DNA of 64,000 nucleotides. It comes from Candidatus Latescibacterota bacterium (GTDB taxonomy: Bacteria; Latescibacterota; UBA2968; UBA8231). The notes below the pieces were generated by a model. That model had not been told where the DNA came from and did not search any database. It saw only the letters and a program-made list of their open reading frames with translations. Below are positions 1 through 64,000 of this stretch, piece after piece. The stretch lies in the NCBI GenBank assembly GCA_965248355.1, contig OZ252098.1:1920001-1984000 (forward strand), read 5' to 3'. The translations under genes were made by a program, and so were the position numbers. Numbering within the stretch: position 1 is the stretch's first letter; every line of letters starts with the position of its first letter.

Positions 1-64
1 GGCTTGGCAGGCGGCCCATCGAACCTGGCCAGCCGCATGACGCCTGCCGCGCCACCCGCCGGAC

Positions 65-1414
65 TCAGGTCATCCACCGCGGCCAGACCGCCTCGGCCAG
101 GAAGAGCTGCGACTGCCGGGCGCCGCCCGCGCCCCAGGCCGTCCAGCGGTCGTCGGGCGAGAACACCGGGTGCGGATGGATGCAGCTCCACACCGTGTCG
201 TGGCGCACCAGCGGCCGCATCTCGATGAACGGTCCCCGCTTGCGGAACACGCCGATCCACCGGTCCGCCTCCGGCCAGCGGTAGCCTTCCGGCCCGATCG
301 CTTCGGGATCGCGGCGCGCCGACGACGCGGGGCCTTCGGCGGCATCGCCTTCCTGCACGTACCGCTCCAGGTCGCCGCGTCCCTCGAACCAGAACGGGCC
401 GGGGTCGGCGGCGTCGCCCACCCAGAGGTCGGCCTTCGAGTTGCACTTGAAGTGGACGGGCTCACGGCCTGGGAAGACCCAGCGGCGATCCACGCGGTTG
501 ACCAGGTCGACGTCGATCATCTCCGCGCGCCGCACCGAGCTGACCGGGACGCCGTCGCGGTCGTGCTGGGTACAGGTGAACAACAGCGACTCGACGTGAT
601 TGTCCGGCGCCGGGTAGTAGTGGTTGACCATCTCGAAGGGCTGCTGAGCGAAGATCGGCAGCGGGTCCTGGAGCGGCACCAGCCGCTCCAGGTCGACCCG
701 CATGAACCACATCGTCTTCAGCCCGGTGGGCTGCGTGCGGGTGTAGCTGCCGAAGAACAAGTAGGACGGGTCGCCCCGGCAGATGAACAGGTGACTGTCC
801 GCCGCCGCACGGTTCTCCGCGCTCGGGCCGTGGTAGACGACCGCTTGCCGCCCTTCCTGCAGGTCGCACAGCACCACCAGGGTCTCGCTGCCATGCCGGT
901 AGCGGTTCTCGTCCCGCCACGGCCACGGCGATGCGCCCTCCGGCCGGCAGCTCAGCACCAGGTAGCGCCCGCAGCTCGACATGTCGGGACCGCCCAACGA
1001 ACCGCATCCCGGCGGCGATTCGGCCACGACCTCCTCGCGCAGGGTCTCGATGTCCAGGCAGCAGACCCGCTTGCCCCGACTGTAGTAGATGCGTCCGCGC
1101 ACCGGGTCGCAGGTCAGGCCGCCCGAGCCCGCTCCCCCGCCGGGCCGCTTCTCCACCCCGGCCAGCACCGGCGGCTCGTCGGAGTCAGTGAGCTGCACGA
1201 TCGTGCCGGAGGCGGTCTCCACCGCGTAGATCTGGCCGATGCCCGACCGGTTGGAAGCGAACACGTAGCGCTCGGACCCGTCGACGAACCCCTCCTGGTT
1301 GTAGTACGGGTGCACGTTGTGGCACGGCGCGTCGGTGAGCTGCACCACCTTCACGCCCGTCGCCGGCTCGCGGTACTCCCGTTTCTCCGAACGCAGAACG
1401 TCACCCTGTGCCAT
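65..1414 (-). CDS. Oligogalacturonate lyase-like (PL22/TolB-like beta-propeller) protein
   Basis: N-terminus EYREPATGVKVVQLTD...HPYY...FASNRSG...QLTD and C-terminal HPHPVFSPDDRW are typical of the Ogl family. ATG at 1414 is preceded by AGGAGG. Confidence 0.7.
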   Translation of the reverse strand: MAQGDVLRSEKREYREPATGVKVVQLTDAPCHNVHPYYNQEGFVDGSERYVFASNRSGIGQIYAVETASGTIVQLTDSDEPPVLAGVEKRPGGGAGSGGLTCDPVRGRIYYSRGKRVCCLDIETLREEVVAESPPGCGSLGGPDMSSCGRYLVLSCRPEGASPWPWRDENRYRHGSETLVVLCDLQEGRQAVVYHGPSAENRAAADSHLFICRGDPSYLFFGSYTRTQPTGLKTMWFMRVDLERLVPLQDPLPIFAQQPFEMVNHYYPAPDNHVESLLFTCTQHDRDGVPVSSVRRAEMIDVDLVNRVDRRWVFPGREPVHFKCNSKADLWVGDAADPGPFWFEGRGDLERYVQEGDAAEGPASSARRDPEAIGPEGYRWPEADRWIGVFRKRGPFIEMRPLVRHDTVWSCIHPHPVFSPDDRWTAWGAGGARQSQLFLAEAVWPRWMT

Positions 1415-1571
1415 CTTTGGCCTCCTTGTCATCATAGCGCGCTCGCTGCGGGATGGGAGAGAACCTAGGCCCGGCCCCTCCCTTCGCCACTGCGGCCGCC
1501 GCGACGGCCGGACCGCCCGGGGACAGCCGCACCGCTTGCTCCCCGGTCGGGCTCTATAGAGCTTCTGCGCC

Positions 1572-2597
1572 ATGAGACCCGTCACTTGCCACGGGATCGC
1601 CGTCGTCGGCACCGGCTACATCGGCGGCGAGCACATGCGCGCCATCGCCGCCAACCCCCGGGCCCGGCTGGAGGTGATCTGCTCCACCGAGCGCAGCCGC
1701 GGCGTCGCCGAGGAGTTGCGCAGCACCCACGGGGCGGCGCGCACCTCCACCGACTACGAGGATGTCCTGAGCGACGGGCGGGTGGACGTCGTCTACCTGT
1801 GCACGCCCAACTCCCGGCACGAGGCCCAGGCCGTGGCCGCCCTGGAGGCGGGCAAGCACCTCTTCGTGGAGAAGCCGCTGGCGGTGACCGTGGCGCAGGC
1901 CCGCCGCATCGTGGCCGCTGCCCGCGCCGCGGACACCCGCGTCATGGTCGGTCACGGCGCCCGCTTCAGCTGCATCTTCCAAGCCATCCACGAGCTCGTG
2001 CGCAGCGGCCGGCTGGGGGAGGCCTGCTTCGTGGAGGGCGACTATGTCCACGACCTCGGCCCCTTCCTCGGCCTGCCGGGCCACGACTGGTGGATGGACG
2101 TGGCCAACGAGGGCCCGCTGCCGATCCTCGGCGGCGCCTGCCATCCCGTCGACCTGATGCGCTGGATCGCCGGCGAGATCGTCGAGGTCAGCGCCTTCGG
2201 CGCCCGCCGCAACATCCCGGAGGCGCCCTGGCACGACACGGTGATCGCCAACCTCCGGTTCGCCAGCGGCGCCCTGGGCAAGTGCCTGGTCTCCTGCGGC
2301 GCCAAGGTCCCCTACGCCATGAACCTCGCCTACTACGGGACCCGGGGCTCGGTGATCAACGACCGCCTGTTCCTCGACGGTATCCCCCACGTGGAGGAGT
2401 TCATGCGGCTGCCCGTCCCGATCCGGGCCGAGGACCACACCTGCGCCGAGGAGCTGAACCACCTCCTCGATTGCGTCGAGTCGGGCGAGACCCCGGCCAT
2501 CGACGCCGTCGAGGGGGCGCGCTCCCTGGCCGTCTGCTGCGCCATGGCCGAATCGATCGAGGCGGGCCGTCCGGTGCCGGTGATCCTCGACTTCTGA
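1572..2597 (+). CDS. Gfo/Idh/MocA family oxidoreductase
   Basis: GIAVVGTGYIG Rossmann motif, CTPNSRH, AGKHLFVEKPLA, GACHPVDL. Confidence 0.92.
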   Translation: MRPVTCHGIAVVGTGYIGGEHMRAIAANPRARLEVICSTERSRGVAEELRSTHGAARTSTDYEDVLSDGRVDVVYLCTPNSRHEAQAVAALEAGKHLFVEKPLAVTVAQARRIVAAARAADTRVMVGHGARFSCIFQAIHELVRSGRLGEACFVEGDYVHDLGPFLGLPGHDWWMDVANEGPLPILGGACHPVDLMRWIAGEIVEVSAFGARRNIPEAPWHDTVIANLRFASGALGKCLVSCGAKVPYAMNLAYYGTRGSVINDRLFLDGIPHVEEFMRLPVPIRAEDHTCAEELNHLLDCVESGETPAIDAVEGARSLAVCCAMAESIEAGRPVPVILDF

Positions 2598-3520
2598 TGG
2601 GGACGCTGCAGCGGCTCGACGCGCTCCCCCCGGGCTGCCCGCCGTCGGCCTGGCTGGACGGGCTCCTGCCGCACCCCCCGGAGGCTCTCGGGTCCCGGCT
2701 CGACCGCTGCCGCAAGGCCCTCGAGGAAGGGAGCTTCGACCCGGAGGCCAGCCTCTTCACCGGCCGCCGGGAGGAGCCCTCGGGCCTCGTGGTGTGCACC
2801 ACGGCCGGGTCCGCGTCGCTCATCGAGGTGCTCGCCGTGGGTGAGGCCCACCGGCGCCGCGGCCTCGGCAGGACCTTGTTGAAGGCGGCGGTCTCCTCCC
2901 TTCGCGAGCGGGGGCAGGCCACGATCCGCGCCGAACCGGTGTCCAGCCGCGAGGGGCCGTGGCGCTCCCTCCTCGAGTCCCTGGGCTTCGCCGGCCGCTC
3001 CCTCGGGTCGCTGCGCATGCAACGGCGGTTGAGCGGGGACCTCCCCGCCCACCCCGTCCCCCCCGGGTACGAGTTGCGCTGCCTCCGCCCCGGGGAGGAG
3101 GCGGACTGGGTGGGCCTGAGGAACGCCTGCTTTCCCGCCGACCCCTGGCCGCCGGAACGCTACCGGGAAGATCTGGCCGGCAGCCCGGTCTACGAGCTGG
3201 ACAGGATCCTGGTGGCCACCCGGGAGGGCAGGCTCGCCGGCACGACCATCGCCTGGGAGGCCGACTACGGAGAGGCGCCCGGCGGGCTCATCCACTGGGT
3301 CGGGGTGCATCCCCGGCACCGCGGCCGGGGCCTGGCCAAGGCCCTCAACGCGCGCGCCCTGCGGCAGCTGGCGGAACGGGGCTACGCCGAGGCCTGGCTG
3401 AACACCTCGCGCCGCTTCGAGGCGGCGGTGGGCCTGTACGGGCGCCTCGGGTTCGAGGTCTGCAGAGAGCTGTTCAGCTACGAGCTGGCCTTGAGAGACC
3501 CGGAGCGGGCGGCCCCATGA
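2597..3520 (+). CDS. Tandem-domain GNAT acetyltransferase
   Basis: Two acetyl-CoA motifs (LAVGEAHRRRGLGRTLL; VGVHPRHRGRGLAKAL) plus AVGLYGRLGF. ATG overlaps the upstream TGA. Confidence 0.85.
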   Translation: MGTLQRLDALPPGCPPSAWLDGLLPHPPEALGSRLDRCRKALEEGSFDPEASLFTGRREEPSGLVVCTTAGSASLIEVLAVGEAHRRRGLGRTLLKAAVSSLRERGQATIRAEPVSSREGPWRSLLESLGFAGRSLGSLRMQRRLSGDLPAHPVPPGYELRCLRPGEEADWVGLRNACFPADPWPPERYREDLAGSPVYELDRILVATREGRLAGTTIAWEADYGEAPGGLIHWVGVHPRHRGRGLAKALNARALRQLAERGYAEAWLNTSRRFEAAVGLYGRLGFEVCRELFSYELALRDPERAAP

Positions 3521-4527
3521 GCGCGATCCGCACCCTCCTCGTCGGCGGCGGCCGCATGGGAACCGCCCATCTGCAGGGGATCGCCCGCCTGCCGGAGCTG
3601 GCCGTGGTGACCGCCGCCGTCGAGCCTCACGGGGCCCACCGCGACCGCCTGCGCCGGGACCACGGCATCGAGGCGCTGTACGACGACCTCGATTCCGCCC
3701 TCAATGCGGAGCCGCTGGAGGCCGTCTTCATCTGCACCCCGAACCACCTGCACGCCGAGTATGCCCTCGCCTGCCTGCGCTCGGGCAAGCACGTCTTCGT
3801 GGAGAAGCCCCTGGCCCTGACCGTGGCCGACGCCGACGCCCTGGTGGCCGCCTCCGAGGCCGGCGGCCGCCTGCTCATGTCGGGGCAGACCCTGCGGTTC
3901 GCCCCCCGCCTGCGCCAGGTGAAGGCGCTCCTCGCCAGCGGCCGGATCGGCGAGGTGCGCCACGTCCTCCACCGGCGCATGAGCCCCGGCCGCGGCGGCG
4001 ACGAGGGCAGCTGGTTCGCCCGCCAGGCGGAGTCCGGCGGGATCCTGCCGGGGATCGGGTCCCACTCCTTCGACATCATCCTCTGGTGGCTCGGGGACCG
4101 GGCGGCCACGGCCTATGCCGTGGTGCGGGCGATCGACCCCCACCACGCCGTCGACATCGAGGACGAGGTCTCCATGGTGGCCGTCACCCGGCGGGGGGCG
4201 ATCCTCAACGTGGCCCTCTCCTTCCATCACCGGGCGGGGTACGAGTGGACGGTGGCCGGCAGCGGCGGGGTGATCCAGCTGGCTTCCACCAGCGGAGCGC
4301 TGGTCGTCGACGGCGCCCCCGTCGAGCCGGAGGCGTCGGTGGCCCTGCCCGGCGAGGAGGACCTGCACGAGGAGTTCTTCACCGCCATCCGCGACTCCCG
4401 CCCCCTGGCCCAGGCCGCCGGCGCCGAGGTCCGCCACTCGGTGGCCCTCGCCTGCGCCGCCGGCGAGTCGGGCCGCAGCGGCCGGGTCGTCACCGTCGAC
4501 GCCGGACCCGCCGGCCGAGGAGGGTGA
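3517..4527 (+). CDS. Gfo/Idh/MocA family oxidoreductase
   Basis: LLVGGGRMG, ICTPNHLH, SGKHVFVEKPLA, GSHSFD. ATGA overlap with the previous gene. Confidence 0.92.
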   Translation: MSAIRTLLVGGGRMGTAHLQGIARLPELAVVTAAVEPHGAHRDRLRRDHGIEALYDDLDSALNAEPLEAVFICTPNHLHAEYALACLRSGKHVFVEKPLALTVADADALVAASEAGGRLLMSGQTLRFAPRLRQVKALLASGRIGEVRHVLHRRMSPGRGGDEGSWFARQAESGGILPGIGSHSFDIILWWLGDRAATAYAVVRAIDPHHAVDIEDEVSMVAVTRRGAILNVALSFHHRAGYEWTVAGSGGVIQLASTSGALVVDGAPVEPEASVALPGEEDLHEEFFTAIRDSRPLAQAAGAEVRHSVALACAAGESGRSGRVVTVDAGPAGRGG

Positions 4528-5429
4528 TCGTGTTCCGAATCGCCGCCATGAGCATCGCCCTGGCGAGGGGGATCGACGGAGAGCGTACCCCGGAGCGGAT
4601 CGTGCACGAGGCCGCCCGCCTCGGCCTGGACGGGGTCGAGTTCTACGAGTCCGACTGGGGCGGCGCTCCGGATGACCTGGCGGCGGCCCCCGCCCTCGCC
4701 GAGACGGCTGCCGCCGCCGGGGTGCGGCTCTTCGCCATCGGCTCGGCGGCCCGGCTCGGATACCACGACGGGCGCGCGGTGGAGGCCCTGGCGACGCTCC
4801 GGCGGCAGGTCGACGTGGCGGCAGCCGTGGGCGCCCGCGTGGTGACCTTCGCCGCCATCGACTCCCAGCCCCTGCCCCCGGGCGGGGACCCGTCGGGGGG
4901 AGGCCTGCCCTTCGCCGGCGCCGCGGGACCCCTGGTCCGGCAGATGCGGGAGCTGGCCGGGTACGCCGGCGACCGGCAGGTGCAGGTGGCCGTCCTCAAC
5001 CACGGCTCCTTCGTGTGCACCAGCTGGCACCAGGAATGGGTGGTGCGTCTGGCCGGCGCCGCCAACGCCGGGGCCTGCCTGGATCCGGGCAACTACCTCT
5101 ACTACGAGGGCGAGGACCCGGTGGCCGCCACCCGGCGGCTGAAGGGACGGGTCGCGGCCGTGCGCCTGGGAGACTGGCGTCCCCGGGACCGGGCGCGGGT
5201 GGCCGCCGAGTTCGCCGCCGAGGGACAGTTGCGTCCGTGGGAGGCGGCGGTCTTCGGCGAGGGCGCCGTCGACCACGGCGCCTGCCTGCGCCTCCTGCGG
5301 GAGGGAGGCTGCGACGGCTGGCTCTCCATCAAGAGCGCGGGTTCCTCTCCCCTGGGACCGGACGACGCCCTGCGCCGCACCCTCGACGAGGTCCGGCGGG
5401 TCGGGGCATTGATCGACGGAGAGTCCTGA
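4524..5429 (+). CDS. Sugar phosphate isomerase/epimerase (xylose isomerase-like TIM barrel)
   Basis: AARLGLDGVEF, CLDPGNY, FGEGAVD, GCDGWLSI. GTGA overlap and GAGGAGG RBS. Some usual metal ligands look substituted (LNH, AVRLGD, SIK). Confidence 0.8.
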   Translation: MIVFRIAAMSIALARGIDGERTPERIVHEAARLGLDGVEFYESDWGGAPDDLAAAPALAETAAAAGVRLFAIGSAARLGYHDGRAVEALATLRRQVDVAAAVGARVVTFAAIDSQPLPPGGDPSGGGLPFAGAAGPLVRQMRELAGYAGDRQVQVAVLNHGSFVCTSWHQEWVVRLAGAANAGACLDPGNYLYYEGEDPVAATRRLKGRVAAVRLGDWRPRDRARVAAEFAAEGQLRPWEAAVFGEGAVDHGACLRLLREGGCDGWLSIKSAGSSPLGPDDALRRTLDEVRRVGALIDGES

Positions 5430-5788
5430 TGACCGGCACGTACGACCTTGTCCTCGGCGGCGCGCTGAGCGTCAGCGACATGGCCGCGCTCCACCACCTG
5501 TTTCGCCGCGCGTTCCAGCTCTCGCGCAGGCTCCCGGACGCGCTGCTTTTGATGGGTCGCTGAGGGTCCGCGGACTGCACCCGGCTCACCAGCGACGGCG
5601 GCAGCTCTCCCGTGCCCGACGGGGCGGGGGACCTTGGCGTCGAGGTGGACGGGAGGGCACCCTGTGCCGTGGACTGCGAGATCTGGGAGGACGACGGCAC
5701 CGAGGAGTTCCGGCGCGTCTGGCGGGTCGAGCGGGAGGGCTACTGGTTCGAGGCGGCCGGCGGCGGGAAGGGGCCGACGACGGGGTGA
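5429..5788 (+). pseudogene. 119-codon ORF of unknown function interrupted by an in-frame TGA at 5561-5563
   Basis: ATG overlaps the upstream stop, the frame stays open after the TGA to 5788, and the final TGA overlaps the GTG of the next gene. Confidence 0.5.
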
Positions 5789-5833
5789 GCCACGGCATCG
5801 CCGTCATCGGCACCGGGTACATGGGCGGCGAGC
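5785..5833 (+). pseudogene. 5' remnant of a Gfo/Idh/MocA oxidoreductase
   Basis: Translates VSHGIAVIGTGYMGGE, matching CHGIAVVGTGYIGGE of the gene at 1572. Similarity stops abruptly at ~5833. Confidence 0.75.
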
Positions 5834-5941
5834 TTGAAGCTGACGATCCTGTATGCGTCCGACCAGGTGAAGTCGAACGAGTAGAGCGCAATCGCCGTGA
5901 CGTGTCCGTGCATCATCCGTCCAGATCCGCACTCCGTCAAT

Positions 5942-5966
5942 GGGCAAGTCCCATTTTCAGTTGAAA
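5942..5966. repeat. IS terminal inverted repeat (downstream of transposase)
   Basis: GGGCAAGTCCCATTTTCAGTTGAAA; 17/25 identical to the reverse complement of 7342-7366. Confidence 0.8.
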
Positions 5967-5991
5967 CGTAGCCCAGGCTCGAGTGGATGAG

Positions 5992-7263
5992 TCAGCCCGT
6001 CATCGCGAGCTGTTTGAGGCCGAGTTCGGCTTGGAGCGCTTGTCGGAGCATCGGCAGGTGGTGGTAACCGTTGATCCGGCGCAGGCGAGGTTCGATGTCG
6101 AGCAACGCCGTGGCGACCCAGCGGTGACGCTGCGACGAGTTCGTCCAGCGCCGCACGTTGTGCGTCAACTGCTCCAGGAGACTGTTGACGTTCTCGATAC
6201 AGTTGGTGGTACGGAAGGAGGCCTTCAGCATCGGCATCAGGCCCAGGCGGTGGAGCGTGAGGGTTTCTTGCTGGCCTTCCTCCAAGCTGCGCAGGGCCGA
6301 CTGGTTCATCAACTGCAACCCCGGTTTCAGCGCCTCCAGGGCGGCTTGGGCCTCCTCGTACGTCGAGTGCCCATACGCCGCTTCCAGCTTTCGACGAACG
6401 CCGCCCTGCTCGCTCTTGGGCAGGTACGAGACCACGTTCTGGCGCTTGTGATACTGGCATCGCTGCACGCAGGCATGGCCCTGGAGCACCGACCGCACTG
6501 CCTTGTACAGGCCCTTGCCTCCATCGATCACCACGAGCAGCCCGGCCTCGTATTGCAGGCCCCGCTCGACCAGCTCCGCCAGGAAGCGACGACAGACGCG
6601 CTCGTTCTCGGTCGCCGCCTGCACGAAACCCAGAGGGATCTTGTGTCCTTCCACAGTGACGCCCAGGGCGATGAGGATTTCCTCGTCGGCAAAGCTCTTG
6701 CCGTCCAGAAACAGCGCCACCAGGTCGTAGCCTTCCAGGGATCGCTGCTGGAATTCGGCCAGCTTGCGCGCCGTGCCTTTCACATACCGGCGAGAGACCG
6801 AGGAACGGGACAGACCGAAGGCTTGCGGGACGGTCTCGGCGCAGGCCTCGTAGTTGCGCGTGGCCAGGCCCTTCAGCACCCGCAACAACAGCCCCTGATC
6901 CATCTGCCTCGGCGTCTGCAGGGCCTGGTAGGCCTCCAGCGGGACCTCGGTGCCGCGGACCACATCGCGCACGCGCGGCACCTCGACCGGCAGTTTCTGA
7001 TCGCCCAGGTACACCGACCCGGCCTGCGCCCCCCAGCGGCGCAACGGCTGATCCGGCCCCTTGCGCTGATACCGAGGTCCGGCCAGGGCCTCCACGCCCC
7101 GTCGCAGCTCCTCCCCAACCGCCTGCAGCCCCAGGGGGATCAGCAGCTGGATGATCTCGATGCGAGTCTCCAGATCGTCCATCGACGCGGTGGCTTGGCG
7201 GTTCACGGGGCCGATGGTCACGGTCCGTTTGACGCCCCTTTTCCGTGCTTGTAGCTTGCTCAT
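5992..7263 (-). CDS. IS256-family (Mutator-type) DDE transposase
   Basis: ALFLDGK, ALGVTVEGHK, LVERGL, LVVIDGGKGL, VQRCQYHKRQN, RTTNCIENVN motifs; intact 423 aa. Confidence 0.93.
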   Translation of the reverse strand: MSKLQARKRGVKRTVTIGPVNRQATASMDDLETRIEIIQLLIPLGLQAVGEELRRGVEALAGPRYQRKGPDQPLRRWGAQAGSVYLGDQKLPVEVPRVRDVVRGTEVPLEAYQALQTPRQMDQGLLLRVLKGLATRNYEACAETVPQAFGLSRSSVSRRYVKGTARKLAEFQQRSLEGYDLVALFLDGKSFADEEILIALGVTVEGHKIPLGFVQAATENERVCRRFLAELVERGLQYEAGLLVVIDGGKGLYKAVRSVLQGHACVQRCQYHKRQNVVSYLPKSEQGGVRRKLEAAYGHSTYEEAQAALEALKPGLQLMNQSALRSLEEGQQETLTLHRLGLMPMLKASFRTTNCIENVNSLLEQLTHNVRRWTNSSQRHRWVATALLDIEPRLRRINGYHHLPMLRQALQAELGLKQLAMTG

Positions 7264-7341
7264 GGCAGGCTCCTTGGGTTACCGAATACGAGGCTTCTTG
7301 GCGATTTCTCGTATCAAACGTAACGATGGGAGCCTGTGTTA

Positions 7342-7366
7342 TTTCAACTAAGATCGGGACAATGCC
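7342..7366. repeat. IS terminal inverted repeat (upstream of transposase)
   Basis: TTTCAACTAAGATCGGGACAATGCC; pairs with 5942-5966. Confidence 0.8.
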
Positions 7367-7385
7367 TTGCGGAGCATCAGCTTGG

Positions 7386-7946
7386 CTATCGCCCGAAGGT
7401 AAATTGGCCAGTGGCAACATCCAGATAGATCCGGTTGTTTATGTGAGTCATTCCACCACAATATGTGAAGTAGGTCTTCCTCTTGGTTGTTGATCGCATC
7501 CATCCACCCATTTCCTTGAAATCCGCAACGGTGCAGCGGCCATCCTCGATTAGTTTTCTTGCCGCTGTGAGGAATTGCGACCCGTATTGATGATGGTCAT
7601 CCGATTCGCCAATGGCAACATCCAAAGCAGTACGGGGCTCGCTGTGCGTCGGAGTCGGTGGCTCTTGTAGGGATTCTGACAAGTACTTGGCGGACACCCA
7701 TCTCGCCACCATTCTTTCCGGCTCCCCTTCTACGGACCCATCGTAGTAGCGTGAGATCCGGGACCAACCTTTCCGGGATTCAAGCACGGTGACTCGTTGT
7801 CCAACAGATAGGACATTCGTTACTTTGCCGCCAGCATGGGGAGCGAGCCGTACCTCCAGCTGGTCTGCCGTGACATGCCTGACGCCAGGTGCCTTCTCCA
7901 GGATGTACTCGACAACATCATCATCCCTGAGCATCGTATCCAGCAT
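7386..7946 (-). CDS. SH3b-domain protein (probably the 3' half of a frameshifted gene)
   Basis: VTADQLEVRLAP...LSVGQRVTVLESRKGWSRIS...WVSAKYL is a bacterial SH3 pattern; lower-GC region. Confidence 0.7.
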   Translation of the reverse strand: MLDTMLRDDDVVEYILEKAPGVRHVTADQLEVRLAPHAGGKVTNVLSVGQRVTVLESRKGWSRISRYYDGSVEGEPERMVARWVSAKYLSESLQEPPTPTHSEPRTALDVAIGESDDHHQYGSQFLTAARKLIEDGRCTVADFKEMGGWMRSTTKRKTYFTYCGGMTHINNRIYLDVATGQFTFGR

Positions 7947-8421
7947 GGTAGCCGTTCTTTTGAGTCTGTCCAGAAAAGCTGATTAGTTCCGTCCTGGTAA
8001 AGCGAAGAGATAAGGAGGTTCGTCGCAGAGTGTATCGGGGCTGCAAACTCTCCGTGCCCGACACTAGGAATAGCTGTCCTTGCTCCACCCGCCACACTCC
8101 AGCATTGGAACCATATTCAAACCCTCTCCAGGTGTTCCCTGTCTCATCCATATGCTCTACGGAAGCACCAAGTACCAGATCCTCCCATAGCCAGAATCGG
8201 TTCTTGCTCTTGGCTTCATTAAACATGACGTTCGTGACTGTTTGCGCCTTCGCAGCTGTCGCTCCTTCACGGACAAGGCGGTCATAGAAACCGTTGGCAA
8301 TCACGTGGTTTACATCAGTGCCCACGAATGCCCAGGTACCTATAAGGCTGGCACCCGTTGCCGGTGCAGGCGTGGGAGAGAGGAGTGCACTGGCGAGAAA
8401 AGCAAGGGTGAACCTCACCAT
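7921..8421 (-). CDS. Secreted hypothetical protein (probably the 5' half of a frameshifted gene)
   Basis: Signal peptide MVRFTLAFLASALLSPTPAPA, then LIGTW (lipocalin-like start); AAGGGGAG RBS. Confidence 0.55.
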   Translation of the reverse strand: MVRFTLAFLASALLSPTPAPATGASLIGTWAFVGTDVNHVIANGFYDRLVREGATAAKAQTVTNVMFNEAKSKNRFWLWEDLVLGASVEHMDETGNTWRGFEYGSNAGVWRVEQGQLFLVSGTESLQPRYTLRRTSLSLRFTRTELISFSGQTQKNGYHAGYDAQG

Positions 8422-8752
8422 GGTGGCTCCCCTTCTTGTGCTTCGATGGTATTGACCTGACAGACGCAAGCTCAGTCTCCTAGGGCTGACCAGCAAACTG
8501 GCAAAGTGGGGGGCGCGGGCCTGCCGGAGTGGCGGCCTTCTTCTCGATTGCTCCGAGGCGTTCATCATAAACCCTCAGCAACAATCAGGCTCATCGTTCC
8601 TCTACCCGGGTTGTCAGCCGCTCTCTCGACGACAATGCCAGTCTCGGCCGTCGACCTGCTCGTCCATTCCAAGATACCCGGTGCCGCAGAGGGAGCAAGC
8701 AGTCGGCTATGAGCATCGCGCGGGCAGGGCTCGCCCGCTTCGGGGTCCCGGG

Positions 8753-9154
8753 ATGGCCATGGAACAGGGTTTCCCGCCCGACACGATCAGCACCGACCTG
8801 CACCGCCGCAGCCGCCTGCTGTCCAACGCCACCATGGACGTGACCCTGTCGAAGATGCTGGCCCTGGGGATGCCGCTGCACGAGGTCGTGCACCGCTCCA
8901 CCTGGCGCCCCGCGCAGGTGATCGGCCGCCCGGAGCTGGGGCATCTGAGCGTCGGCGCCGAGGCCGACGTCGCCGTCCTGGAGCTGGTCCCCGGGGAGTT
9001 CCGGTTCGTCGACAGCACCCGCAGCACCCGTCCCGGGCGGCATCGCCTGCAGTGCCAGATGACCCTGCGCGCCGGCGAGGTGGTGTGGGACCTGCACGGG
9101 CGCTCCTTCCCCGACTGGCGGGAGACCCTGCCCGCCGCCTGGCGCCGGGAGTAA
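8753..9154 (+). pseudogene. 3' remnant of an amidohydrolase/deacetylase (dihydroorotase-like) metallohydrolase
   Basis: QGFPPDTISTDLH, LSKMLALGMPL, PAQVIGRPELGHLSVGAEADVAV; the N-terminal metal-binding part is missing. Confidence 0.82.
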
Positions 9155-9284
9155 GGGGTACGGCGGCAGGCGCGGCGGAGGCGGACCCGACCGTGACCGG
9201 GGCCGCGCGAATCCCGTTAATTCGAGGCCCGCCGCCGGCCCCGGCCAGGCAACGGGCCGGCCCCTCTTCGCAAGGAACCGCCCC

Positions 9285-10313
9285 ATGCGCCCACGGGAGA
9301 TCCAGGCCGCCATCGACCGCTGCCCCCGCCGGCGGCTGCTGCACCTGCCGACCCCCCTGCAGCCCCTCGACCGCCTCCGGCAGGTCGTGGGCGGCCCCCG
9401 GATCTGGGTGAAGCGCGACGACCTGACGGGGCTGGCCTTCGGCGGCAACAAGTCCCGCTACCTCGAGTTCACCCTCGCCGAGGCGATCGAGCAGGGCGCC
9501 GACGCCGTCGTGCTGAGCGCCGTGGTCCACTCCAACCACTGCCGGCAGTTCGCCGCCGCCGCCGCCCGCCTGGGGCTGGAGGCCGTGGTCGTGCTGCGCG
9601 AGAGCGACACCCCCATGGGCCTGACCGACCCGGTGACCGGCAACTACCTCCTGCAACAGCTCTTCGGAGCCCGGGTCCGCGTGGCCCCGCCGGATCAGGT
9701 GGGGGCGGTGATCGAAGAGGAGATGGAGCGCCTCCGCCGCCGCGGCCGGTCCCCCTTCACCGGGGTTTCCGGCATCCTGTCCCGCGTCGCCTACGTGCAG
9801 TGCGCCCTGGAGCTGGCCGCGCAGTGCGACGCCGCCGGCCTCGACCCGGCTCTCCTCTACGTCGGCTCCGGCTCCAACAGCCTCGCCGGCCTGGTGGCCG
9901 GGTTCCGCCTGCTCGGCCGCCGGACCCCTTTCACCGGCATCCCCCAGAGCCACCTGGCCGACGCCGGATCCGCCGCCGATGCGGTCGCCGCCAGGGCGTC
10001 CGAGACGATCGACCGCCTCGGTCTGGCCTGCGACCCGCCGCCGGCGGCGGACGGAATCCGCGTCGACGACCGCTGGGTCGGCCCGGGGTTCGGGATCCTC
10101 GACGGGCCCACCCGCGAGGCGATCGGTCTGCTTGCGCGGACGGAGGGGCTCCTGGTCGATCCCACCTATACGGGCAAGGCCTTCACCGGCCTCCTCTCCG
10201 GGATCCGCGAGGGCCGTTGGCCCGACGACGCCGACGTCGTCTTCGTGCACACCGGCGGCACGCCCCTGGTCTTCACCTACGGGGAGAGCCTGCTGGAGAC
10301 CTCCCCGGCCTAG
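9285..10313 (+). CDS. D-cysteine desulfhydrase/ACC deaminase family PLP-dependent enzyme
   Basis: PTPLQPL, IWVKRDDLTGLAFGGNKSRYLEF (PLP Lys), SNHCRQ, EGLLVDPTYTGKA, FVHTGG. Confidence 0.92.
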   Translation: MRPREIQAAIDRCPRRRLLHLPTPLQPLDRLRQVVGGPRIWVKRDDLTGLAFGGNKSRYLEFTLAEAIEQGADAVVLSAVVHSNHCRQFAAAAARLGLEAVVVLRESDTPMGLTDPVTGNYLLQQLFGARVRVAPPDQVGAVIEEEMERLRRRGRSPFTGVSGILSRVAYVQCALELAAQCDAAGLDPALLYVGSGSNSLAGLVAGFRLLGRRTPFTGIPQSHLADAGSAADAVAARASETIDRLGLACDPPPAADGIRVDDRWVGPGFGILDGPTREAIGLLARTEGLLVDPTYTGKAFTGLLSGIREGRWPDDADVVFVHTGGTPLVFTYGESLLETSPA

Positions 10314-10329
10314 GCGCCCGGCCGGCTCC

Positions 10330-12300
10330 ATGCCCCCGACCCCGCTCCGCACAGAGACCGCGGCCCAGCCCGTGACCCTCCGGGGCCTGGCGGTGGGAGC
10401 CGTCATGTGCGCCGTCATCGCCGTGGGCATCCCCTACGGCAGCATGGTGGTGCAGGGCACGCGCATGGGGCTCAGCTCGTGCACGCCGGCGGCGTTCTTC
10501 CTGCTCTTCGTCCTGCTCCTCACCGTGCAGGTCCTGCTCGGGACGGTGCGCCGCACCTGGGCCCTGAGCCGGGCCGAGCTGGTCACCGTCTTCATCATGA
10601 TGGCCGTGGCCACCGCCATCCCCACCCGCGGGGTCACCGGCATGCTGCTGCCGATGATCACGGGCACCTTCTACTACGCCACGCCGGAGAACCAGTGGGC
10701 GACCCTGATCCATCCCCTGTTGTCGGACTGGATGGTGGTCTACAACCCGACCGCCGTGAAGGAGTTCTACGAGGGCACCGCCAGCGGCTCCGGGATCCCC
10801 CTGCACGTCTGGGCGCCCCCCCTGCTGCGCTGGTTCTCCTTCTTCGCAGGATTCTGGCTGGTCCTGGTGTGCGCCATGGTGATCCTGCGCCGCCCGTGGG
10901 TCGAGCACGAGCGCCTCGTCTTCCCCCTGGCCCAGCTGTCGCTGGCCATGATCGAGGACCGCCGCGGCGACCGCGGCGAGATCCTCAAGCCGTTCTTCAA
11001 GTCCCCCGTCATGTGGTGCGGGCTCGCCATCCCCCTGATCCTGGGCAGCGTCAACGCCCTGAGCCACTACTTCCCCTTCATCACGCCCATCAACCCCGCG
11101 GCCAGCGTCCCCCTCTTCCGGGACTCGGTGGTCCTGCGGCTGCGGATCAACTGGCTGATGTTCGGCTTCGCCTACTTCATCAACTCCGGGATCGCCTTCA
11201 GCCTGTGGTTCTTCTACCTCCTCAACACCCTGCAGGAGGGCCTGTTCTCCGTCGTCGGCATCCACAACGCCGAGGAGCTCGGGCAGTGGACGGGCTCCGG
11301 ACCGGTGGGCGCCATCATGGGGCACCAGATGATGGGCGCCCTCTTCGTGCTCGTGTTCTTCAGCCTGTGGACGGCCCGGGGCCATCTGAAGGACGTCGTC
11401 CGCAAGGCCCTGGGGCGCGCCCCCGAGGTCGACGACAGCGGCGAGATCCTCTCCTACCGGGCCTGCCTCTGCGGCCTCGTGATCGGCCTCCTGTTCATGG
11501 GATACTGGCTCTGGAGGAGCGGCATCCCCCCCCACATCACGCCCCTCTTCATCCTCTCCGCCCTGGTGATCCTCATCGGCCTGGGCCGGGTCATCGCCGA
11601 GGCGGGCATGCCCACGGTGACGCCCGAGATGGTGCCCGCCGGCTTCGTCGTCTCCGGCGTCGGCGTGCCCGCCCTCGGCATGCAGGGCATGGTGGCCACC
11701 GGATACACCCTGGCCTGGATGGGAGACCTGCTGGTCTTCATGACCGCACCCCTGGCCAACGCCATGCGGCTCGGCTCCGAGGCCACGGCGCGGAGGCGCT
11801 GGCTGGCCGTCGCCATCGCCATCGCCATGGCCATCAGCCTGATCCTGTCGGCGTGGATGCTCCTGCACCTGGCCTACCGGGACGGCGCCCTCAACCTGCA
11901 CCGGCAGTACTTCGGGGGCTTCGCCCGGTATCCCTCGAGCTTCGCCGCCCAGAAGCTGGCCAACCCCACCGGGCCCAACTGGATCGGCTGGCTCTGGACC
12001 GGCGGCGGCGGCGGCGTCATGGCCCTGCTCATGATGGCCCGGCACCGCTTCGTCTGGTGGCCCCTGCATCCCCTCGGCTTTGCGGTCAGCCCGGGCTGGG
12101 CCCTCAACAGAATCTGGTTCTCCCTCTTCCTCGCCTGGCTGATCAAGGTGGTGGTCCTCAAGTACGGGGGGCCCGGCCTCTACCGTTCGACGCGGCCCTT
12201 CTTCCTGGGCATCGTCCTCGGCCAGTTCGTCGTCGGGGGACTCTGGCTGGTGATCGACGGGTTCACCGGGACCGTGGGCAACAGTATCCCGGTGTACTGA
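10330..12300 (+). CDS. DUF6785/DUF6784-like polytopic membrane protein (putative transporter)
   Basis: Many TM segments; YYATPENQW, RRPWVEHERLVFPL, WWPLHPLG, KYGG..LYR...PFFLG. Paralog of 29552-31501. Confidence 0.75.
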   Translation: MPPTPLRTETAAQPVTLRGLAVGAVMCAVIAVGIPYGSMVVQGTRMGLSSCTPAAFFLLFVLLLTVQVLLGTVRRTWALSRAELVTVFIMMAVATAIPTRGVTGMLLPMITGTFYYATPENQWATLIHPLLSDWMVVYNPTAVKEFYEGTASGSGIPLHVWAPPLLRWFSFFAGFWLVLVCAMVILRRPWVEHERLVFPLAQLSLAMIEDRRGDRGEILKPFFKSPVMWCGLAIPLILGSVNALSHYFPFITPINPAASVPLFRDSVVLRLRINWLMFGFAYFINSGIAFSLWFFYLLNTLQEGLFSVVGIHNAEELGQWTGSGPVGAIMGHQMMGALFVLVFFSLWTARGHLKDVVRKALGRAPEVDDSGEILSYRACLCGLVIGLLFMGYWLWRSGIPPHITPLFILSALVILIGLGRVIAEAGMPTVTPEMVPAGFVVSGVGVPALGMQGMVATGYTLAWMGDLLVFMTAPLANAMRLGSEATARRRWLAVAIAIAMAISLILSAWMLLHLAYRDGALNLHRQYFGGFARYPSSFAAQKLANPTGPNWIGWLWTGGGGGVMALLMMARHRFVWWPLHPLGFAVSPGWALNRIWFSLFLAWLIKVVVLKYGGPGLYRSTRPFFLGIVLGQFVVGGLWLVIDGFTGTVGNSIPVY

Positions 12301-12315
12301 AGGTCGGGGGTCCGC

Positions 12316-15300
12316 CTAACGGGCGAGGACGAGGACGCCGTTGTGCTTCGCGGCGCTTCCCGCGACCCGGGCGCTGTAGAGATAGGCGCCGTTGGCCAGA
12401 CCGGGCGGCGCCTCCCAGGAGACGGCGTTGTACCCCGCTTCGCCGCTGGCGGCGACTTCGCCGACGAGCCGGCCGGCCAGCGTGTAGATGGAGATCCGCA
12501 CCGGCCCGGCGGGAGCGCTCAGGGCGTAGCCGAACCATCCCCGCCCGGTGGTGAGCGGGTTGGGATGGAACAGGAGGTCGGCCATCACCGGCGGGACCTC
12601 CTCGGCCACGCGCACGCCGAGGCCGGCCTCGGCCCAGTTGTTGCGCGCGTCCCAGGCTTCCAGGCGGATCCGGTGGCGGCCGGGCTCGAGGCCGGGAAGG
12701 TCGAAGAGCACCTCGCCCTGGCGGAAGTCCCCCACGGCGTGGTAGTCCCCGGTCACGTCGAGGACCTGGTCGTCGACGTGCAGCCGGATCTCGTGGCCCA
12801 CGTCTCCGGTGATGTTGACGCCGCTGGCATCCCGCAGCGTCGCCCGCAGGGAGGCATCCCCGCGAAGGACGTGGTCCTCCTCGATAGCGCGGCCAGCCAT
12901 CTCGAAGGCGATGACCGGCCCCTCGTCGTCGTCGGAAGGCGCGGCGCCGGAGAGACCCGTGAAGGCGACGGGGCCGGCGGCGCCGGAGGCGGAGCCGCCG
13001 GGGTTCCAGGCCAGGGCGCTGACCCTCCCCGTGAGGCCGCGGTAGGTGATGTCGCGGGGTACCAGGAAGTCCACGGAGAAGCGTCCCGAGGTGACGGGAA
13101 GGATCCCGCGGAAGAGCGGGTTCCCCTGGCGCTGGTACTCCAGGGTCAGCCCCTGCTCCACGCGCCGGCGGAGGGAGCTGGAGTCGAAGACCTGCAGGCG
13201 GACACGGCCTTCGAAGGACGGGACCTCCTCGCCGCCGCGGGTGATCCGGCCGCGGACTCGGGCCATCTCCAGGGCCCGCAGGGTGTCGGCCACCTCCAGC
13301 TCCACCCGCAGGCGCGGGATCGCCAGCCGGGTCCCCGGATCTCCGAAGAGGCTGAAGCGCCGCGAGTTCCTGGGATTCATCACCGACCGCAGCTTGGCCT
13401 CGAGCAGGGCCTGCCCCACGGGAACGCCGTCGCGGCCGCTGGACAGCAGCCGCGAGTGGAAGTGCCGGGCCAGCTCCATGTTGCTTGGGTGGAACCCGAT
13501 CCGGGTGGCGGCGATCATCCCGATGACCCCTCCCTCGGGCCGCTTCAGCAAGGCCTCCGGAATCGAATCCCTGGCCGGATCGTCGAAGATGCCCAGCTGG
13601 CTCGCCGCGCCGTAGGCCAGGGGCAGGCGGCGGCCGTTGTCGAGTTCCTGCAGGTCCTGGCTGAGCACGAAGATGAGCTCGTGGGACAGGACCTGCGAGT
13701 TGCCGTGGCCCACCCAGGTGAGCAGCAGGGCTCCCCGGGAGAAGCTCTCCACGAAGTCCTTCCGGGCGCGCGGCTTGAACCGCCCCTCGATGGGATATTC
13801 CACGAGGTAGAGCTTCTCCACATCCAGGTCCGGCGGCAGCTCCGCCGCCAGTTTCTCCGCATCGATGACGAAGTCCGGCTCCACCCGCCCCGGCTTGTCC
13901 GCGTGGTAGGTGTCGTCGGCGGCCAGCAGCATCCGGTTCCGCCAGGGCCCCTGCTCCGGCTCGCGGTCGTAGGCGATGAGCTTGTCCACCACCCCCGCGG
14001 CCTCCTCGGAGGTGCGCACGGCGATGCGGCCCACGGCCATGTCGGGCAGGTCGTCCTCGCCCGAGACGCGCACGAACCACTCGTCGTAGGTGCTCTCCTC
14101 CTCCTCGTAGGGGGGGACCCAGTTGCCGACCCCGGTGCCCAGATTGTCCCGGTAGTCGAAGTTGCCGTCTCCGAAGAGGAGGACGAAGGCGGGGGAGGGC
14201 CGGGCCTCCTCGAAGGCGTGATAGAGGAAGTTGCGCAGCGCCGTCGGATCCAGGAGCCCCCCGGAGAAGGCGTCGTAGACCTCCTCCGTGGTCACCACCT
14301 CGACGGAGAAGGGCGGGCCGTAGCGGTCGTCGGCGGCGCGCCACGCCGCCAGGCGCCGGGCCTCGGCCAGCAGGTCGGGGTGGGCCACGACGACGTAGGC
14401 GGCTCCCGAAAACCTGTCGAGCAGCCGGTAGGGCTCCCTCTCCTCGACCCTCAGGGGCCGGCGGATGCGCCCCGGCTCGGTCACGGCGTAGCGCGCCGAA
14501 GGGCCGGCGCTGTCGGTGAACGCCACGCTGCCTTCGGCCGGTGAGTACTCCAGTCCCAGCACCTCGCGCAGGCCCCCGTCCTCCACGGCGAAGACGCGCG
14601 GAGCCTCCTCGAATCCGGTGGCGCGCCAGGTCGCCGCGGTTCCCGCGGCCGGGAGGAGCAGTTGTCCTCCCTCGGCATGCGGGCGGCGCTCGTACTCCAG
14701 CTCGAACCAGTCGATCAGGACCCGCCACCCGCCGACGTGGCGGAGGCGAAGCTCGTTGATGCCCTCCACCGCCCCCGTGCTCCGCGCCTCGGAGACGAAG
14801 GGGCCTTCCTTGGCCGGCCCCACGTCGCCGGCCCGCCGCCCGTTCCAGTAGAGGCGGAGGGTTTCGCCGGCCAGGGTCTGGGAGATCCCCCTCAGGCGGA
14901 TGCGCACCGGCGTCTCCTCCGCGGGCGACCGCAGCACCGCCGAAAAGGTCTCCTCGTCGCCGGAGGCCATCCTCAGCCAGTACCACTCGGTGCCGCTGGC
15001 AATCTTCTCCGGCGTGGTATGGGTCGGAAAGCGTTCGCCCTCGAGGCGAAGCCGTTCGGGGAAGCTGTGCACAACCTCGGCCGGCGGCCCCGCCGGAGGT
15101 TCCCCGCGAGGCTCCCTGCGAAGGGCGCGCTCCGGGTCCGCCACCACCAGCCAGTACGCGTTGTCGCCGGTGAAGGGGTTGTGAAGCCATCGGCTCTCTT
15201 CCCCTTCCCCTTCCCCTTCCCAGCGGGAGGATGCCTCGCCGTAGAACACCAGCTGGTCCTGCTCGTCGAAGATGCCGTCGCCGCCGTCGTCCACGACCAC

Positions 15301-16002
15301 CGCCACCGGCTCGAGGGGCAGAGCCCCCCGAAGCTCGTCCGGATCGAGGGGGCGGCCTCCGCCGTGGAGCAGGGCCAGGCCGGAGCTCGCCGCACCGCGG
15401 GCGCCGGGCAGGTCGCCACCCGTCAGGCGGTACAGGCCCGAGGTCCGGATGGTGATCTTGTACGCGGGACCGGTCGAGGCCGGGCCGGCGCGCTTCCAGG
15501 CCGTTCCCGCGGGGCGCGGCAGGCGCCACCGGCGGGCCTGCTCGTAGTTGAGGACCGCCCCGGCGTAGAGGGGCTCGGCCGGTCCCGGGGCGCCGGGCCG
15601 CTCCGGCCGGGACCCGGGCGCTCCGAAGCCGACCTCGGCCACCACACGGCTCAGGGGCCGGTCGTGATGGCGTCCGGCAAGCCGGACGCGGGCCACGCGC
15701 TGGCGCCGGAACCGGGCGACCCCCAGCAGCTCGGCGGCGGGCGACGCCGGGGTCCATCCTTCCGGACCGGGCCCTCCCCCGCACACCGGCTCTCCGGGCC
15801 CCGCCTCGAGAACCAGCAGGCGGAGGGAGGGCTCGGCGTCCGGAGGGATGCCGACGAGCACGGTCTCGGGGGGCGCGCACGGGTCGGAGACGCGGTGCTC
15901 CAGGCGGACGGAGGTGTCATCGACGCTCAGCAGATGGACCTCGGCCGTGGCCGCCGTGGCGGCCAGCAGCAGGAAGGGGAGCCTCAGGCCGCGCTCATTC
16001 AC
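12316..16002 (-). CDS. porU: Peptidase C25 (gingipain-fold) PorU-like T9SS sortase
   Basis: YKITIRTSGLYRL, FYGE, NPFTGDNAYWL, VYDAFSGGLLDPTALRNFL, VLLFGDGNFDYR, DMAVGRI, WVGHGN, LFGDP, DDEGPVI, AWDARNN; C-terminal CTD (HPNP...IYTLAGRLV...LANGAYLY). Confidence 0.8.
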   Translation of the reverse strand: MNERGLRLPFLLLAATAATAEVHLLSVDDTSVRLEHRVSDPCAPPETVLVGIPPDAEPSLRLLVLEAGPGEPVCGGGPGPEGWTPASPAAELLGVARFRRQRVARVRLAGRHHDRPLSRVVAEVGFGAPGSRPERPGAPGPAEPLYAGAVLNYEQARRWRLPRPAGTAWKRAGPASTGPAYKITIRTSGLYRLTGGDLPGARGAASSGLALLHGGGRPLDPDELRGALPLEPVAVVVDDGGDGIFDEQDQLVFYGEASSRWEGEGEGEESRWLHNPFTGDNAYWLVVADPERALRREPRGEPPAGPPAEVVHSFPERLRLEGERFPTHTTPEKIASGTEWYWLRMASGDEETFSAVLRSPAEETPVRIRLRGISQTLAGETLRLYWNGRRAGDVGPAKEGPFVSEARSTGAVEGINELRLRHVGGWRVLIDWFELEYERRPHAEGGQLLLPAAGTAATWRATGFEEAPRVFAVEDGGLREVLGLEYSPAEGSVAFTDSAGPSARYAVTEPGRIRRPLRVEEREPYRLLDRFSGAAYVVVAHPDLLAEARRLAAWRAADDRYGPPFSVEVVTTEEVYDAFSGGLLDPTALRNFLYHAFEEARPSPAFVLLFGDGNFDYRDNLGTGVGNWVPPYEEEESTYDEWFVRVSGEDDLPDMAVGRIAVRTSEEAAGVVDKLIAYDREPEQGPWRNRMLLAADDTYHADKPGRVEPDFVIDAEKLAAELPPDLDVEKLYLVEYPIEGRFKPRARKDFVESFSRGALLLTWVGHGNSQVLSHELIFVLSQDLQELDNGRRLPLAYGAASQLGIFDDPARDSIPEALLKRPEGGVIGMIAATRIGFHPSNMELARHFHSRLLSSGRDGVPVGQALLEAKLRSVMNPRNSRRFSLFGDPGTRLAIPRLRVELEVADTLRALEMARVRGRITRGGEEVPSFEGRVRLQVFDSSSLRRRVEQGLTLEYQRQGNPLFRGILPVTSGRFSVDFLVPRDITYRGLTGRVSALAWNPGGSASGAAGPVAFTGLSGAAPSDDDEGPVIAFEMAGRAIEEDHVLRGDASLRATLRDASGVNITGDVGHEIRLHVDDQVLDVTGDYHAVGDFRQGEVLFDLPGLEPGRHRIRLEAWDARNNWAEAGLGVRVAEEVPPVMADLLFHPNPLTTGRGWFGYALSAPAGPVRISIYTLAGRLVGEVAASGEAGYNAVSWEAPPGLANGAYLYSARVAGSAAKHNGVLVLAR

Positions 16003-18217
16003 CGCGGATCACCGCCAGCTTCCCCCGCGCTCCCGGTCCCTCGCCGCTCAGGGCCAGGGTGTAGAAGTAGACCCCCGACGCGACCGTCGAGCCGCGGGCG
16101 TTCCTCCCGTCCCAGAGCACGGTCCCCCCCAGGTCCGCCTCCAGGCTGCGCACGAGCCGGCCTCCGGCGGAGAACAGGCGGATCCGGGCGCCCGGCGGCA
16201 GGCCCTCGAAGGTCACCCGTTCCCGGCCCCCGGAGACGAAGGGATTGGGGTAGATCCGGACGTCCAGCTCCCCTCTCCCGGCGGCCACCCGCAGCCGGCC
16301 GAGGCCCCCCCGGGTGCCGATCCAGAGATGGCCGCTGTCCTCGTCGAACCTCAACGCCAGCACGTGATCGTCCACCAGGCAGCTGTTGTCCGCGGTGTAC
16401 GTGGCCACCAGGCGGCCGGAGTCGCGCAGGTGGGTCAACCCCCCTTCGGTGCCGACCCAGACCGATCCCCGGTCGTCGAACTCGATGTCGGTGACCACGG
16501 GGGAGGGCAGGCCGTGCTCGCGGCGGTAGGACCGCCAGCTGACGATCTCGAAGGTCTCCGAGGCCCGGTCGTACCGGTAGCGGGCGCGGAACAGACCCTG
16601 CGGCGTGCCGATGTAGAGGACCTCGCCGTTGGCGGCCAGGGTCCTCACCTCGTCGCTGGTCATCCGCGGCTCGGTGCTGGAGTCGAGAAGGAGGGCGACA
16701 TCATCTCCGCCCTCGAAGGGCGTGCCACCGTGGTCGAAGACGAGGACGCCGTCCACGTCGGCGGCGATCAGCAGCAGCCCGGTGCCGTCGGCGGTCACCT
16801 CGTTCAGCTGGCGTCCCAGGGGCAGCCCCAGGCTTTCCAGATCGTGGAGGCGGCTGTCTCCGGACCGAGGGTCGAAGACCGCCAGCCCCGCCTGCAGGTT
16901 GAGGGCCCACACCAGGCCGCCGGCGCCGGCGGTGAGGTCGTTCACGACGACGAACGAGGACGAGCTGAGGACGCCCCGGAGAGCGGAGTTGGTCTGATCC
17001 AGGCGCCGCCAGGCGCCGCCCGGAGCGCGGACCCCGATCCCGGCTCCCCAGGTGCCGGCCCACACACCGCCCTCATCCGTGACCTCCACGGAGACGGCCA
17101 GGTCCGACGGGAGGCCGGACGCCCTTCCGTGGACCTGCCACCCCGACGGGGTCAGATGGGCGACCCCGATGGGAGTCCCCTCCCGGTCGTTGGGCACCAC
17201 CGCCGCCCAGAGATCCCCCTCCGGACCCGAGGCCAGGTCGTGGAAGCTCGTGGCCGGGGGATCTCCGGCATCGGAGAGGGGCGGGCCGTCCAGGGCACGG
17301 AGTCCCTCCGCCGTCCCCACCCAGGTCTCCACGGGGCCCCGTGCGATGGCCCGGGGCCGGGAGGTCAGGGTGCCCACCGCGGACCATCGGCCGATCCCGC
17401 GGCGCTCGTAGACGACGCCTTCGGTGGCCGCCAGGACCGCCTCTCCTCCGCCCCCCAGGACCCGCAGGCCGGGCGGAGCGAGCTCCCGGCGCCAGGCTCC
17501 GTCCTGCCAGCTCCACAGCCCTGCCTCCCCGAGAGCCAGGAGGTCGGCGCCGGCCGACACCAGCGCCAGGACCGCTCCGGTCCCCTCCTCGGTGAGCCAG
17601 GCGTCCGGGTTCTGCAGGTTCTCCGTGGCCAGGTCCGCCCAGGCCACGCCCTCCGTCGTGCCGGCCACCAGGTGTCCCGAGTACGCGGCCAGGGCCGTCA
17701 CCGCGGTATTGCGCGGGAAGTCGCCCAGTTGCCAGTAGTTCTCCTGGACGCGCAGGATCTCGGTGAGCAGGACGCTGATGCCGGCGTCGCTGCCCACGTA
17801 CATCCGGTCCTCCACGGGCAGGAGGGCGCTCAGGCCGAGGTCGGCGAAGGTCGTCAGGAGCGGGTCGAAGCGCGAGCTGGCCAGCCGGTAGCGGCTGATC
17901 CCGCCGAAGTTGGAACCGAACCAGAGATCCCCCGCCTCGTCCACGGCGGCGGTGGTGATGCGGCCCTCGGCCAGTCCCTCGAGGCGGGTGAACCGGGCGT
18001 ACCGGCCGGTGGTCCGGTCGAAGTGCAGCACGCCCCCGTCGGTGGCCGCCCAGACGCCTCCGGGCCGGGCGACGAGATCGTTCACCGGCCGCATCCGGGT
18101 CAGGGCGGACCAGTTCCCGCACCCCGTCTGCGGATCCGCCGGCCCTGCGAGCAGGAGGAGTACGGCGAGGAGCGACGGGGACAGGCTTCCCAGGGTGTGC
18201 GGGGCGTTGAGAGACAC
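15995..18217 (-). CDS. PorZ-like two-component-regulator beta-propeller protein with CTD/FlgD-Ig
   Basis: Repeated W(A/V)(A/G)TxGG blades, EGLAEGRIT, GLPSP; C-terminal IYPNPF...WDGRNARGSTVASGVYF...KLAVIR. Overlaps the porU-like gene. Confidence 0.72.
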   Translation of the reverse strand: MSLNAPHTLGSLSPSLLAVLLLLAGPADPQTGCGNWSALTRMRPVNDLVARPGGVWAATDGGVLHFDRTTGRYARFTRLEGLAEGRITTAAVDEAGDLWFGSNFGGISRYRLASSRFDPLLTTFADLGLSALLPVEDRMYVGSDAGISVLLTEILRVQENYWQLGDFPRNTAVTALAAYSGHLVAGTTEGVAWADLATENLQNPDAWLTEEGTGAVLALVSAGADLLALGEAGLWSWQDGAWRRELAPPGLRVLGGGGEAVLAATEGVVYERRGIGRWSAVGTLTSRPRAIARGPVETWVGTAEGLRALDGPPLSDAGDPPATSFHDLASGPEGDLWAAVVPNDREGTPIGVAHLTPSGWQVHGRASGLPSDLAVSVEVTDEGGVWAGTWGAGIGVRAPGGAWRRLDQTNSALRGVLSSSSFVVVNDLTAGAGGLVWALNLQAGLAVFDPRSGDSRLHDLESLGLPLGRQLNEVTADGTGLLLIAADVDGVLVFDHGGTPFEGGDDVALLLDSSTEPRMTSDEVRTLAANGEVLYIGTPQGLFRARYRYDRASETFEIVSWRSYRREHGLPSPVVTDIEFDDRGSVWVGTEGGLTHLRDSGRLVATYTADNSCLVDDHVLALRFDEDSGHLWIGTRGGLGRLRVAAGRGELDVRIYPNPFVSGGRERVTFEGLPPGARIRLFSAGGRLVRSLEADLGGTVLWDGRNARGSTVASGVYFYTLALSGEGPGARGKLAVIRGE

Positions 18218-18223
18218 TCCCGG

Positions 18224-19168
18224 TCAGCGGAAGACGGCCTGAATCATGGCTCGGATATAGCCGATGGCATAGGCCGTACCCGCCCACCGGGCGCTCTCAG
18301 ACCGGATCCCGGGGGTGTGATCGAGCATGAAGGGGCCGTCGAAGCCGATCTCCCGGTAGGTCTGCATGGCCAGGTACATGTCCATGTCGCCCTCGTCGAC
18401 GAACACCTCCTGAAACTTCCTGAAGCCGCCGCGGATGTTGCGGAAGTGGACGGTGCCGATCTTGCCCCGGCTGCCGATGCGGCGGATGGCGGCGGGGATG
18501 TCCTCCCCCATCTCGGCGACGCATCCCTGGCAGAAGAGCATGGCGTTCGCCTCGCTGGGGGCCAACTCGAAGAGGCGCTCGAAGTCCTGGAGGGTGGAGA
18601 GAACCCGGGCCGCCCCCCCGAGAGGCTCCGGAATGGGCGGGTCGTCCGGATGCGCGGTGAGCAGCACGCCGCTCTCCTCGGCCACGGGGACGATGCGCTC
18701 GATGAAGGTGCGCAGGTTCTCCCGCAGGCGCTCCTCGGAGATCCGCAGGTCCGGATGGTCCTGCGGGTTGGCCAGGAACTCCTCGTGATCGAAGGTGCTG
18801 TAGCGCGCGCCTCCCCGGCCCACCGTCGACTCGGTCCGGAAGTTCCCGATGCCCCTGAAGTTGTATCCCAGGGTGGGGATGCCCGCGGCGCCCAGGTTGC
18901 GGATCATCGTGCACCACCCCTCGATGCCCTCGTCCCGGTCGGATCTGCCGTGGATGATGTCGACCTCGGGTCGGAGCCCGACGTTGTGGAGCTTCATCCC
19001 GTGGGCGTCGACCTTCCGGCACGCGTCCTTCCACAGTCCGGTGCGGTCCTCGCCGCCCCGGGGAGGGGGCGGGTGCATGATCGCTATGTAGTCCACCCCG
19101 ATGGCCTTGAGGGTGCTCAGGGTGTCGTCGGTGAGGTCTTCGAGTGACAGGTGGTGCTGCACCGTCAT
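18224..19168 (-). CDS. uxuA: Mannonate dehydratase
   Basis: IRNLGAAGIPTLGYNF, PVAEESGVLLTAHPDDPP, FCQGC, VHFRNI, EVFVDEGDMDM, DHTP, AYAIGYIRA. Confidence 0.88.
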   Translation of the reverse strand: MTVQHHLSLEDLTDDTLSTLKAIGVDYIAIMHPPPPRGGEDRTGLWKDACRKVDAHGMKLHNVGLRPEVDIIHGRSDRDEGIEGWCTMIRNLGAAGIPTLGYNFRGIGNFRTESTVGRGGARYSTFDHEEFLANPQDHPDLRISEERLRENLRTFIERIVPVAEESGVLLTAHPDDPPIPEPLGGAARVLSTLQDFERLFELAPSEANAMLFCQGCVAEMGEDIPAAIRRIGSRGKIGTVHFRNIRGGFRKFQEVFVDEGDMDMYLAMQTYREIGFDGPFMLDHTPGIRSESARWAGTAYAIGYIRAMIQAVFR

Positions 19169-19227
19169 GTCATCACCTCTCCATCCGGCTTGTCCGGGTT
19201 TTCGAATGCCGGCGGGATAAACGGACC

Positions 19228-19244
19228 TGACCGGGAACCGGTCA
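19228..19244. promoter_or_regulatory. Candidate operator (perfect 7-3-7 inverted repeat) between divergent genes
   Basis: TGACCGG-GAA-CCGGTCA, next to TTGACA at 19256-19261. Confidence 0.35.
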
Positions 19245-19335
19245 AGATCGGCGCTTTGACAGCGCCTCGAGAGGACGGCGAGATTCTCACGATGGCGTCC
19301 CTGGGCACCATGCAGGGGAAAGGAGGCAGCCTGCC

Positions 19336-21750
19336 ATGAGCATCCCCCGGTCTTCCTGGAGCACGACCGCCGTGAGGGGCCCGGCGGTTCCGCCTGTCCT
19401 CGCCTCTCTGGTTCTGACCCTGGTGGCGGCGGGAAGCCTGCCGGGCGAAGAGGGCTACGCGCCGGGTACGCTTCAGTTGACGCCTCGCGTGGACCTGCAG
19501 TTGCAGCCGGTTCCGGTCCATGTGCCGGAGCGCTTCACCGGCCTTCCCCGCGACCTCGTCCTCAACCTCCCCCCGGGGTTCTCGGCCTCCGTCTTCGCCG
19601 CCTACGACTTCGAGCGGCCGCGCTTCATGGCGGTTAGCCCCGACGGCGTCCTTCACGTGGCCGACATGGGAGCCGGGACGATCGTGGCCCTGCCCGACCG
19701 GGACGGCGACGGCGTCGCCGACGAGGCCATCGTCGCCGCCGGCCGGTTCGAGCGCGCCCACAGCCTGGCCTTCTACAAGGGGGCGATGTACGTCGCCGAG
19801 ACCCACCGGGTGATGCGCCTCACCGACGGCGACGGCGACGGGATCTACGAGGACCGGGAGATCCTCGTGCCCTCCCTGCCGAAGGGGGGATGGCACTCCA
19901 CGCGCACCATCGTCTTCGACGAGGAGCAGGATCAGTTCTACGTCGGCGTGGGCTGGCCGTGCGACATGTGCCGGCACTCCGATCCCGAGCGCGGGACGGT
20001 GCTCCGGTTCAACGCCGACGGCAGCGGCCGCCGGGTCTTCGCCAGCGGCATCCGCAACCCCATCGGCATGGCCCTGCACCCGGTGACCAACCAGTTGTGG
20101 GCCACCAACAACGGCCACGACACCGAGGGCGTCAGCCTGCCGCCGGAATGGATCGACATCATCCGCGACGGCGGGTTCTACGGCGTGCCCCTGGCCTACG
20201 GCTACCAGGTCTACGTCGACTTCGACCTGCCCCGGTACCGGGAGAACCTGCCCCTTTCGAGGGAGGATTCGTCCCTGGTGGAGAGCATGGAACGGCCCGC
20301 CGCCCTGATCCCGGCCCACCTGGCTCCCATGGGCCTGCACTTCTACACCCACGACCGGTTCCCGCCCCGCTACCAGGGGGCCGCCTTCGTCGCCCTCCAC
20401 GCGGGGCACGCCAAGCTGGCGCCGGTCCCCGGGTACAACGTCGTCGCCCTGTTCAGCGAGCCCGACGGGACCGACGCCCGCATCGCCGACTTCGCCACGG
20501 GATTTCAGACCGGCACCGAGGTCTCGGACGTATGGGGGTTTCCCGTGGGCGTCGTCAGCGACGGCCAAGGTCACCTCTATGTCTCCAGCGACCGGCACGT
20601 GCGCGCCATCCTGAGGATCGAGCACGGTCCCGTCATCGCCTCCTGGGAGCACACCCTTCCGGGCTCGGCCGTGCGCGGCACCCCCCTGCCGGTGGAGGCC
20701 ACCGTCCGTCTCGAGCGGCTGGCCCCGGGGGCCGAGGCCCCCTCGGTCACGGCCGACCTCAGCGCCCTGGGAGGGCCGGCGGGGGTGCCGCTGGAAGAGG
20801 CGGGGGACGGCACCTACCGACTGCGGACCTCCCTGGCGGTGGACGTGCCTCCGGGCCTGAAGACCGCGTCGGTCCTCGTCGAGCAGCGCGCCGGCTCCGA
20901 GACCCATGCCTTCCGGCTGACGGCCACCGTGGCCGTGGAGCCCGCCGAGGTGATCCCCGATCTCGTGATCTACGACGAGAGCCTGGGCGACGGCTGGTCG
21001 GCGTACAGCGGCACCTGGCTCACCGACTTCTCCCTCGACCTGACCGAGGAGGAGGTAGTCTTCCAGGGCCGCCGGTCCGCCGCCTTTCCGGTCCGCTGGG
21101 AGGACTGGGACTGGATCGTGAAGTTCCTCCCGGGCGAACCTGTGGATCCGGCGGGCTACGACCGGGTGCGCTTCGCCTTCCATCCGGGCGATTCCGTGGT
21201 CCGGGGGCAGCCGCGCTTCAGCATCTATCTGGCCGAGACCCTGATCGACCTGGCCGCCGAGGGGCTGGTGGAGACGGAGGCCCCGCGTCCCGGCCGCCAT
21301 CGCTTCGGCGACGATCGCTGGCAGGTGGTGGAGGTGCCGCTGACGGCCTTCGGCTCGCCGAAGGAGATCCTCGAGGTGACGTTCTCGGGCAACTTCGGCG
21401 GCCGGTTCTACATCGACGACCTGCGGCTCACGGGCCGTCTCCCGACGATGGTGGGAGCAGAGGAAGCGGGGCCCTCCGCCTTCGCCCTGGAGCAGAACCA
21501 CCCCAATCCCTTCAACACCTCCACGCGCATCGCTTTCAGCCTGCCCGGCGGTCCGGCCCGGCTGACCATCTACAACCTCCTGGGCCAGAGAGTGGCCCGG
21601 CCCTTCGAAGGCGACGGCCGCGCCGGGACCGGCTCCATCCTCTGGGACGGCAGGGACGACGGGGGGCGCGAGCTGGCCACCGGCGTCTACCTCTACCGGC
21701 TGGAGTCCGGAGGGCAGGTGCAGACGCGGAGGCTGGTGCTCCTCCGCTGA
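19336..21750 (+). CDS. Secreted glucose/sorbosone (PQQ-dependent sugar) dehydrogenase with C-terminal FlgD-Ig/T9SS-type CTD
   Basis: LNLPPGFSASVFA, PRFMA, HSTRTI, FASGIRNPIG, GFYGVP, AHLAPMGLHFY; CTD LEQNHPNPFN...WDGRDDGG...GVYLYRL...RLVLLR; AAGGAGG RBS. Confidence 0.85.
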   Translation: MSIPRSSWSTTAVRGPAVPPVLASLVLTLVAAGSLPGEEGYAPGTLQLTPRVDLQLQPVPVHVPERFTGLPRDLVLNLPPGFSASVFAAYDFERPRFMAVSPDGVLHVADMGAGTIVALPDRDGDGVADEAIVAAGRFERAHSLAFYKGAMYVAETHRVMRLTDGDGDGIYEDREILVPSLPKGGWHSTRTIVFDEEQDQFYVGVGWPCDMCRHSDPERGTVLRFNADGSGRRVFASGIRNPIGMALHPVTNQLWATNNGHDTEGVSLPPEWIDIIRDGGFYGVPLAYGYQVYVDFDLPRYRENLPLSREDSSLVESMERPAALIPAHLAPMGLHFYTHDRFPPRYQGAAFVALHAGHAKLAPVPGYNVVALFSEPDGTDARIADFATGFQTGTEVSDVWGFPVGVVSDGQGHLYVSSDRHVRAILRIEHGPVIASWEHTLPGSAVRGTPLPVEATVRLERLAPGAEAPSVTADLSALGGPAGVPLEEAGDGTYRLRTSLAVDVPPGLKTASVLVEQRAGSETHAFRLTATVAVEPAEVIPDLVIYDESLGDGWSAYSGTWLTDFSLDLTEEEVVFQGRRSAAFPVRWEDWDWIVKFLPGEPVDPAGYDRVRFAFHPGDSVVRGQPRFSIYLAETLIDLAAEGLVETEAPRPGRHRFGDDRWQVVEVPLTAFGSPKEILEVTFSGNFGGRFYIDDLRLTGRLPTMVGAEEAGPSAFALEQNHPNPFNTSTRIAFSLPGGPARLTIYNLLGQRVARPFEGDGRAGTGSILWDGRDDGGRELATGVYLYRLESGGQVQTRRLVLLR

Positions 21751-21804
21751 CCCCGCGGGAGACCCGCCCGGCCGCCTCGATCCCCCCCCGGCGTCCGGGC
21801 GGGA

Positions 21805-22767
21805 TCAGCGTCTTTGCAGCACCAGGTGGATCTGCCGCGCCTTGGTTCCCGTCTCCATGGCGTGGACCACGGCGTTGATCCCGAGCCGCAGGTGGGGCTC
21901 GTTGCCGAAGGGCTGCGCCCAGTGGTGGACGTAGCCCTTGTCGGCGAAGAGACCGGCGAGGCGGCCCTCCAGGAAGACCCCCTCCAGGTAGGGTCTTGGC
22001 CAGGCCTCGTCCCAGCCGGGAGGGACCCCGTTGAAGTCGTAGAAACAGCGATAGATCGGGTGGGCGTCGGGAATGCGGCGCAGTCGCCCTCGATGGCCGA
22101 GGGCCTTCTGGAAGAGGCGGCGAAGGGCGGCCTCGGCCTGACTGAACTCCAGGCTGGCCGCGGCATTGTCGGCGAAGACGAATCCGCCGCCCCGCATGTA
22201 CTCCCCGAGGGCCCGGACCTCGCTCTCGGTGAGGTCGAAGACCTCGCCGGCGGTGATGAAGACGAAGGGGCTGCGCATGAACTGGGGAGAACCGATGAAG
22301 ATGTGCCGGTCCACGGAGGCGGCGATGCCGGTCTGCTCGGTGAGCGCGTCGGCGAGATTGGGGATGGCCAGGGCGGCGCTGTCGAAGCTTGGACGCAGGC
22401 CGGTCCCCCAGGCGGTGGCCAGACGGATGAATCCCCGCAGGTCCCGGCGGTCGTCCCCGGTGCGCGCCAGGAGCCCCCGGTAGCGCTCCGACCGGAGGCT
22501 GCCGGCCCTGAACAGCGCGCCCATCCAGGCCTCGTCCCCGGCGCCGGAGTGCAGGACGTAGAGGGTGTCGCCGGGAACGAGCGCGGCGGCGGCGCCGTCG
22601 AGGCTGGCGCAGGGCGAGGAAGCGCTGCAGTCCGACTCGTCCGAGCCTCCCTGAGCCACGTACCTCGACTCCGGGTACGCGGCCGGCGGCAGGGCGGACA
22701 AGGCCGCCAGCAGGGCGAGGGCCGGGATTCGGCGCCGCAACGGGCAGGGGCGGGTTCCAGAGCTCAT
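21805..22767 (-). CDS. Secreted DUF4159-domain protein
   Basis: PFVFIT, LGEYMRGGGFVFADN, HPIYRCFYDF, YLEGV, RLGINAVVHAM; signal peptide. Paralog of 51914-53146. Confidence 0.8.
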   Translation of the reverse strand: MSSGTRPCPLRRRIPALALLAALSALPPAAYPESRYVAQGGSDESDCSASSPCASLDGAAAALVPGDTLYVLHSGAGDEAWMGALFRAGSLRSERYRGLLARTGDDRRDLRGFIRLATAWGTGLRPSFDSAALAIPNLADALTEQTGIAASVDRHIFIGSPQFMRSPFVFITAGEVFDLTESEVRALGEYMRGGGFVFADNAAASLEFSQAEAALRRLFQKALGHRGRLRRIPDAHPIYRCFYDFNGVPPGWDEAWPRPYLEGVFLEGRLAGLFADKGYVHHWAQPFGNEPHLRLGINAVVHAMETGTKARQIHLVLQRR

Positions 22768-22777
22768 GGGCGGTCAG

Positions 22778-25700
22778 TCACCTCCTCCGCGCGTCCGCCA
22801 GGGCGCGGGAGGCGTACATCATCTCCCGCACGGCGGACAGGACGTGTTGGGTGGCGTGGGCGATCCCCCAGCGCAGGGGATCCTGGCGTTCCGGGTCGTG
22901 GCGCCGCGCCCCGGCGGCGTACCTCTCGAAGACGGGCACCATGGCCCGGGCGTACTTCAGCTCCCCGGTCTCCTCGTAGAGCGCCGCCAGGGCGTCGAGG
23001 TGGTGGAAGGCCCGTTCCTCCTCCGCGGCCCCGGTACGCTCGATCCAGAGCCGCCGGACCTCCTCGTTGAGCCGGCCGTAGTGCAGGGCCATGCGGGCGC
23101 CGTGGTCGCCGGCGAACCAGCGGTTGCGGTCGGGCCGGGCGTGGCGGTCCCAGAGGCGGTCGGCCTGCTCGCGGTAGGCCTCCTCCCCGGTCTCGATGTA
23201 CATCCGGGCCAGGCCCGCGATCGGGTTGGAGAGGTAGCGCCAGCCGTACTCGTGGAAGGCGGCGCCGGGATGGGCCATGGCCCGGGCCATGCGCTCGCCG
23301 GCCTCCCAGGCCGGCAGGTACCCGGTGACGTGGTACATCTCCAGGAAGGGATCGACCATCGAGTGGCCCGAGTCGCCCGGGGAGAGCCAGATGCACTCGT
23401 GGTGGCGGCGGCTCAGGCCGCTCGCCGAGGGGTCCCGGGGATCGTGGCGGATGGTGCCCACCTCCAGCAGATGGCGCGTGTTGGCCGTGGCCAGCTTGAG
23501 CCAGCGGCGGTCCCCGGACCGCAGGAAGGCGAGCCACGGGACGTGGCAGACGTTCTGCTCGTTCAGCAGATGGCCGTAGCGGCCGTGGTTCTCCCAGCGC
23601 CCCTGGCGATCGACGTAGGCGGCGGGCAGTGAGCCCCACACCCACTGGCCATACCACCGGTAGACCCGCTGGTTGAGCAGATAGCTCTCCAGGGCCTCGG
23701 CGATCAGGGCTTCGAGATCGGGGCAGACCTCCGGGTCGTAGGGCTGCAGGTGCATCAGCGCCCGGGTGGAAGCCAGGTAGCGCGGCGGCACGGCGCAGAC
23801 CACGGGCTCGCCGAAGACCTCCTCGTACCGGGGCAGCTCGTACCAGGCGGCCGGATCGATGATGAACTCGTGGGTGCGCGAGACCCCGGCCGCCAGGCCC
23901 CAGGTGGGGGCGCTGCTCGAGGTCAGCAGGCCGTCCTCCCGCGGGCGCCAGTCCATGGCCCCCTGCTCCTCCGGCCAGTAGTGGAAGGTCACCGTGCCCT
24001 CCTCCACCGAGGCCTCGAGGCGTTTGGGGAAGAGGCGCCAGAAGTCCCGGTGATGGATGACCAGATCGCGCTCCTTCCGGCGCAGCCTTGCCGTGCCGGT
24101 GGACCGGGAGCCCTGCAGGCTCAGCCGGGACGCCGCCGCCTCGGCGTGCTCGTCGTCGAGCTGCCGGACCACCACCAGGCTGTCGCTCGCCACGATCTCC
24201 CCGTCGAGATCGATGGCCGCCTCCTTCCAGAAGGGCCCCTCGGGCCGGAAGCGGATCCCGGCGCCGCCGAGGGTGTCCTCCCACGGATCCCCCGTATAGG
24301 TATAGGTGTGGTACAGTCGGAAGAAGGGACTGCCGCGGTAGAACTCGGCGTCCAGCTCCCCGCGGGCCACCGGGGCCCCTTCCCCCTTTTCGGGGTGGTA
24401 CCAGCCGGTGACCCGGACGCGGCAGCGGAGGGGCCCGTTCTCCACGATGCGGACCCCGGCCTCGGGACCGGAGACGAGGAACCGGTACACGCGCCCCTCT
24501 CCGGTCTTCCACCACAGGTCCCCGGGCTGCAGGAGACCCTCGATCCTGCCGTCGGCTCCGAAGACCCAGACGCGGGTGCCCACGTCGACGGCGATGCCGT
24601 CTCCACGGCGTCCGGCCATGAACGGCTCCCGCACGGGGTCCCCGGACCTCTCCAGGGTCAGGAAGCCGTGCCCGCCGCCCACGACATCGCTCTGGAAATC
24701 GACGAGCAGCCAGCGCGCGCTCCCGTCCGGCCAGGTGCCCATGACCTTCGTCTGCGTATCCAGCCGCCGCCCGAGGGCGTCGCTCAGGGTGATCCCGGCG
24801 CCCGGCGGAAGCGCTCCCCGGGCAAAGGGAACCCCGACCCGCATGGGCCAGTCGACGCGGGTCATCCCGGCCGCCTCCTCCACGCCGATGGGCACGCGGC
24901 CGTCCGCGGGGATCTCCACCTCGCGCAGGGCGGTCACGAAGGGACGCTCCCTCTCGGCGAGGGGTCCCGCCGCGCGCCGGGCCTCCGCGGCCCGGGCGCG
25001 GGCCCGGCCGGCGAGGACGCGCTCCTCCTCGTAGGAGTGGAGGCCTTCCTCCTCTCCCAGATCGACGTCGAGGCGGAAGGTGTAGCGTCCGTCCTCGAGG
25101 TCCTCGAGTCCGAGGCTCACCCGCCGGTCGAGGGTACGGGTCTCCATCGGATTCAGGTCATAGGTCCAGGCCTCGCGGCGCGCGACGCGCCCGAGAACGT
25201 CCGTCACCGTCAGGCGGCAGCGGACCGGGGTGCGGTCGTAGCGGCTGTCGAAGAGTCGCGCGTAGTGCCGCATGCGCAGCGGGATCGACTGGATTCCCGG
25301 GACCGCCATGAGGGCGTCGGCGATGCCGGAGTCCGCCAGGCCGAAGCGGTCCCGGCGCAGGTTGTTGAAGTAGAACCGGTTCTGCCCGGCCGCGCTCCTG
25401 CCCTCGTTCGGCCAGGGCGCCATGGTGTGCGCGGCGATGACGGCGGCGTTGTCCCGCACCAGCCGGGCGAAGCGCAGGGCCGCGGAGCGCTCCTCCGGCG
25501 CGACGAATCCGGGGTCGAGGCGGTCCCCGGGGGCGAAGGGCTGGTACGTCAGGTGCATCTCCACCCTCTCGCCGGGCGCCAGGAGCTGCTTCTTCCCCCG
25601 CGGCTCCACGGTGAACCACCCGCGCCCCGGGTGCTTCTCGCGGCGGTAGTCGGTCCAGGTGGCGCACACCTGCACGTCCTGTGGACGGAAGGTCATCCAC

Positions 25701-26458
25701 ACGCCGTTGCCGGTGCGCGCGTTGATGGCCATCCAGTACCCGGGCACGTCCAGGAAATGGGTGTCGCGCCCCAGCCCCACGCGGATACGGCGCATCTGGC
25801 CCCGCCCCGGGCCCGGCGCGACGATGACCGAGTGCTCACCATAGGTGTCATCCATCACAAGGTAGGGATGCCAGCGGATCCACAGGGGGACGGCCTCCTC
25901 GCCGAGGTTGGTGTAGCCCAGCACCACGGTGAGGCGGGTACTGCCATGGGCCAGGCGCATCTCCCTCTCCACAGCGACCTTGGAAGAAGGGGCCAGACCG
26001 ACGATCTGGCCTCCCCTCTGGAGCGTTCCCGGAGCCGCGGCGCGGGCGACGACGCCCTGGTACCCGGGGCCGTTGCGGCCTTCGAGGCGATGTGGGACCC
26101 CGTCGACCCCCAGGGTGAGGTCGCGCAGCCCCGGCCCGGGGGGGCGGACCCCGGCGCTGGAGAACTCGACGCCGCTGCGCCGGTCCAGGTACTCGACGAT
26201 GGCCGCTCCCTGCCCGGGGGCGATGGCCACCCGGGCGCGCTCGTTCTCCAGGACCCACCGGTCGGCGGCTCCGGCGCCGTCCCCCCACAGGAGGACGGCG
26301 GCCAACAGAGGCCGCAGGATCCTGGCAACCGACGCCGGCCGGAGCGGGGCCGGGCCGCGGCCTCCGAGGCGCCGTTGACAGAACGATCCCGCCCGGCGGA
26401 ACTTGCGGTCACCACTCCCGCGGCCATCGACGGTCCTTCTCGCGAGGCTGGAGGACAT
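22778..26458 (-). CDS. Large secreted protein with exo-rhamnogalacturonan lyase (PcRGLX/YetA, PL26-like) module and N-terminal mutarotase-like domain; start uncertain
   Basis: VGVPFARGAL, QTKVMGTWPDGSARWLLVDF, VENGPLR, WLAFLRSGD...ANTRHLLEV; N-terminal VLENERARVAIAPGQGAAI follows a signal-like segment. Confidence 0.6.
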   Translation of the reverse strand: MSSSLARRTVDGRGSGDRKFRRAGSFCQRRLGGRGPAPLRPASVARILRPLLAAVLLWGDGAGAADRWVLENERARVAIAPGQGAAIVEYLDRRSGVEFSSAGVRPPGPGLRDLTLGVDGVPHRLEGRNGPGYQGVVARAAAPGTLQRGGQIVGLAPSSKVAVEREMRLAHGSTRLTVVLGYTNLGEEAVPLWIRWHPYLVMDDTYGEHSVIVAPGPGRGQMRRIRVGLGRDTHFLDVPGYWMAINARTGNGVWMTFRPQDVQVCATWTDYRREKHPGRGWFTVEPRGKKQLLAPGERVEMHLTYQPFAPGDRLDPGFVAPEERSAALRFARLVRDNAAVIAAHTMAPWPNEGRSAAGQNRFYFNNLRRDRFGLADSGIADALMAVPGIQSIPLRMRHYARLFDSRYDRTPVRCRLTVTDVLGRVARREAWTYDLNPMETRTLDRRVSLGLEDLEDGRYTFRLDVDLGEEEGLHSYEEERVLAGRARARAAEARRAAGPLAERERPFVTALREVEIPADGRVPIGVEEAAGMTRVDWPMRVGVPFARGALPPGAGITLSDALGRRLDTQTKVMGTWPDGSARWLLVDFQSDVVGGGHGFLTLERSGDPVREPFMAGRRGDGIAVDVGTRVWVFGADGRIEGLLQPGDLWWKTGEGRVYRFLVSGPEAGVRIVENGPLRCRVRVTGWYHPEKGEGAPVARGELDAEFYRGSPFFRLYHTYTYTGDPWEDTLGGAGIRFRPEGPFWKEAAIDLDGEIVASDSLVVVRQLDDEHAEAAASRLSLQGSRSTGTARLRRKERDLVIHHRDFWRLFPKRLEASVEEGTVTFHYWPEEQGAMDWRPREDGLLTSSSAPTWGLAAGVSRTHEFIIDPAAWYELPRYEEVFGEPVVCAVPPRYLASTRALMHLQPYDPEVCPDLEALIAEALESYLLNQRVYRWYGQWVWGSLPAAYVDRQGRWENHGRYGHLLNEQNVCHVPWLAFLRSGDRRWLKLATANTRHLLEVGTIRHDPRDPSASGLSRRHHECIWLSPGDSGHSMVDPFLEMYHVTGYLPAWEAGERMARAMAHPGAAFHEYGWRYLSNPIAGLARMYIETGEEAYREQADRLWDRHARPDRNRWFAGDHGARMALHYGRLNEEVRRLWIERTGAAEEERAFHHLDALAALYEETGELKYARAMVPVFERYAAGARRHDPERQDPLRWGIAHATQHVLSAVREMMYASRALADARRR

Positions 26459-26477
26459 CTTCACGGCTCGTTTCGCC

Positions 26478-29400
26478 ATGCTCATCCGCGGCACTTCATC
26501 GCCGGGCGTCACCGACGCGCCCTGGCGAAAGGGTAGCGGCGCGGCGCCGTCACGGCGAGCCGGACGGAGGATCGGGGTCCTCCTGCCCTTCCTCGCCATC
26601 GCCTGTGCCCCGGATCCCGGGCCGGGCCCCCGCGACGAAGAGGTCGCCCGGTCGGCTCCTCCCGCCGCCCAGGTGCGCACCGGCCCGCCGGCAGGCGAGA
26701 CCGATACCGGCGCCGTGTTCTTCGTCGACGTGGCCGGGGAGAGCGGCATCGACTACGAGAACGTCTCCGGCAGTGCCGAGCAGGGCTACATCCTCGAGAC
26801 CATCTCCGCCGGGGCCGCCTTTCTCGACGTCGAGGGGGACGGGGACCAGGACCTCTACCTGGTGAACGGCACCCGCCTCGAAGACCCCCCCGAGGCCGCG
26901 GGCCACCGGTTCTACCGTCATCGCGGACCCGGATCCACTCCGCTCTTCGAGGAGGCGACCGAGGAGTTCGGCCTGTCCCACACCGGCTGGGGCATGGGCT
27001 GCGCCGTGGGCGACGTGGACGACGACGGCGATCCGGATCTCTACGTGACCTACTGGGGCGCCAACCGCCTCTACCTCAACGAGGGGGGAGAGGGCTTCAC
27101 CGAGGCGGGGCGGCCGGCGGGCGTGGCCGACGGCGGCTGGGGCTCCAGCGCCGCCTTCGGGGATCTGGACGGCGACGGGCTGCTGGACCTGTACGTCGCC
27201 AACTACGTGGAGTTCGATCTCGCCGATCCTCCCGGCGGCTGGCTCGGGTGCCGCTACAAGGGCTTGAGCAGCTACTGCGGCCCCCAGGGGATTCCCGGCC
27301 AGGCGGACCGGCTGTATCGCAACCTGGGCGGGGGCCGCTTCGCGGAGGCCGGGGAGGGGGCCGGCATCTCCCGCCACCGCCTGCCGGGACTCGGAGTCGT
27401 GCTCTCCGATCTCGATGCCGACGGAGATCCCGACATCTACGTGGCCAACGACTCCGAGCCCAACCTCCTGTTCCGCAACGAGGGAGGCTTCCGGTTCCGC
27501 GAGATCGGCGCCGCCGCCGGGCTGGCCTACAGCGAGGACGGCCGCGCTCAGGCGGGCATGGGCGTTCACTCGGGGGACTACGACCGGGACGGGGATCTCG
27601 ACCTCTTCGTCACCAACTTCTCAGACGACGTCAACACCCTCTACGCCAACCGGGGAGACGGGACCTTCGACGACGCCACCCACGCGGCCGGACTGGGCGG
27701 AGTGGTTCAGCCCTTCCTGGGATGGAGCACCGCCTTCCTCGACTACGACAACGACGGCTGGCTCGACCTGTTCGTCGCCAACGGGCACGTCTACCCCCAG
27801 CTCGGGCAGCTGCCCTCCGGTCTTCGCTACGCGCAGCGCAACCTCCTCTACCGGAACGTCGGGGGCCGGTTCGAGGAGGTCGGCGCCCAGGCCGGGGGGG
27901 ACTGGCAGGCCGAAGGGGTGAGCCGCGCCGCCGCGGTGACCGATTACGACGACGACGGGGACCCGGACATCCTGTTCGTCAACCTCAACGGCCGGCCGGC
28001 CCTGCTGCGCAACGAGGGCGGCAGCCGCAGCGGCTGGTTCGGACTGGAGCTGGCCGCCGAGGCCGGCAACCTGGAGGGGATCGGGGCCCGGGTCGAGCTC
28101 TGGTCGGCGGCCGGCCGGCAGGTGCGGGAGGTACAACGGGGCTACGGCTTCCAGGCCAGTCACGATCCCCGCCTGCTCTTCGGCCTCGGGTCGGCATCGG
28201 AAGTGGACAGCCTCGTCGTCCTCTGGCCCTCCGGCCTCAGGGAGAGGGTGATCCCGGAGGCTGGAAAGGGGTACTGGCGGCTTCGCGAGGGCCGCGGCCG
28301 GCTGCAGCCGGCCTCCCTCGCTCCCGACCGGACACCAGCCGCGCCGGCCGCCATCCACAGGCCCGCGGCCTCGGAGCCCCCGCCGGCGGCCGGCCCCGAC
28401 CCCGGCGGACCGGACTGGAGCGCGGCCCGCTATCGGGAGACCGGGGAGGACCTGTACCGACGGGGACGCTACGCCGAGGCGAGGACCGCCCTCGAACGGG
28501 CCATCGACCGGGAGCCGGAGGACATCGGCTCCTACGTCAACCTCGGGCTGGTCCTGGCCTCGGGGCTCGGAGAGGAGGCCCGGGCCCGCGAGGTTCTGGA
28601 GGAGGCCGTGACGCGGGACCCCGGGCACCCCGGCGCCCGGCACGTGCTCGGCAAGCTCTACCTGAACCAGGGCCGGCTGCCGGAGGCCCTCGCCGCCCTG
28701 CAGGCCGCCCACCGCCTCACTCCGGCCTCCTGGGAATACGCGGACTGGCTCGGACTGGCCCTTCTCCGGGCCGGACGTCCGGCCGCGGCGGAGACCGCCT
28801 TCCTGCAGGCGGCCCGGGCGGCCCCGTGGAACCCGGGCCCCCGTCTGCACCTGGCGCAGTTGTACGCCCGGCAGGACCGTCCCGCCGACAGCGACCGGGA
28901 GCGGCGGATCTTCGCCCGCCTGCGCCCCCTGCAGGACCGCGCCGAGCTCTACGAGCGCAAGGCCGGCGACTATCCGGACAGCCCGCGGGCGCGACACCTC
29001 CTCGGACTGGTGTACCTCGAGCAGGGACGGCTCCCGGAGGCCCTCGAACGGTTCCAGGAGGCCCTGGAGCTCGATCCCGGCTTCGCGGCAACGCACCACG
29101 CCCTCGGCCGCCTGCTGCAGGCCCGGGGCCGGCTCCCACAGGCCGTCCGGTACCTCGAGCGCGCCTGCGAGCTGGACCCGGAGCTGCTGGAAGCGCATGT
29201 CGATCTCGGCTCCGCCTACCACAGGTCGAGCCGCTACGACCTGGCGGTGGCGGCCTATGAGCGGGCCCTGGCTATCGATCCGGAGCGACCGCTCGTCTAC
29301 AGCAATCTCGGCATGGCCCACGCCATGGCCGGCCGCCTCGAGACGGCGGCCGAGGCCTTCCGCGAAGGCCTGAAGAGAGCGCCGGACTCCGCCGACCTTC

Positions 29401-29564
29401 ACGAGGCCCTGGGCCAGGTCTACGCCCGGCAGGGCCGCCTGCGGGAAGCGCGGGCCGAGTGGGAGACGGTCCTCCGGCTGAACCCGGGGCACCGCCGGGC
29501 CGCCGCCGCCATCCGGGAGGCGCGCCCCGGCTCCGCCTCCGCCGGCGGGGGCTACACCCAGTAG
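26478..29564 (+). CDS. FG-GAP/CRTAC1 (ASPIC-UnbV) lipoprotein with C-terminal TPR repeats
   Basis: Lipobox-like FLAIAC; repeated GDxDxDGxxDLYV; GIGARV...SHDPRLLFGLG (UnbV); multiple TPRs at the C-terminus. Confidence 0.87.
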   Translation: MLIRGTSSPGVTDAPWRKGSGAAPSRRAGRRIGVLLPFLAIACAPDPGPGPRDEEVARSAPPAAQVRTGPPAGETDTGAVFFVDVAGESGIDYENVSGSAEQGYILETISAGAAFLDVEGDGDQDLYLVNGTRLEDPPEAAGHRFYRHRGPGSTPLFEEATEEFGLSHTGWGMGCAVGDVDDDGDPDLYVTYWGANRLYLNEGGEGFTEAGRPAGVADGGWGSSAAFGDLDGDGLLDLYVANYVEFDLADPPGGWLGCRYKGLSSYCGPQGIPGQADRLYRNLGGGRFAEAGEGAGISRHRLPGLGVVLSDLDADGDPDIYVANDSEPNLLFRNEGGFRFREIGAAAGLAYSEDGRAQAGMGVHSGDYDRDGDLDLFVTNFSDDVNTLYANRGDGTFDDATHAAGLGGVVQPFLGWSTAFLDYDNDGWLDLFVANGHVYPQLGQLPSGLRYAQRNLLYRNVGGRFEEVGAQAGGDWQAEGVSRAAAVTDYDDDGDPDILFVNLNGRPALLRNEGGSRSGWFGLELAAEAGNLEGIGARVELWSAAGRQVREVQRGYGFQASHDPRLLFGLGSASEVDSLVVLWPSGLRERVIPEAGKGYWRLREGRGRLQPASLAPDRTPAAPAAIHRPAASEPPPAAGPDPGGPDWSAARYRETGEDLYRRGRYAEARTALERAIDREPEDIGSYVNLGLVLASGLGEEARAREVLEEAVTRDPGHPGARHVLGKLYLNQGRLPEALAALQAAHRLTPASWEYADWLGLALLRAGRPAAAETAFLQAARAAPWNPGPRLHLAQLYARQDRPADSDRERRIFARLRPLQDRAELYERKAGDYPDSPRARHLLGLVYLEQGRLPEALERFQEALELDPGFAATHHALGRLLQARGRLPQAVRYLERACELDPELLEAHVDLGSAYHRSSRYDLAVAAYERALAIDPERPLVYSNLGMAHAMAGRLETAAEAFREGLKRAPDSADLHEALGQVYARQGRLREARAEWETVLRLNPGHRRAAAAIREARPGSASAGGGYTQ

Positions 29565-31501
29565 ATGCTGTTGCCGCTCATGCCGGTGAAGTGGTCGATC
29601 ACCAGCCACAGGCCGGCCACCGTGAACTGGCCGGCGATGAGACCGAGGAAGAAGGGACGGGCCATGCGGTAGAGGGAGGGGCCGCCGTACTTGAGGAGGA
29701 CGGCCTTCAGGAGCCAGGCCAGGAAGACGCTGAAGGAGATGTGGTTCGTCAGATAGGTGCTGGCGCTGACCACGTACCCGAGGGGGTGGAGGGGCCACCA
29801 GAAGAAGTGCTGGCGGGCCAGCATGAGCGCCGCCATGACCACGCCGCCCACGCCGGTGGAGATCCACCCGACCAGGTCCGGCCCGTCCGGGGTCGCCGCC
29901 TCGCGGGTGACGAAGTTGAACGGCACTTGAGGGCCGCTGAGAAAGAACCAGGGCTCCAGGTTCACGCCTCCGTGGGTGTAGCTCCAGTACAGGACCGCCC
30001 AGATCGAGGAGGCCAGGCTCAGGCAGATGGCCAGGACCATGGCCCAGAACAGGCCCCGCCGCCGTCTCCCGAGGTGCTCCTGGGCCAGCTTGAGGCCGTT
30101 GGCGCAGGAGGCCATGACGAAGGTGCGGATGTCGGCCGCCCACACATAGGTGAAGCCCATGGCGGTCAGGGTCTGGGCCCCCAGGACGGCGCTGCCCACC
30201 CCCGAGGTGACGAAGTCCGAGGCGATGAGCGGGGCCCGGGTGGCGGCCACTCCCCCCTCGGCCACGACCCGGGTGATGCCGACGAAGAGCAGGAACATGG
30301 CGAACAGGTAGATGGGCACGACCCACAGGGCCATGCCGGCCCGCCACAGCCAGACGGCCACGAAGAGGGTGCTGGCGAGCAGTCCCCAGACCGCCGTGCG
30401 GTAGGAGAGGATCTCGTCGCTGTCGTCGACCTCCGGATCGCCGCGCAGGGCCTTGCGCGCCACCCGGCGGATGTGCCCCCGCGCCGTCCACAGGCCGAGC
30501 AGGACCAGGACGATCATGGCCCCCATGCCCTGATGGGCGAAGATCGGGAAGGAGGCGAAATTGAGGCGCTCGGTGCTGGCCACGCCGAGGATGCCGAAGG
30601 TCCCCTCCTGAACGCGGCCCACGAGGTTGAAGAACCAGATGCTGAAGGCGATGTCCAGATTCACGAGGTAGGCGAATCCCACCATGGGAAAGCTCAGGGC
30701 GATCTTCTGCTGCGTGGTGCCCCGGAACAGGGGGATCGAGGTCTCCAGGAGGATATCGGGGAAGAAGTCGTAGTAGTTGTGCAGGGCCTTGACGCAGCCG
30801 ATGACGAAGGGGATGGCGAAGCCGGCCCACATCACCGGGCTGCGGAAGAACGGATTCAGGGCCCCCGGAGGCGTTCCCTCCTCGATCATGGCGCTCGGCA
30901 CCTGCACCAGTGGGAAGTTCAGGCGCTCCGTCTCGATCCACGGGCGCCGCAGGATGACCACGACGCAGATCATGGCCGCGTACACAGCCAGTATGAGGGG
31001 AATCCAGTTGGCCAGCGGCAGCAGCCACGCCTTCCAGGGCACGGAGGCGCCCTCCGGCAGGCCTTCGTAGAAGTCCTTGGCCGCCTGCGGGTCCGGAACC
31101 AGGCCGTCCCGGATGAAGGGGTGGACGACGCTCGCCCAGTCGTTCTCCGGCGTGGCGTAGTAGACCGCTCCCGCCGTGATCGGCAGCAGGTACTCGGTGA
31201 GGCCCATGCTCGGGATCGCACAGCCCACCATGGCCATGATGTAGACGACCACGAGCTCCTCCCGCCTGAGTCCGAGGGCGGGATGCACGAGCCGCAGGGC
31301 CGTCTGCACTCCGAGGACGAAGAGGAAGAACAGGAAGATGGCCCCGGCGGTGCTGAAATCGAGGGCGAAGTTGGAGCCCCGGAGGATCATGTTGCTGTAG
31401 GGGGCGCCCACACCGATGCACACCGTCATCAACGAGCCCACAAGCAGGGATCGGAGGGTGACGCCGGACCGGCGATTGGCGTGGGGAAGGGAGGTCGACA
31501 T
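29552..31501 (-). CDS. DUF6785/DUF6784-like polytopic membrane protein (putative transporter)
   Basis: YYATPENDW, RRPWIETERLNFPL, WWPLHPLG, KYGGPSLYR...PFFLG. Paralog of 10330-12300. Confidence 0.75.
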   Translation of the reverse strand: MSTSLPHANRRSGVTLRSLLVGSLMTVCIGVGAPYSNMILRGSNFALDFSTAGAIFLFFLFVLGVQTALRLVHPALGLRREELVVVYIMAMVGCAIPSMGLTEYLLPITAGAVYYATPENDWASVVHPFIRDGLVPDPQAAKDFYEGLPEGASVPWKAWLLPLANWIPLILAVYAAMICVVVILRRPWIETERLNFPLVQVPSAMIEEGTPPGALNPFFRSPVMWAGFAIPFVIGCVKALHNYYDFFPDILLETSIPLFRGTTQQKIALSFPMVGFAYLVNLDIAFSIWFFNLVGRVQEGTFGILGVASTERLNFASFPIFAHQGMGAMIVLVLLGLWTARGHIRRVARKALRGDPEVDDSDEILSYRTAVWGLLASTLFVAVWLWRAGMALWVVPIYLFAMFLLFVGITRVVAEGGVAATRAPLIASDFVTSGVGSAVLGAQTLTAMGFTYVWAADIRTFVMASCANGLKLAQEHLGRRRRGLFWAMVLAICLSLASSIWAVLYWSYTHGGVNLEPWFFLSGPQVPFNFVTREAATPDGPDLVGWISTGVGGVVMAALMLARQHFFWWPLHPLGYVVSASTYLTNHISFSVFLAWLLKAVLLKYGGPSLYRMARPFFLGLIAGQFTVAGLWLVIDHFTGMSGNSIYWV

Positions 31502-31601
31502 AGGTTACGGCGTTTTCGGGAAAGGCCGGCAAAGCGACAAACGCCCGGAGGTGAGATAAGGACGGCCGCTTCCGGGTGACAAGCACGGGCGGGAGGAGAT
31601 C

Positions 31602-33689
31602 ATGACCGCGGGCACCGACACCGAACGGCTGAGCATCCGGAAATTCTGGGAGGCGGAGGCGTTGTACGCCGAGGCCGAAGCCGCCGCCGGACTGTGGAAG
31701 GGGGAGGCGGAGGACGAGATCCGCCTCTTTCGCGGAGAGGTCGTGGAGAACGACTCCCCCGGCTCGGGGCGCTCCGACGAACCGGGCATCGAGCCTTTCG
31801 TGCAGCTGTCGGGAGAGACTGTCTACCGCAAGCGCCTTGACCTTAAAGATCCCGCCTGCGACGCCGCCCAGGCCGCCTTCATCGCCCTCGAGGCCGAAGG
31901 AAACACGACCACCCTTTGCCTGTCCGTCAACGGCCGCGAGGTCCGGCGTCCCCCCTCCAGGGAGGCCACACCGGAGGCCCGGCAGTACCGGGAGCTGTCC
32001 TGGAGCCGTTGGTACTACGTGGACATCCCCGCCGACGCCCTGCGACCGGGGGAAAACGAGCTCACCGTGTGGTCCGAGGGCGGGAGTCCGGGCTGGCAGC
32101 TCATGGTGGCCGACTACCGCGACTTCCACAAAGGCATGGAAGACCCCGTGGTCCTGCCTCACGCCACGGAGCGCAGCGACGACGGCGGCCGCACTTGGAC
32201 CGGCGAGCGGGGCGAGCTCGTTCTGCGTCTGGCTCTCGACCGCTATCGCCGCTCGGGCAAGCTGCTCTCTCCCGTCCTCGACGCGGCCGGCGAAGACGAG
32301 GTTGTAGTCCGCAGCCGTCACCAGGTGGGGTCGGCCCGCATCGCCTGGGAGGCCGACACGCCGGAGCCGGCCGGGTTGGACTTGGTCTGCCGCAGCGGCT
32401 CCCAGCCCTGCCCGGAGGGCGGCGGCTGGAGCGATTGGCAGCCCTGTGAGGCCGGCCGCCCCGTTGCCGATCTGCGAGGCCGCTACCTCCAGTGGGAGGC
32501 CCGGTTCCACACCTCCGACCCCAGGGTCACGCCGGCCCTGCGCCGGGTGCAGATGGAGGCGGACGTCCTGCCGGGCCCCGAACCGGGGCTGCGGGTGGCG
32601 CGGGCCCACAACCCAAGGATCCAGCGCTCCTCCTGGGAGATGCCCCACGAGAACCCCCGCTGCCGGCCGCTGATCCGGCTGCGCCGGGAGTGTGAGCTGG
32701 ATGCCGTCATCGCCGGCGCCCAGACCGAGTTCGAGGCGATCCAGCGGCTCCACCGCTGGGCCTACCACATCCCCCTGGGGGACTGCCGCCACTTCCCGTG
32801 GGACGTGCTCTCCTGGATCCGCCTCGAACGGGGGCCGGACTGCCAGATCCTCATGAACGAGTACCCGCAGCGGCGCCGGGACAGGATGTGCCTCTACCCC
32901 AACGTGGTTCTCGCGGCCGCCCTGCAGAGCTTCGGCATCCCTGCCCGCCACCTGAACTTCCACAGCGAGGGTATGACCGGCCACGAGATCGCCGAGGTCT
33001 GGTCCAACGACTTCGGCAAGTGGATCCACCTGGACGCCACCCGCGACTACTACTGGTACGACCGCAGGACCCTGGTACCCCTCGACACCGAGGAGATCCA
33101 CCGGGCCCTCGTGGACCGCCTCGACCGCGTCGAGCGCTGGGACCGGCCATACCTCTACCACCAGGATCTCGAGCGGCTGGTGGCGGACCTGCCCATCGCC
33201 TTCTGGGACGGCGAGTACGAACACTCCTGCGATGCCGGGGACCACGGCGCCCTCTTCCTGTTCCGCAGCTTCTGCCACTTCCGGGTCGTCCCGCGCTTCG
33301 ACGTCTTCAGCCGCCAGCGGCCCCTTCCGGTGAGCCAGGGGACCGAGGTCTGGTCCTGGGACGGGTACCTCAACTGGGCTGACGACCGCGTCCCTCCCTT
33401 GCCGCACTTCTCCCACCACACGAACCGCCGCGCCGACTTCTACCCCACCCTCAACCAGACCCGCATGACCGTGGAGAGCACCGCCGACGTGATGACCCTT
33501 CAGGTGCACCTCGAGACGGAGACGCCGGACTTCGCCGCCAGCGAGGCGCGTTTCGACCGGCGTTCCTGGCGCGAGACGGCGGTCCCCTTCCAGTGGCCTC
33601 TGCACACGGGTGTGAACACCCTCGAGGTGCGCAGCCGCAACGGTTCCGGCTGGACCGGCGTGGTCAGCTCCGTGAGCCTCGTCGCATGA
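31602..33689 (+). CDS. Transglutaminase-like domain protein
   Basis: MCLYPN...LQSFGIPAR...GHEIAEVWSNDFGKWIHLDAT gives a Cys-His-Asp triad pattern; GGAGGAG RBS. Confidence 0.75.
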   Translation: MTAGTDTERLSIRKFWEAEALYAEAEAAAGLWKGEAEDEIRLFRGEVVENDSPGSGRSDEPGIEPFVQLSGETVYRKRLDLKDPACDAAQAAFIALEAEGNTTTLCLSVNGREVRRPPSREATPEARQYRELSWSRWYYVDIPADALRPGENELTVWSEGGSPGWQLMVADYRDFHKGMEDPVVLPHATERSDDGGRTWTGERGELVLRLALDRYRRSGKLLSPVLDAAGEDEVVVRSRHQVGSARIAWEADTPEPAGLDLVCRSGSQPCPEGGGWSDWQPCEAGRPVADLRGRYLQWEARFHTSDPRVTPALRRVQMEADVLPGPEPGLRVARAHNPRIQRSSWEMPHENPRCRPLIRLRRECELDAVIAGAQTEFEAIQRLHRWAYHIPLGDCRHFPWDVLSWIRLERGPDCQILMNEYPQRRRDRMCLYPNVVLAAALQSFGIPARHLNFHSEGMTGHEIAEVWSNDFGKWIHLDATRDYYWYDRRTLVPLDTEEIHRALVDRLDRVERWDRPYLYHQDLERLVADLPIAFWDGEYEHSCDAGDHGALFLFRSFCHFRVVPRFDVFSRQRPLPVSQGTEVWSWDGYLNWADDRVPPLPHFSHHTNRRADFYPTLNQTRMTVESTADVMTLQVHLETETPDFAASEARFDRRSWRETAVPFQWPLHTGVNTLEVRSRNGSGWTGVVSSVSLVA

Positions 33690-34507
33690 GACCGGATCCC
33701 CGGCGGGCAACGGTCCGACGCGCCTTGGGGGCTGTCGCCCTGTGCGTCGCCACAGCCCTCCGGCTCCACGCCGACGAGCTCCCCGGCCGGGTAGTCACAC
33801 TTTCCTCCGGGCTGCCTTCCTACACGATCGAGCGCGTCTCGTCCGGGATCTCCGTCGACGGACGGTCCGACGAGGGGGACTGGAAAACCGCCGCCGTCAT
33901 CGAGCTGAACGTTCCCTGGCGCCACGACGAGGCCGAGCCCGTGCAGGCCACCGAAGTGAGCATGCTCTGGAGCCCCGAGGATCTGTTCATCATATACAGG
34001 TGTGCAGATCCTCATATCGGCGCCGAGATCGTCGAGCACGACGGGGCCACCTACCTCGAAGACACGGTGGAGATCTTCGCGACCCCCAACCCCGACCACG
34101 TGTACAGCTACTACGGCTACGAGATGAACGTCCTTGGGACGCTGCTGGATTACGTCACCTTCTGGCGGGACGGCCAGCGGCTCACGGGAGGCCGCGAGTG
34201 GCAGAGCGAGGGGGTGCGGATCGCCACCACCATCGACGGCACCCGCAACGATGATTCCGACGTGGATTCGGGCTGGATCCTCGAAATCGCCATCCCTTTC
34301 GACAACTTCCGCCATCTGGGAGGCAGCATCCCGCCCCGCGCCGGCGACCGGTGGCGCCTGAACCTGAATCGCTGCGCCGGCAGGACCGCGGGTCAGTACG
34401 CCATGTGGTCGGACTCGGGGACCCCGAAACCCCAGTTCCACGTTCCCGAGCGCTTCGGAGTCGCCCTGTTCTCCGACCGGACGGTGGGCGCCGCCGGCCC
34501 CCGCTAG
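33686..34507 (+). CDS. Secreted carbohydrate-binding family 9-like (DOMON-type) protein
   Basis: ISVDGRSDEGDW, DTVEIF, YYGYEMNVLG, WILEIAIPF, WRLNLNR, FHVPERFG; ATGA overlap. Confidence 0.82.
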   Translation: MRPDPRRATVRRALGAVALCVATALRLHADELPGRVVTLSSGLPSYTIERVSSGISVDGRSDEGDWKTAAVIELNVPWRHDEAEPVQATEVSMLWSPEDLFIIYRCADPHIGAEIVEHDGATYLEDTVEIFATPNPDHVYSYYGYEMNVLGTLLDYVTFWRDGQRLTGGREWQSEGVRIATTIDGTRNDDSDVDSGWILEIAIPFDNFRHLGGSIPPRAGDRWRLNLNRCAGRTAGQYAMWSDSGTPKPQFHVPERFGVALFSDRTVGAAGPR

Positions 34508-34516
34508 CGAAACCAC

Positions 34517-34544
34517 TTGACTTCCCATGGAGGTGCCGTAACTT
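34517..34544 (+). promoter_or_regulatory. Putative sigma70-type promoter upstream of the envelope locus
   Basis: TTGACT-N16-TAACTT in an AT-richer intergenic gap. Confidence 0.4.
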
Positions 34545-34707
34545 TCACCCAGTTTTCTCGAAGTTTCGCCTGCTGAGCGCCTGACCCGACCGTAACTGAC
34601 TGTTTTCGCGTAACATCAAGGAGGTTCCGGAGACCACGCACTCGGGCATGCGAAACAAGATCGCTCATCATCACCCTTTCCATCCCCAATCCCGGAGAGA
34701 TAGTCCC

Positions 34708-36600
34708 ATGCATCTCAGACGTATAGGCATCGCGGGCTCGGCGACGCTCCTGCTGCTCGCAGGAACCGCGAGTGCCCAGTTCCTGCACGCCGGCAACCCC
34801 GACGTCACGTCCCTTTCGGACATGACCAGCGGAGGCCCGCCGACCGTGTTGAAGATCGAAGGTTTGTCGAGCTTCCCCGACTATGCCTTCGACGGCTCCG
34901 ACCTCGATGTCAACTTCACCCTCGAAGGCAGCGGAGCCACCGTCTGGCTCTTCGTCTATACCTCCGGCCAGAACCCGCCTCTGACCATCGAGGGAGAGGG
35001 TGATCCTCCTTACAAGGATCCCGTGCGCAACCAGCCCGGCTGGCACGTGTACGAAGGCGTCGACTACCTCGTCTACAAGTCCGCCGGCGAGCGCATGGAC
35101 GAGGGCGAGAACACCATTACCTGGAACGGCCGCGACAACGCCGGCAACGTCGTCTCCGCCGGCGCCTACAGCCTGCACCTGGCCGCCTTCGACGACGAGG
35201 CCTTCCCCCACCTCGTGGCCGGCTCCGTCTTCCGCAAGCTCGGGCCGCCCGGGCGCCCTTACTGGGATCTCGGCCGGGAGCAGATCTTCGACTTCCGCTT
35301 CGTCAACGACATGAACAACGACTGGGTCGAGAACTTCGAGGGCTTCGACACGATGGATCTGACCGCCGTCACCGACGCCGGCGGCAGCACGCCGAACTCG
35401 GCTGTGTTCCTCAATGACGACTTCACCGAGGCCCTCGCCATCGGCCAGAGCAACTTCCTCGAGCGCCTCACCCTCGACTGGGACGCCAACCGCGTCTCCA
35501 CCGTCGAGGACTGGGGCGAGGACTACGGCGGCGTCAACGGCGTCATCAACGTCGAGGACCTCGGCGCCAGCGCCGGCCAACGGATGATCGCCACCAATCC
35601 CGACAAGACCATCGCCTATCTCGCGGCGGGCGTGACCGGTACGGTGGCGCAGATCGCTTCCTACTCCATCGAGACCGGTGAGAAGCTTGCCAGCTGGGAC
35701 ATGACCGATCTCTTCCTCTACGACAACAAGGGGGCCGACCGGGTCAGCGCGCCCATGGAGTTTGCCCAGTTCTACGACGGCGCTCCGGATCCCTGGGGGA
35801 TCACCACGACATCTCACCACTCCTCCGTGATCGCGCGCTTCGACTACGACGGCAACCTCAAGTGGGCCAACCGCAACGGTGACGGCTTCGGCGATACCCA
35901 GGCCTACAACAGCGCCGACGGCACCTTCGGGGACCTGGTCTACGGACATACCGAGGCGCCCAACTTCAAGTACTCCCTGTTCTCGGCCCCGGACGGATGG
36001 GTCTCGGTCTGCGAGAACGGCCGCGACAACACCAGCTTCGGCGCCATGCTCGGTCAGGACGGTTCCGGCCTGTTCAAGTTCGAGCCCAAGAACACGCCCC
36101 TCACCTGGTCGCAGTACGTCTGCATCGTCGACGGGGACACCGAGTGGGACGGTCTGCACATGCAGATCGGCGGCTTCGGCGACGCGATCCCGTCCAACGA
36201 CTGGGTCTCGAACGACGTCACCGTCTCGCCGACCCATCCCCTCGCCCACTATCCGTACGACCAGAAGAAAGTAAGTCTGGGGATGCCCACGGCCGTTGCC
36301 GAGGTGGGAGGGCAGGTGCCCGGTGGCTACGAGGTCAGCGACGCCTACCCCAACCCCTTCAACCCGGAGACCACGGTTCGCTTCTCCCTGCCCTGGGAGG
36401 TGGATGTACGGGTCACGGTCTACAACGAGCAGGGCCAGAAGGTGGCCACCTTGGCCGATGAGCGCCTGGGTCCGGGCAACTTCGACATCACCTGGGACGG
36501 CACCGATGACAGTGGGGCCGCCGTCGCCTCCGGTGTTTATCTGTATCGGATCGAGGCCCCCGATCTGCGTCTGAACAAGAAGGTCACCTTCCTCAAGTAG
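34708..36600 (+). CDS. Secreted protein with N-terminal FlgD-Ig-like domain and C-terminal FlgD-Ig/T9SS-type CTD
   Basis: Signal peptide ...LLLLAGTASA; ITWNGRDNAGNVVSAGAY near the N-terminus; YPNPFNPET...WDGTDDSG...SGVYLYRI...KKVTFLK at the C-terminus. Confidence 0.8.
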   Translation: MHLRRIGIAGSATLLLLAGTASAQFLHAGNPDVTSLSDMTSGGPPTVLKIEGLSSFPDYAFDGSDLDVNFTLEGSGATVWLFVYTSGQNPPLTIEGEGDPPYKDPVRNQPGWHVYEGVDYLVYKSAGERMDEGENTITWNGRDNAGNVVSAGAYSLHLAAFDDEAFPHLVAGSVFRKLGPPGRPYWDLGREQIFDFRFVNDMNNDWVENFEGFDTMDLTAVTDAGGSTPNSAVFLNDDFTEALAIGQSNFLERLTLDWDANRVSTVEDWGEDYGGVNGVINVEDLGASAGQRMIATNPDKTIAYLAAGVTGTVAQIASYSIETGEKLASWDMTDLFLYDNKGADRVSAPMEFAQFYDGAPDPWGITTTSHHSSVIARFDYDGNLKWANRNGDGFGDTQAYNSADGTFGDLVYGHTEAPNFKYSLFSAPDGWVSVCENGRDNTSFGAMLGQDGSGLFKFEPKNTPLTWSQYVCIVDGDTEWDGLHMQIGGFGDAIPSNDWVSNDVTVSPTHPLAHYPYDQKKVSLGMPTAVAEVGGQVPGGYEVSDAYPNPFNPETTVRFSLPWEVDVRVTVYNEQGQKVATLADERLGPGNFDITWDGTDDSGAAVASGVYLYRIEAPDLRLNKKVTFLK

Positions 36601-36610
36601 GGAGGCCCCG

Positions 36611-36651
36611 GAGGTGCCGCCGGCTTGCTGCCGGCGGCACCTCTTTTTTTT
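36611..36651 (+). terminator. Rho-independent terminator
   Basis: 14-bp perfect stem GAGGTGCCGCCGGC / GCCGGCGGCACCTC, 5-nt loop, then T8. Confidence 0.9.
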
Positions 36652-36764
36652 CCGGCGAGCGGCCTGCGGCGGCGAGTCGGTAGATCCCCGCGCCAGTGGA
36701 TTGCTGCCTCAGTCTCGCGGCAGGATCGACTGTCGATGATTCCCTTCTCCACACGAGGTAAACA

Positions 36765-38903
36765 GTGAAGATTGCCAGACACCCCGGCTGGGCGCGACCC
36801 CTGGCTGTCGCGGGACTCTTCCTGTGTTGTGGCGGTCTGTCCGCCCAGGACCTGTCCAGCGTCGGGATCTCCACCTGGCCCTCCACGACTCGCTATCTCG
36901 GCTTCCCCGAGTTCGCAGCCGGTCAGGACGGCCAGATCCGGATCACCGCCGGCGGGCCCTACACCCTCTACCTCAACGGCGATCTCGTGGGCAGTGACGC
37001 GGATCCCTCCACCGTGGAGATCTGGCCGGACCTCGCCTTCAAGAAGAAGGAGAACCAGGTAGCCGTGGTGGTCGACCACGACGGCACCCGGAGCCCGTAC
37101 GGCGCCTACCTCGTGATCGACGGCGAGGAAGAGCAGTTCATCAGCTCTCCCACGGACCGCTCCATGCCCTGGTTCTGGTCCGGCGACCCCCTGCCCAACA
37201 AGGAGGGCGGCTGGACCAAGCTGAAGCTGAGCAAGCTCGACGAGCACGAGGAGGACGGGCGGCTCATCACCTGGCAGGCGGCGCAGCAGGGAACCCTGGA
37301 ACCACGGGACTTCGTGGAGTTCGAGGACCTGGACCTGACCCGGGCCGGCAGCGTGGCCGGCTTCCCCGGAGGCCTGTCCGGTCAGGAGCAGGGGCTGCAG
37401 TTGCGCAGCCTGGTGGGCCAGAACATGGCCCTCAACTCCCGCACCTCCGACCCGAATCTCGTCGATGGCGACATCACCAAGGGCGTCGCCTTCCGCAAGG
37501 GCGCCGCATCCTTGGGCCAGGGGGTGGGCACCGACCTCGGCCGGCTCCTGCTCCTCGAGCGGGTGCGCGTCATCACCGAGCCGCCCGGCCGCAACGACAC
37601 CTACGAAGACCTCGCCATCAGGGGCTACAGCGTCCTGATCAGCCAGAACGGCATCAGCTACCGCGAGGCGGGGGCGCGCAATCAGATCAGCACCTACCGG
37701 GAGAGCGACGTCGTCTTCCCGCCGACTCCCGCCCGCCACGTGAGCCTGAGGATCACCGAGTTCTCCTCCCGGGACGCCAATCCAAGGATCGGGGAGCTGG
37801 AGGTCTTCGCCCAGGGGCGGGACGACGAGGGCCGATACCGCTCCCCGCCGCTGGATCTGAGCTCCTCCGAGGTCAAGAACTTCGAGCGCGCCATCCGCTA
37901 TGGAGAGGTTCCCGCCAACACGGAGATGGAGCTTCGCTTTCGTAGCGGCGAGGACGGGGAGAGCTGGAGCGAGTGGTCGTCCTGGGACTCGCAGTCCGAG
38001 GTCGGACTGACCGTGCCCGAGCCGCGGAACTATCTCCAGTTCGAGGCGCGCATGCTGAGCCGGATTCTCGACGCCACCCCTCGGCTCGACAGCCTGGTGG
38101 TCTGGTTCGAGGAAGGCCCCTTTCCGGCCTCTCGTGCTTCCGGCTCCATCTCTCCGGCTCGTGCCTCCATCGGCGTCGATACGCTGTTCACCTATACGCT
38201 GCAACTGGAGATGCAGGACACCGACACGGGTGTGGGACGGCTGGCCATCCTGACCTCCTGGCCGGCCCAACTCGATGTCGGCGCCGTGCAGGGTCTGGGA
38301 GAGGCGGCCATCGCCTCCAGCTACGCCACGGCCGACTCCCTCGTGCTGATCTTCGATCCGCCCATCACCTCGGCCACCGGAACGACGGAGGTGGTCATCC
38401 CCTTCACCACGCGGCTGCTCTCCGCCAGCCACGACTTCCAGGGGTTGCTCTTCGCTCCCGGGAGTGCGGCCTCCCTCCAGGTCGAGAGGCGGGAGGGAAC
38501 CGATCCACAGACCGAGCTCCCGTACACCTCCATCACCGAGGCGGCGGACTTCAGCATTCCCATCCTCGACCACGTGCGAGCCCAACCCGGGGTCTTCACC
38601 CCCAACGGAGACGGCGCCAACGACTTCGCGGTGCTGGCCTTCACCCTCGGGCGCGTCTCCGGGTCTTCGGTCCACTTCGAGATCTATGATGTCGGCGGAA
38701 GGTTGGTGCGCAGCCTGCCGCCGAGTCTTCTCGACCCCGGAAGCTACTCCCCCATCGGGGGCCGGGAAGAGGACCTGCCCGGACGATGGGACGGCCTGGA
38801 TGACGAGGGAAGGCTGGTGCCGCCGGGGCTCTACCTGTATCGAATCGTCGTCGATCTGGAACCGGACGAGGTGGCCACGGGCGTGGTCGGACTCGCCTAC
38901 TAG
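36765..38903 (+). CDS. Secreted discoidin (F5/8 type C)-like protein with gliding-motility-type/FlgD CTD
   Basis: NLVDGD...DLGR...ARHVSLRIT...IGELEVF; CTD FTPNGDGAND...IYDVGGRLVR...WDGLDDEG...PPGLYLYRI; GAGG RBS before GTG. Confidence 0.72.
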   Translation: MKIARHPGWARPLAVAGLFLCCGGLSAQDLSSVGISTWPSTTRYLGFPEFAAGQDGQIRITAGGPYTLYLNGDLVGSDADPSTVEIWPDLAFKKKENQVAVVVDHDGTRSPYGAYLVIDGEEEQFISSPTDRSMPWFWSGDPLPNKEGGWTKLKLSKLDEHEEDGRLITWQAAQQGTLEPRDFVEFEDLDLTRAGSVAGFPGGLSGQEQGLQLRSLVGQNMALNSRTSDPNLVDGDITKGVAFRKGAASLGQGVGTDLGRLLLLERVRVITEPPGRNDTYEDLAIRGYSVLISQNGISYREAGARNQISTYRESDVVFPPTPARHVSLRITEFSSRDANPRIGELEVFAQGRDDEGRYRSPPLDLSSSEVKNFERAIRYGEVPANTEMELRFRSGEDGESWSEWSSWDSQSEVGLTVPEPRNYLQFEARMLSRILDATPRLDSLVVWFEEGPFPASRASGSISPARASIGVDTLFTYTLQLEMQDTDTGVGRLAILTSWPAQLDVGAVQGLGEAAIASSYATADSLVLIFDPPITSATGTTEVVIPFTTRLLSASHDFQGLLFAPGSAASLQVERREGTDPQTELPYTSITEAADFSIPILDHVRAQPGVFTPNGDGANDFAVLAFTLGRVSGSSVHFEIYDVGGRLVRSLPPSLLDPGSYSPIGGREEDLPGRWDGLDDEGRLVPPGLYLYRIVVDLEPDEVATGVVGLAY

Positions 38904-38914
38904 GCTCGCCTGCT

Positions 38915-41641
38915 ATGAGGAAGAGGGTCCCCCTAGACCAATCCATGCGCGCTCCCGTCGCTCTCACCCTCCTGGCCCTGTTGGGATCCACTCCGGACCT
39001 GGCGGAAGGGCAGTTCCTGTCCCGGGACTTCCGCGGGCTCTGGGCCAACCAGATCTTCGAGAACTACGGGGCCGCGGGCTACCGGGACTACGACCTGGAA
39101 GAGGAGAACCGGCGCTTCGACCTCTTCGGCGATCTCCTCATCGACGGCGTGGACATCATCGAGTACAGCGAGATCCGGCGGGACGCCCCCGGCATCCGGG
39201 GCAGCTTCGAGACACGCAACGCCCGCTACGAGCGCTTCTTCAGGAAGCTTGTCATCGCCAACGAGGGGTTCGGCAACTGGTCCACCCGCCTGATCATAGG
39301 GGATCACATCCGGACCTTCTTCACCCCCATGACGCTGAACCTGCCCAACTACAACGGGATCCGCTGGGACGGCGCCTCCCGGAAGAGCCGCTTCAGCCTC
39401 ATCGCCAGCCACCTGCGGGATCCGGTGGTGCTGGGCGGGGGCCTCGCCGTGGACCAGAACATCGAGGAGCGCCGGATCTGGGGGGGCAGCCTCTTCGGCG
39501 TTCATTGGGAGAGCCAGATCGGCGGCCTGCTCAAGCTCGGAACCACCTACGTCAACCTGCATCGCTTCGACTCCGAGGCCACTGCCAAGGTCAACAGCCT
39601 CAAAGGGACGATACCCGGGGTCATGCAGGGGGGGCTTCGCAAGGTCTTCGTGTTCTTCTCCGACGACTCCCCCCACGACGCCTTCGCCGGCGCCGCGGTT
39701 CACGAGTTGACCCTGACCGTGGACGGCACACCGGTGATGCCCTTGCGGGTGGGTCGGATCGACGGCCTCATCAGCAAAATCCCGGTCACGCCCGATCCGA
39801 CCAGCACCGTCCTGCTCGAGCCCCACGAGGTCGACTACCTCCGCCGCAACCGCTCCTGGCTGCGCGCCGTGGTCGAGGCCAGCCGGGACCGGTTCTTCGC
39901 CTCCCTGCTGGACGACATCACCACCGACATCACCGCCGAGGCCCTCACCTCCCGCGGCGCGCCCCTTCGCGCCGACGGGAGCGACGTCATCTACTTCGAG
40001 TACGAGGTCCCCGACACGGTGAGCGGTATCGACTTCAGCGCTGTCCTCGCCGACGACTACAGCGTGGACGTCGTGGGGGCCATGCTGGTGCCGATCCTGG
40101 CTCCGGGCGAGGACGACTTCTATTACGACTGGTACAACGCCCGCCGCGCCAGGGGACGGCCCGGCCACGGGTCGAACCGGCACCGGGTCGACTTCCACTA
40201 CGGGTTCCCCACCGGGCTGACCATCGCCGGGCTCGACTGGGACCTCAAGGCACTGGGGTTCCACCTCCAGGGGGAGTTCGCTCGCAGCCTGCGCTTCCTC
40301 CAGGTTCCCAACCGCAAGGCCAAGCGTCACCGCCGGGAGAGCTCGACCTTCTACTTCCGCCTCACCCGCCCCGTGCGCGAGCGGACCGAGCTCGGTTTCG
40401 AGTACTTCGACGTGCCCGACGACTACACCACCGAGTTCCCCCTCTTCCTGACCCAGCGCACCACGAAATCGGTCGGCGGCAGGCTCTACACGCCCTTCGC
40501 CCTCGTGGAGGACAACGACGATCTCGACTTCTGGCCGGACCGGGTGGAGCACAACGATCCGCTGGCGCCGTACGCGGACCCCCTGGGCAGTCAGTTCGGC
40601 CATCCCGGAAAGGGGGTCTACCCCGGCCTGGATCCGGACGACGACGGGGTCTTGGACTACAACCTGGACCTCGAGTTCGGCTCCGATTCCAGCCAGCCCT
40701 TCCTCGGCTACTACTCGGAGCCGTCCGGCCTGGTCTACGGCGACGACTTCGACAACAACGGGGTCGTCGACTACCGCGAGAACGACAACCTGCCGGACTA
40801 TGCCTATCCCCTCGACCACCGCGGCTTCCACGCCTTCGGTACCGTGGGGTTGAGCGCCCGGACCCAGATGCGGGCGGGGTGGTACAGGGTACGCCAGCCG
40901 GTCGTGGGAGGCCGCAACAACACCCAGTACGTCGAGGGGCAGTACCGACGGGACTGGGCGGGCCTGGGGTACCTGCGGTTGAACCACCGTATCAAGTGGA
41001 TGGAGGACGACATCCGCAACACGGTCTTCCGGTTCGGCAGCGTCGGCTCGCTCAATCCGGACCGCCTGGGGAGCCGGGACACGGTCAGCAACTTCACCTT
41101 CTTCGAGACCGGCCTGATGGCCGTGCCCGACGTCAACCTCCGCAACATCATCACCTTCGGCTTCTCGGAGCTGGCCGGGCGTCCCGTGGCCGATCCCTTC
41201 CTGACCATGCCGGGCCGATACACCGGTATCTCGGTGATGAACAAGATCGACTACACTTGGAGGCGCGGCCGGCTGACCGTTCTGCCCCAGTTCAAGCACA
41301 TCTACTACCGCAGCACCTCACCGGAGCGCCACCTGCCCTCTTCGCAGAGCCGCCAGGTCATACCGATTCTGCGCGCCGACTACCAGTTGACCCCCAGGAC
41401 CGAGCTCAGGACCGGCATCCAGGGGTTCCCCTTCTGGCGCGAGAAGACCACCTACGCGGTCCGGCCCGAGAGCCAGTACACGCGCCTGACCTACACGGCG
41501 ATGATCCAGAACCGGAGCAACTACCTGGGCTACGACTTGGTGCTGCTCATGGGCACGTACCGCAGCGAGGTTGACTACTCCGGATCCGACCGGCCGGGCA
41601 ACGGTTTCCTGCAGTATTTCTTCAGGATCTTCATCGGCTGA
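38915..41641 (+). CDS. Large exported protein, putative outer-membrane beta-barrel (paralog 1 of 3); alternative start 38945
   Basis: Signal peptide; amphipathic strands; Asp-rich loop; ends FFRIFIG; shares motifs with the next two genes. Confidence 0.65.
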   Translation: MRKRVPLDQSMRAPVALTLLALLGSTPDLAEGQFLSRDFRGLWANQIFENYGAAGYRDYDLEEENRRFDLFGDLLIDGVDIIEYSEIRRDAPGIRGSFETRNARYERFFRKLVIANEGFGNWSTRLIIGDHIRTFFTPMTLNLPNYNGIRWDGASRKSRFSLIASHLRDPVVLGGGLAVDQNIEERRIWGGSLFGVHWESQIGGLLKLGTTYVNLHRFDSEATAKVNSLKGTIPGVMQGGLRKVFVFFSDDSPHDAFAGAAVHELTLTVDGTPVMPLRVGRIDGLISKIPVTPDPTSTVLLEPHEVDYLRRNRSWLRAVVEASRDRFFASLLDDITTDITAEALTSRGAPLRADGSDVIYFEYEVPDTVSGIDFSAVLADDYSVDVVGAMLVPILAPGEDDFYYDWYNARRARGRPGHGSNRHRVDFHYGFPTGLTIAGLDWDLKALGFHLQGEFARSLRFLQVPNRKAKRHRRESSTFYFRLTRPVRERTELGFEYFDVPDDYTTEFPLFLTQRTTKSVGGRLYTPFALVEDNDDLDFWPDRVEHNDPLAPYADPLGSQFGHPGKGVYPGLDPDDDGVLDYNLDLEFGSDSSQPFLGYYSEPSGLVYGDDFDNNGVVDYRENDNLPDYAYPLDHRGFHAFGTVGLSARTQMRAGWYRVRQPVVGGRNNTQYVEGQYRRDWAGLGYLRLNHRIKWMEDDIRNTVFRFGSVGSLNPDRLGSRDTVSNFTFFETGLMAVPDVNLRNIITFGFSELAGRPVADPFLTMPGRYTGISVMNKIDYTWRRGRLTVLPQFKHIYYRSTSPERHLPSSQSRQVIPILRADYQLTPRTELRTGIQGFPFWREKTTYAVRPESQYTRLTYTAMIQNRSNYLGYDLVLLMGTYRSEVDYSGSDRPGNGFLQYFFRIFIG

Positions 41642-41642
41642 C

Positions 41643-44456
41643 ATGGCGCGCCTTCGATATACGGCGGCGGTGGCCGCGGCCTGCTGGCTCATGACCGGGG
41701 GGGCCTCCCCCGGCGAGGCCCAGCTGCTGTTCAAGCCCGGAGAGCCGTACGCCAACTACGCCTACGAGGGCTACCGGAGCTACCAGAACCTGATCTTCGC
41801 CCGTGACCGCCTGCCCGTGTTCGATCCCCTCGGCCAGTTCGTGATGAACGGCACCGAGGTCTTCAAGCTCCAGGAGACCCGGACGCTCGCCCCTGCGCCG
41901 GGCACCCTCATCTCCAAGCCGAGGCTCTACCAGAACTACCTGAACCGCTTGGTGATCGCGGACGACGCCTACGCCGGGGCCACGAGCAAGCTCATCATCG
42001 GCGACCACCTGCGCACCAAGTTCACCTCCCTGACCCTCGACATGGCGGCCATGAACGGACTGCGCTTCGACACCCGCTTCGAGAGCGGCTCCCTGATCCT
42101 GGCCGCCTCCCGGGTGGACCGGCCGATCTTCGAGGCCCTGGGGCAGCAGAACGTCGACCACCGGGTCCACGGCGTGGAGGAACGCTACGAGACGCGGCCC
42201 CGCTGGTCGACCTACCTGCTCGGCGGCGACCTGCGCACCCAGTTGCCGGGGCTGGACATGGGTTTGAGCTGGGTCAACCAGTACCGCACCGACAGCTTCA
42301 AGGAGCTCAACGACAACAGCTTCAAGGGCACCCTCCCGACCACCGGCGCCCCTCCCGAGTGGATCGTGGTGCGCGTCGCCGACCAGGAGCCCGACGACGA
42401 GGTGGGAGTGCGCGTCAAGGTGCCCACCATCACTCTCAACGGCCGCCGGTTGCAGCACCGTCTCGGACCCTATGACAACCTGGACCCGGATGCCCCGACG
42501 CTCACGGTCACCGAGCATTCCGACCGTACCATCATTCCGCCGATCCTCTGGAGGGACGCCCAGGATCCCATCATCGATCACGACCACGTGGCACCCACAC
42601 CCCAGGGTTTCTACGAGACCCGGGGTCCGGGGAGCCTGCTGTTCTGGTTCCGCGTCCCCCACACCTTCGATGGCGCCGGCGAGACCGAGGTGATCAACCA
42701 GGCCTACGTGGACCTGGACGTGGCCGGGGACTACGTGATCGAGTTGTCGGAGATCTTCGACGGCATCTCCAACAACCCGGCGACCTATTTCTACACGGCC
42801 GCCCGGTCGGCGGGCCGACCGGGCAACCTGAGCGACTTCCGGCGCGTACGGGCCCACTACGGCCGCCAGACCGGCCGCACCCTGGCGAGCGCGCATCTGA
42901 ACCTGGACGTCAAGGGGTTCATGCTGCACACGGAGTACGTGCGCAACTTCTCCTTCCGCGCCTATCCGGCCCTCCTGAGCACCGAGCTCGAGCACTTCCA
43001 GGACGAGAGCCAGGCCTGGTTCGCCGTGCTCCGCCGGAATTGGGAGGACTTCTCCGTCGGTGGCGAGCTGTTCGACGTGGACGCGGCCTATTCCACCGTT
43101 CTCGCGGTGCAGGACGACGCCTTCAACACCAGCGCCGGCTTCCCTTCCGCGCCCTTCAACTACCCCCAGCAGATCCACGAGCCGCGGCTGCCGACCAAGA
43201 TCGGCCGGAACATCACCGACCAGACCTACACGCGCGAGTTCGACACCGTCGACGACAACGACGACAAGGACCAGTACCCGGACACCTACTACCTGCGCAA
43301 GACCACGAATCCGGAGACCGGGGGGCGCTTCATCCAGGATCCGGACGGCGTCTTCCCGGGGCTGGACGCCGATCTGAACGGCCGGCCGGACATCAACGAG
43401 AACAGCAACCTGATCCCCGACTACTACGAGCCCTTCCTGCTCTACAAGGTCAATCCGGACGCCTACGAGTGGGGTGAGGACCTCAACAACAACGGCCAGA
43501 TCGACGAGCGCGAGAACGACCTGAAGTCCGACTACCCCTACGATGTCGACCGCCGCGGGTTCCACGGCTTTTCCCGGCTCTTCCACGGCAGGGCGACCTG
43601 GACCGTGGGACATCACAGGTCCTGGGCGCCCTTCGGAGGCGGCAGGGCGGAGGCGACCTACGCCAAGATCGAGTACGAGCGCCGGATCCCCTTTCTCGTG
43701 GATGTCTACGGCGTGGAGCGGCTCAAGCGCGTGCATGACGACATGGCCGACGACATATTCGGCCTGCGGCGAGACCCCATCTACTTCGAGCCGGACGTGA
43801 TCTCCATCGTGCCGCTCACCGAGGAGCAGATCTTCAATCCCCTGGGCGAGGCCGAGCTGCTCAAGGACCCGCTGCAGATGCGCGACAGCTGGGTCAACAC
43901 TCTCTACACGAGGACGCGCTACATCGGCACGTCCAACCTCAATGTCGAGGTCTCGGTCAAGTATGAAACCAACCTCCAGCAGAGTACACCCCTGCAGCCC
44001 GACAACCGCGTCTCCGACCTGGCCACGGTGGTCAAGGCCGACTACACGTGGAATCCCTGGAGCCGCCTCCGTGTCGTTCCCCAGTTCAAGTGGATGCGGC
44101 AGCGCCTGCAGGACGACGAGCAACGGCTCCTGGAGATCGCCGAGGACTACGTCTACCCGATTCTGAGGTTGGAGTACCCCCTCTCCTCCCGCACCGAGGT
44201 CAAGCTCGGGGCCCAGGGCTTTCCCTTCCTCCAGGGCACGTACCGCAACGGAGCGGCCCGGGGGGTGGATTTCGATTCCCAGGTCTACCTGGCGCTGCTG
44301 AGCAATACCTCCACCTACGTGGGCTACCAGATCAACGTCAACCTGGGTTACGAGAAGCGCATCCGGACCTTCCTGGACGAGACCCGCAGCGATCAGGACA
44401 TCGATTTCTCCCGCCTCTTCCTGCGCGTGATCGTCGGCCTGAGGCCGCAATTCTGA
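41643..44456 (+). CDS. Large exported protein, putative outer-membrane beta-barrel (paralog 2 of 3)
   Basis: Signal peptide; LIIGDHLRTKFTSLTL; GVFPGLDADLNG; ends LFLRVIVGLRPQF. Confidence 0.65.
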   Translation: MARLRYTAAVAAACWLMTGGASPGEAQLLFKPGEPYANYAYEGYRSYQNLIFARDRLPVFDPLGQFVMNGTEVFKLQETRTLAPAPGTLISKPRLYQNYLNRLVIADDAYAGATSKLIIGDHLRTKFTSLTLDMAAMNGLRFDTRFESGSLILAASRVDRPIFEALGQQNVDHRVHGVEERYETRPRWSTYLLGGDLRTQLPGLDMGLSWVNQYRTDSFKELNDNSFKGTLPTTGAPPEWIVVRVADQEPDDEVGVRVKVPTITLNGRRLQHRLGPYDNLDPDAPTLTVTEHSDRTIIPPILWRDAQDPIIDHDHVAPTPQGFYETRGPGSLLFWFRVPHTFDGAGETEVINQAYVDLDVAGDYVIELSEIFDGISNNPATYFYTAARSAGRPGNLSDFRRVRAHYGRQTGRTLASAHLNLDVKGFMLHTEYVRNFSFRAYPALLSTELEHFQDESQAWFAVLRRNWEDFSVGGELFDVDAAYSTVLAVQDDAFNTSAGFPSAPFNYPQQIHEPRLPTKIGRNITDQTYTREFDTVDDNDDKDQYPDTYYLRKTTNPETGGRFIQDPDGVFPGLDADLNGRPDINENSNLIPDYYEPFLLYKVNPDAYEWGEDLNNNGQIDERENDLKSDYPYDVDRRGFHGFSRLFHGRATWTVGHHRSWAPFGGGRAEATYAKIEYERRIPFLVDVYGVERLKRVHDDMADDIFGLRRDPIYFEPDVISIVPLTEEQIFNPLGEAELLKDPLQMRDSWVNTLYTRTRYIGTSNLNVEVSVKYETNLQQSTPLQPDNRVSDLATVVKADYTWNPWSRLRVVPQFKWMRQRLQDDEQRLLEIAEDYVYPILRLEYPLSSRTEVKLGAQGFPFLQGTYRNGAARGVDFDSQVYLALLSNTSTYVGYQINVNLGYEKRIRTFLDETRSDQDIDFSRLFLRVIVGLRPQF

Positions 44457-44460
44457 CCCC

Positions 44461-47400
44461 ATGAGAGCCGGAATCACAAAGAGCGCCGACCGCCGGAGAG
44501 CGGGCCTCCAGGGTAGCCGGCATCACTCCGCCCTGAGCAGCCTGTGGTCGTGGCCTCTCTTCGGCGTGCTGCTGCTGCTCGCGCCGGCCACCGCCGATGA
44601 GGAGAAGGAGGACCGGCCCGAGCACCCGGCCCTGGGACCGGTGCGCCTGATCCCGGATCAGCCCTTCATCGGCCGCATCGGGCGGCAGACCTACCAGAAC
44701 TACGGGTTCGAGGACTACTCCCGGCGTCCCGTGGCCACGAGCAACCTGAGCAACCGCTACAACTATCTGGGCGACCCTCTGGTCTACGGCACCCAGTCGA
44801 TCCGCTGGGTCGAGTCACGAGGTCTGGGCACCTCCCGCGGCTACAGCTCGGTCAGCGAAGGCGGAGCCCACGGCACCGGCCGGGGCGGCACCGACTACGC
44901 GCCGCCCGGCGGCAGCTTCGCCAATCTCTTCAACTACGTCATGGTCGGCTCCGACGGCACCGATACCTGGCAGGCCCGGGCGATCTACGCCAACGAGCTG
45001 CGCTCGAAGTTCACGCCCCTGACCTTCAAGATGTCCAACGTCGACGGATTGCGCCTCGACGTGGGCACCGAGCACGACAGGTTCTCCGCCCTGTTCTCCA
45101 ATCTGACGCCCACGGGCGGCGGCTTCATCGTGCCCACCACCATGCTCGGCGCCCACTACGAGCGCCGGGTGGGCTTCCTCAACTTCGGCGCCAGCTTCGT
45201 CAACGCTCATCAGTACGAGCACCAGATGTCGAACCGCCACCAGTCCTTCAAGGGATCGGTGGGCAACATCCAGCGTCCGACAGCGATGGTGGCCATCCGC
45301 ATCTCCGACGGCTCGCCTCAGGACGGCAGGGACGGGCCGGTGCTCCACGGCGTGAAGGTCTACATCAACGGGGAGCTGCGTCCGGAGGCGGATCCCTTCC
45401 TGATCCGTCTCAATCGACGCGGCGACGCCCGGACCACCTACGTGGCCGGCCTGCTCGACGAAGGCAAGGACAACGAACGCCGCAGGCCCCTGGAGACCGA
45501 CTACCAGACCGTCAACAAGGGGGCGGTCTTCAACAGTTTCGCCGTGTACATCAACTACGCCGCCTTCGACACCGACGCCTACTACAGGGGCTACGACTTC
45601 CCCTTCTTCATCGACCATCTCTACTACCGGGACTTCGCCCGCTTCGGCCCGGACCACGAGTACGAGGAGGGCGTCACCGTCCACAACCAGTTCGCCCACG
45701 AGCTCTCCGAGCCCGACGGCGCCTTCGCCCTGGCCACGGAGGCCGACCTGCCCCAGGCCTTCGACGGCGAGGAATACGCCGTGGTCTACGTCGATCTGGA
45801 GCCCTTCCAGGAGCAGATCAACTCGGTCGACATCGACTTGGAGCTGTCCAGGGACTACCACGTGGAGGTCTCGGAGATCGATCTGGCCGGCAAGCCCCAT
45901 GACCCGCGCGCGGTGAATCCGCGGGACCGCTACAACTACGCGGGTTTCTTCCGCACCGTGGCCTCGGCGCCCGGCAACTCGCGCAGCGACAACATCGAGA
46001 GGGTGCGCGTGAAGGTGGGCGCCTCCACCGGACTGAGCCTCTACAGCGCCAACGTCTACGGGGTGTTCAAGGGCTTCGAGATCGACGGGGAGTTCAGCCG
46101 CAGCCACAGCTACTACCAGTACGCGAGCGGCATCCCCGGACCCCGGGTATATCCTACCGGCGGCGGGCAGACGGTGAACGCCCTGCTCCGGGAGGAGAAC
46201 CCGGGTGCGCGCTCCAGCATCGACGACGATGCCTATTACCTGACGGTCAAGCGCGACTTCCGGAGCTTCGGCGTGGGCGCGGAAGTCTTCTCCATGGGAG
46301 CCCACTTCAACACCGAGCTGCGCTCCCACATCGGACGTAGCGAGGTCAACTTCGGCAACCCGGTGGTCTACAACAACACCTACCTGCACCGGCTGGTGGA
46401 GGACAACGACGACAACGACCGCTACCCGGACACGTGGTACACCAACCGCCCCTTCATCTGGAACGGGCAGTCGGACCTCGACGGCGTCTTCCCGGGCCTG
46501 GACGAGGACAACGACGGCGTGCCGGACACCAACCGGGACTTCGACGCCACGCCCGACTATCTCGAGCCCTTCCTGACCTACGACGTGGATCCGCAGATCT
46601 TCGACTACGGTCTCGATCTCAACCACAACGACTACATCGACGAGCGCGAGAACGACCTGCAGCCGGACCTGCCCTACGACCCGGGCCTGCGGGGACGCCA
46701 CGTCTACGGGACCTTCAAGCCGATCCGGGGCGCACGGATGACCCTGGGGCTGCTTGACGCCGAGCAGATCGCCGCCGGCGATCCGAACGAGTTCCTCTAC
46801 GCCCGCCTTGGTTACGAGCGCCGGATCCCCAGCCTGGGGCGGTTCCAGGGCTCCCTGTTCACCGAGCGAGTGAGGGACGGCGTCGAGGATCCGCTGAGCG
46901 TGTACAGCGATGAGGTCCTGACAGCGGCCGAGCAGCTCCGGCGGGAGTTCGGCGGGTTTCAGCGCAACATCCGCATCTCCCCCTTCCTGGAGGTGCCGCG
47001 GGAGGATCCCCTGCTGTTCAAGAACAGCACCTTCAGCCGCATCTTCGTCGACGCCCGCTGGACGACCCTGCCCGGCCTCAACATCCACAACAAGGTCAAG
47101 TACGAGATCAACCAGCAGCTCGACGGCGAGCTCTACGACGGCACCCTCCAGGAGGGCCGGACCCTGTCGCGGTGGGCCATGGTGCACCGGCTGGACTACC
47201 TGTGGCCCATCCAGCCCAAGCTCAGCCTGTTCTCCGGGCTCAAGTACCGCTTTCTGCGGGAGTGGCAGACGGGGGATGTGACCACCCAGCACGAGCGGCA
47301 CATCATCCCCATCCTCAAGCTCAACTACGACCTGACCCTGAGGACCCGCCTCCAGTTCGGTGTGGAAGGCCTGGGCACCCTCCTGCCCTACTCGGTCGTC

Positions 47401-47616
47401 GATCTGGCGCAGCCGGAGAACGACTTCGAGCAGTACGACTACGTGCTCATGCTGACGAACAACTCCAAGTACTTCGGCTACATCCTCTCCACCAATGCCG
47501 GCCTCAGCCGCAGGCACAGGGTCTTCGACGACCCGGCCGTGGCGCAGGTCAAGGACGAGAAATTCACGGCGGTCTTCATCAACGTGATCCTCGGCTTCGA
47601 GGAGGAGACCTACTAG
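44461..47616 (+). CDS. Large exported protein, putative outer-membrane beta-barrel (paralog 3 of 3)
   Basis: Signal peptide; LRSKFTPLTF; GVFPGLDEDNDG; ends FINVILGFEEETY. Confidence 0.65.
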   Translation: MRAGITKSADRRRAGLQGSRHHSALSSLWSWPLFGVLLLLAPATADEEKEDRPEHPALGPVRLIPDQPFIGRIGRQTYQNYGFEDYSRRPVATSNLSNRYNYLGDPLVYGTQSIRWVESRGLGTSRGYSSVSEGGAHGTGRGGTDYAPPGGSFANLFNYVMVGSDGTDTWQARAIYANELRSKFTPLTFKMSNVDGLRLDVGTEHDRFSALFSNLTPTGGGFIVPTTMLGAHYERRVGFLNFGASFVNAHQYEHQMSNRHQSFKGSVGNIQRPTAMVAIRISDGSPQDGRDGPVLHGVKVYINGELRPEADPFLIRLNRRGDARTTYVAGLLDEGKDNERRRPLETDYQTVNKGAVFNSFAVYINYAAFDTDAYYRGYDFPFFIDHLYYRDFARFGPDHEYEEGVTVHNQFAHELSEPDGAFALATEADLPQAFDGEEYAVVYVDLEPFQEQINSVDIDLELSRDYHVEVSEIDLAGKPHDPRAVNPRDRYNYAGFFRTVASAPGNSRSDNIERVRVKVGASTGLSLYSANVYGVFKGFEIDGEFSRSHSYYQYASGIPGPRVYPTGGGQTVNALLREENPGARSSIDDDAYYLTVKRDFRSFGVGAEVFSMGAHFNTELRSHIGRSEVNFGNPVVYNNTYLHRLVEDNDDNDRYPDTWYTNRPFIWNGQSDLDGVFPGLDEDNDGVPDTNRDFDATPDYLEPFLTYDVDPQIFDYGLDLNHNDYIDERENDLQPDLPYDPGLRGRHVYGTFKPIRGARMTLGLLDAEQIAAGDPNEFLYARLGYERRIPSLGRFQGSLFTERVRDGVEDPLSVYSDEVLTAAEQLRREFGGFQRNIRISPFLEVPREDPLLFKNSTFSRIFVDARWTTLPGLNIHNKVKYEINQQLDGELYDGTLQEGRTLSRWAMVHRLDYLWPIQPKLSLFSGLKYRFLREWQTGDVTTQHERHIIPILKLNYDLTLRTRLQFGVEGLGTLLPYSVVDLAQPENDFEQYDYVLMLTNNSKYFGYILSTNAGLSRRHRVFDDPAVAQVKDEKFTAVFINVILGFEEETY

Positions 47617-47618
47617 GG

Positions 47619-50600
47619 ATGGGCTTGACCCTGTTCCTCACCGTGCTGGCCGCCACGGGCACCTATCTGGCGACGCGCACGCCCACCGAAGGCGAGCTGG
47701 TCAGCTCCTTTCAGGAGGCCCAGCGGTTCTACGCCGAGGGCGCCTACGACCAGGCCATCTCCGAGTACGCGAATGTCTCCCGCGTGCGGAGCCGGGTGCT
47801 GGCGGTCAACCAGGTCCAGGTGGTCGTGGGCGAGGAGAGCTTTCCCCTCCAGGAAGCCGCCGCCTATCAGATCGGGAACGCCTATTCGAAGCTCTACGAG
47901 GAGTACGACCGGTTCGCGGAGGAATCGAGGAACGCCCTTCGAAGGAGCGAGTACCGGGCGCAGGCGGACACCTCCTTCGCCCGGGCCATCGGCGCCTTCC
48001 GCCAGGTCATCGCCTCCGCCGCCAACGAGATCCTGAAGGTCCAGGCCCACGGTCGCCTCATCGACCTCTATTTCTCGGCCGAGGCCTACCCGGACGTCAT
48101 CATCGCCTCTCGCGAGATGATCGCCGCCTATCCGGACAACCCTCACGTCGTCGTCGCCTACTACAACACCGGATGGGCCTACTACGAGACCAGGAGATTC
48201 GCCCGCGCCATCGAGTCCTTCCAGGCCCTGTTGTCCCGGTTCTCCACGGGCTACCGCGCCGACCGCAGCTTGTTCCAGATCGGCGAGTGCCACCGGGAAC
48301 GGGGGGAGTACGAGGAGGCCATCGAGTCCTACCGCCGGCTCGTGGAACGCCAGCGCATCGGCGAGCTGACGGACGAAGAGCTGCTGCAGATGAAGCGGGA
48401 GAAACTGGCGGGGCTCGTGGACGAGACGGCCCTGGAGCTGGCGGCCAAGGCGGAGATCCGGGTTGGTACCTGCTTCACCAGCCTGGGGCGTTTCGACGAG
48501 GGTCTCGCGGCCTACCAGCGGGTGATCTCCCTCTTCAGCACCGAGCGCCAGCTGGTGGAGGAAGCCTTCCTGCGCCTGGCGGACCTCCACCAGGCCCGGG
48601 GAGACGAGGCCGCGGCCCTGCGCACCTACCGCGAGGCGATCGACGAATCGCAGGACCGCACCCTCAGGGCGAGGATTCAGTACGCCCTGGCCGAGAGGCT
48701 GTTCTCCCAGGGCGCCTACGAGCGGGCGATCCAGGAGTACCGGATCTACCTGCAGGGCTATGGCGACATCGCCCTGAGCGCCGGCTTCAGCGAAGGGCGG
48801 GTACGCTACCGTGTGGGCAGCGGCTACCAGCAGCTGGCCCAGCCCCACCTGCAGGCGGGGGACGGCATCGCCGCGGCCTCCTGGCTGAACCTCGCCATCG
48901 CCCAGTACGACACCCTGTGCGCCGATCCGAACTCCCCCTACTTCCTGGACTCCCAGTTCAACCGCGCCGTCGCCTTCCAGTCCCTGGGCACCCCGGGGGC
49001 CATGGCCCGGGCCCGCGGCGAGTACGAGACCATCATCGATGGGGCGGGGGACGAGCTCTACCTCCAGAGATCCCTGGGCCAGCTCGCGGAGCTGCTCTAT
49101 GACCTCGGTGAATACGAGGGGGCGGTGGAGCGCAGCCGACAGTTGCTGAGGGAGTTCCCCGGGACCGACTACGCCGACGAGGCGTACATGCGCATCGGCC
49201 TGGGCCACCAGGCCTCGGGTGAACTGGAGCCGGCGGCCGAGGCCTTCCTCCAGGTCGCCCCGGACTCCCCCTTCTTCGTCCGCTCCCGGACGGGCGCCGG
49301 CCACGTGCTGCTCTCCGAGCGGCGCTACGCCGACGCCATCCCCGTCCTGCAGGCAGGACTCGCGGAGGCCGAGGCCCCGGCCCAGCAGGGCAGCCTGCAC
49401 TACCTGCTCGGACAGGCCTACAACGGCGAGGGGGAGTACGCGCAAGCCGTCGTCCAGTTCACCGAGGCCCTGGCCCGGCCCATGGGGCCCCGCCTGGTGG
49501 AGGCCCTCCGTCTCAATCGCGGCAGCGCGGCCCTGGCCGCCGGGGATCTCGCCCAGGGAGAGGAGGACCTGCTGTGGGTGGTGTCGAACGTGACCGATCC
49601 CGAAAGGGTGCGCTACGCCCAGGACGCCCTCGCCTTCTCCTACGTAAGGCGGGACCGGGGAGCTGACGCGGCCCGGATCCTCGAGGAAATGGTGATCGCC
49701 GCCCCCACGGTCGAGCAACGCGCCGACCTGCTCAATCGCATGCTGGATCTCTACTACGAGGAGGAGAGCTACTCCCAGACCATCGAGGCCGCCCGCCGCC
49801 TCCTCGCCCTGGACTTCGACGACAAAGCCGTCTCACGGGGAGGGTACGGCACCAAGGAGAAGGCCTACTTCATCCTTGGCGACGCCCTGATGCGGCTCGA
49901 CCGGGGCTCGGAGGCGGTGCGCACCTTCCGCGAGGCCCTCCGGGCCTATCCGGGCTCCCCCTTCGCCCTGGACATCCGGCTGACTCTGGGCGCCTTCCAC
50001 TTCGCCGAGGGAGAGCTGGACCAGGCCAGGAGCCTCTTCCAGGACCTCTCCGGCGTCGACCTGACCGAGGAGCAGGCCCTTCTCGTCTCCTTCTACCTGG
50101 CCAACACCCATTACAGCCTGAGGGAGTTCGAGGAGGCCCGCATCCTCTTCCAGGGACTCCTCGACGAGAATCCGGGTGTCCGGGAACTGCCGGACATCCT
50201 CTTCGGGGTCGCGGAGAGCAACTATCAGCTCGGCGCCTTCGACCGGGCCATCGGCCACTACCGGCGGCTCATCGAGGAGTTCCCCGGGGAGACGGCGGCC
50301 GACGACTCGCAGTACAACATGGCCTGGTGCCTGATCGAGCTGGAAAGACAAGAGGAGGCCATGGCCGCCTTCCGCCAGCTTCTCGACCGCTATCCCCGGA
50401 GCGAGTACGCCGCCTCCGCCCAGTTCACCTTCGGAGATCACGCCTACAACCTGGGCCGCTACCAGGATGCCATGGAGGCTTACCTGCTCGTTCAGCAACG
50501 GTACCCCGACGCGGAGATCACGGCGGAGGTGCCGAGGCTCGTGGCCGAGCTCAAGGAGGCCATCGCCTACGAGCGCTACGAGCAGGGCATCGCCCTGATG

Positions 50601-50867
50601 GACTCGGCCGAGGCTGTCGGGCCGAGCGATTACTACCGCCAGGCGATCGAGGTGTTCGAGGACGTCATCGCCAAGTACCCGGAGACGGAGAGCGAGATCG
50701 GAGCCCTGAGCAACATGGGCGTCTGCCTGGAGGAACTGGGCAGGTGGCAGGACGCCGTCGGGGTTTACGACCGCGTCATCGGCCTTTTCGAAGAGAAGCG
50801 AGCCACCCGGGAGGCCTTCCAGTTCGCCAAGGCCCACCGGGACTGGATTGTGAGCGCCCGGCTGTGA
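47619..50867 (+). CDS. Large multi-TPR protein (BamD/YbgF-like repeats), exported
   Basis: N-terminal hydrophobic segment; many TPRs such as AYYNTGWAYYE...AIESFQALL and SQYNMAWCLIE...FRQLLDRYPRS. Confidence 0.88.
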   Translation: MGLTLFLTVLAATGTYLATRTPTEGELVSSFQEAQRFYAEGAYDQAISEYANVSRVRSRVLAVNQVQVVVGEESFPLQEAAAYQIGNAYSKLYEEYDRFAEESRNALRRSEYRAQADTSFARAIGAFRQVIASAANEILKVQAHGRLIDLYFSAEAYPDVIIASREMIAAYPDNPHVVVAYYNTGWAYYETRRFARAIESFQALLSRFSTGYRADRSLFQIGECHRERGEYEEAIESYRRLVERQRIGELTDEELLQMKREKLAGLVDETALELAAKAEIRVGTCFTSLGRFDEGLAAYQRVISLFSTERQLVEEAFLRLADLHQARGDEAAALRTYREAIDESQDRTLRARIQYALAERLFSQGAYERAIQEYRIYLQGYGDIALSAGFSEGRVRYRVGSGYQQLAQPHLQAGDGIAAASWLNLAIAQYDTLCADPNSPYFLDSQFNRAVAFQSLGTPGAMARARGEYETIIDGAGDELYLQRSLGQLAELLYDLGEYEGAVERSRQLLREFPGTDYADEAYMRIGLGHQASGELEPAAEAFLQVAPDSPFFVRSRTGAGHVLLSERRYADAIPVLQAGLAEAEAPAQQGSLHYLLGQAYNGEGEYAQAVVQFTEALARPMGPRLVEALRLNRGSAALAAGDLAQGEEDLLWVVSNVTDPERVRYAQDALAFSYVRRDRGADAARILEEMVIAAPTVEQRADLLNRMLDLYYEEESYSQTIEAARRLLALDFDDKAVSRGGYGTKEKAYFILGDALMRLDRGSEAVRTFREALRAYPGSPFALDIRLTLGAFHFAEGELDQARSLFQDLSGVDLTEEQALLVSFYLANTHYSLREFEEARILFQGLLDENPGVRELPDILFGVAESNYQLGAFDRAIGHYRRLIEEFPGETAADDSQYNMAWCLIELERQEEAMAAFRQLLDRYPRSEYAASAQFTFGDHAYNLGRYQDAMEAYLLVQQRYPDAEITAEVPRLVAELKEAIAYERYEQGIALMDSAEAVGPSDYYRQAIEVFEDVIAKYPETESEIGALSNMGVCLEELGRWQDAVGVYDRVIGLFEEKRATREAFQFAKAHRDWIVSARL

Positions 50868-50891
50868 CCAACTCCCATTCGTGAGGACCGC

Positions 50892-51452
50892 ATGGTTTCG
50901 ATAGATTACCGTTATCTCTTTCTCCTGGCCCTCACCGGGACGCTGCTGACCGCAGGCGGCCCGGGATTGGCTCAGGAGCCGGAGGAGAGGTTCCAGGTAC
51001 GCGAGCAATCCGCCTCCAGGAAGCAGGCCGTGGCCCTCGCCGTGGCCTTTCCCGGACTCGGTCACCTGGCCACCGGACACCGGGAAAAGGGGACCGCCCT
51101 CGTGACCGCCGAGATACTCGGCCTCGTGATATGGCTGACGTCGCACGCCGACTACAAGACCCAGTCCGAGCAGGTCGACGTGGAGAAGATCCGCTACGCG
51201 TCGATTCGAGAGGGCGGAACCCACGATGAGGCGGAGGAGAGCTGGCGGCGTCTGAACAGCCTGAGGGAGGATGCCGACGGCTCGCACCTGCGGCGGCGCC
51301 TCTTCGGGGTCCTCGCCATCGGCGTGTACGGGTACAATCTCCTCGATGCCCTGCTCCTGGGGGGGCTGGAGCCGCCCGGCGGCGGACGCGTCGGTCTGGT
51401 GCCCTCGGCGACTCCGGACCAAGCGGGGCTGGCCCTTGTGGCCCGCTTCTGA
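50892..51452 (+). CDS. Membrane/exported protein, DUF5683-like
   Basis: AVALAVAFPGLGHLATG motif, GYNLLDA, terminal ...LALVARF. Confidence 0.6.
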   Translation: MVSIDYRYLFLLALTGTLLTAGGPGLAQEPEERFQVREQSASRKQAVALAVAFPGLGHLATGHREKGTALVTAEILGLVIWLTSHADYKTQSEQVDVEKIRYASIREGGTHDEAEESWRRLNSLREDADGSHLRRRLFGVLAIGVYGYNLLDALLLGGLEPPGGGRVGLVPSATPDQAGLALVARF

Positions 51453-51477
51453 GGCGAGACGAGAGAAGGGAGTCCAG

Positions 51478-51864
51478 ATGGTGAGAAGAGCGGGTTTGAG
51501 CGTCGTCCTGGCCGGGGTGGTTCTCGTCTGGTCATGCAGCGACGACATCGAGCTGCCCACGGCCTATCACGAAGGATACCTGTCGCAACCCTCGGAAGTG
51601 ACCTCCGCCGTGGAGGACGGCGCCATCAATGTCTCCTGGAGCATGGCCTCCGAGGCCGACGTCGAGGGGTTCGTCGTCGGTTTCACGGACTCCAGCGGAG
51701 CCGAGCACACGAGGTCCATCGAGGATCCGGCGGCGAGACTTCACTCGGAGCAGGAGTTGGGCGTCGGCCCGGGCACCGTCTACTTGATCCAGGTGTGGGC
51801 CTTCGATGCGAAGGGGTACTTCGGCCCCCGGTCGGAGGTCGACACCCTGGCGGTCCAGGAGTGA
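51478..51864 (+). CDS. Lipoprotein with fibronectin type III-like domain
   Basis: Lipobox LVWSC; PSEVT...INVSWS...GTVYLIQVWAFDAKG..GPRS. Confidence 0.7.
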   Translation: MVRRAGLSVVLAGVVLVWSCSDDIELPTAYHEGYLSQPSEVTSAVEDGAINVSWSMASEADVEGFVVGFTDSSGAEHTRSIEDPAARLHSEQELGVGPGTVYLIQVWAFDAKGYFGPRSEVDTLAVQE

Positions 51865-51913
51865 CCTGACCGGATGACCTCGGCGCCACCGACCGGAGCC
51901 ACAGGCGGAGAGC

Positions 51914-53146
51914 ATGGCTGAGTCGCAACGCTTCCGCGCTCCCAGTGACGGCCTCGACCTGCAGGGCCTCTGGCGCGAGACCGTCAACTACACCGTCCGC
52001 GGGCTTCTCATCGGTTTCGTGGCGGTGACGGGGGCTCTGCTGTACCTGGTGCTGAGGGTCGAGGAGAGGGCGGCTCCGGAGCCGGCGGTGACCCGGCTCA
52101 TCATCCGCAAGCCCAGATCGACCAAGTCCTTCACCCTCAAGCGGCAGCGCCTCCGCCCGCGGGCCCTGACCAAGCAGGTCACGGCCCTGACCCCCCGGCT
52201 CTCCCTGCCCTCGGCCCGCCGGCTGGCCGGACCCTCCGTCTTCGGTACGGTCCAGAGCTTCGATTACGCGCCGGACACGGACGTGCAGATCAACCTCCAG
52301 TCCGGCCCCATCGAGTTGTCCGCCGCCACCATCCGGGGCACGAAGGAGCCGGGCAAGCGCATCGCCATGCGCGAAGAGCTGATCGACCTGAACGCCCTGG
52401 ACACCGGGAAGTACAAGGGGCTCATCATCCAGGATCCGACGGACCGGCGCAATGTCAAGGGGTTCGTCTATCTGGGTACGGCCTGGGCCAACGATCTGGA
52501 GCCGACCTTCGACAGCGCCGCCCGCGCCATTCCCAACCTCGTGGACGCCCTCAACGCCCAGACGGGGATCACCGCCAAGGTGGACGCCCACCTCTTCCTC
52601 GACTCCCAGGAGCTCTTCCGCACGCCCTTCGTGTACGTCACGGCCGAGGAGGCTTTCGAGCTGACGGAGCGGGAGCTGCGTAACCTGGGAGAGTACCTGA
52701 GGCGGGGGGGATTCATATTCGTCGACAACGCCACGCCTCTGACCGAGTTCAGCCAGGGAGAGGCCTCCCTGCGCCGGATCTTCCGGGACGCCCTCGGAGC
52801 CGAGGGCCAGTTGCGGCCCATCTCCAACAACCACCCCATCTACCACACCTTCTACGACTTCGACGGCCCTCCGGTGGGCACGGAGATGGAGAACCCCACC
52901 TTCACCCAGCAGCGGGAACGGGACTACCTCGTCTTCGCCCAGCAGACCTACTATCTCGAAGGCGTATTCCTGGGGGACCGGCTGGTGGGCGTTTACTCGG
53001 ACAAGGGGTACGTCCACATGTGGGCGCGAAACTTCGGCAACGAGCCACAGTTGAGGTTCGGGATCAACGCCGTCGTCTTCGCCCTGACCCAGGAGGGCTC
53101 CATCGCGCAGCAACAGATCGATTTCTTCAGCCAGCGCACCCAGTGA
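51914..53146 (+). CDS. Membrane-anchored DUF4159-domain protein
   Basis: Single N-terminal TM, basic Pro-containing linker, then PFVYVT, LGEYLRRGGFIFVDN, HPIYHTFYDF, RFGINAVVFALTQEG. Confidence 0.82.
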   Translation: MAESQRFRAPSDGLDLQGLWRETVNYTVRGLLIGFVAVTGALLYLVLRVEERAAPEPAVTRLIIRKPRSTKSFTLKRQRLRPRALTKQVTALTPRLSLPSARRLAGPSVFGTVQSFDYAPDTDVQINLQSGPIELSAATIRGTKEPGKRIAMREELIDLNALDTGKYKGLIIQDPTDRRNVKGFVYLGTAWANDLEPTFDSAARAIPNLVDALNAQTGITAKVDAHLFLDSQELFRTPFVYVTAEEAFELTERELRNLGEYLRRGGFIFVDNATPLTEFSQGEASLRRIFRDALGAEGQLRPISNNHPIYHTFYDFDGPPVGTEMENPTFTQQRERDYLVFAQQTYYLEGVFLGDRLVGVYSDKGYVHMWARNFGNEPQLRFGINAVVFALTQEGSIAQQQIDFFSQRTQ

Positions 53147-53160
53147 GAGAGAGGGTGGCC

Positions 53161-53937
53161 ATGCGTTCAGTCATTCCATCGCTGCTGATCCTCAGTGGCT
53201 GCAGCCATTTTCAACCGGAGGCGATCCTCTACTCGAACGAGCTGGTCCCCAGTTCCTACCAGGCCAGCGAGGATCGGTACACCGTCGACGAGGACGGTGC
53301 CGTCACCTACGTTCTGGAGGGACTCCGCGTCCGGGTGGAGCCCATGGAGGACGACGAGCTCAGCGCGATCTTCCCCGAGGAGTCGACGCGCGGCCAGTTC
53401 TCCACCAATCCCTATACATACGGAGACTGGATCGATCCGCTTGTCGGGCACACGCCCAAGCGCTTTACCGTCTTCCGCGTCACGATCATCAACGACATCT
53501 ACGCCAAGGTGCTGCTCGATCCGATCAAGGCCATGCTGTACACCGATCAGGGAGAGGTTCTTCATGCCTACGGTCTGCCCTCGGTCTCTCCCCACAACAG
53601 CTTCGAGCGCTACTACCGGGCCATCCGGGGACAGAGCGGCAACGAGTTCTACCGCTTCGACCTGCGCATGGGGAACGTGCGCAGCACGGCCTATCTCGAG
53701 GATGTGAGGGTGTTCAAGGGCGAGAGCTACTCCGGCCTGCTCGCCTTCGACCCCCTGAACGAAGAGGTGGGGCAGGTCAGACTGACGCTGAGGGACTTCG
53801 TGACCAAGTTCGACGCTTCCGGTCAGCCCATGGAGACGGTGGACATCTCCATGGAGTTCGACCAGGAGATCGAGAGAAGAGTAGCGCCGCGAACAGCGGC
53901 GAGGCAGGTACCGCCGAGCGGTGACCAGGCTCCCTAG
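53161..53937 (+). CDS. Hypothetical lipoprotein
   Basis: Lipobox LILSGC; NPYTYG, FTVFRVTIIN, GESYSGLLAFDPL. Confidence 0.72.
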   Translation: MRSVIPSLLILSGCSHFQPEAILYSNELVPSSYQASEDRYTVDEDGAVTYVLEGLRVRVEPMEDDELSAIFPEESTRGQFSTNPYTYGDWIDPLVGHTPKRFTVFRVTIINDIYAKVLLDPIKAMLYTDQGEVLHAYGLPSVSPHNSFERYYRAIRGQSGNEFYRFDLRMGNVRSTAYLEDVRVFKGESYSGLLAFDPLNEEVGQVRLTLRDFVTKFDASGQPMETVDISMEFDQEIERRVAPRTAARQVPPSGDQAP

Positions 53938-54844
53938 ATGGATCCCGGCGATCGTCCTGGGCGCTGCCTTCGGGCCGGGCGGAGCCGGGGAGATCGTTCA
54001 CCCGCCGCCCCTGAGCATCGCCCTGCTCGACTTCGAGGATCTGGCGGGCTTTCAGGGCAGCTGGACCCTGGCCCGGGACATACCCGAGTTCCTGGGCCGA
54101 CACCTCGACGGAGAGGATGCCTTTGACGTCGTGCCCCCGCAGCGCGTGGTGGAAATCCAGGCGGACCCCCGCCTCTCGGGGCTGGAGGGCCGGGACCTGG
54201 CGGTGGCGGCCGGTCGTCTGCTGGACGCCGATATCGTCATCCGAGGGGTCGTGGAGACCTTCGGCATGCGTCGGGTCACCGCGGGAGATCCGAATCTGGC
54301 GGGATACAAGTCCTACCGTTCGCGCGTTCACATCGAGGATGTGGAGGTGATTCGCGTGGCCACGGAGCAGGTCCTGGGAACTGTCGCGGCGAGCCGGGAC
54401 TCCACGGAGACCCCCCTCGGCCTGGATCTCTTCGGCCGCCCGCGCAGGCAGGATCGCGAGTTCAGGGAGCTCTTCCACCTCGACTTCGGCTCCGAGCGGT
54501 TCTACGAGTTGCCACTGGGCATGGCGGCCGACGCGGTCTTCGAGGAGTTGCGCAGAGAGATCGCCGCCGTGCTGATCGATCGTCCGGCCATCGATCTGAC
54601 GAGTGACAACGCCGTGGTCCTGGCCGTGGACGAGGACGAGGTCTTTCTCGGGATCGGGGTCGACGACAACGTCGAGTACGGAGACCTGCTGCCCCTCTAC
54701 CGGGATGGCCTTCGCGTGGCCCTGGTGAAGGTCAGCGAGGTGATCGGTCCCCACCTGAGCAAGGCGACGATCGTCGACGGCGACCAGGTGGAGACGGGAT
54801 CCAGGATCGGTCAGCGCCTCTCGAGGACCGGAGATGTGGAGTGA
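53921..54844 (+). CDS. CsgG/HfaB/FlgO-like protein with FlgT-C-like C-terminal domain
   Basis: IALLDFED...FDVV...AGRLLDADIVIRGVVETFG; C-terminal VLAVDEDEVFLGIG...GD...ALVKVSEV...SKATI. Confidence 0.6.
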   Translation: MTRLPRWIPAIVLGAAFGPGGAGEIVHPPPLSIALLDFEDLAGFQGSWTLARDIPEFLGRHLDGEDAFDVVPPQRVVEIQADPRLSGLEGRDLAVAAGRLLDADIVIRGVVETFGMRRVTAGDPNLAGYKSYRSRVHIEDVEVIRVATEQVLGTVAASRDSTETPLGLDLFGRPRRQDREFRELFHLDFGSERFYELPLGMAADAVFEELRREIAAVLIDRPAIDLTSDNAVVLAVDEDEVFLGIGVDDNVEYGDLLPLYRDGLRVALVKVSEVIGPHLSKATIVDGDQVETGSRIGQRLSRTGDVE

Positions 54845-54921
54845 GCACTGCCTTTGAAGTATCCAATTCCAGAATTCACGCGGTGAGCTGAGAGCTCCGA
54901 CAGCGAGAAGGAGACGGACAG

Positions 54922-55665
54922 ATGTGGGAGGTCATTCAGAGCGGTGGACCCCTGATGGTTCCACTGGCCGCTTGTGCCATCCTGGCCATCGGTTATTCCA
55001 TCGAGCGATTCTGGGTCTTCAGCCAGTTGCCCTCGCACGAGGACGCCCAGGAGAACCTGGAGCGCCTCGAGCACGCCCTGCGGGACGGCGGCGCGGCCCG
55101 GGTCGTGGCGGAGTGCAATGAAGGCAGAGGGTTGCTGAACTTCGTGTTCGCCTCGCTCCTGCGACGCTACGACACTCTCAGGATCGAGCAGCAGGAGTTC
55201 AAGGAGACCAACGAGGAGATCATGCGTCTGGCCCAGGCCGGCGGCGGCGGCGAGGTCAGCCGGTTCATGGTGCTGCAGCGAGAGCTGACCGACCTCAAGG
55301 ACGAGCTGGTCATCGAGACCGAGGAGTCCGCCCGGTCCTATCTCGGCAAGCACCTGCCGATCCTGAACACGATCGGAAACATCACCCCCCTCATCGGGCT
55401 CCTCGGAACGATTCTGGGCATGATCATCGCCTTCGAGTCGATCGCCGTGGCCGGCGCCGGTGATCCCAGGGTCGTGGCCGGAGGCATCTCTCAAGCACTG
55501 GTCACGACGGCATCGGGCCTGATCATCGCCATTCCGACCATCGTTGCCTACCGCTACCTGGCCCGCCGAGCCGACAAGATGCTCGAGCACGTGGAGATGT
55601 ACGGCCACGCCTTCGCCAATGCCCTGATCACCACGGGCCAGCGACAGGAGGCCGCCGGACAGTAG
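54922..55665 (+). CDS. exbB: MotA/TolQ/ExbB proton channel protein
   Basis: GGPLMVPL...IERF; TIGNITPLIGLLGTILGMI; GGISQALVTTASGLIIAIP; AAGGAG RBS. Confidence 0.92.
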   Translation: MWEVIQSGGPLMVPLAACAILAIGYSIERFWVFSQLPSHEDAQENLERLEHALRDGGAARVVAECNEGRGLLNFVFASLLRRYDTLRIEQQEFKETNEEIMRLAQAGGGGEVSRFMVLQRELTDLKDELVIETEESARSYLGKHLPILNTIGNITPLIGLLGTILGMIIAFESIAVAGAGDPRVVAGGISQALVTTASGLIIAIPTIVAYRYLARRADKMLEHVEMYGHAFANALITTGQRQEAAGQ

Positions 55666-55680
55666 GTCGGCGCGCAGACC

Positions 55681-56094
55681 GTGGGCAGACACCGCACACG
55701 ACCGGGCTTCGCCGACGAAGGAGGGCCGGATCTCGCTCCTCTCATCGACTGCGTCTTCCTGCTGCTCATCTTCTTCATGGTGACCACCGTCTTTCTGCAC
55801 ACCAAGGGCCTCGAGGTGGACATGCCGGCCAAGAGCGAGGCCACCGAGGAGCAGAAGAAGGACATCAACATCGTTCTCGACCGCGACGGCAAGATCCAGA
55901 TCAAGGGAGAGGAAGTAGCTCCCGACCAGTTGGCCGCCCGTCTCGTGACCGCCATGGAAGAGGCCAACAACGAGAACATCATCATCCAGGGGGATGGCGA
56001 CTGCCCCCAGGAGCACGTGGTCTACGTCGTGGATACGGCCAAGAGCGTGGGAGTGGTGGGAATCGCCTTCGCCAGAGAGCAGGAGGAGGAGTAG
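55681..56094 (+). CDS. exbD: ExbD/TolR biopolymer transport protein
   Basis: DLAPLIDCVFLLLIFFMVTT with conserved Asp; IIIQGD. Confidence 0.92.
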   Translation: MGRHRTRPGFADEGGPDLAPLIDCVFLLLIFFMVTTVFLHTKGLEVDMPAKSEATEEQKKDINIVLDRDGKIQIKGEEVAPDQLAARLVTAMEEANNENIIIQGDGDCPQEHVVYVVDTAKSVGVVGIAFAREQEEE

Positions 56095-56097
56095 AAA

Positions 56098-56508
56098 TTG
56101 CCGAGACACCGGTCCGTGTACGAGGAAGATTCCATGGACATGACGCCGCTCATCGACTGCGTCTTCCTCCTGCTGGTGTTCTTCATGGTCACCACGGTGT
56201 TCAAACAGCCCTACAGCCTGCAGGTCGAACTTCCCGAGGCGACGCAGGCGCAGGTGGTGGAAGAGAAGAAGCTGGTGGCGTCGATCACCGCGGACGGCCG
56301 CATGGAGATCAACCGCCATCCCGTGACCTTGGAGAACCTCGAGCAGGTGCTTCAGCGCGAGAAGGTGGGGACCCGCAGCCTGACCCTGGTGGTGCGGACC
56401 GACAAGAAGACCAAGCATCGGCACCTGCTGGACCTGTTCGAGGTGGCCAAGCGCGTCGGGATCGAAAAGATCCCCTTGGCGACGGACAACTTCAAAGAGG
56501 ACGACTGA
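56098..56508 (+). CDS. exbD: ExbD/TolR biopolymer transport protein (second copy)
   Basis: DMTPLIDCVFLLLVFFMVTT; VELPEA; VVRTDK. Confidence 0.92.
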   Translation: MPRHRSVYEEDSMDMTPLIDCVFLLLVFFMVTTVFKQPYSLQVELPEATQAQVVEEKKLVASITADGRMEINRHPVTLENLEQVLQREKVGTRSLTLVVRTDKKTKHRHLLDLFEVAKRVGIEKIPLATDNFKEDD

Positions 56509-56690
56509 CCTCCCGCACCGGCGCCACGGCCGCTCCGCGTCCGACCCCAGGGGTCGTTGCGTCCACCCAGGATCTTTCGCGCTCCCCGTCTCTACACCGA
56601 CGGAACCGTGGAGCTCACGGCGCGGGACCGAGCCCCGGCGCGGGCGCCTCCCGGCCCGGGAGCTCACCGGACCCCTGAAGGAGGGAGGAC

Positions 56691-57863
56691 GTGGCAAGCC
56701 GCGCCGAGTTCTACACCTATCCCTGGGACTTGTCGGACGAAGGAGTGGCGGCGGCCTCCGGCGTGATCGCCACCGCCCTCGGACCCGGGGGCGGGGTGCT
56801 GCTCGCCCTCAGCTACCACGTCTCCACCTACTTCTCTCCGCACAACCCGGCGCGAAAGATCTACTTCGGGGAGGAAGGCGCCGTGTACTTCCAGCCCGAC
56901 GAGGGCCTCTATGGCCGCACGCGGATCCGTCCCCTCGTCTCCCATCTGGTCACCGGCGCCGACTACATGCCCGGACTGGTTCGCGGCCTCGGCGACAACG
57001 GCCTGGAGTTCTCGGCCTGGGCCGTCTTCTTCTACAACCATCACATCTCCCAGGCCTGTCCCGACGTGGCCAAGCGCGACTGCTTCGGCCAGCCCCACCT
57101 CGGCCAGCTGTGCCCCGCCCATCCCGATGTGCGCGCCTATGCCCTGGCCCTGAGCCGTGACATGGCCGGACTCGGTCCGCGGCATGTGCAGCTCGAGTCC
57201 CTCGGCTACCTGGGGTTCGGCTACGGCTTCCGCAACCCGAAGGTGGCCGTGGCCATCGATCCGTTTCACCAGTTCCTGATGGGGCTGTGCTTCTGCCGGC
57301 ACTGCCTCGAGGCGGCCGGCCGCGCCGGCCTCGATGGTGAGGAGCTGCGGGCGGAGGTGGCCGCGGATCTCGACCGGGAGCTGCGCCTGGAGCCCGCGGC
57401 CGGGCAGGGGAACCGGGACGAATGGATCGAGGGCGCCTTCGGCGGGCGGCTCGAGAGCTACCTGGAGGCGCGCGTGGCCACGGCCACCTCCATCTTCGAG
57501 GAGGTGGCCGCCACCGTGCGCGAGGGCGGCGCCGGCGTCACCTTCTTCGGTTCCCTGGACCGGGCCACCACCGGCCTCGACCGGCGCCAGGTGCTGGCCT
57601 GCGTCGACGCCGTCTACACCTCGGTGTCCGGCCCCCCGGAGGAAGCCGCGCAACGCGTGGAGCAACTGCGAAGCGAGCTGACGCCGGACGTCCGCCTGGT
57701 CTCCATCGTGCGGCCCGGAGGCTTCGAAGGCGGGTCCTTCACCCGGCGCCTGATCCAGTCCCAGGCCGAGGCCGGGGTGGACGGCTTCGCCTTCTACACC
57801 TACGGCCAGTTGCGCGAGCATCACCTCGCCTGGATCCGGGGAGCCCGTGGCGCCTGGTCCTGA
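56691..57863 (+). CDS. Hypothetical protein, glycoside-hydrolase-like TIM barrel
   Basis: YTYPWDL, ALSYH, AVYFQPD, LCPAHPDVRAY, LES, LCFCRHC, FYTYG; strong GGAGG RBS. Confidence 0.55.
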   Translation: MASRAEFYTYPWDLSDEGVAAASGVIATALGPGGGVLLALSYHVSTYFSPHNPARKIYFGEEGAVYFQPDEGLYGRTRIRPLVSHLVTGADYMPGLVRGLGDNGLEFSAWAVFFYNHHISQACPDVAKRDCFGQPHLGQLCPAHPDVRAYALALSRDMAGLGPRHVQLESLGYLGFGYGFRNPKVAVAIDPFHQFLMGLCFCRHCLEAAGRAGLDGEELRAEVAADLDRELRLEPAAGQGNRDEWIEGAFGGRLESYLEARVATATSIFEEVAATVREGGAGVTFFGSLDRATTGLDRRQVLACVDAVYTSVSGPPEEAAQRVEQLRSELTPDVRLVSIVRPGGFEGGSFTRRLIQSQAEAGVDGFAFYTYGQLREHHLAWIRGARGAWS

Positions 57864-59259
57864 CCGGATCCGGCTGGGGCGGCGGGCGGCGGCGTGGCTC
57901 CTGTGCGCCGGGGCCCTGTCCGCGCAGGAGGATCGGGACCGATTCCGCGCCGGTGACGCCTTCACCCTTGGCGATCCTGCCCTGCTTCAGGCCCCCGATT
58001 CAGTGGCCGCCGCCGATTTCGGATACGTGCCGGCCTCCGCGGTGCCCCGCGTCGATGCCCTCCTCTACCCGATCCCGCTTCAGGAGGAGGGCAACCTCTG
58101 GTCCCAGTGGGGGGACGGCCTGATCGCCAGCGACGGGCGGTTCTGGTCCGCCATCGGCGACCACGGCGGCCCCGGAGGCCGCAGCTACGTCTACGCCTAC
58201 GACGCGGACCATCGCCGCCTCGAGCTGGTCTTCGACCAGCAGCAGCTCCTCGGGCAGCGGGAGGGGGACTGGGGCTTCGGCAAGATCCACTGCCGCCTCG
58301 AGGAGCTCGAGGACGGGCGCATCTGCTGGGGTACCTACTGGGGCAACGCGCCTCCCGAGGACTGGGAACAGGAGAACGAGCTCTACGGCATGGTGGTCGC
58401 CGCTGATCCCGTCTCCCGCGGGCTCGATGTCCTCGGCGTCCTCAGACGGCCGTACGTGATCCCCGCCGCCATGGCCGACACCCGGCGGGGCCTGTTCTAC
58501 GCCCTGCCCTGCGACCGGCGCTGGCAGGGACAGGGCTTCGCCGTCTTCGACCTGCGGCAGGGGCGCACCGTCTACTACGGGCACGTCGACACCGAGGCCA
58601 GCCGGCGCTTCGTTCTGGTGGACGAGACGGGCGGCGGCGCCTGGTTCTCGGTGCGACCCGACAGCTCCCGGCAGGTGTGGCTGGCCCGCTACGACGCGGC
58701 CACCAACACCGTGGAGGAGCGGGCCCTGCCCCTGCCGGCGGGCTACGGCCCCATGCGCGCCGGCACCGAGAAGCGGGACGGCCTCGGCCTGTTCTACGGC
58801 ATCTGCGATGGCCTTGTCGTCCGCATCGATCCCGACGGCCGAAGGGCCGAGCCACTGGGCGCGATCTGGCCGGAGCGACCTGGCGTCCAGGAAGAAGACC
58901 CCGCCCCGGGCGCCTACACGACCGCCCTCGAGATCAGTCCAGGGGGACGCTACCTGTACGCCGTGCCGTGGGCCCACGGCCAGGCCTGGAGCCACGGGGC
59001 ACCGGTGGTGCAGTTCGATCTGAAGACGGGCGCCCGCAAGGTCCTGGCCTTCCTCGGACCCCTCTTCGAGAGCCGCTTCGGCTACCGCGTGGGCGGCTCC
59101 TACTGCCTGGAGTTGAGCGCCGACGGAGAGCGCCTGTTCTTCGGCATCAACGGTCAGCTGCTGGAGCGGGGCGTCAAGCCGCCCGAAAGCGCCTTCGGCC
59201 ATCCCGCCTGCATGGTCCTTCACATCCCCGACCAGGAGCGCCTCCATGACTCACCGTGA
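57847..59259 (+). CDS. Secreted hypothetical beta-propeller protein
   Basis: Signal-like N-terminus; ASDGRFWSAIGDH, GKIH, SPGGRYLY, LSADGERLF blade motifs. Confidence 0.6.
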   Translation: MAPGPDRIRLGRRAAAWLLCAGALSAQEDRDRFRAGDAFTLGDPALLQAPDSVAAADFGYVPASAVPRVDALLYPIPLQEEGNLWSQWGDGLIASDGRFWSAIGDHGGPGGRSYVYAYDADHRRLELVFDQQQLLGQREGDWGFGKIHCRLEELEDGRICWGTYWGNAPPEDWEQENELYGMVVAADPVSRGLDVLGVLRRPYVIPAAMADTRRGLFYALPCDRRWQGQGFAVFDLRQGRTVYYGHVDTEASRRFVLVDETGGGAWFSVRPDSSRQVWLARYDAATNTVEERALPLPAGYGPMRAGTEKRDGLGLFYGICDGLVVRIDPDGRRAEPLGAIWPERPGVQEEDPAPGAYTTALEISPGGRYLYAVPWAHGQAWSHGAPVVQFDLKTGARKVLAFLGPLFESRFGYRVGGSYCLELSADGERLFFGINGQLLERGVKPPESAFGHPACMVLHIPDQERLHDSP

Positions 59260-60055
59260 GATAATGCTCGTCACCTCCCTGGTGCTGGCCTGCGGCCCCC
59301 TGCCCCTCCGGGGAGAGCCGATCCCCGGGCACGTGCCGCGCGCCGACGTGCAGCGCACGGCCGGTCCCATCGTCGTGGACGGCGTCCTCGACGAACCCTC
59401 CTGGGCCGCGGCGCCCATGATCGACGGCTTCGTCTTTCCCTGGTACGTCTCCGGCCCCAAGGACCGCACCGAGGCCCACCTGCTGTGGGATGACCACGCC
59501 CTCTACGTCGCCTTCCGCGCCTTCGACCCCCACATCTCCGCCGTCTACACGGAACGGGACGACCCGGTCTCCAAGGACGACTGCGTCGAAGTCTTCATCG
59601 CTCCCGACACGGCCGACGTGAGCATCTACTACAACTTCGAGTTCAATGCCCTGGGCACGATCCTCGACCGCTCCCCCAGCCAGGGCCGCGGCTCCGCCTG
59701 GAACGCCGACGGCCTGCGCGTCGCCATCGAGATCCGCGGCACCCTGAACGAGGAGGACGACGTGGACAGCCTGTGGACCACGGAGATCGCCATCCCCTTC
59801 GACACCTTCGCCGGATTCGCCCCCCGTATTCCCCCGGGGGACGGCGACCTGTGGCGCCTCAACCTCTACCGCACCGGCGGCGCCGTGAACCTCCAGTACA
59901 TCACCTGGTCGGACACGGGGACCGAGAAGCCGCAGTTCCACGCCCCCGAAGGCTTCGGCGTCGTTCGGTTCTCGGCGGCCCCGGTACCGGCGGCTCCCGC
60001 CCCCCCGGCGGGCGAGGTCACGCCCCGGACGCCCCAACCTCCCGGAGCGCCGTGA
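59246..60055 (+). CDS. Secreted carbohydrate-binding family 9-like protein
   Basis: IVVDGVLDEPSW, LLWDD, DDCVEVF, YYNFEFNALG, WTTEIAIPF, WRLNLYR, FHAPEGFG. Confidence 0.85.
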   Translation: MTHREIMLVTSLVLACGPLPLRGEPIPGHVPRADVQRTAGPIVVDGVLDEPSWAAAPMIDGFVFPWYVSGPKDRTEAHLLWDDHALYVAFRAFDPHISAVYTERDDPVSKDDCVEVFIAPDTADVSIYYNFEFNALGTILDRSPSQGRGSAWNADGLRVAIEIRGTLNEEDDVDSLWTTEIAIPFDTFAGFAPRIPPGDGDLWRLNLYRTGGAVNLQYITWSDTGTEKPQFHAPEGFGVVRFSAAPVPAAPAPPAGEVTPRTPQPPGAP

Positions 60056-60307
60056 TGGGAGGGCCCATGACAGGCGTGCAACCAGCCGATCGGATGGTTT
60101 GTCCGCGCTACGGGTCAAGGTGATATTACCACGGTTGCACCCCCGCGAATCCCCTGATCCGCGAACATCCCCCCTGCGGCGACCTCGGTGACGAAGGCGG
60201 AGAGCCGTCACAAGCAATCTGGGACCGCTCCGGAGGACGGCGCTGCCGGCTCGGCTCACCGCCCAGGCGATGTGCCTGCCGCCAGAGGCCTCGACGAGGC
60301 CTCGCGG

Positions 60308-61543
60308 ATGAGCTTCTCCAGCGGCTTCTCCCTGAACGCGGTCGCCACCGGAGCGGCCTTCGCCCTCGGTTGGGCCAACCAGTGGCTGCTGGCCAACCAC
60401 CTGGACAAGGACACATACGGGCAGCTGGGCCTGTGGACCACCACCGTAGTCATCGCCGCCATGCTGTCTGGAGAGTGGTTGCGCCGCGGCAGCACCATTG
60501 TGGTGGGGAGGGAGGGGGCAGGAGCCGCGGCCCGGGACAATGCCCTGCTCTGCTGCCTGGTGATCCTGGCGGGTGGGATGGGGCTGGCCTATGCAGGTGC
60601 GGGGATCATGGCCGGGTTTCTCGGACCCGAGGCCCAGACCTTCTGGCCCCTTCTGGCGGCGCTGCCCGCCTTCGTGGTGCTGCAGCGCACCGGGCAGGCG
60701 GTGCTGCTGGGATTGGACCGCATCCGGCCCTACGCGGCCATCCCCGTGCTGTTCATCGCCGTCTACCTGGGAGGCAACGCAGTCCTCCTGCTGGCGGGCC
60801 TCCTGCGCCTGGAGCCGATCCTCGTACTCTTCGCGGGGGCTGCGGGACTTGCCGGTCTGGTGGCCTTTGCGATGCTGGGACGTGGGGCCTTCATCTGGGG
60901 CGACCGGAGGATCCTGCGCCGCACCCTTGCCGTCGGCTGGCGCGGCGCGGCTTCGACGGTGTTGATCTATCTGCTGCTGAAGAGCGACTGGTTCCTCATC
61001 GATCACTACCTCGGCAAGGCAGCCGTGGGCAGCTACAGGGTAGCCTCTCTCTTTGCCGAGATGATGCAGCGTGTGCCCGACCTGGCGAGCGCCGTGCTCC
61101 TGGCCAAGGTGGTGCGAGACCAGGATGAGAACCGGTTGAGCCTGCGGGTGGCCCGGAGAATATTGCTCTTTTCGCTGGCGGCAGCCCTGGTCTTGCTGAT
61201 GGCGGGCAAGACCCTGATCGGCTTCCTGTTCCCCTCTTACCCCGAAGCCTTCCTGCCCCTGGCGTGGATGCTGCCGGGCCTGGTCTTCCTCGGCCTGGGG
61301 TCGGTGTGCAACACCAAGCTGGCCGGCCAGGGATATCCGGCCATCACGCTGTGGGCGGCGGCCGCGGCCTTCGCCCTCAACCTGGGACTGAACCTCTATC
61401 TCATACCCTCGCTGGGCCTGCAGGGCGCGGCCCTCTCTACCTCCATTGCCTACGCCGCCTGGGCGCTTCTCGTGGGGACGCGCTACCTGCGCACGGAGGG
61501 CCTGGGTTGGGGCGACCTGTTCCTGGCACGGCGCATCGGATGA
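60308..61543 (+). CDS. Wzx-like polysaccharide flippase (start may be 60188)
   Basis: Multi-TM; LDKDTYG, KSDWFLI...AVGSYRVA, LNLYLIPSLGLQGAALSTSIAY. Confidence 0.8.
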   Translation: MSFSSGFSLNAVATGAAFALGWANQWLLANHLDKDTYGQLGLWTTTVVIAAMLSGEWLRRGSTIVVGREGAGAAARDNALLCCLVILAGGMGLAYAGAGIMAGFLGPEAQTFWPLLAALPAFVVLQRTGQAVLLGLDRIRPYAAIPVLFIAVYLGGNAVLLLAGLLRLEPILVLFAGAAGLAGLVAFAMLGRGAFIWGDRRILRRTLAVGWRGAASTVLIYLLLKSDWFLIDHYLGKAAVGSYRVASLFAEMMQRVPDLASAVLLAKVVRDQDENRLSLRVARRILLFSLAAALVLLMAGKTLIGFLFPSYPEAFLPLAWMLPGLVFLGLGSVCNTKLAGQGYPAITLWAAAAAFALNLGLNLYLIPSLGLQGAALSTSIAYAAWALLVGTRYLRTEGLGWGDLFLARRIG

Positions 61544-62955
61544 GAGACCACACCCTCGGCCGGCGGCACATCGCCGCCTTCCTGCTGGTGCAGGCGGTGG
61601 TCCTGGCATGCTGCCTCTTCCTGCCCCGGGAAGTCCTGCTCTGGAGCCTGGGAATCGCGGCCGTCCTCGCGGCCATTTTCCTGCTGCCCCTGTACCCCTG
61701 GATCGTGATTCCCGCCGTCATCGGCACCACGGCGCTGGACTCGGCGGGGCGCCTGGTTCAGACAACCGCCCTCGGGATCCCGGTCACCGGTTTCCACCTG
61801 GCCTTTGTCCTGCTCTGCGCCGCCTTCGCCACCCACGCCTTTCTGAAGAAGAGGCGCTCCTTTCCCGCTCTGGAAATCCAGGCCCCCCTCCTCGTGTTCC
61901 TGGGATGCATGGCCCTGTCTCTCACCTATTCGCCAAATCAGCCGGAAGCCACGATCAGCTTCTTCCGGATCCTCTTTCTGGCCCTCTTCCTCTACCTGAT
62001 GCGGGCCCTCGTCACTTCGACGCGCATTCTCAACGTGACGATCGTCTCGGTGGCGCTGGTCCTGGCGGGAGCTTCGCTCCTGGCGGTGTTCCAGATCATC
62101 TCGGCCGAGTTCTACCTCCCGGCCAGCGTGGTCTCGAGCGTGGGGGCCAATGTGCCGCGCGCCTCCGGGACCTACCACAACCCGAACATCTTCGGCACCT
62201 TTCTGGCGGTGGATATCGTCCTCCTGGCCGGGATCGTCCTGGTGCCGGGTCTGAGCTGGTGGAAGCGGGGCTTTCTGCTGCTTGCCATCGGCCTCGGGGC
62301 CGCAGCCCTGATCATCACCTTCAGCCGCGCCAACTGGATCGCCCTGGCCATCGGGATTGTGGCCCTCCTGTACCTGGCGGGCAAACTCCGGTACCTGTTC
62401 TACGTCACCTTCGCCTTCATCGTTGCCATCCTGCTGATCATGAACTTCGTGCCCTTTGCGGCCCACATCTACGAGCGCTTCCTGTCCATCTTCTCCATCT
62501 TCCTCGAGTTCGGCACCGACAGCAGGGCTTCGGGCTCGGCCCGGGTATACTTCGTGATCGCCGGCTTCAAGATGTTCCTGGACAACCCGTTGCTTGGAGC
62601 GGGGTGGCGCGCTTTCCCCGTCATCTTCAAGGACTACAAGCCGGTGGACTTTCCCCATTGGCTGCCGACCCATGAGTCGCACACTCTCTTCGCGACGATC
62701 CTGGCCGAACTCGGACTCGTGGGACTCACGGCGGCCGCCTGGATAGCCTGGCGGATCCTGGCCTTCGGGATGCGCCACTTGCGGCTCATGGGGGACCCGT
62801 ATCTGCGCGGCGTGATGATCGCTTTCGTGGCGGTCTTCATTACCTTCCAGGTCAGCCTCACCTTCACGGGGGAGTTCGCCAACAACTTCCTGTGGATGTT
62901 CACGGGAATCATGTTGGCCGTGCCGGCCCTGGAACAAGGCGGGAAGCCGAGTTGA
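61540..62955 (+). CDS. O-antigen ligase/Wzy polymerase family protein
   Basis: RASGTYHNPN, TFSRANWI, SGSAR...MFLDNPLLGAG, SHTLFATILAELGLVG. Confidence 0.85.
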   Translation: MRDHTLGRRHIAAFLLVQAVVLACCLFLPREVLLWSLGIAAVLAAIFLLPLYPWIVIPAVIGTTALDSAGRLVQTTALGIPVTGFHLAFVLLCAAFATHAFLKKRRSFPALEIQAPLLVFLGCMALSLTYSPNQPEATISFFRILFLALFLYLMRALVTSTRILNVTIVSVALVLAGASLLAVFQIISAEFYLPASVVSSVGANVPRASGTYHNPNIFGTFLAVDIVLLAGIVLVPGLSWWKRGFLLLAIGLGAAALIITFSRANWIALAIGIVALLYLAGKLRYLFYVTFAFIVAILLIMNFVPFAAHIYERFLSIFSIFLEFGTDSRASGSARVYFVIAGFKMFLDNPLLGAGWRAFPVIFKDYKPVDFPHWLPTHESHTLFATILAELGLVGLTAAAWIAWRILAFGMRHLRLMGDPYLRGVMIAFVAVFITFQVSLTFTGEFANNFLWMFTGIMLAVPALEQGGKPS

Positions 62956-64000
62956 ACGTCCTGGTGCTGTCGCACCTCTATCCCAATCCCATCTCCAGGG
63001 TCTATGGGAGCTTCGTCCACAACCAGTTGCGCTTCCTCAGAAGCCATTGCCAGATCGAGGTAGTGGCGCCGGTGCCCTGGTTCCCCCTGCCGGGATTCGG
63101 CTCCTGGAGCCGGTACCGCCATGTTCCCCGCAGCGAGGTGCTGGATGGCATCCAGGTTCGGCACCCCCGCCGTCTGGCCCTGCCGCGCCGCCTCCTCTTC
63201 ACGAGATTGTGGCGCTTTCACCTGAAGGCCCTGGTCGACTCGGTCGAGCAGGTGCCCGATCTCATTCACGCCCACTGCGCCTACCCGGACGGCCGGGCGG
63301 CGGGGGAGTACGGAGCACGGACCGGCCGGCCCGTGGTCATCACCGTCCACGGTTCCGACATCAAGATCCTTCCCCGCCTCAATCCCCGGTGGCGCCAGTT
63401 GACCGTCGAAGCCCTGACACGGGCGGCCGCGGTCATCGCCGTGAGCCGGGACCTGCGCAATGAGACTCTGCAGCTCGGCGTCCGTCCCGACCAGGTCCGC
63501 TGCATTCCCAATGGCGTCGACTGCCGGCTCTTCTCGGGCGGTGGCTCGCGGCGCCCCGGGGAAGGCGGGTGGCGGCTTCTCTACGTGGGCCGATTCGTCA
63601 AGGAAAAGGGACTGAGGGTACTTCTGGAGGCGCTGGCCAAGGTGCGTCTCCACCGTTCGGATGTCTCCCTCGTCCTCATCGGAGGAAACGCCGCCACCGG
63701 AACAGCCGGCCCCTTCCTCCCTCAGGTGCGGGAACTGGGGTTGTCCGATTGCGTCGCCTTCGAGGACGCCGTGCCCTGGGAGGATCTGCCGGGCCGCATG
63801 GCCGCCGCCGATCTCTTTGTCCTGCCGAGTTTCAGCGAAGGTCTCACCACCTCCCTGGTGGAAGCCATGGCCTGCGGCCTGCCCGTGGTCGTCACCCGCT
63901 GCGGAGGCCCCGAGGAGATGGTGGACGATTCCGTGGGCCGCCTGGTCGCGGTCGGGGACGCCGAGGATCTCGCCGCGGGCATCTTGGCGGTGATCGACGG
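62952..64000 (+). CDS. Glycosyltransferase family 4 (TuaC-like), runs off the window end
   Basis: Not in the ORF track. Read directly from TTG at 62952: NVLVLSHLYPN, IHAHCAYPDG, TVHGSDI, IPNGVD, YVGRFVKEKG, LPSFSEG...EAMACGLPVV. Confidence 0.88.
   Translation, partial: MNVLVLSHLYPNPISRVYGSFVHNQLRFLRSHCQIEVVAPVPWFPLPGFGSWSRYRHVPRSEVLDGIQVRHPRRLALPRRLLFTRLWRFHLKALVDSVEQVPDLIHAHCAYPDGRAAGEYGARTGRPVVITVHGSDIKILPRLNPRWRQLTVEALTRAAAVIAVSRDLRNETLQLGVRPDQVRCIPNGVDCRLFSGGGSRRPGEGGWRLLYVGRFVKEKGLRVLLEALAKVRLHRSDVSLVLIGGNAATGTAGPFLPQVRELGLSDCVAFEDAVPWEDLPGRMAAADLFVLPSFSEGLTTSLVEAMACGLPVVVTRCGGPEEMVDDSVGRLVAVGDAEDLAAGILAVID

Follow-up and report, generated by a model that had tools for sequence, protein, structure and literature searches.

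In Bacteroidota, energy for the T9SS is supplied by GldL/GldM, and the PorP/SprF and PorV proteins handle its type B and type A cargo, respectively. The Agl-Glt core complex consists of AglR, AglQ, AglS, GltD, GltE, GltG and GltC (Luciano et al. 2011, PMC3169522). That study describes this core as multi-copy in polysaccharide degraders, where its function is unknown, and as unlikely to drive motility alone; a table gives GltH as about 209 aa. A structural model of Glt (PMC11761067) links the AglR5QS motor to three barrels, a TPR pillar and TonB-CTD proteins, with the barrel N-termini becoming ordered only when a TPR protein is bound. Williams-Jones et al. (2025, PMC12204202) describe TM-anchored 'vWA' force transducers whose genes neighbour tolQ, two tolR genes and a TPR gene; DUF4159, Latescibacteria and giant barrels have no occurrence in the main text of that paper.

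We analysed a window of 64,000 nt (OZ252098.1, positions 1,920,001–1,984,000, forward strand; all coordinates below are positions in this window) from a 5.5 Mb Latescibacterota genome assembled as a single contig and 95.7% complete. A first-pass annotation had singled out 14 co-oriented, tightly packed envelope genes at 34708–56508, and the ORF calls, gap lengths and coding-like GC3 across the block bear this out. The interval contains exactly 14 ORFs, all on the plus strand, which overlap or are separated by 1–77 nt with the sole exception of g1 and g2 (164 nt); at the barrel/TPR/g7/g8 junctions of this copy the gaps are 1–25 nt. The block encodes two CTD-tailed proteins, three paralogs of 908–1051 aa, a TPR protein of 1082 aa, four small proteins, a TM-DUF4159 protein and ExbB-ExbD-ExbD. 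The features of the locus are as follows.

29552..31501, minus strand: possible accessory DUF6785/DUF6784 polytopic protein, a candidate inner-membrane permease
34708..36600, plus strand: g1 (CTD1), secreted protein of 630 aa with a T9SS-type C-terminal sorting domain and an N-terminal part without assignment
36610..36644, plus strand: terminator-like hairpin directly 3' of g1, with a 15 bp stem, 12 G-C pairs and a T-run
36765..38903, plus strand: g2 (CTD2), secreted, lectin-like protein of 712 aa with a weak CHU_C/FlgD_ig-type tail
38915..41641, plus strand: bar1, predicted giant outer-membrane barrel of 908 aa
41643..44456, plus strand: bar2, 937 aa, paralog of bar1 with 30% identity
44461..47616, plus strand: bar3, 1051 aa, paralog of bar1 with 26% identity
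47619..50867, plus strand: g6, TPR protein of 1082 aa, probably periplasmic
50892..51452, plus strand: g7, small membrane protein, DUF5683-like
51478..51864, plus strand: g8, lipoprotein of 128 aa, weakly FN3-like
51914..53146, plus strand: g9, bitopic inner-membrane protein with a DUF4159 head, a candidate force transducer
53161..53937, plus strand: g10, lipoprotein of 258 aa, the short form of a two-form family
53921..54844, plus strand: g11, secreted protein of 307 aa, CsgG/LpoB/FlgT-like at lead level
54922..55665, plus strand: g12, ExbB/TolQ-type stator subunit (PF01618 MotA_ExbB, 99 bits)
55681..56094, plus strand: g13, ExbD/TolR paralog 1 (PF02472, 96.6 bits)
56098..56508, plus strand: g14, ExbD/TolR paralog 2 (PF02472, 108.2 bits)

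Signal peptides, lipoboxes and TM segments were called by eye and with a hydropathy scan; the lipoboxes read by eye are ..VWSC in g8 and ..LSGC in g10. Five of the 14 proteins (bar1, bar2, bar3, g10 and g11) have no Pfam family and nine have no NCBIfam family. RNA-library contigs from two studies span all of 36550–56549, and one contig of 6.6 kb runs from g6 to g14; this evidence is weak, as the contigs may stem from DNA carry-over.

The block is best read as a single, substrate-specific copy of a trans-envelope module that Latescibacterota carry repeatedly. The idea of a single special machine was not upheld: this genome carries five full modules with the same gene order and, in addition, about eight reduced cassettes, which keep barrels, CTD2-like genes and g10 and lack TPR, DUF4159 and motor genes. 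Of 151 genomes sampled from the phylum, 94 contain the barrel family, a single genome having as many as 103 first-look candidates. In all five full modules the genes run CTD1-CTD2-bar1-bar2-bar3, with CTD proteins just 30–52% identical between modules; fixed order combined with such divergence is the pattern of substrate-specific paralogous loci. Related loci in other genomes were anchored on g9, and 56 of them were well covered (at least 20 kb of sequence), with the motor scored within 10 kb. The core of barrels, TPR and g10 around the DUF4159 gene g9 is present in 51 of the 56, in four gene arrangements, and 30 of these 51 also have ExbB. Across the 56, ExbB occurs in 31 loci, always with ExbD, and the other 25 have no motor within 10 kb. 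The synteny check supports the proposed conserved multi-gene envelope unit, both by the order kept in five modules and by the shared core. We found no published description of the module in the literature searched, nor any described system that the locus matches, as the first-pass annotation had supposed.

Glycan-catabolism or transport genes flank all five modules (CBM9, PcRGLX-like, UxuA, sulfatases, fucosidase, GH43-like, DUF4838 and an ABC sugar-type transporter). The DUF6785/DUF6784 protein upstream of the present block (Pfam 440 and 103 bits; twelve hydrophobic segments) belongs to a family found just upstream of four of the five modules, which also has members at 11 of 78 related loci.

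The three paralogs at the centre of the block had been called barrel-like, in agreement with the identities given above and with the bar1 model; position-specific orthologs of bar2 and bar3 occupy the second and third positions, respectively, in four of four sister modules. Bar1 is predicted to fold as a giant outer-membrane barrel, with about 28–30 long strands in the AF2 model (pLDDT 76.3, pTM 0.74). Its best Foldseek matches are MtrB, SlpA and LptD, VIA gives SlpA (8agd_A) at Z 16.4 over 423 residues, and Wzi is also among the fold matches (Z 13.3). The N-terminus of bar1 is conserved in sequence and modelled with low confidence. None of the three proteins matches a Pfam or NCBIfam family, Plug and TBDT families included, they revealed neither a plug domain nor a TonB box, and the Pfam, NCBIfam and Foldseek scans revealed no similarity to PorV or PorP. 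We rejected the possibility that the barrels are ordinary TBDTs: the latter appear only as generic Foldseek barrel matches with TM <0.3, and the best fold match of bar1 is a giant barrel of SlpA type.

The ExbB-ExbD-ExbD set recognised in the first pass exceeds the curated Pfam cut-offs with the scores listed above. g12 displays three hydrophobic segments in the hydropathy scan. g13 and g14 share about 32% identity, and all 21 sequences aligned for each keep its proton-binding TM aspartate (D23 and D20, respectively). The identity of g12 is 66–71% to the ExbB of sister modules M3 and M4 and 32% to the TonB-linked ExbB of the genome; by this measure of sequence, the module motor set is distinct from the TonB-linked set.

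Between motor and barrels lie the genes for the putative periplasmic and lipoprotein parts. g6 matches many TPR families above the Pfam cut-off, with YbgF/CpoB-type repeats at 212.7 bits and BamD-type repeats at 137.3 bits, and was found in 55 of the 56 well-covered loci; no Glt model is among its 23 NCBIfam matches at E <= 0.01, from a library that may hold no GltD model. The hydrophobic stretch noted at its N-terminus does exist; it is short and below the TM threshold, and is therefore more signal-peptide-like than anchor-like. g7 scores 22 bits for DUF5683 against a cut-off of 26.7 (27.7 bits, above cut-off, in a sister copy) and g8 scores 16.8–18.2 bits for fn3 against a cut-off of 25; they are present in 27 and 24 of the 56 loci, respectively. 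g9 consists of a conserved cytoplasmic N-terminal motif, a TM helix (residues 31–49), a linker of ~100 residues with Pro motifs, and the DUF4159 head (residues 196–391; 105.3 bits, above the Pfam cut-off), with a relative in the PDB (4i66_A, E 9e-14). Its conserved motifs include RFxxPSDxL, APxP and IRKP. The gene sits two to three genes from ExbB here and directly adjoins ExbB in M3, M4 and arrangement B. The TM helix has no conserved His or SHLS/Ser-His motif in the window copy or close orthologs, and a TM-helix His is seen only in some distant subgroups of a 43-row alignment; coupling of g9 to the motor is therefore a candidate step.

The AF2 model of g10 (pLDDT 88.7) is a beta-sandwich with a helical insert that has only generic fold matches. 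The long form of this family ends in an AgmX/PglI TonB-C-like domain (NF033768, 53–66.6 bits in six of six tested); sister modules M1 and M2 have this form, as do 34 of 78 related loci. The Glt-type domain has no match in the whole 64 kb window (custom HMM, with NCBIfam on the block proteins). For g11, the CsgG/FlgT-like label stands at lead level only: Atlas feature scores to CsgG/LpoB/FlgT_C clusters are 0.93–0.94, the comparison with FlgT (3w1e) is weak at E 0.55, the window copy has no Pfam match (PF03783, PF16538/9 and PF13036 included), and among 21 orthologs FlgT_M, CsgG and FlgT_C match in three, two and two, respectively, with a best E of about 1e-3.

The first-pass annotation also described two CTD-bearing secreted proteins, and this holds in full for g1, which exceeds the Pfam cut-offs for FlgD_ig (69.7 bits) and CHU_C (28 bits) and the NCBIfam cut-off for the T9SS type A sorting domain (TIGR04183, 28.7 bits against 23). 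The tail of g2 is detected only below cut-off (CHU_C 21.6, FlgD_ig 16.6), as is its F5/8 type C domain (17.4). In the four g2 sisters, CHU_C again scores under the cut-off of 27 (17.8–26.4 bits), and F5/8 type C rises above its cut-off of 28.2 in three (52.1, 35.5 and 43.5 bits). Orthologs of g1 are the first gene in all five modules, and a strong hairpin followed by a U-run (-24 to -36 kcal/mol) occupies the same post-g1 site in five of five, its sequence not being conserved. Because a terminator-like hairpin comes directly after g1, we infer that g1 is made in excess.

Pfam, NCBIfam and genome searches confirmed that the block is free of TonB, TBDT, Tol-Pal and T9SS core genes: its 14 proteins contain no TonB_C, TBDT, Tol-Pal or T9SS core match. 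Several of these components are present elsewhere in the genome. The only TonB_C match lies at genome position 2229876 beside another ExbB/ExbD set, and about 20 TBDTs (22 PF00593 matches) are found, none at a module. SprA is present as a single gene at 427–432 kb of the genome, unlinked to any module; one PorU gene is at 4.99 Mb of the genome and a second lies in the window at 12316–16002, 19 kb upstream of the block; and a PorV-like gene scores 157.8 bits, under the cut-off of 250. The genome check suggested in the first pass therefore found SprA, two PorU, a PorV-like gene and TonB outside the block, and did not detect GldL, GldM (two models) or GldN in the genome. When 151 genomes of the phylum were searched, GldM exceeded its cut-off in 0; the same search detected it in 9 of 41 from a different phylum. 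About 50 CTD-bearing ORFs are spread widely over the genome.

Comparison with Agl-Glt/Nfs reveals one TolQ-like and two different TolR-like subunits in each (here g12, g13 and g14). By analogy, g6 may correspond to the TPR protein of about 1100–1200 aa that forms the periplasmic pillar, and the three barrels, lipoprotein and g1/g2 to three outer-membrane barrels with a lipoprotein and surface adhesin. The conserved, low-confidence N-terminus of bar1 may likewise parallel the Glt barrel N-termini of the published model. The resemblance proposed in the first pass goes beyond parts logic, with sister modules carrying the AgmX/PglI TonB-C-like domain of GltG and GltJ. There are also clear differences: the barrels are 908–1051 aa here and about 200–270 aa in GltA/B/H; the TonB-C-like domain is on a lipoprotein rather than a TM/FHA protein and is missing from the window copy; the DUF4159 TM protein, T9SS-tailed lectin-like cargo, g11 and g7/g8 are without Glt counterparts; and no cytoplasmic platform genes (GltI, AglZ, MglA link) were seen in the module block. 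As with the 'vWA' transducers, the TM helix, linker and globular alpha/beta head of g9 replace the TonB/TolA C-terminal domain, and the gene lies in synteny with one ExbB/TolQ gene, two heterologous ExbD/TolR genes and a gene for a TPR protein; unlike them, g9 has a DUF4159 head by Pfam and a TM helix lacking SHLS/His. The module shares with Ton/SusC-SusD systems a proton-driven ExbB/ExbD motor, many paralogous loci per genome amid catabolic genes and, by analogy, large barrels beside surface glycan-binding proteins. It departs from them in having no TonB_C, Plug/TBDT match or SusD-like gene at the locus, and in having three different barrels per locus with a SlpA-type fold rather than the 22-strand TBDT. 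Common to T9SS loci are the type A sorting domain of g1, the near-threshold CHU_C (type B) of the g2 family and cargo genes adjoining genes for outer-membrane barrels, as in the SprB–SprF pair, whereas the block's ExbB/ExbD motor, TPR protein and DUF4159 are not T9SS parts, and its barrels match neither the PorV nor the PorP family.

The reading that we prefer, tentatively and at somewhat less than even probability, is a PUL-like, motor-driven module for glycan capture and uptake related to the Agl-Glt core complex. ExbB, ExbD1 and ExbD2 would form a proton-driven inner-membrane stator whose work would be passed to g9 through its TM helix, linker and DUF4159 head, and g9 and g6 would span the periplasm and reach an outer-membrane complex made up of g10, g11 and the three different giant barrels. 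g1 and g2 would be exported by the genome's separate T9SS, with g1 made in excess, to act as surface glycan binders. Captured polysaccharide, as polymer or fragments, would move through the barrels and then be taken in by a permease, for example the DUF6785/6784 protein encoded nearby. Gene context leans towards import over export or display; by analogy the function resembles that of a SusC/D- or Ton-type importer, and the descent looks related to the Agl-Glt/Nfs core complex. Counted in favour are the packing, the five ordered modules, the co-occurrence in 51/56 loci and 94/151 genomes, the predicted bar1 barrel, the F5/8 type C domains of the g2 family, the catabolic flanks, the distinct motor, the Glt-type TonB-C-like domain of sister modules, the parallel with the Glt model and the RNA contigs. 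Counted against are the window copy's lack of that domain, a g9 TM helix without the conserved His or SHLS motif, barrels in which neither plug domain nor TonB box was seen, a motor within 10 kb in just 31/56 loci, and T9SS-type tails and Glt-domain homology that suit a surface-adhesin machine equally well. In this reading, a gene set of uncultured Latescibacterota connects a proton-driven membrane motor with sugar-binding proteins of the surface and three very large pores in the outer membrane, most likely for the capture and uptake of complex sugars.

Such a surface machine, a Glt/Nfs-like motor in which the stator moves or tensions a barrel platform holding g1 and g2 as adhesins for attachment to particles or host matrix, for gliding or for conveying surface polymers rather than for import, is unlikely. 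The GltG/GltJ-type AgmX/PglI domain (34/78 loci and two sister modules), the parallel in Agl-Glt parts (three barrels, giant TPR, TolQ and two TolR; PMC11761067 and PMC3169522), the adhesin- or lectin-like cargo with T9SS tails and the apparent excess of g1 would all suit it. At least five divergent copies among catabolic genes nevertheless speak more for specialisation by substrate than for a single motility apparatus. Pfam and NCBIfam showed no Glt-like genes for a cytoplasmic platform in the block, the barrels are 4–5 times larger than GltA/B/H, and the core complex by itself is regarded as an unlikely motility driver by Luciano et al. (PMC3169522). A cargo-specific branch or energiser of the T9SS, whose barrels receive or anchor CTD proteins and whose ExbB/ExbD stand in place of GldL/GldM, is rather improbable. 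The roughly 50 widely spread CTD ORFs far outnumber the few modules, the only SprA gene is unlinked to them, 25 of 56 related loci have no nearby motor, the barrels resemble neither PorV nor PorP in the scans, and PorM-type proteins may be too diverged for TIGR03517 or PF12081; on the other side stand the two CTD proteins that open each module, the PorU gene 19 kb upstream, the GldM count (0/151 against 9/41) and the failure to find GldL, GldM and GldN despite SprA, two PorU and a PorV-like gene. We see only a slim chance that the ExbB/ExbD-TPR-DUF4159 modules are the PMF input for T9SS-type cargo, each a cargo-specific, motor-driven station in the outer membrane that receives CTD proteins on its three different giant barrels and moves or loads them, a reading that arises because GldL/GldM/GldN are undetected while SprA, PorU and PorV-like genes are present; if true, the family would be an evolutionary link joining Ton, Agl-Glt and T9SS.

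Envelope maintenance by a Tol-Pal-like tether, or export of capsule or exopolysaccharide through the barrels, is very unlikely. Many divergent copies, each with lectin-like cargo, are unexpected for a housekeeping tether, and Pfam and NCBIfam found no glycosyltransferase, Wza/Wzc, Pal or TolB genes in the block; the YbgF/CpoB- and BamD-type repeats beside a TolQ/TolR-like motor, the lead-level CsgG/LpoB likeness of g11 and the Wzi fold match point the other way, as does a Wzy_C gene 5 kb downstream of the block, although conservation with the module does not extend to the genes downstream. It is scarcely probable that there is no single machine at all, and that a barrel and CTD unit and a TPR/DUF4159/motor unit are independent and often adjacent. 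The reduced cassettes, and the published sets of TPR, tolQ, two tolR and a TM-headed transducer (PMC12204202), would agree with two units, whereas barrels, TPR and g10 occur together in 51/56 g9-anchored loci across four arrangements, with the 1–25 nt junction gaps described above.

The two mutually exclusive g10 forms are a new observation. The genome holds eleven g10 paralogs; among the 78 related loci, a long g10 and g11 occur together in 0, and the short form, of the type seen in the window, is followed by a CsgG/FlgT-like gene in 29.

The block at window 34708–56508 consists of 14 open reading frames on the + strand with GC3 of the coding type, separated by 1–77 nt or overlapping except for a gap of 164 nt behind g1. 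The 14-gene block recognised here by the first-pass annotation is thus borne out by the ORFs and their GC3, by the Pfam and NCBIfam scans and by the conserved transmembrane aspartates of the two ExbD proteins, which do not vary in any of the 21 orthologs aligned for each, out of 33 available sequences.

Genes of the module (+ strand, window 34708–56508) and their matches to Pfam and NCBIfam
g1 (CTD1): FlgD_ig, 69.7 bits; CHU_C, 28 bits; T9SS type A sorting domain TIGR04183, 28.7 bits (cut-off 23)
g2 (CTD2): CHU_C, F5/8 type C and FlgD_ig, all sub-threshold in the window copy
g3–g5 (bar1, bar2, bar3): 908, 937 and 1051 aa, without any family
g6: TPR protein of 1082 aa, repeats of YbgF/CpoB and BamD type
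g7: DUF5683-like, 22 bits, under cut-off
g8: lipobox, weak FN3 likeness
g9: one TM helix, then DUF4159 at 105.3 bits
g10: lipoprotein without family
g11: without family
g12: ExbB, 99 bits
g13, g14 (ExbD1, ExbD2): ExbD, 96.6 and 108.2 bits

F5/8 type C lectin domains score over the cut-off in three of the four sister copies of g2, and neither g1 nor g2 matches the PDB by sequence below E 0.03. An alignment of 43 of the 68 distinct g9 orthologs shows a conserved cytoplasmic motif, RFxxPSDxL, followed by a TM helix without histidine, an APxP and an IRKP motif that are likewise conserved, and the DUF4159 head, whose sole solved relative is the uncharacterised protein Hoch_4089 (4i66). Prediction of a complex between ExbD1, ExbD2 and g9 residues 1–135, run without controls, gave a score of 0.00 and a mark of 0.32, which weighs neither for nor against such a contact. 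The previous description of g11 as CsgG/FlgT-like stands as a lead: the window copy falls into no family, and a likeness to CsgG, LpoB or FlgT is held at that level.

The three large proteins are paralogous, as had been proposed, with bar2 and bar3 sharing 30% and 26% identity with bar1. An AlphaFold2 model of bar1, built from 44 sequences (the query, 41 of 46 search matches and two paralogs), has a pLDDT of 76.3 and a pTM of 0.74, and contains approximately 28–30 long antiparallel strands with an inserted domain at residues 241–365. Foldseek ranks MtrB, Deinococcus SlpA and LptD highest, all with TM < 0.3, and VIA-align places SlpA first, aligned across 423 residues with Z 16.4, before porins and ushers at Z 12–14. 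The model and both structure searches therefore indicate that bar1 is a giant outer-membrane barrel, outside every described family, and no TonB-dependent receptor. That the large proteins might fold as ordinary receptors of this type, which the first-pass annotation had named as grounds for rejecting its proposal, is ruled out by family scans, by the two structure searches on bar1 with their SlpA-type match, and by a map of the source genome in which none of the 22 TonB-dependent transporter matches lies at a module. An Asp/Asn-rich stretch at residues 530–634 has invariant residues and is modelled with low confidence. Residues 25–112 are near-invariant in sequence, yet their pLDDT is below 50; the N-termini of GltA/B in the Glt model likewise become ordered only on the TPR protein GltC, according to PMC11761067.

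The window lies in a single contig of 5.50 Mb, and tblastn mapping of the source genome (G000) revealed five full modules, named here by position, that all begin CTD1-CTD2-bar1-bar2-bar3.

Continuation of the five modules behind the five-gene start
151 kb and 496 kb: TPR-DUF4159-g10
550 kb: g7-g8-g9-ExbB-ExbD-ExbD-DUF4340 ... TPR-g10-g11
1574 kb: TPR-g9-ExbB, without ExbD
1954 kb: the window copy

The module ExbB proteins are 66–71% identical to one another, versus 32% to the ExbB beside the genome's sole TonB_C gene. There are also around eight reduced cassettes, in which one barrel or two are accompanied by several CTD2-like genes and g10. In the 1574 kb module, a PQQ/BamB-like beta-propeller gene follows ExbB (L100:89–826, a stretch of the same genome at 1592089–1592826) where ExbD is absent, and in the 550 kb module a DUF4340 protein lies behind ExbD2. 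In motor-less loci of other genomes a DUF4340 protein is accompanied by an additional TPR protein of 426 aa and by a transglutaminase-like protein (related stretches L011:17270–18613, L050:13681–14616 and L057:15218–16183).

Scanning genome contigs with the g9 alignment gave 160 matching stretches. A relative is encoded in 131 of these, and the best 80, which represent 78 distinct loci, were carried forward; g1 matches limited to the sorting tail were left out of the locus map. The synteny search that had been suggested as a check recovered the core of barrel, TPR protein and g10 around g9 in nearly every locus with sufficient sequence, and the order of the first five genes is kept in the five modules of the source genome.

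Genes near g9 in the 56 loci that span 20 kb or more of sequence, among the best 80 of 131 relatives
Barrel: 53/56
TPR protein: 55/56
g10: 53/56
Barrel, TPR protein and g10: 51/56
ExbB, with an ExbD every time: 31/56
Barrel, TPR protein, g10 and ExbB: 30/56
g11: 22/56
g7: 27/56
g8: 24/56

Four arrangements were seen, one of which has a divergent ExbB-ExbD-ExbD set upstream of TPR-g9-g10-CTD2-bar-bar-CTD2. Of the 151 genomes sampled from the phylum, 94 match the barrel profile, among them all 63 of the window's own family and none of the 30 and 19 that represent two further families in that class. In a set of 1.84 billion cluster representatives the profile finds 844 at E ≤ 1e-3, of which 588 pass 1e-10 and 277 pass 1e-30. 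Source names of the relatives all read 'hypothetical protein'; most are Latescibacterota, and some are labelled Gemmatimonadota, Poribacteria or Handelsmanbacteria. The module is real and strongly conserved.

Orthologs of g10 occur in two lengths, approximately 250 aa (the window copy) versus approximately 400 aa (alignment of 39 of 64 orthologs). All six long forms scanned carry NF033768, the 'AgmX/PglI C-terminal domain' (53–66.6 bits, NCBIfam cut-off 40), with weaker NCBIfam matches to GltG, GltJ and tonB_Cterm and 12.7–24.7 bits to Pfam TonB_C. In the source genome NF033768 occurs exactly twice, in g10 of the 151 kb module and in g10 of the 496 kb module, the two that have no motor of their own. 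Our HMM of the long tail matches 34 of the 78 loci, and nothing anywhere in the window, while g11 is found in 29; because the two never occur together (0/78), the g10 position is completed in two alternative ways, with the window copy representing tail-less g10 plus g11. Five of the six remaining g10 loci end at the border of the available sequence and one is divergent. ExbB lies within the sequence of 24 of the 29 g11-type loci versus 13 of the 34 long-g10 loci. The idea that g11 derives from the TonB-C-like tail of long g10 by divergence was rejected for want of similarity, the best BLASTP match (E 0.011) covering 32 residues outside the tail. The g10 model (pLDDT 88.7) is a beta-sandwich with a helical insert, for which Foldseek returned nothing at E ≤ 1e-3; in a wide VIA search the best matches were YcdA (Z 8.5) and YjhA (Z 7.5), generic beta-sandwich likenesses that imply no function.

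Directly 3' of g1, a strong GC-rich hairpin with a U-run is present in all five modules (window 36610–36644; G000 near 153.1, 497.9, 551.9 and 1576.7 kb), kept in position and not in sequence. This suggests that g1 is produced in excess over the other genes, as if by partial termination. A sigma-70 promoter scan returned no sites and no terminator-like site was found behind g14. The downstream genes at 56691–59259 match no Pfam family and recur in one and none of the 78 related loci, so the module border was placed at 56508. Contigs from metatranscriptomic libraries of two studies cover 36550–56549 at 90–99% likeness; one run pair fills all 30 bins of this interval, a single 6.6 kb contig reaches from 49994 to 56549, and 'sponge metagenome' is the label of two runs. 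These contigs show neither strand, level nor transcript ends, and since DNA carry-over into RNA libraries is possible the coverage is a weak sign of transcription.

Glycan-related genes are present in the flanks of all five modules (raw presence among 17 + 82 + 14 ORFs scanned). In the window these encode two CBM9 proteins, a PcRGLX-like protein, UxuA, an oligogalacturonate-lyase-like protein and a GFO/IDH/MocA oxidoreductase; around the other modules they encode sulfatases, a fucosidase, a GH43-like protein, DUF4838, FG-GAP/ASPIC proteins and an ABC sugar-type transporter. Just upstream of four of the five modules, and in 11 of the 78 related loci, is a polytopic DUF6785/DUF6784 protein with 11–12 hydrophobic segments (stretches L093:12419–14482, L097:16299–18275 and L099:17048–18973, and twice in the window), a candidate for the inner-membrane permease step.

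Features of the window on either side of the module
9979–12300 (+): DUF6785/DUF6784 gene
21805–22767 (−): second, shorter DUF4159 gene outside any module, 320 aa, DUF4159 score 86.8 bits, sharing 51% identity with the g9 head
22778–26749 (−): adjoining PcRGLX-like (rhamnogalacturonan-lyase-type) protein, 1323 aa
29552–31501 (−): DUF6785/DUF6784 gene
31602–33689: relative of the transglutaminase-like protein of motor-less loci
33593–34507 (+) and 59246–60055 (+): CBM9-type proteins, with relatives in 16 of the 78 related loci
61264–62955 (+): Wzy_C (O-antigen ligase-type) gene

The HMM scan for secretion and Ton genes advised by the first-pass annotation shows that the source genome contains one SprA, one TonB_C and, under the cut-off at 157.8 bits, a PorV-like gene adjoining one of two PorU genes that score over it, whereas GldM (TIGR03517, PF12081), GldL (TIGR03513) and GldN (TIGR03523) were not detected. 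The other PorU lies at window 12316–16002 (−), 19 kb upstream of the module, and is of the full-length sortase type (Peptidase_C25 261.5 bits, NF033707 543.8 bits). Across the phylum, GldM exceeds the cut-off in none of the 151 genomes, its single match scoring 20.3 bits. The first positive control, the genome of the related stretch L091, yielded nothing; in its phylum, the later control, the same search places GldM above the cut-off for 9 of 41 genomes. The search therefore works, and a diverged PorM may still exist in the phylum.

Of the systems described so far, the Agl-Glt/Nfs core complex comes nearest; as presented in PMC3169522 and PMC11761067, it shares with the module the logic of the motor, a TPR protein of giant size and a set of three barrels. 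Two sister modules have the AgmX/PglI domain itself in common with it; the window copy is without this defining feature, and the module barrels, DUF4159, g11 and the T9SS cargo have no Glt counterpart there. Williams-Jones et al. (2025, PMC12204202) report TM-anchored 'vWA' transducers of unknown function that adjoin a TPR gene, tolQ and two tolR genes; their main text mentions neither DUF4159 nor Latescibacteria. A paper on polysaccharide utilisation in Latescibacteria proposes uptake only via porins and classical TonB. No description of the module was found in the searchable literature on DUF4159, which consists of the Pfam paper, on Latescibacteria ExbB or outer membrane, or among the papers listed on T9SS outside Bacteroidota, nor any report of a T9SS in Latescibacteria, subscription papers lying outside the scope of these searches. 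The proposal that the locus matches no described system holds for this literature, and the module is new within the family of 5:2-motor-driven trans-envelope systems.

Our tentative preference is for motor-driven glycan capture and uptake, a reading in which the gene content is observed and the contacts and direction of transport are inferred. ExbB, ExbD1 and ExbD2 would form the stator, g9 the inner-membrane transducer and the TPR protein g6 a periplasmic pillar, with three different giant barrels, g10 and g11 making up the outer-membrane part and g1 and g2 serving as surface binders delivered by T9SS. The shared architecture with Agl-Glt/Nfs is also what a Glt/Nfs-like surface motor moving adhesins would display, a reading that we consider unlikely. 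More doubtful still is a cargo-specific branch or energiser of the T9SS, to which the sorting domain of g1 and the null results for GldL, GldM and GldN in a genome with SprA and PorU might point. Envelope maintenance or polymer export, to which the YbgF/CpoB- and BamD-type repeats of g6 might point, is less probable again. We give very little credence to two independent units that are merely neighbours: barrel, TPR protein and g10 stand together around g9 in 51 of the 56 loci.

If motor-driven glycan uptake is correct, a widespread uncultured phylum that includes sponge-associated and marine lineages would feed on polymers via an importer unlike SusC/D or TonB-dependent transporters, comprising three giant barrels driven by ExbB/ExbD through a non-TonB coupler. 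This may also represent an ancestral job for the 'core complex of unknown function' that underlies gliding in Myxococcus. The alternative g10 forms provide a natural experiment on the path that motor force takes to the outer membrane; the barrel, g10 and DUF4159 families are now without functional annotation, and some 844 barrel clusters at 50% identity could be named.

Two further observations concern the source genome. A Mutator-family transposase (121 bits) lies at window 5992–7263 (−), where local GC is 0.61 versus approximately 0.70–0.74 around it. On the 3' side of the 151 kb module (L094:8314–16766, G000 177–186 kb), there is a separate set with two ExbD genes and, by tblastn, a weak ExbB-like match just upstream, continuing with an unidentified gene, a TamB-like protein of 1434 aa and an Omp85/POTRA protein.

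Follow-up and report, generated by a model that had tools for sequence, protein, structure and literature searches.

Here, we report that three tandem genes of a Candidatus Latescibacterota bacterium belong to an uncatalogued family of large predicted outer-membrane barrels, whose genes in many uncultured members of this phylum sit, in a fixed order, next to those for a proton-driven motor and a tailed surface protein. The genes lie in a 64,000-nucleotide stretch of contig OZ252098.1 (GenBank assembly GCA_965248355.1, positions 1,920,001 to 1,984,000), hereafter the window (Table 1). We tentatively read the barrels, at a little under an even chance, as pore subunits of a proton-powered, Ton-like import machine encoded by its own operon, with lectin lids delivered by type IX secretion (T9SS). 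If true, a second, unrelated barrel family would be tied to most of this genome's ExbB motors and constitute a new outer-membrane route; at tens of copies per genome in much of an uncultured phylum, it would be a main part of feeding or protein display. The operon is also a defined protein set for structure prediction and expression work.

Table 1. Features of the barrel locus; coordinates here and throughout are positions within the whole window, and + and - are its strands
Feature	Coordinates	Strand	Evidence or remark
DUF6785/DUF6784 multi-pass membrane protein	29552..31501	-	Pfam E 1e-131
Secreted protein, T9SS type-A-like tail	34648..36600	+	FlgD_ig E 2e-19; TIGR04183 over cut-off
Secreted 712-aa tailed protein, F5/8 type C lectin-like domain	36765..38903	+	Weak Pfam CHU_C, F5_F8_type_C, FlgD_ig
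Family-linked C-terminal tail of the 712-aa protein	about 38541-38900	+	Tail scan
Barrel paralog A	38915..41641	+	908 aa from ATG 38915, 898 aa from ATG 38945
Barrel paralog B	41643..44456	+	937 aa; AlphaFold2 model
Insert 1 of B, Ig-like beta-sandwich, strands 7/8	42315..42863	+	Model pLDDT 89.9
Insert 2 of B, Asp/Asn-rich loop domain, strands 11/12	43080..43550	+	Motifs, invariant columns
Barrel paralog C	44461..47616	+	Up to 1051 aa depending on start; longest insert 1
1082-aa TPR protein, N-terminal hydrophobic anchor	47619..50867	+	Candidate periplasmic scaffold
DUF5683-like small protein	50892..51452	+	Pfam E 2e-4, below cut-off
Small lipoprotein-like protein	51496..51864	+	Weak fn3 match, E 0.003
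DUF4159 protein, one membrane helix, Pro/Lys/Arg-rich linker	51914..53146	+	Pfam E 4e-30
Conserved lipoprotein, no assigned family	53155..53937	+	
Secreted 307-aa protein	53921..54844	+	No family match
ExbB/TolQ-type motor subunit	54922..55665	+	Pfam E 2e-28
ExbD/TolR-type motor subunit 1	55681..56094	+	Pfam E 1.5e-27; membrane Asp present
ExbD/TolR-type motor subunit 2	56098..56508	+	NCBIfam tolR E 5e-16; membrane Asp present

Gene family and operon

The three ORFs are paralogs, as a first-pass annotation of the window had claimed: BLASTP among the copies gave E values of 7e-87 to 2e-37, local alignments among A, B and C scored 535-764 against at most 71 for shuffled controls (100 shuffles each), and every shared motif quoted in that annotation was found once per protein at colinear positions. 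Paralog A carries a signal peptide to about residue 32. Frameshifted or artefactual ORFs were ruled out by intact orthologs in many genomes, and recent tandem duplication by identities of 55-60% between A, B or C and the gene at the same position elsewhere versus 24-31% among the three. Phylogeny recovered the three orthologous clades that had been anticipated (support 99 for A, 100 for B and 99-100 for C), so that on their sequences positions A, B and C represent three ancient clades across genomes.

The family counts 27 genes in this genome, including five A-B-C triplets of which the window trio is one, and is present in 94 of 151 genomes of the phylum. Five near-complete genomes hold 18-41 family matches each, in 111 tandem runs (88 single genes, 17 pairs, 5 triples and 1 quadruple); single genes and pairs are thus commoner than triplets, and an obligate trio or heterotrimer is unsupported. 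The three proteins probably have non-redundant roles in a single complex, possibly the hetero-oligomeric pore suggested at first pass; a 1:1:1 trimer is a proposal. Operon order is kept (tailed protein, A, B, C, TPR giant, DUF4159 protein, lipoprotein, ExbB, ExbD, ExbD), and the arrangement with TPR and motor genes is conserved across genomes of 34-69% GC. RNA-library contigs (two runs, one study) from relatives about 95% alike fill 30/30 bins of 34600-54500 and bridge gene borders, which is no proof of transcription.

Predicted structure and known barrel families

The AlphaFold2 model of B, the only paralog folded (pLDDT 82.4, pTM 0.83), has about 24 strands, and its top fold matches are all outer-membrane barrels, in keeping with the earlier call of an outer-membrane beta-barrel with large inserted domains; A and C probably share the fold by homology to B. 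The model has neither plug nor POTRA domain, and strand 1 begins after only some 40 residues; pLDDT drops under 50 in strand 2 and in the N-terminal segment. Structural alignments to closed barrels span the first to the last strand, and the modeled barrel is presumably closed. By secondary-structure reading, periplasmic turns are all at most 5 residues long and both inserts lie on the opposite side; strand parity predicts that both face outward.

Where the first-pass annotation saw one variable central insert, an insert is indeed present, but there are two, a beta-sandwich plus the Asp-rich block. Insert 1 differs between paralogs; its best fold-search matches were pilin/adhesin-type Ig folds (best Z 5.3), with no Foldseek match at E<=0.001 and nothing found in a Pfam scan of 97 copies. 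Insert 2 is among the best-conserved regions of the family (invariant alignment columns), carries DxDxNG/DxNxNG motifs and is likely calcium-binding; its sequence had no significant match in the PDB. Covariation (~390 rows) was noisy, with neighbouring-strand pairs somewhat enriched, and carries no evidential weight. The final strand, described at first pass as ending near an aromatic residue, needs a small correction: A ends in Gly, and of the 25 full-length copies that this genome encodes just 3 have a terminal Phe or Tyr, so a canonical terminal Phe is lacking.

The family remains unassigned, as first proposed, with no match to A, B or C in Pfam, NCBIfam or the PDB by sequence (three alignments) and no full-length characterised hit; the sole Pfam/NCBIfam hit on the trio was a chance TRADD_N (E 0.06). 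The closest Atlas entries were Latescibacterota clusters (0.98) and DUF6029 (0.89, below the lead threshold). Full-text literature searches, with most subscription papers and supplements outside their scope, returned no description of the family or operon.

Of the proposed BAM-type barrel, the barrel with inserts stands and special kinship to BamA is unsupported: BamA/Omp85 proteins have 16 strands and an N-terminal POTRA, whereas B has about 24 strands, no POTRA and no family match, and BamA scored Z 10.2-10.8, below porins (~13). Kinship with SprA, PorV or TonB-dependent receptors, each suggested for comparison at first pass, found no support in hhalign to this genome's own proteins (probabilities of 0.1%, 0.6% and 0.6%, respectively). 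The SprA/Sov translocon (TIGR04189) has about 2000-2400 residues, whereas family proteins have 900-1050 and no NCBIfam match to SprA; PorV and PorP-SprF are about 300-residue, 14-strand barrels (PF19572/PF11751/NF033709), none matched by A, B or C; and TonB-dependent transporters carry an N-terminal plug of about 150 residues (PF00593/PF07715), neither model being matched by the trio. The fimbrial usher is also a 24-strand barrel, but has a plug and chaperone-binding domains; A, B and C had no usher family match, FimD aligned to the B model with only Z 11.8 (rmsd 5.8, 301 aligned), and no usher-system genes (pilin, chaperone) were found among the neighbours scanned.

Proposed function

The genomic context, which went unremarked at first pass, is decisive: a tailed surface protein, the TPR giant, the DUF4159 arm and ExbB/ExbD/ExbD. 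Linkage to the motor is close: six of the seven ExbB genes in this genome have a barrel gene no more than 20 kb away, versus 8.6% of all genes, and the seventh adjoins the genome's sole over-cut-off TonB_C. All seven copies of the TPR giant lie within 6.5 kb of a barrel gene. The DUF4159 protein has a TonB/TolA-like layout; proteins of this type have a helix-region His in 28 of 41 cases and SxxxH in 11 of 41, and the window copy lacks the helix His. A homolog of the 53155..53937 lipoprotein elsewhere in the genome has a weak TonB_C match. Of the 27 DUF6785/DUF6784 genes, candidate inner-membrane transporters judging by their many membrane helices, 8 are found at most 20 kb from a barrel gene (8.6% of all genes). 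Tailed neighbours of the barrels bear F5/8 type C domains, and Latescibacteria are predicted polysaccharide degraders in the available text of PMC4454575.

In the import machine that we propose, the lectin-like tailed protein would be exported by the genome's single SprA and dock on the barrel as a lid (cf. SusD on SusC), while the Asp-rich insert would bind calcium and, with the Ig-like insert, cap the pore. Powered by ExbB/ExbD, the membrane-anchored DUF4159 protein and the TPR scaffold would pull on the barrel's short aromatic N-terminal stretch, which is conserved and is the sole sizeable barrel part predicted on the periplasmic side. Imported solutes, probably glycan fragments, would be handed to DUF6785-type membrane proteins.

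Ton-driven import as known uses one barrel family, with a plug. The operon resembles the Ton system with SusC/SusD in its ExbB/ExbD motor, single-helix linker and many paralogous barrels, each beside a surface binding protein. It differs in having no TonB_C arm, no plug, no TonB-dependent receptor sequence match, about 24 rather than 22 strands, a TPR giant and a second ExbD, and in a lid candidate with a T9SS-like tail where a SusD-type lid has a lipid anchor. How such a barrel would be gated is a guess, as there is no plug domain and any TonB box would be putative. One weakness of the import reading is that the window DUF4159 copy is without the His through which TonB/TolA bind the motor, and the ordinary TonB-dependent transporters already in the genome (22 matches) also count against it. 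Most family genes are in motor-less loci and so must borrow a motor or work without one.

A fuller version, which we consider doubtful, is an active outer-membrane transporter of a new class. Three plug-less 24-strand barrels would form a hetero-oligomer that ExbB/ExbD2 opens via a DUF4159 arm and TPR scaffold; T9SS would deliver its lectin lids, and one big barrel would have replaced a PorV-like shuttle. If true, it would be a phylum-wide SusC/SusD counterpart made from unrelated parts.

Alternative functions

The strongest alternative, though in our estimate an unlikely one, makes the barrels a dedicated T9SS branch, either the cognate shuttle or anchor (a large PorP/SprF stand-in) or a second translocon for the tailed proteins, with ExbB/ExbD replacing the GldL/GldM motor. 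Of 29 tailed genes, 27 have a barrel gene no farther than 10 kb away, versus 8 of 94 for type-A-like tails and 4.3% for genes overall, and 13 of 16 barrel runs have a tailed gene directly upstream. At the five triplet loci, each of the five close genomic copies of the 34648..36600 protein is found no more than 2.5 kb from a barrel gene. Cargo-then-barrel order is described for type B cargo with PorP/SprF in the available text of PMC12618676, and the SprB-SprF pairing given there shares the FTPNGDG-type tail motif and the barrel gene directly 3' of the cargo gene. Family barrels are nevertheless three times longer than PorP/PorV and unrelated in sequence, and at some related loci a PorV-like gene exists separately, unlike that pairing.

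In type, the tail is intermediate among T9SS type A, T9SS type B and FlgD-Ig. The window tail scored 20.5 bits against TIGR04131, below the 35-bit cut-off; among 54 tails at E<=0.01, 41 matched TIGR04131, 49 the PorU model and 45 FlgD, and some reach the Pfam CHU_C cut-off. The tails, which score under the type B cut-off and match PorU/FlgD as well, differ in this from T9SS type B cargo. Strong tail matches (E<=2e-28) occur in 27 of 28 barrel-positive and 0 of 20 barrel-negative genomes, the latter having best matches of 2e-13 to 2e-16 and SprA in 20/20; these barrel-negative genomes come from two related families. T9SS parts detected in this genome are a single SprA and PorU-like and PorV genes. 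PorP/SprF, GldM and GldN gave no matches in the genome (95.7% complete), with weak controls (PorP over cut-off in 0/14 control genomes, GldN detected in none). With that caveat, the locus bears on T9SS outside Bacteroidota, as SprA and PorV are present and GldM/GldN were not found.

Among 42 operons, 18 have C only, 18 a PorV-like gene only, 6 neither and 0 both. This exclusion points to an ability of one or more big barrels to replace the shuttle and favours the T9SS branch over import, although it may be lineage history. Against the T9SS branch, a real PorV/PorQ-like gene is already in the shuttle position at 16 loci; where present, and at 11 of 11 loci with room, the PorV-like small barrel lies between tailed gene and big barrel, leaving the latter free for another job. 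A, B and C have no homology to SprA or PorV, and a barrel of 900 residues that carries two large domains on its outer side far exceeds the needs of a 14-strand shuttle. One genome (G003) has about 15 barrels, mostly without a tailed neighbour; among its 8 loci listed, the barrels lack a tailed gene at 7 and are paired with DUF4159 genes at 6, so barrel function goes beyond holding a tail.

A further reading, which seems to us improbable, treats the barrels as passive porins with substrate specificity or as structural proteins of the envelope, distant SlpA/OmpM kin with a separate machine as neighbour. SlpA was the top Foldseek match of the B model (E 9e-10) and led the second-look comparison (Z 14.9, rmsd 8.2, 413 aligned), and 5 of the 11 homologs scanned matched SlpA_C weakly along some 100 residues, with a best E of 3e-6 that stays below the cut-off. 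SlpA likewise has metal-binding inserts and is trimeric (available text of PMC9388160), and SlpA/OmpM of Deinococcus (PF21620; PDB 8ae1) is a large plug-less barrel with acidic inserts. The TM-score is only 0.27, however, and in the wide fold search porins, LamB among them, do as well (Z 13.0-13.2) as SlpA (Z 13.1). SlpA/OmpM has 28-30 strands rather than about 24, and its SLH domain and coiled-coil stalk are absent here (Pfam scan, B model); many paralogs and a motor-linked operon set the family further apart, and the fixed gene order across such a range of GC contents argues for one machine.

Least probable, by a small step, is a surface-motility or adhesion machine akin to the Myxococcus Agl-Glt complex. 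That complex combines a TolQ/TolR/TolR motor, TPR linkers, an outer-membrane platform of several barrels and an adhesin; the Glt barrels are small. One ExbB with two ExbD, a TPR giant, three barrels and a surface protein fit this outline, but no operon protein matched a Glt family above cut-off (NCBIfam), motor genes are missing at many loci, and the many paralogous loci (six motor sets; 18-41 barrels per genome) are easier to reconcile with a range of substrates than with a single motility engine. A possible role in motility has been put forward for a TPR-tolQ-tolR-tolR operon that includes a membrane-tethered transducer (PMC12204202). In the available text of that source, such operons share with ours the TPR gene, one tolQ-like and two tolR-like genes and a single-helix transducer with conserved His, and no dedicated barrel family or tailed cargo is named for them; their transducers end in vWA, whereas those here end in DUF4159.

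The barrel trio is real and its family uncatalogued. A, B and C, the three tandem paralogs, align mutually end to end at 24 to 31% identity (pairwise scores, 535 to 764 versus ≤71 for shuffled sequences), and every motif quoted in the first-pass annotation was found in the three open reading frames. Pfam, NCBIfam, and PDB sequence searches with A, B, and C returned zero matches, a family profile showed homology to none of the source genome's SprA, PorV, and one TonB-dependent receptor, and full-text literature searches found no description of the family or its operon.

Coordinates of the barrel paralogs and PorV-like genes (unprefixed positions, window; L-prefixed positions, separate barrel loci)
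Feature	Position	Strand	Context
Paralog A ORF	38915-41641	+	Tandem with B, C
Paralog B ORF	41643-44456	+	Tandem with A, C
Paralog C ORF	44461-47616	+	Tandem with A, B
Divergent PorV/PorQ-like small barrel	L084:2360-3325, L106:7578-8801, L144:349-1323, 13 more loci		Between tailed gene and big barrels in some lineages

Family matches in the source genome (5.5 Mb in a single contig, 95.7% complete) amount to 28 gene pieces, from 25 genes of full length and two broken copies, with A-B-C triplets at five loci. In a tree of the 25 full-length copies, A, B, and C each formed one clade (support 99, 100, and 99) and nine other copies a separate one; a tree of 215 non-redundant rows from many genomes kept the A, B, and C clades (38, 54, and 45 rows; FastTree support 99 to 100) beside further clades, here labeled D and S, so the three orthologous clades envisaged in the first-pass annotation were recovered in both. 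The family search yielded 996 matching clusters at 50% identity, and named homologs were nearly all from Latescibacterota bins. Within the phylum, 94 of 151 sampled genomes carried the family (own taxonomic family, 63/63; two related families, 0/30 and 0/19). In one broken copy (L013; source genome 2469301-2473318), a 423-aa ORF, perhaps a mobile element, interrupts the gene; the second lies at L007 (source genome 359546-362274). A lone, very recent duplicate of C sits on the opposite strand immediately upstream of the triplet at 155 kb (L003:2500-5295), and in other genomes C reaches four copies within a single locus (L058).

The AlphaFold2 model of B (83-sequence input; pLDDT 82.4, pTM 0.83) has 24 long strands, counted from secondary structure, that span residues 67 to 934, with low confidence in strand 2, residues 41 to 56, and residues 78 to 106. 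Since alternate links between strands span ≤5 residues, both inserts would lie on the outer side: insert 1 (about residues 226 to 408), modeled as a beta-sandwich, and insert 2 (about 481 to 637), an Asp/Asn-rich domain holding the family's most conserved motifs. Folded alone, insert 1 reached pLDDT 89.9 and weakly resembled Ig-like folds (Z 5.3). The segment ahead of strand 1 is short, about 40 residues, and includes a conserved aromatic motif; the model contains neither a plug nor a POTRA domain. Of the earlier proposal of BAM-type barrels with large inserts, the barrel and two inserts stand in the model, but the POTRA domain is absent.

That proposal also raised a hetero-oligomeric pore of non-redundant subunits. 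Their conserved order and the age of the three clades suggest that A, B, and C have non-redundant roles. An obligate A-B-C trimer is not supported by the gene arrangements, because singles dominate tandem runs in five near-complete genomes (n = 111; 88 singles, 17 pairs, 5 triples, 1 quadruple), C is displaced or duplicated at some loci, and many A-B pairs have no C next to them. A putative complex of the three is plausible.

The operon encodes a type-A-tailed protein, a tailed lectin-like protein, A, B, C, the 1,082-aa TPR giant, two small proteins, a DUF4159 protein, a lipoprotein, an unknown protein, ExbB, ExbD, and ExbD, an order found again in other genomes and metagenomes. A distinct T9SS-like C-terminal tail occurs in 29 source-genome proteins, 27 of them ≤10 kb from a barrel gene (type-A-like tails, 8/94; all genes, 4.3%); F5/8 type C domains occur in many tailed proteins, and a tailed gene lies immediately upstream of 13 of 16 barrel runs. 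Tail profile matches (n = 54) were to TIGR04131 (41, weak), the PorU model (49), and FlgD (45); by these matches, the tail is intermediate. Strong tail matches occurred in 27 of 28 barrel-positive versus 0 of 20 barrel-negative genomes, selected by barrel status, a co-occurrence that does not represent many independent events because all barrel-negative genomes fall within two related families; SprA matched in 47 of these 48. SprA and PorV are present in the source genome, where weakly controlled searches for PorP/SprF, GldM, and GldN gave no match.

Another genome (G015; loci L104 and L105; 96% complete) has a tailed gene, a PorV-like gene, three barrels, TPR, and ExbB; an SprA match is absent from its 60-contig assembly, from which SprA loss cannot be read. 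A secreted family of ~300 aa near barrel loci (L007:242-1177; source genome 231579, 352738, 2168875, 2804831, 4403301, and 5410458), one member with a weak CBM9 match, ends in a conserved E-x-x-[ST]-W-G-x-[IV]-K, a possible third sorting signal. S-clade barrels are accompanied by a lipoprotein-type gene for a two-domain, SurA-like PPIase (L007:10033-11646, L012:2575-4200, L016:355-1749); all 6 copies lie ≤5 kb from a barrel gene, which suggests a private folding helper.

Six of the seven Pfam ExbB genes in the source genome lie ≤20 kb from a barrel gene; the seventh adjoins the genome's only over-cut-off TonB_C. In DUF4159 proteins, a single membrane helix leads into a linker with 12% Pro and 21% Lys/Arg; the helix region contains His in 28/41 and an SxxxH pattern in 11/41, the window copy having neither. 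TonB and TolA contact their motors through a helix motif of this kind, and operons of the TPR-tolQ-tolR-tolR type encoding a tethered vWA transducer are on record (PMC12204202). The favored reading, though at slightly less than even odds, is that the barrels form a Ton-like import pore with T9SS-delivered lids; it is complicated both by the missing plug in B and by a mutual exclusion hinting at C as a shuttle stand-in.

This exclusion concerns PorV-like genes. For 165 non-redundant barrel genes in other genomes, the preceding gene was another barrel in 74 cases; the remaining 91 came after a tailed gene (40), a small PorV-like gene (16), other tracked genes (17), or none of these (18). The PorV-like genes stand after a tailed gene (11) or at a locus edge (5); all 16 proteins hit NF033709 at sub-cut-off scores (E 5e-8 to 1e-21), 9 also matching TIGR03519 weakly. 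When 42 non-redundant operons were followed as far as the TPR gene, starting at the tailed or PorV-like gene, 18 were tail-A-B-C, 18 had a PorV-like gene without C, 6 had neither, and none had both, which hints that C may replace a shuttle, though lineage history may explain the pattern. A dedicated T9SS shuttle, anchor, or second translocon is a less probable function, compatible with import; besides this split, barrel genes mimic the position of the cognate PorP/SprF gene that type B cargo in Flavobacterium requires directly downstream (PMC12618676). Against it, the 16 PorV-like genes upstream of barrels give certain loci a small shuttle of their own, and in genome G003 (3.1 Mb; about 15 barrels; loci L093 to L103), tailed genes occur in 1 of 8 loci listed, DUF4159 genes in 6, and DUF6785 genes in several. 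Many G003 barrels are paired with near-identical DUF4159 genes, three in tandem in L098.

Passive SlpA-like porins are improbable. Foldseek ranked SlpA first for the B model (E 9e-10, TM 0.27; second comparison, Z 14.9, rmsd 8.2); because LamB, SlpA, and other porins tied in a wide fold search (Z 13.0 to 13.2; PorV, 8.7), B is, as modeled, a generic outer-membrane barrel belonging to no solved family, despite that lead. A gliding machine, for which the comparison rests on Agl-Glt, is the least likely reading of the operon.

Elsewhere in the window, genes for a polysaccharide flippase-like, then O-antigen ligase/polymerase-like and glycosyltransferase-like proteins (60188-64000) have no relation to the barrels. 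A DUF6785/DUF6784 membrane protein (29552-31501) is one of 27 matches in the source genome; neither domain is named in any paper of the searched literature. For 34648-36600, an RNA-library contig of a close relative was ~10x deeper than barrel contigs, a depth that cannot rank genes. The family of an FG-GAP/ASPIC-UnbV and TPR protein (26673-29561) recurs near many barrel loci.
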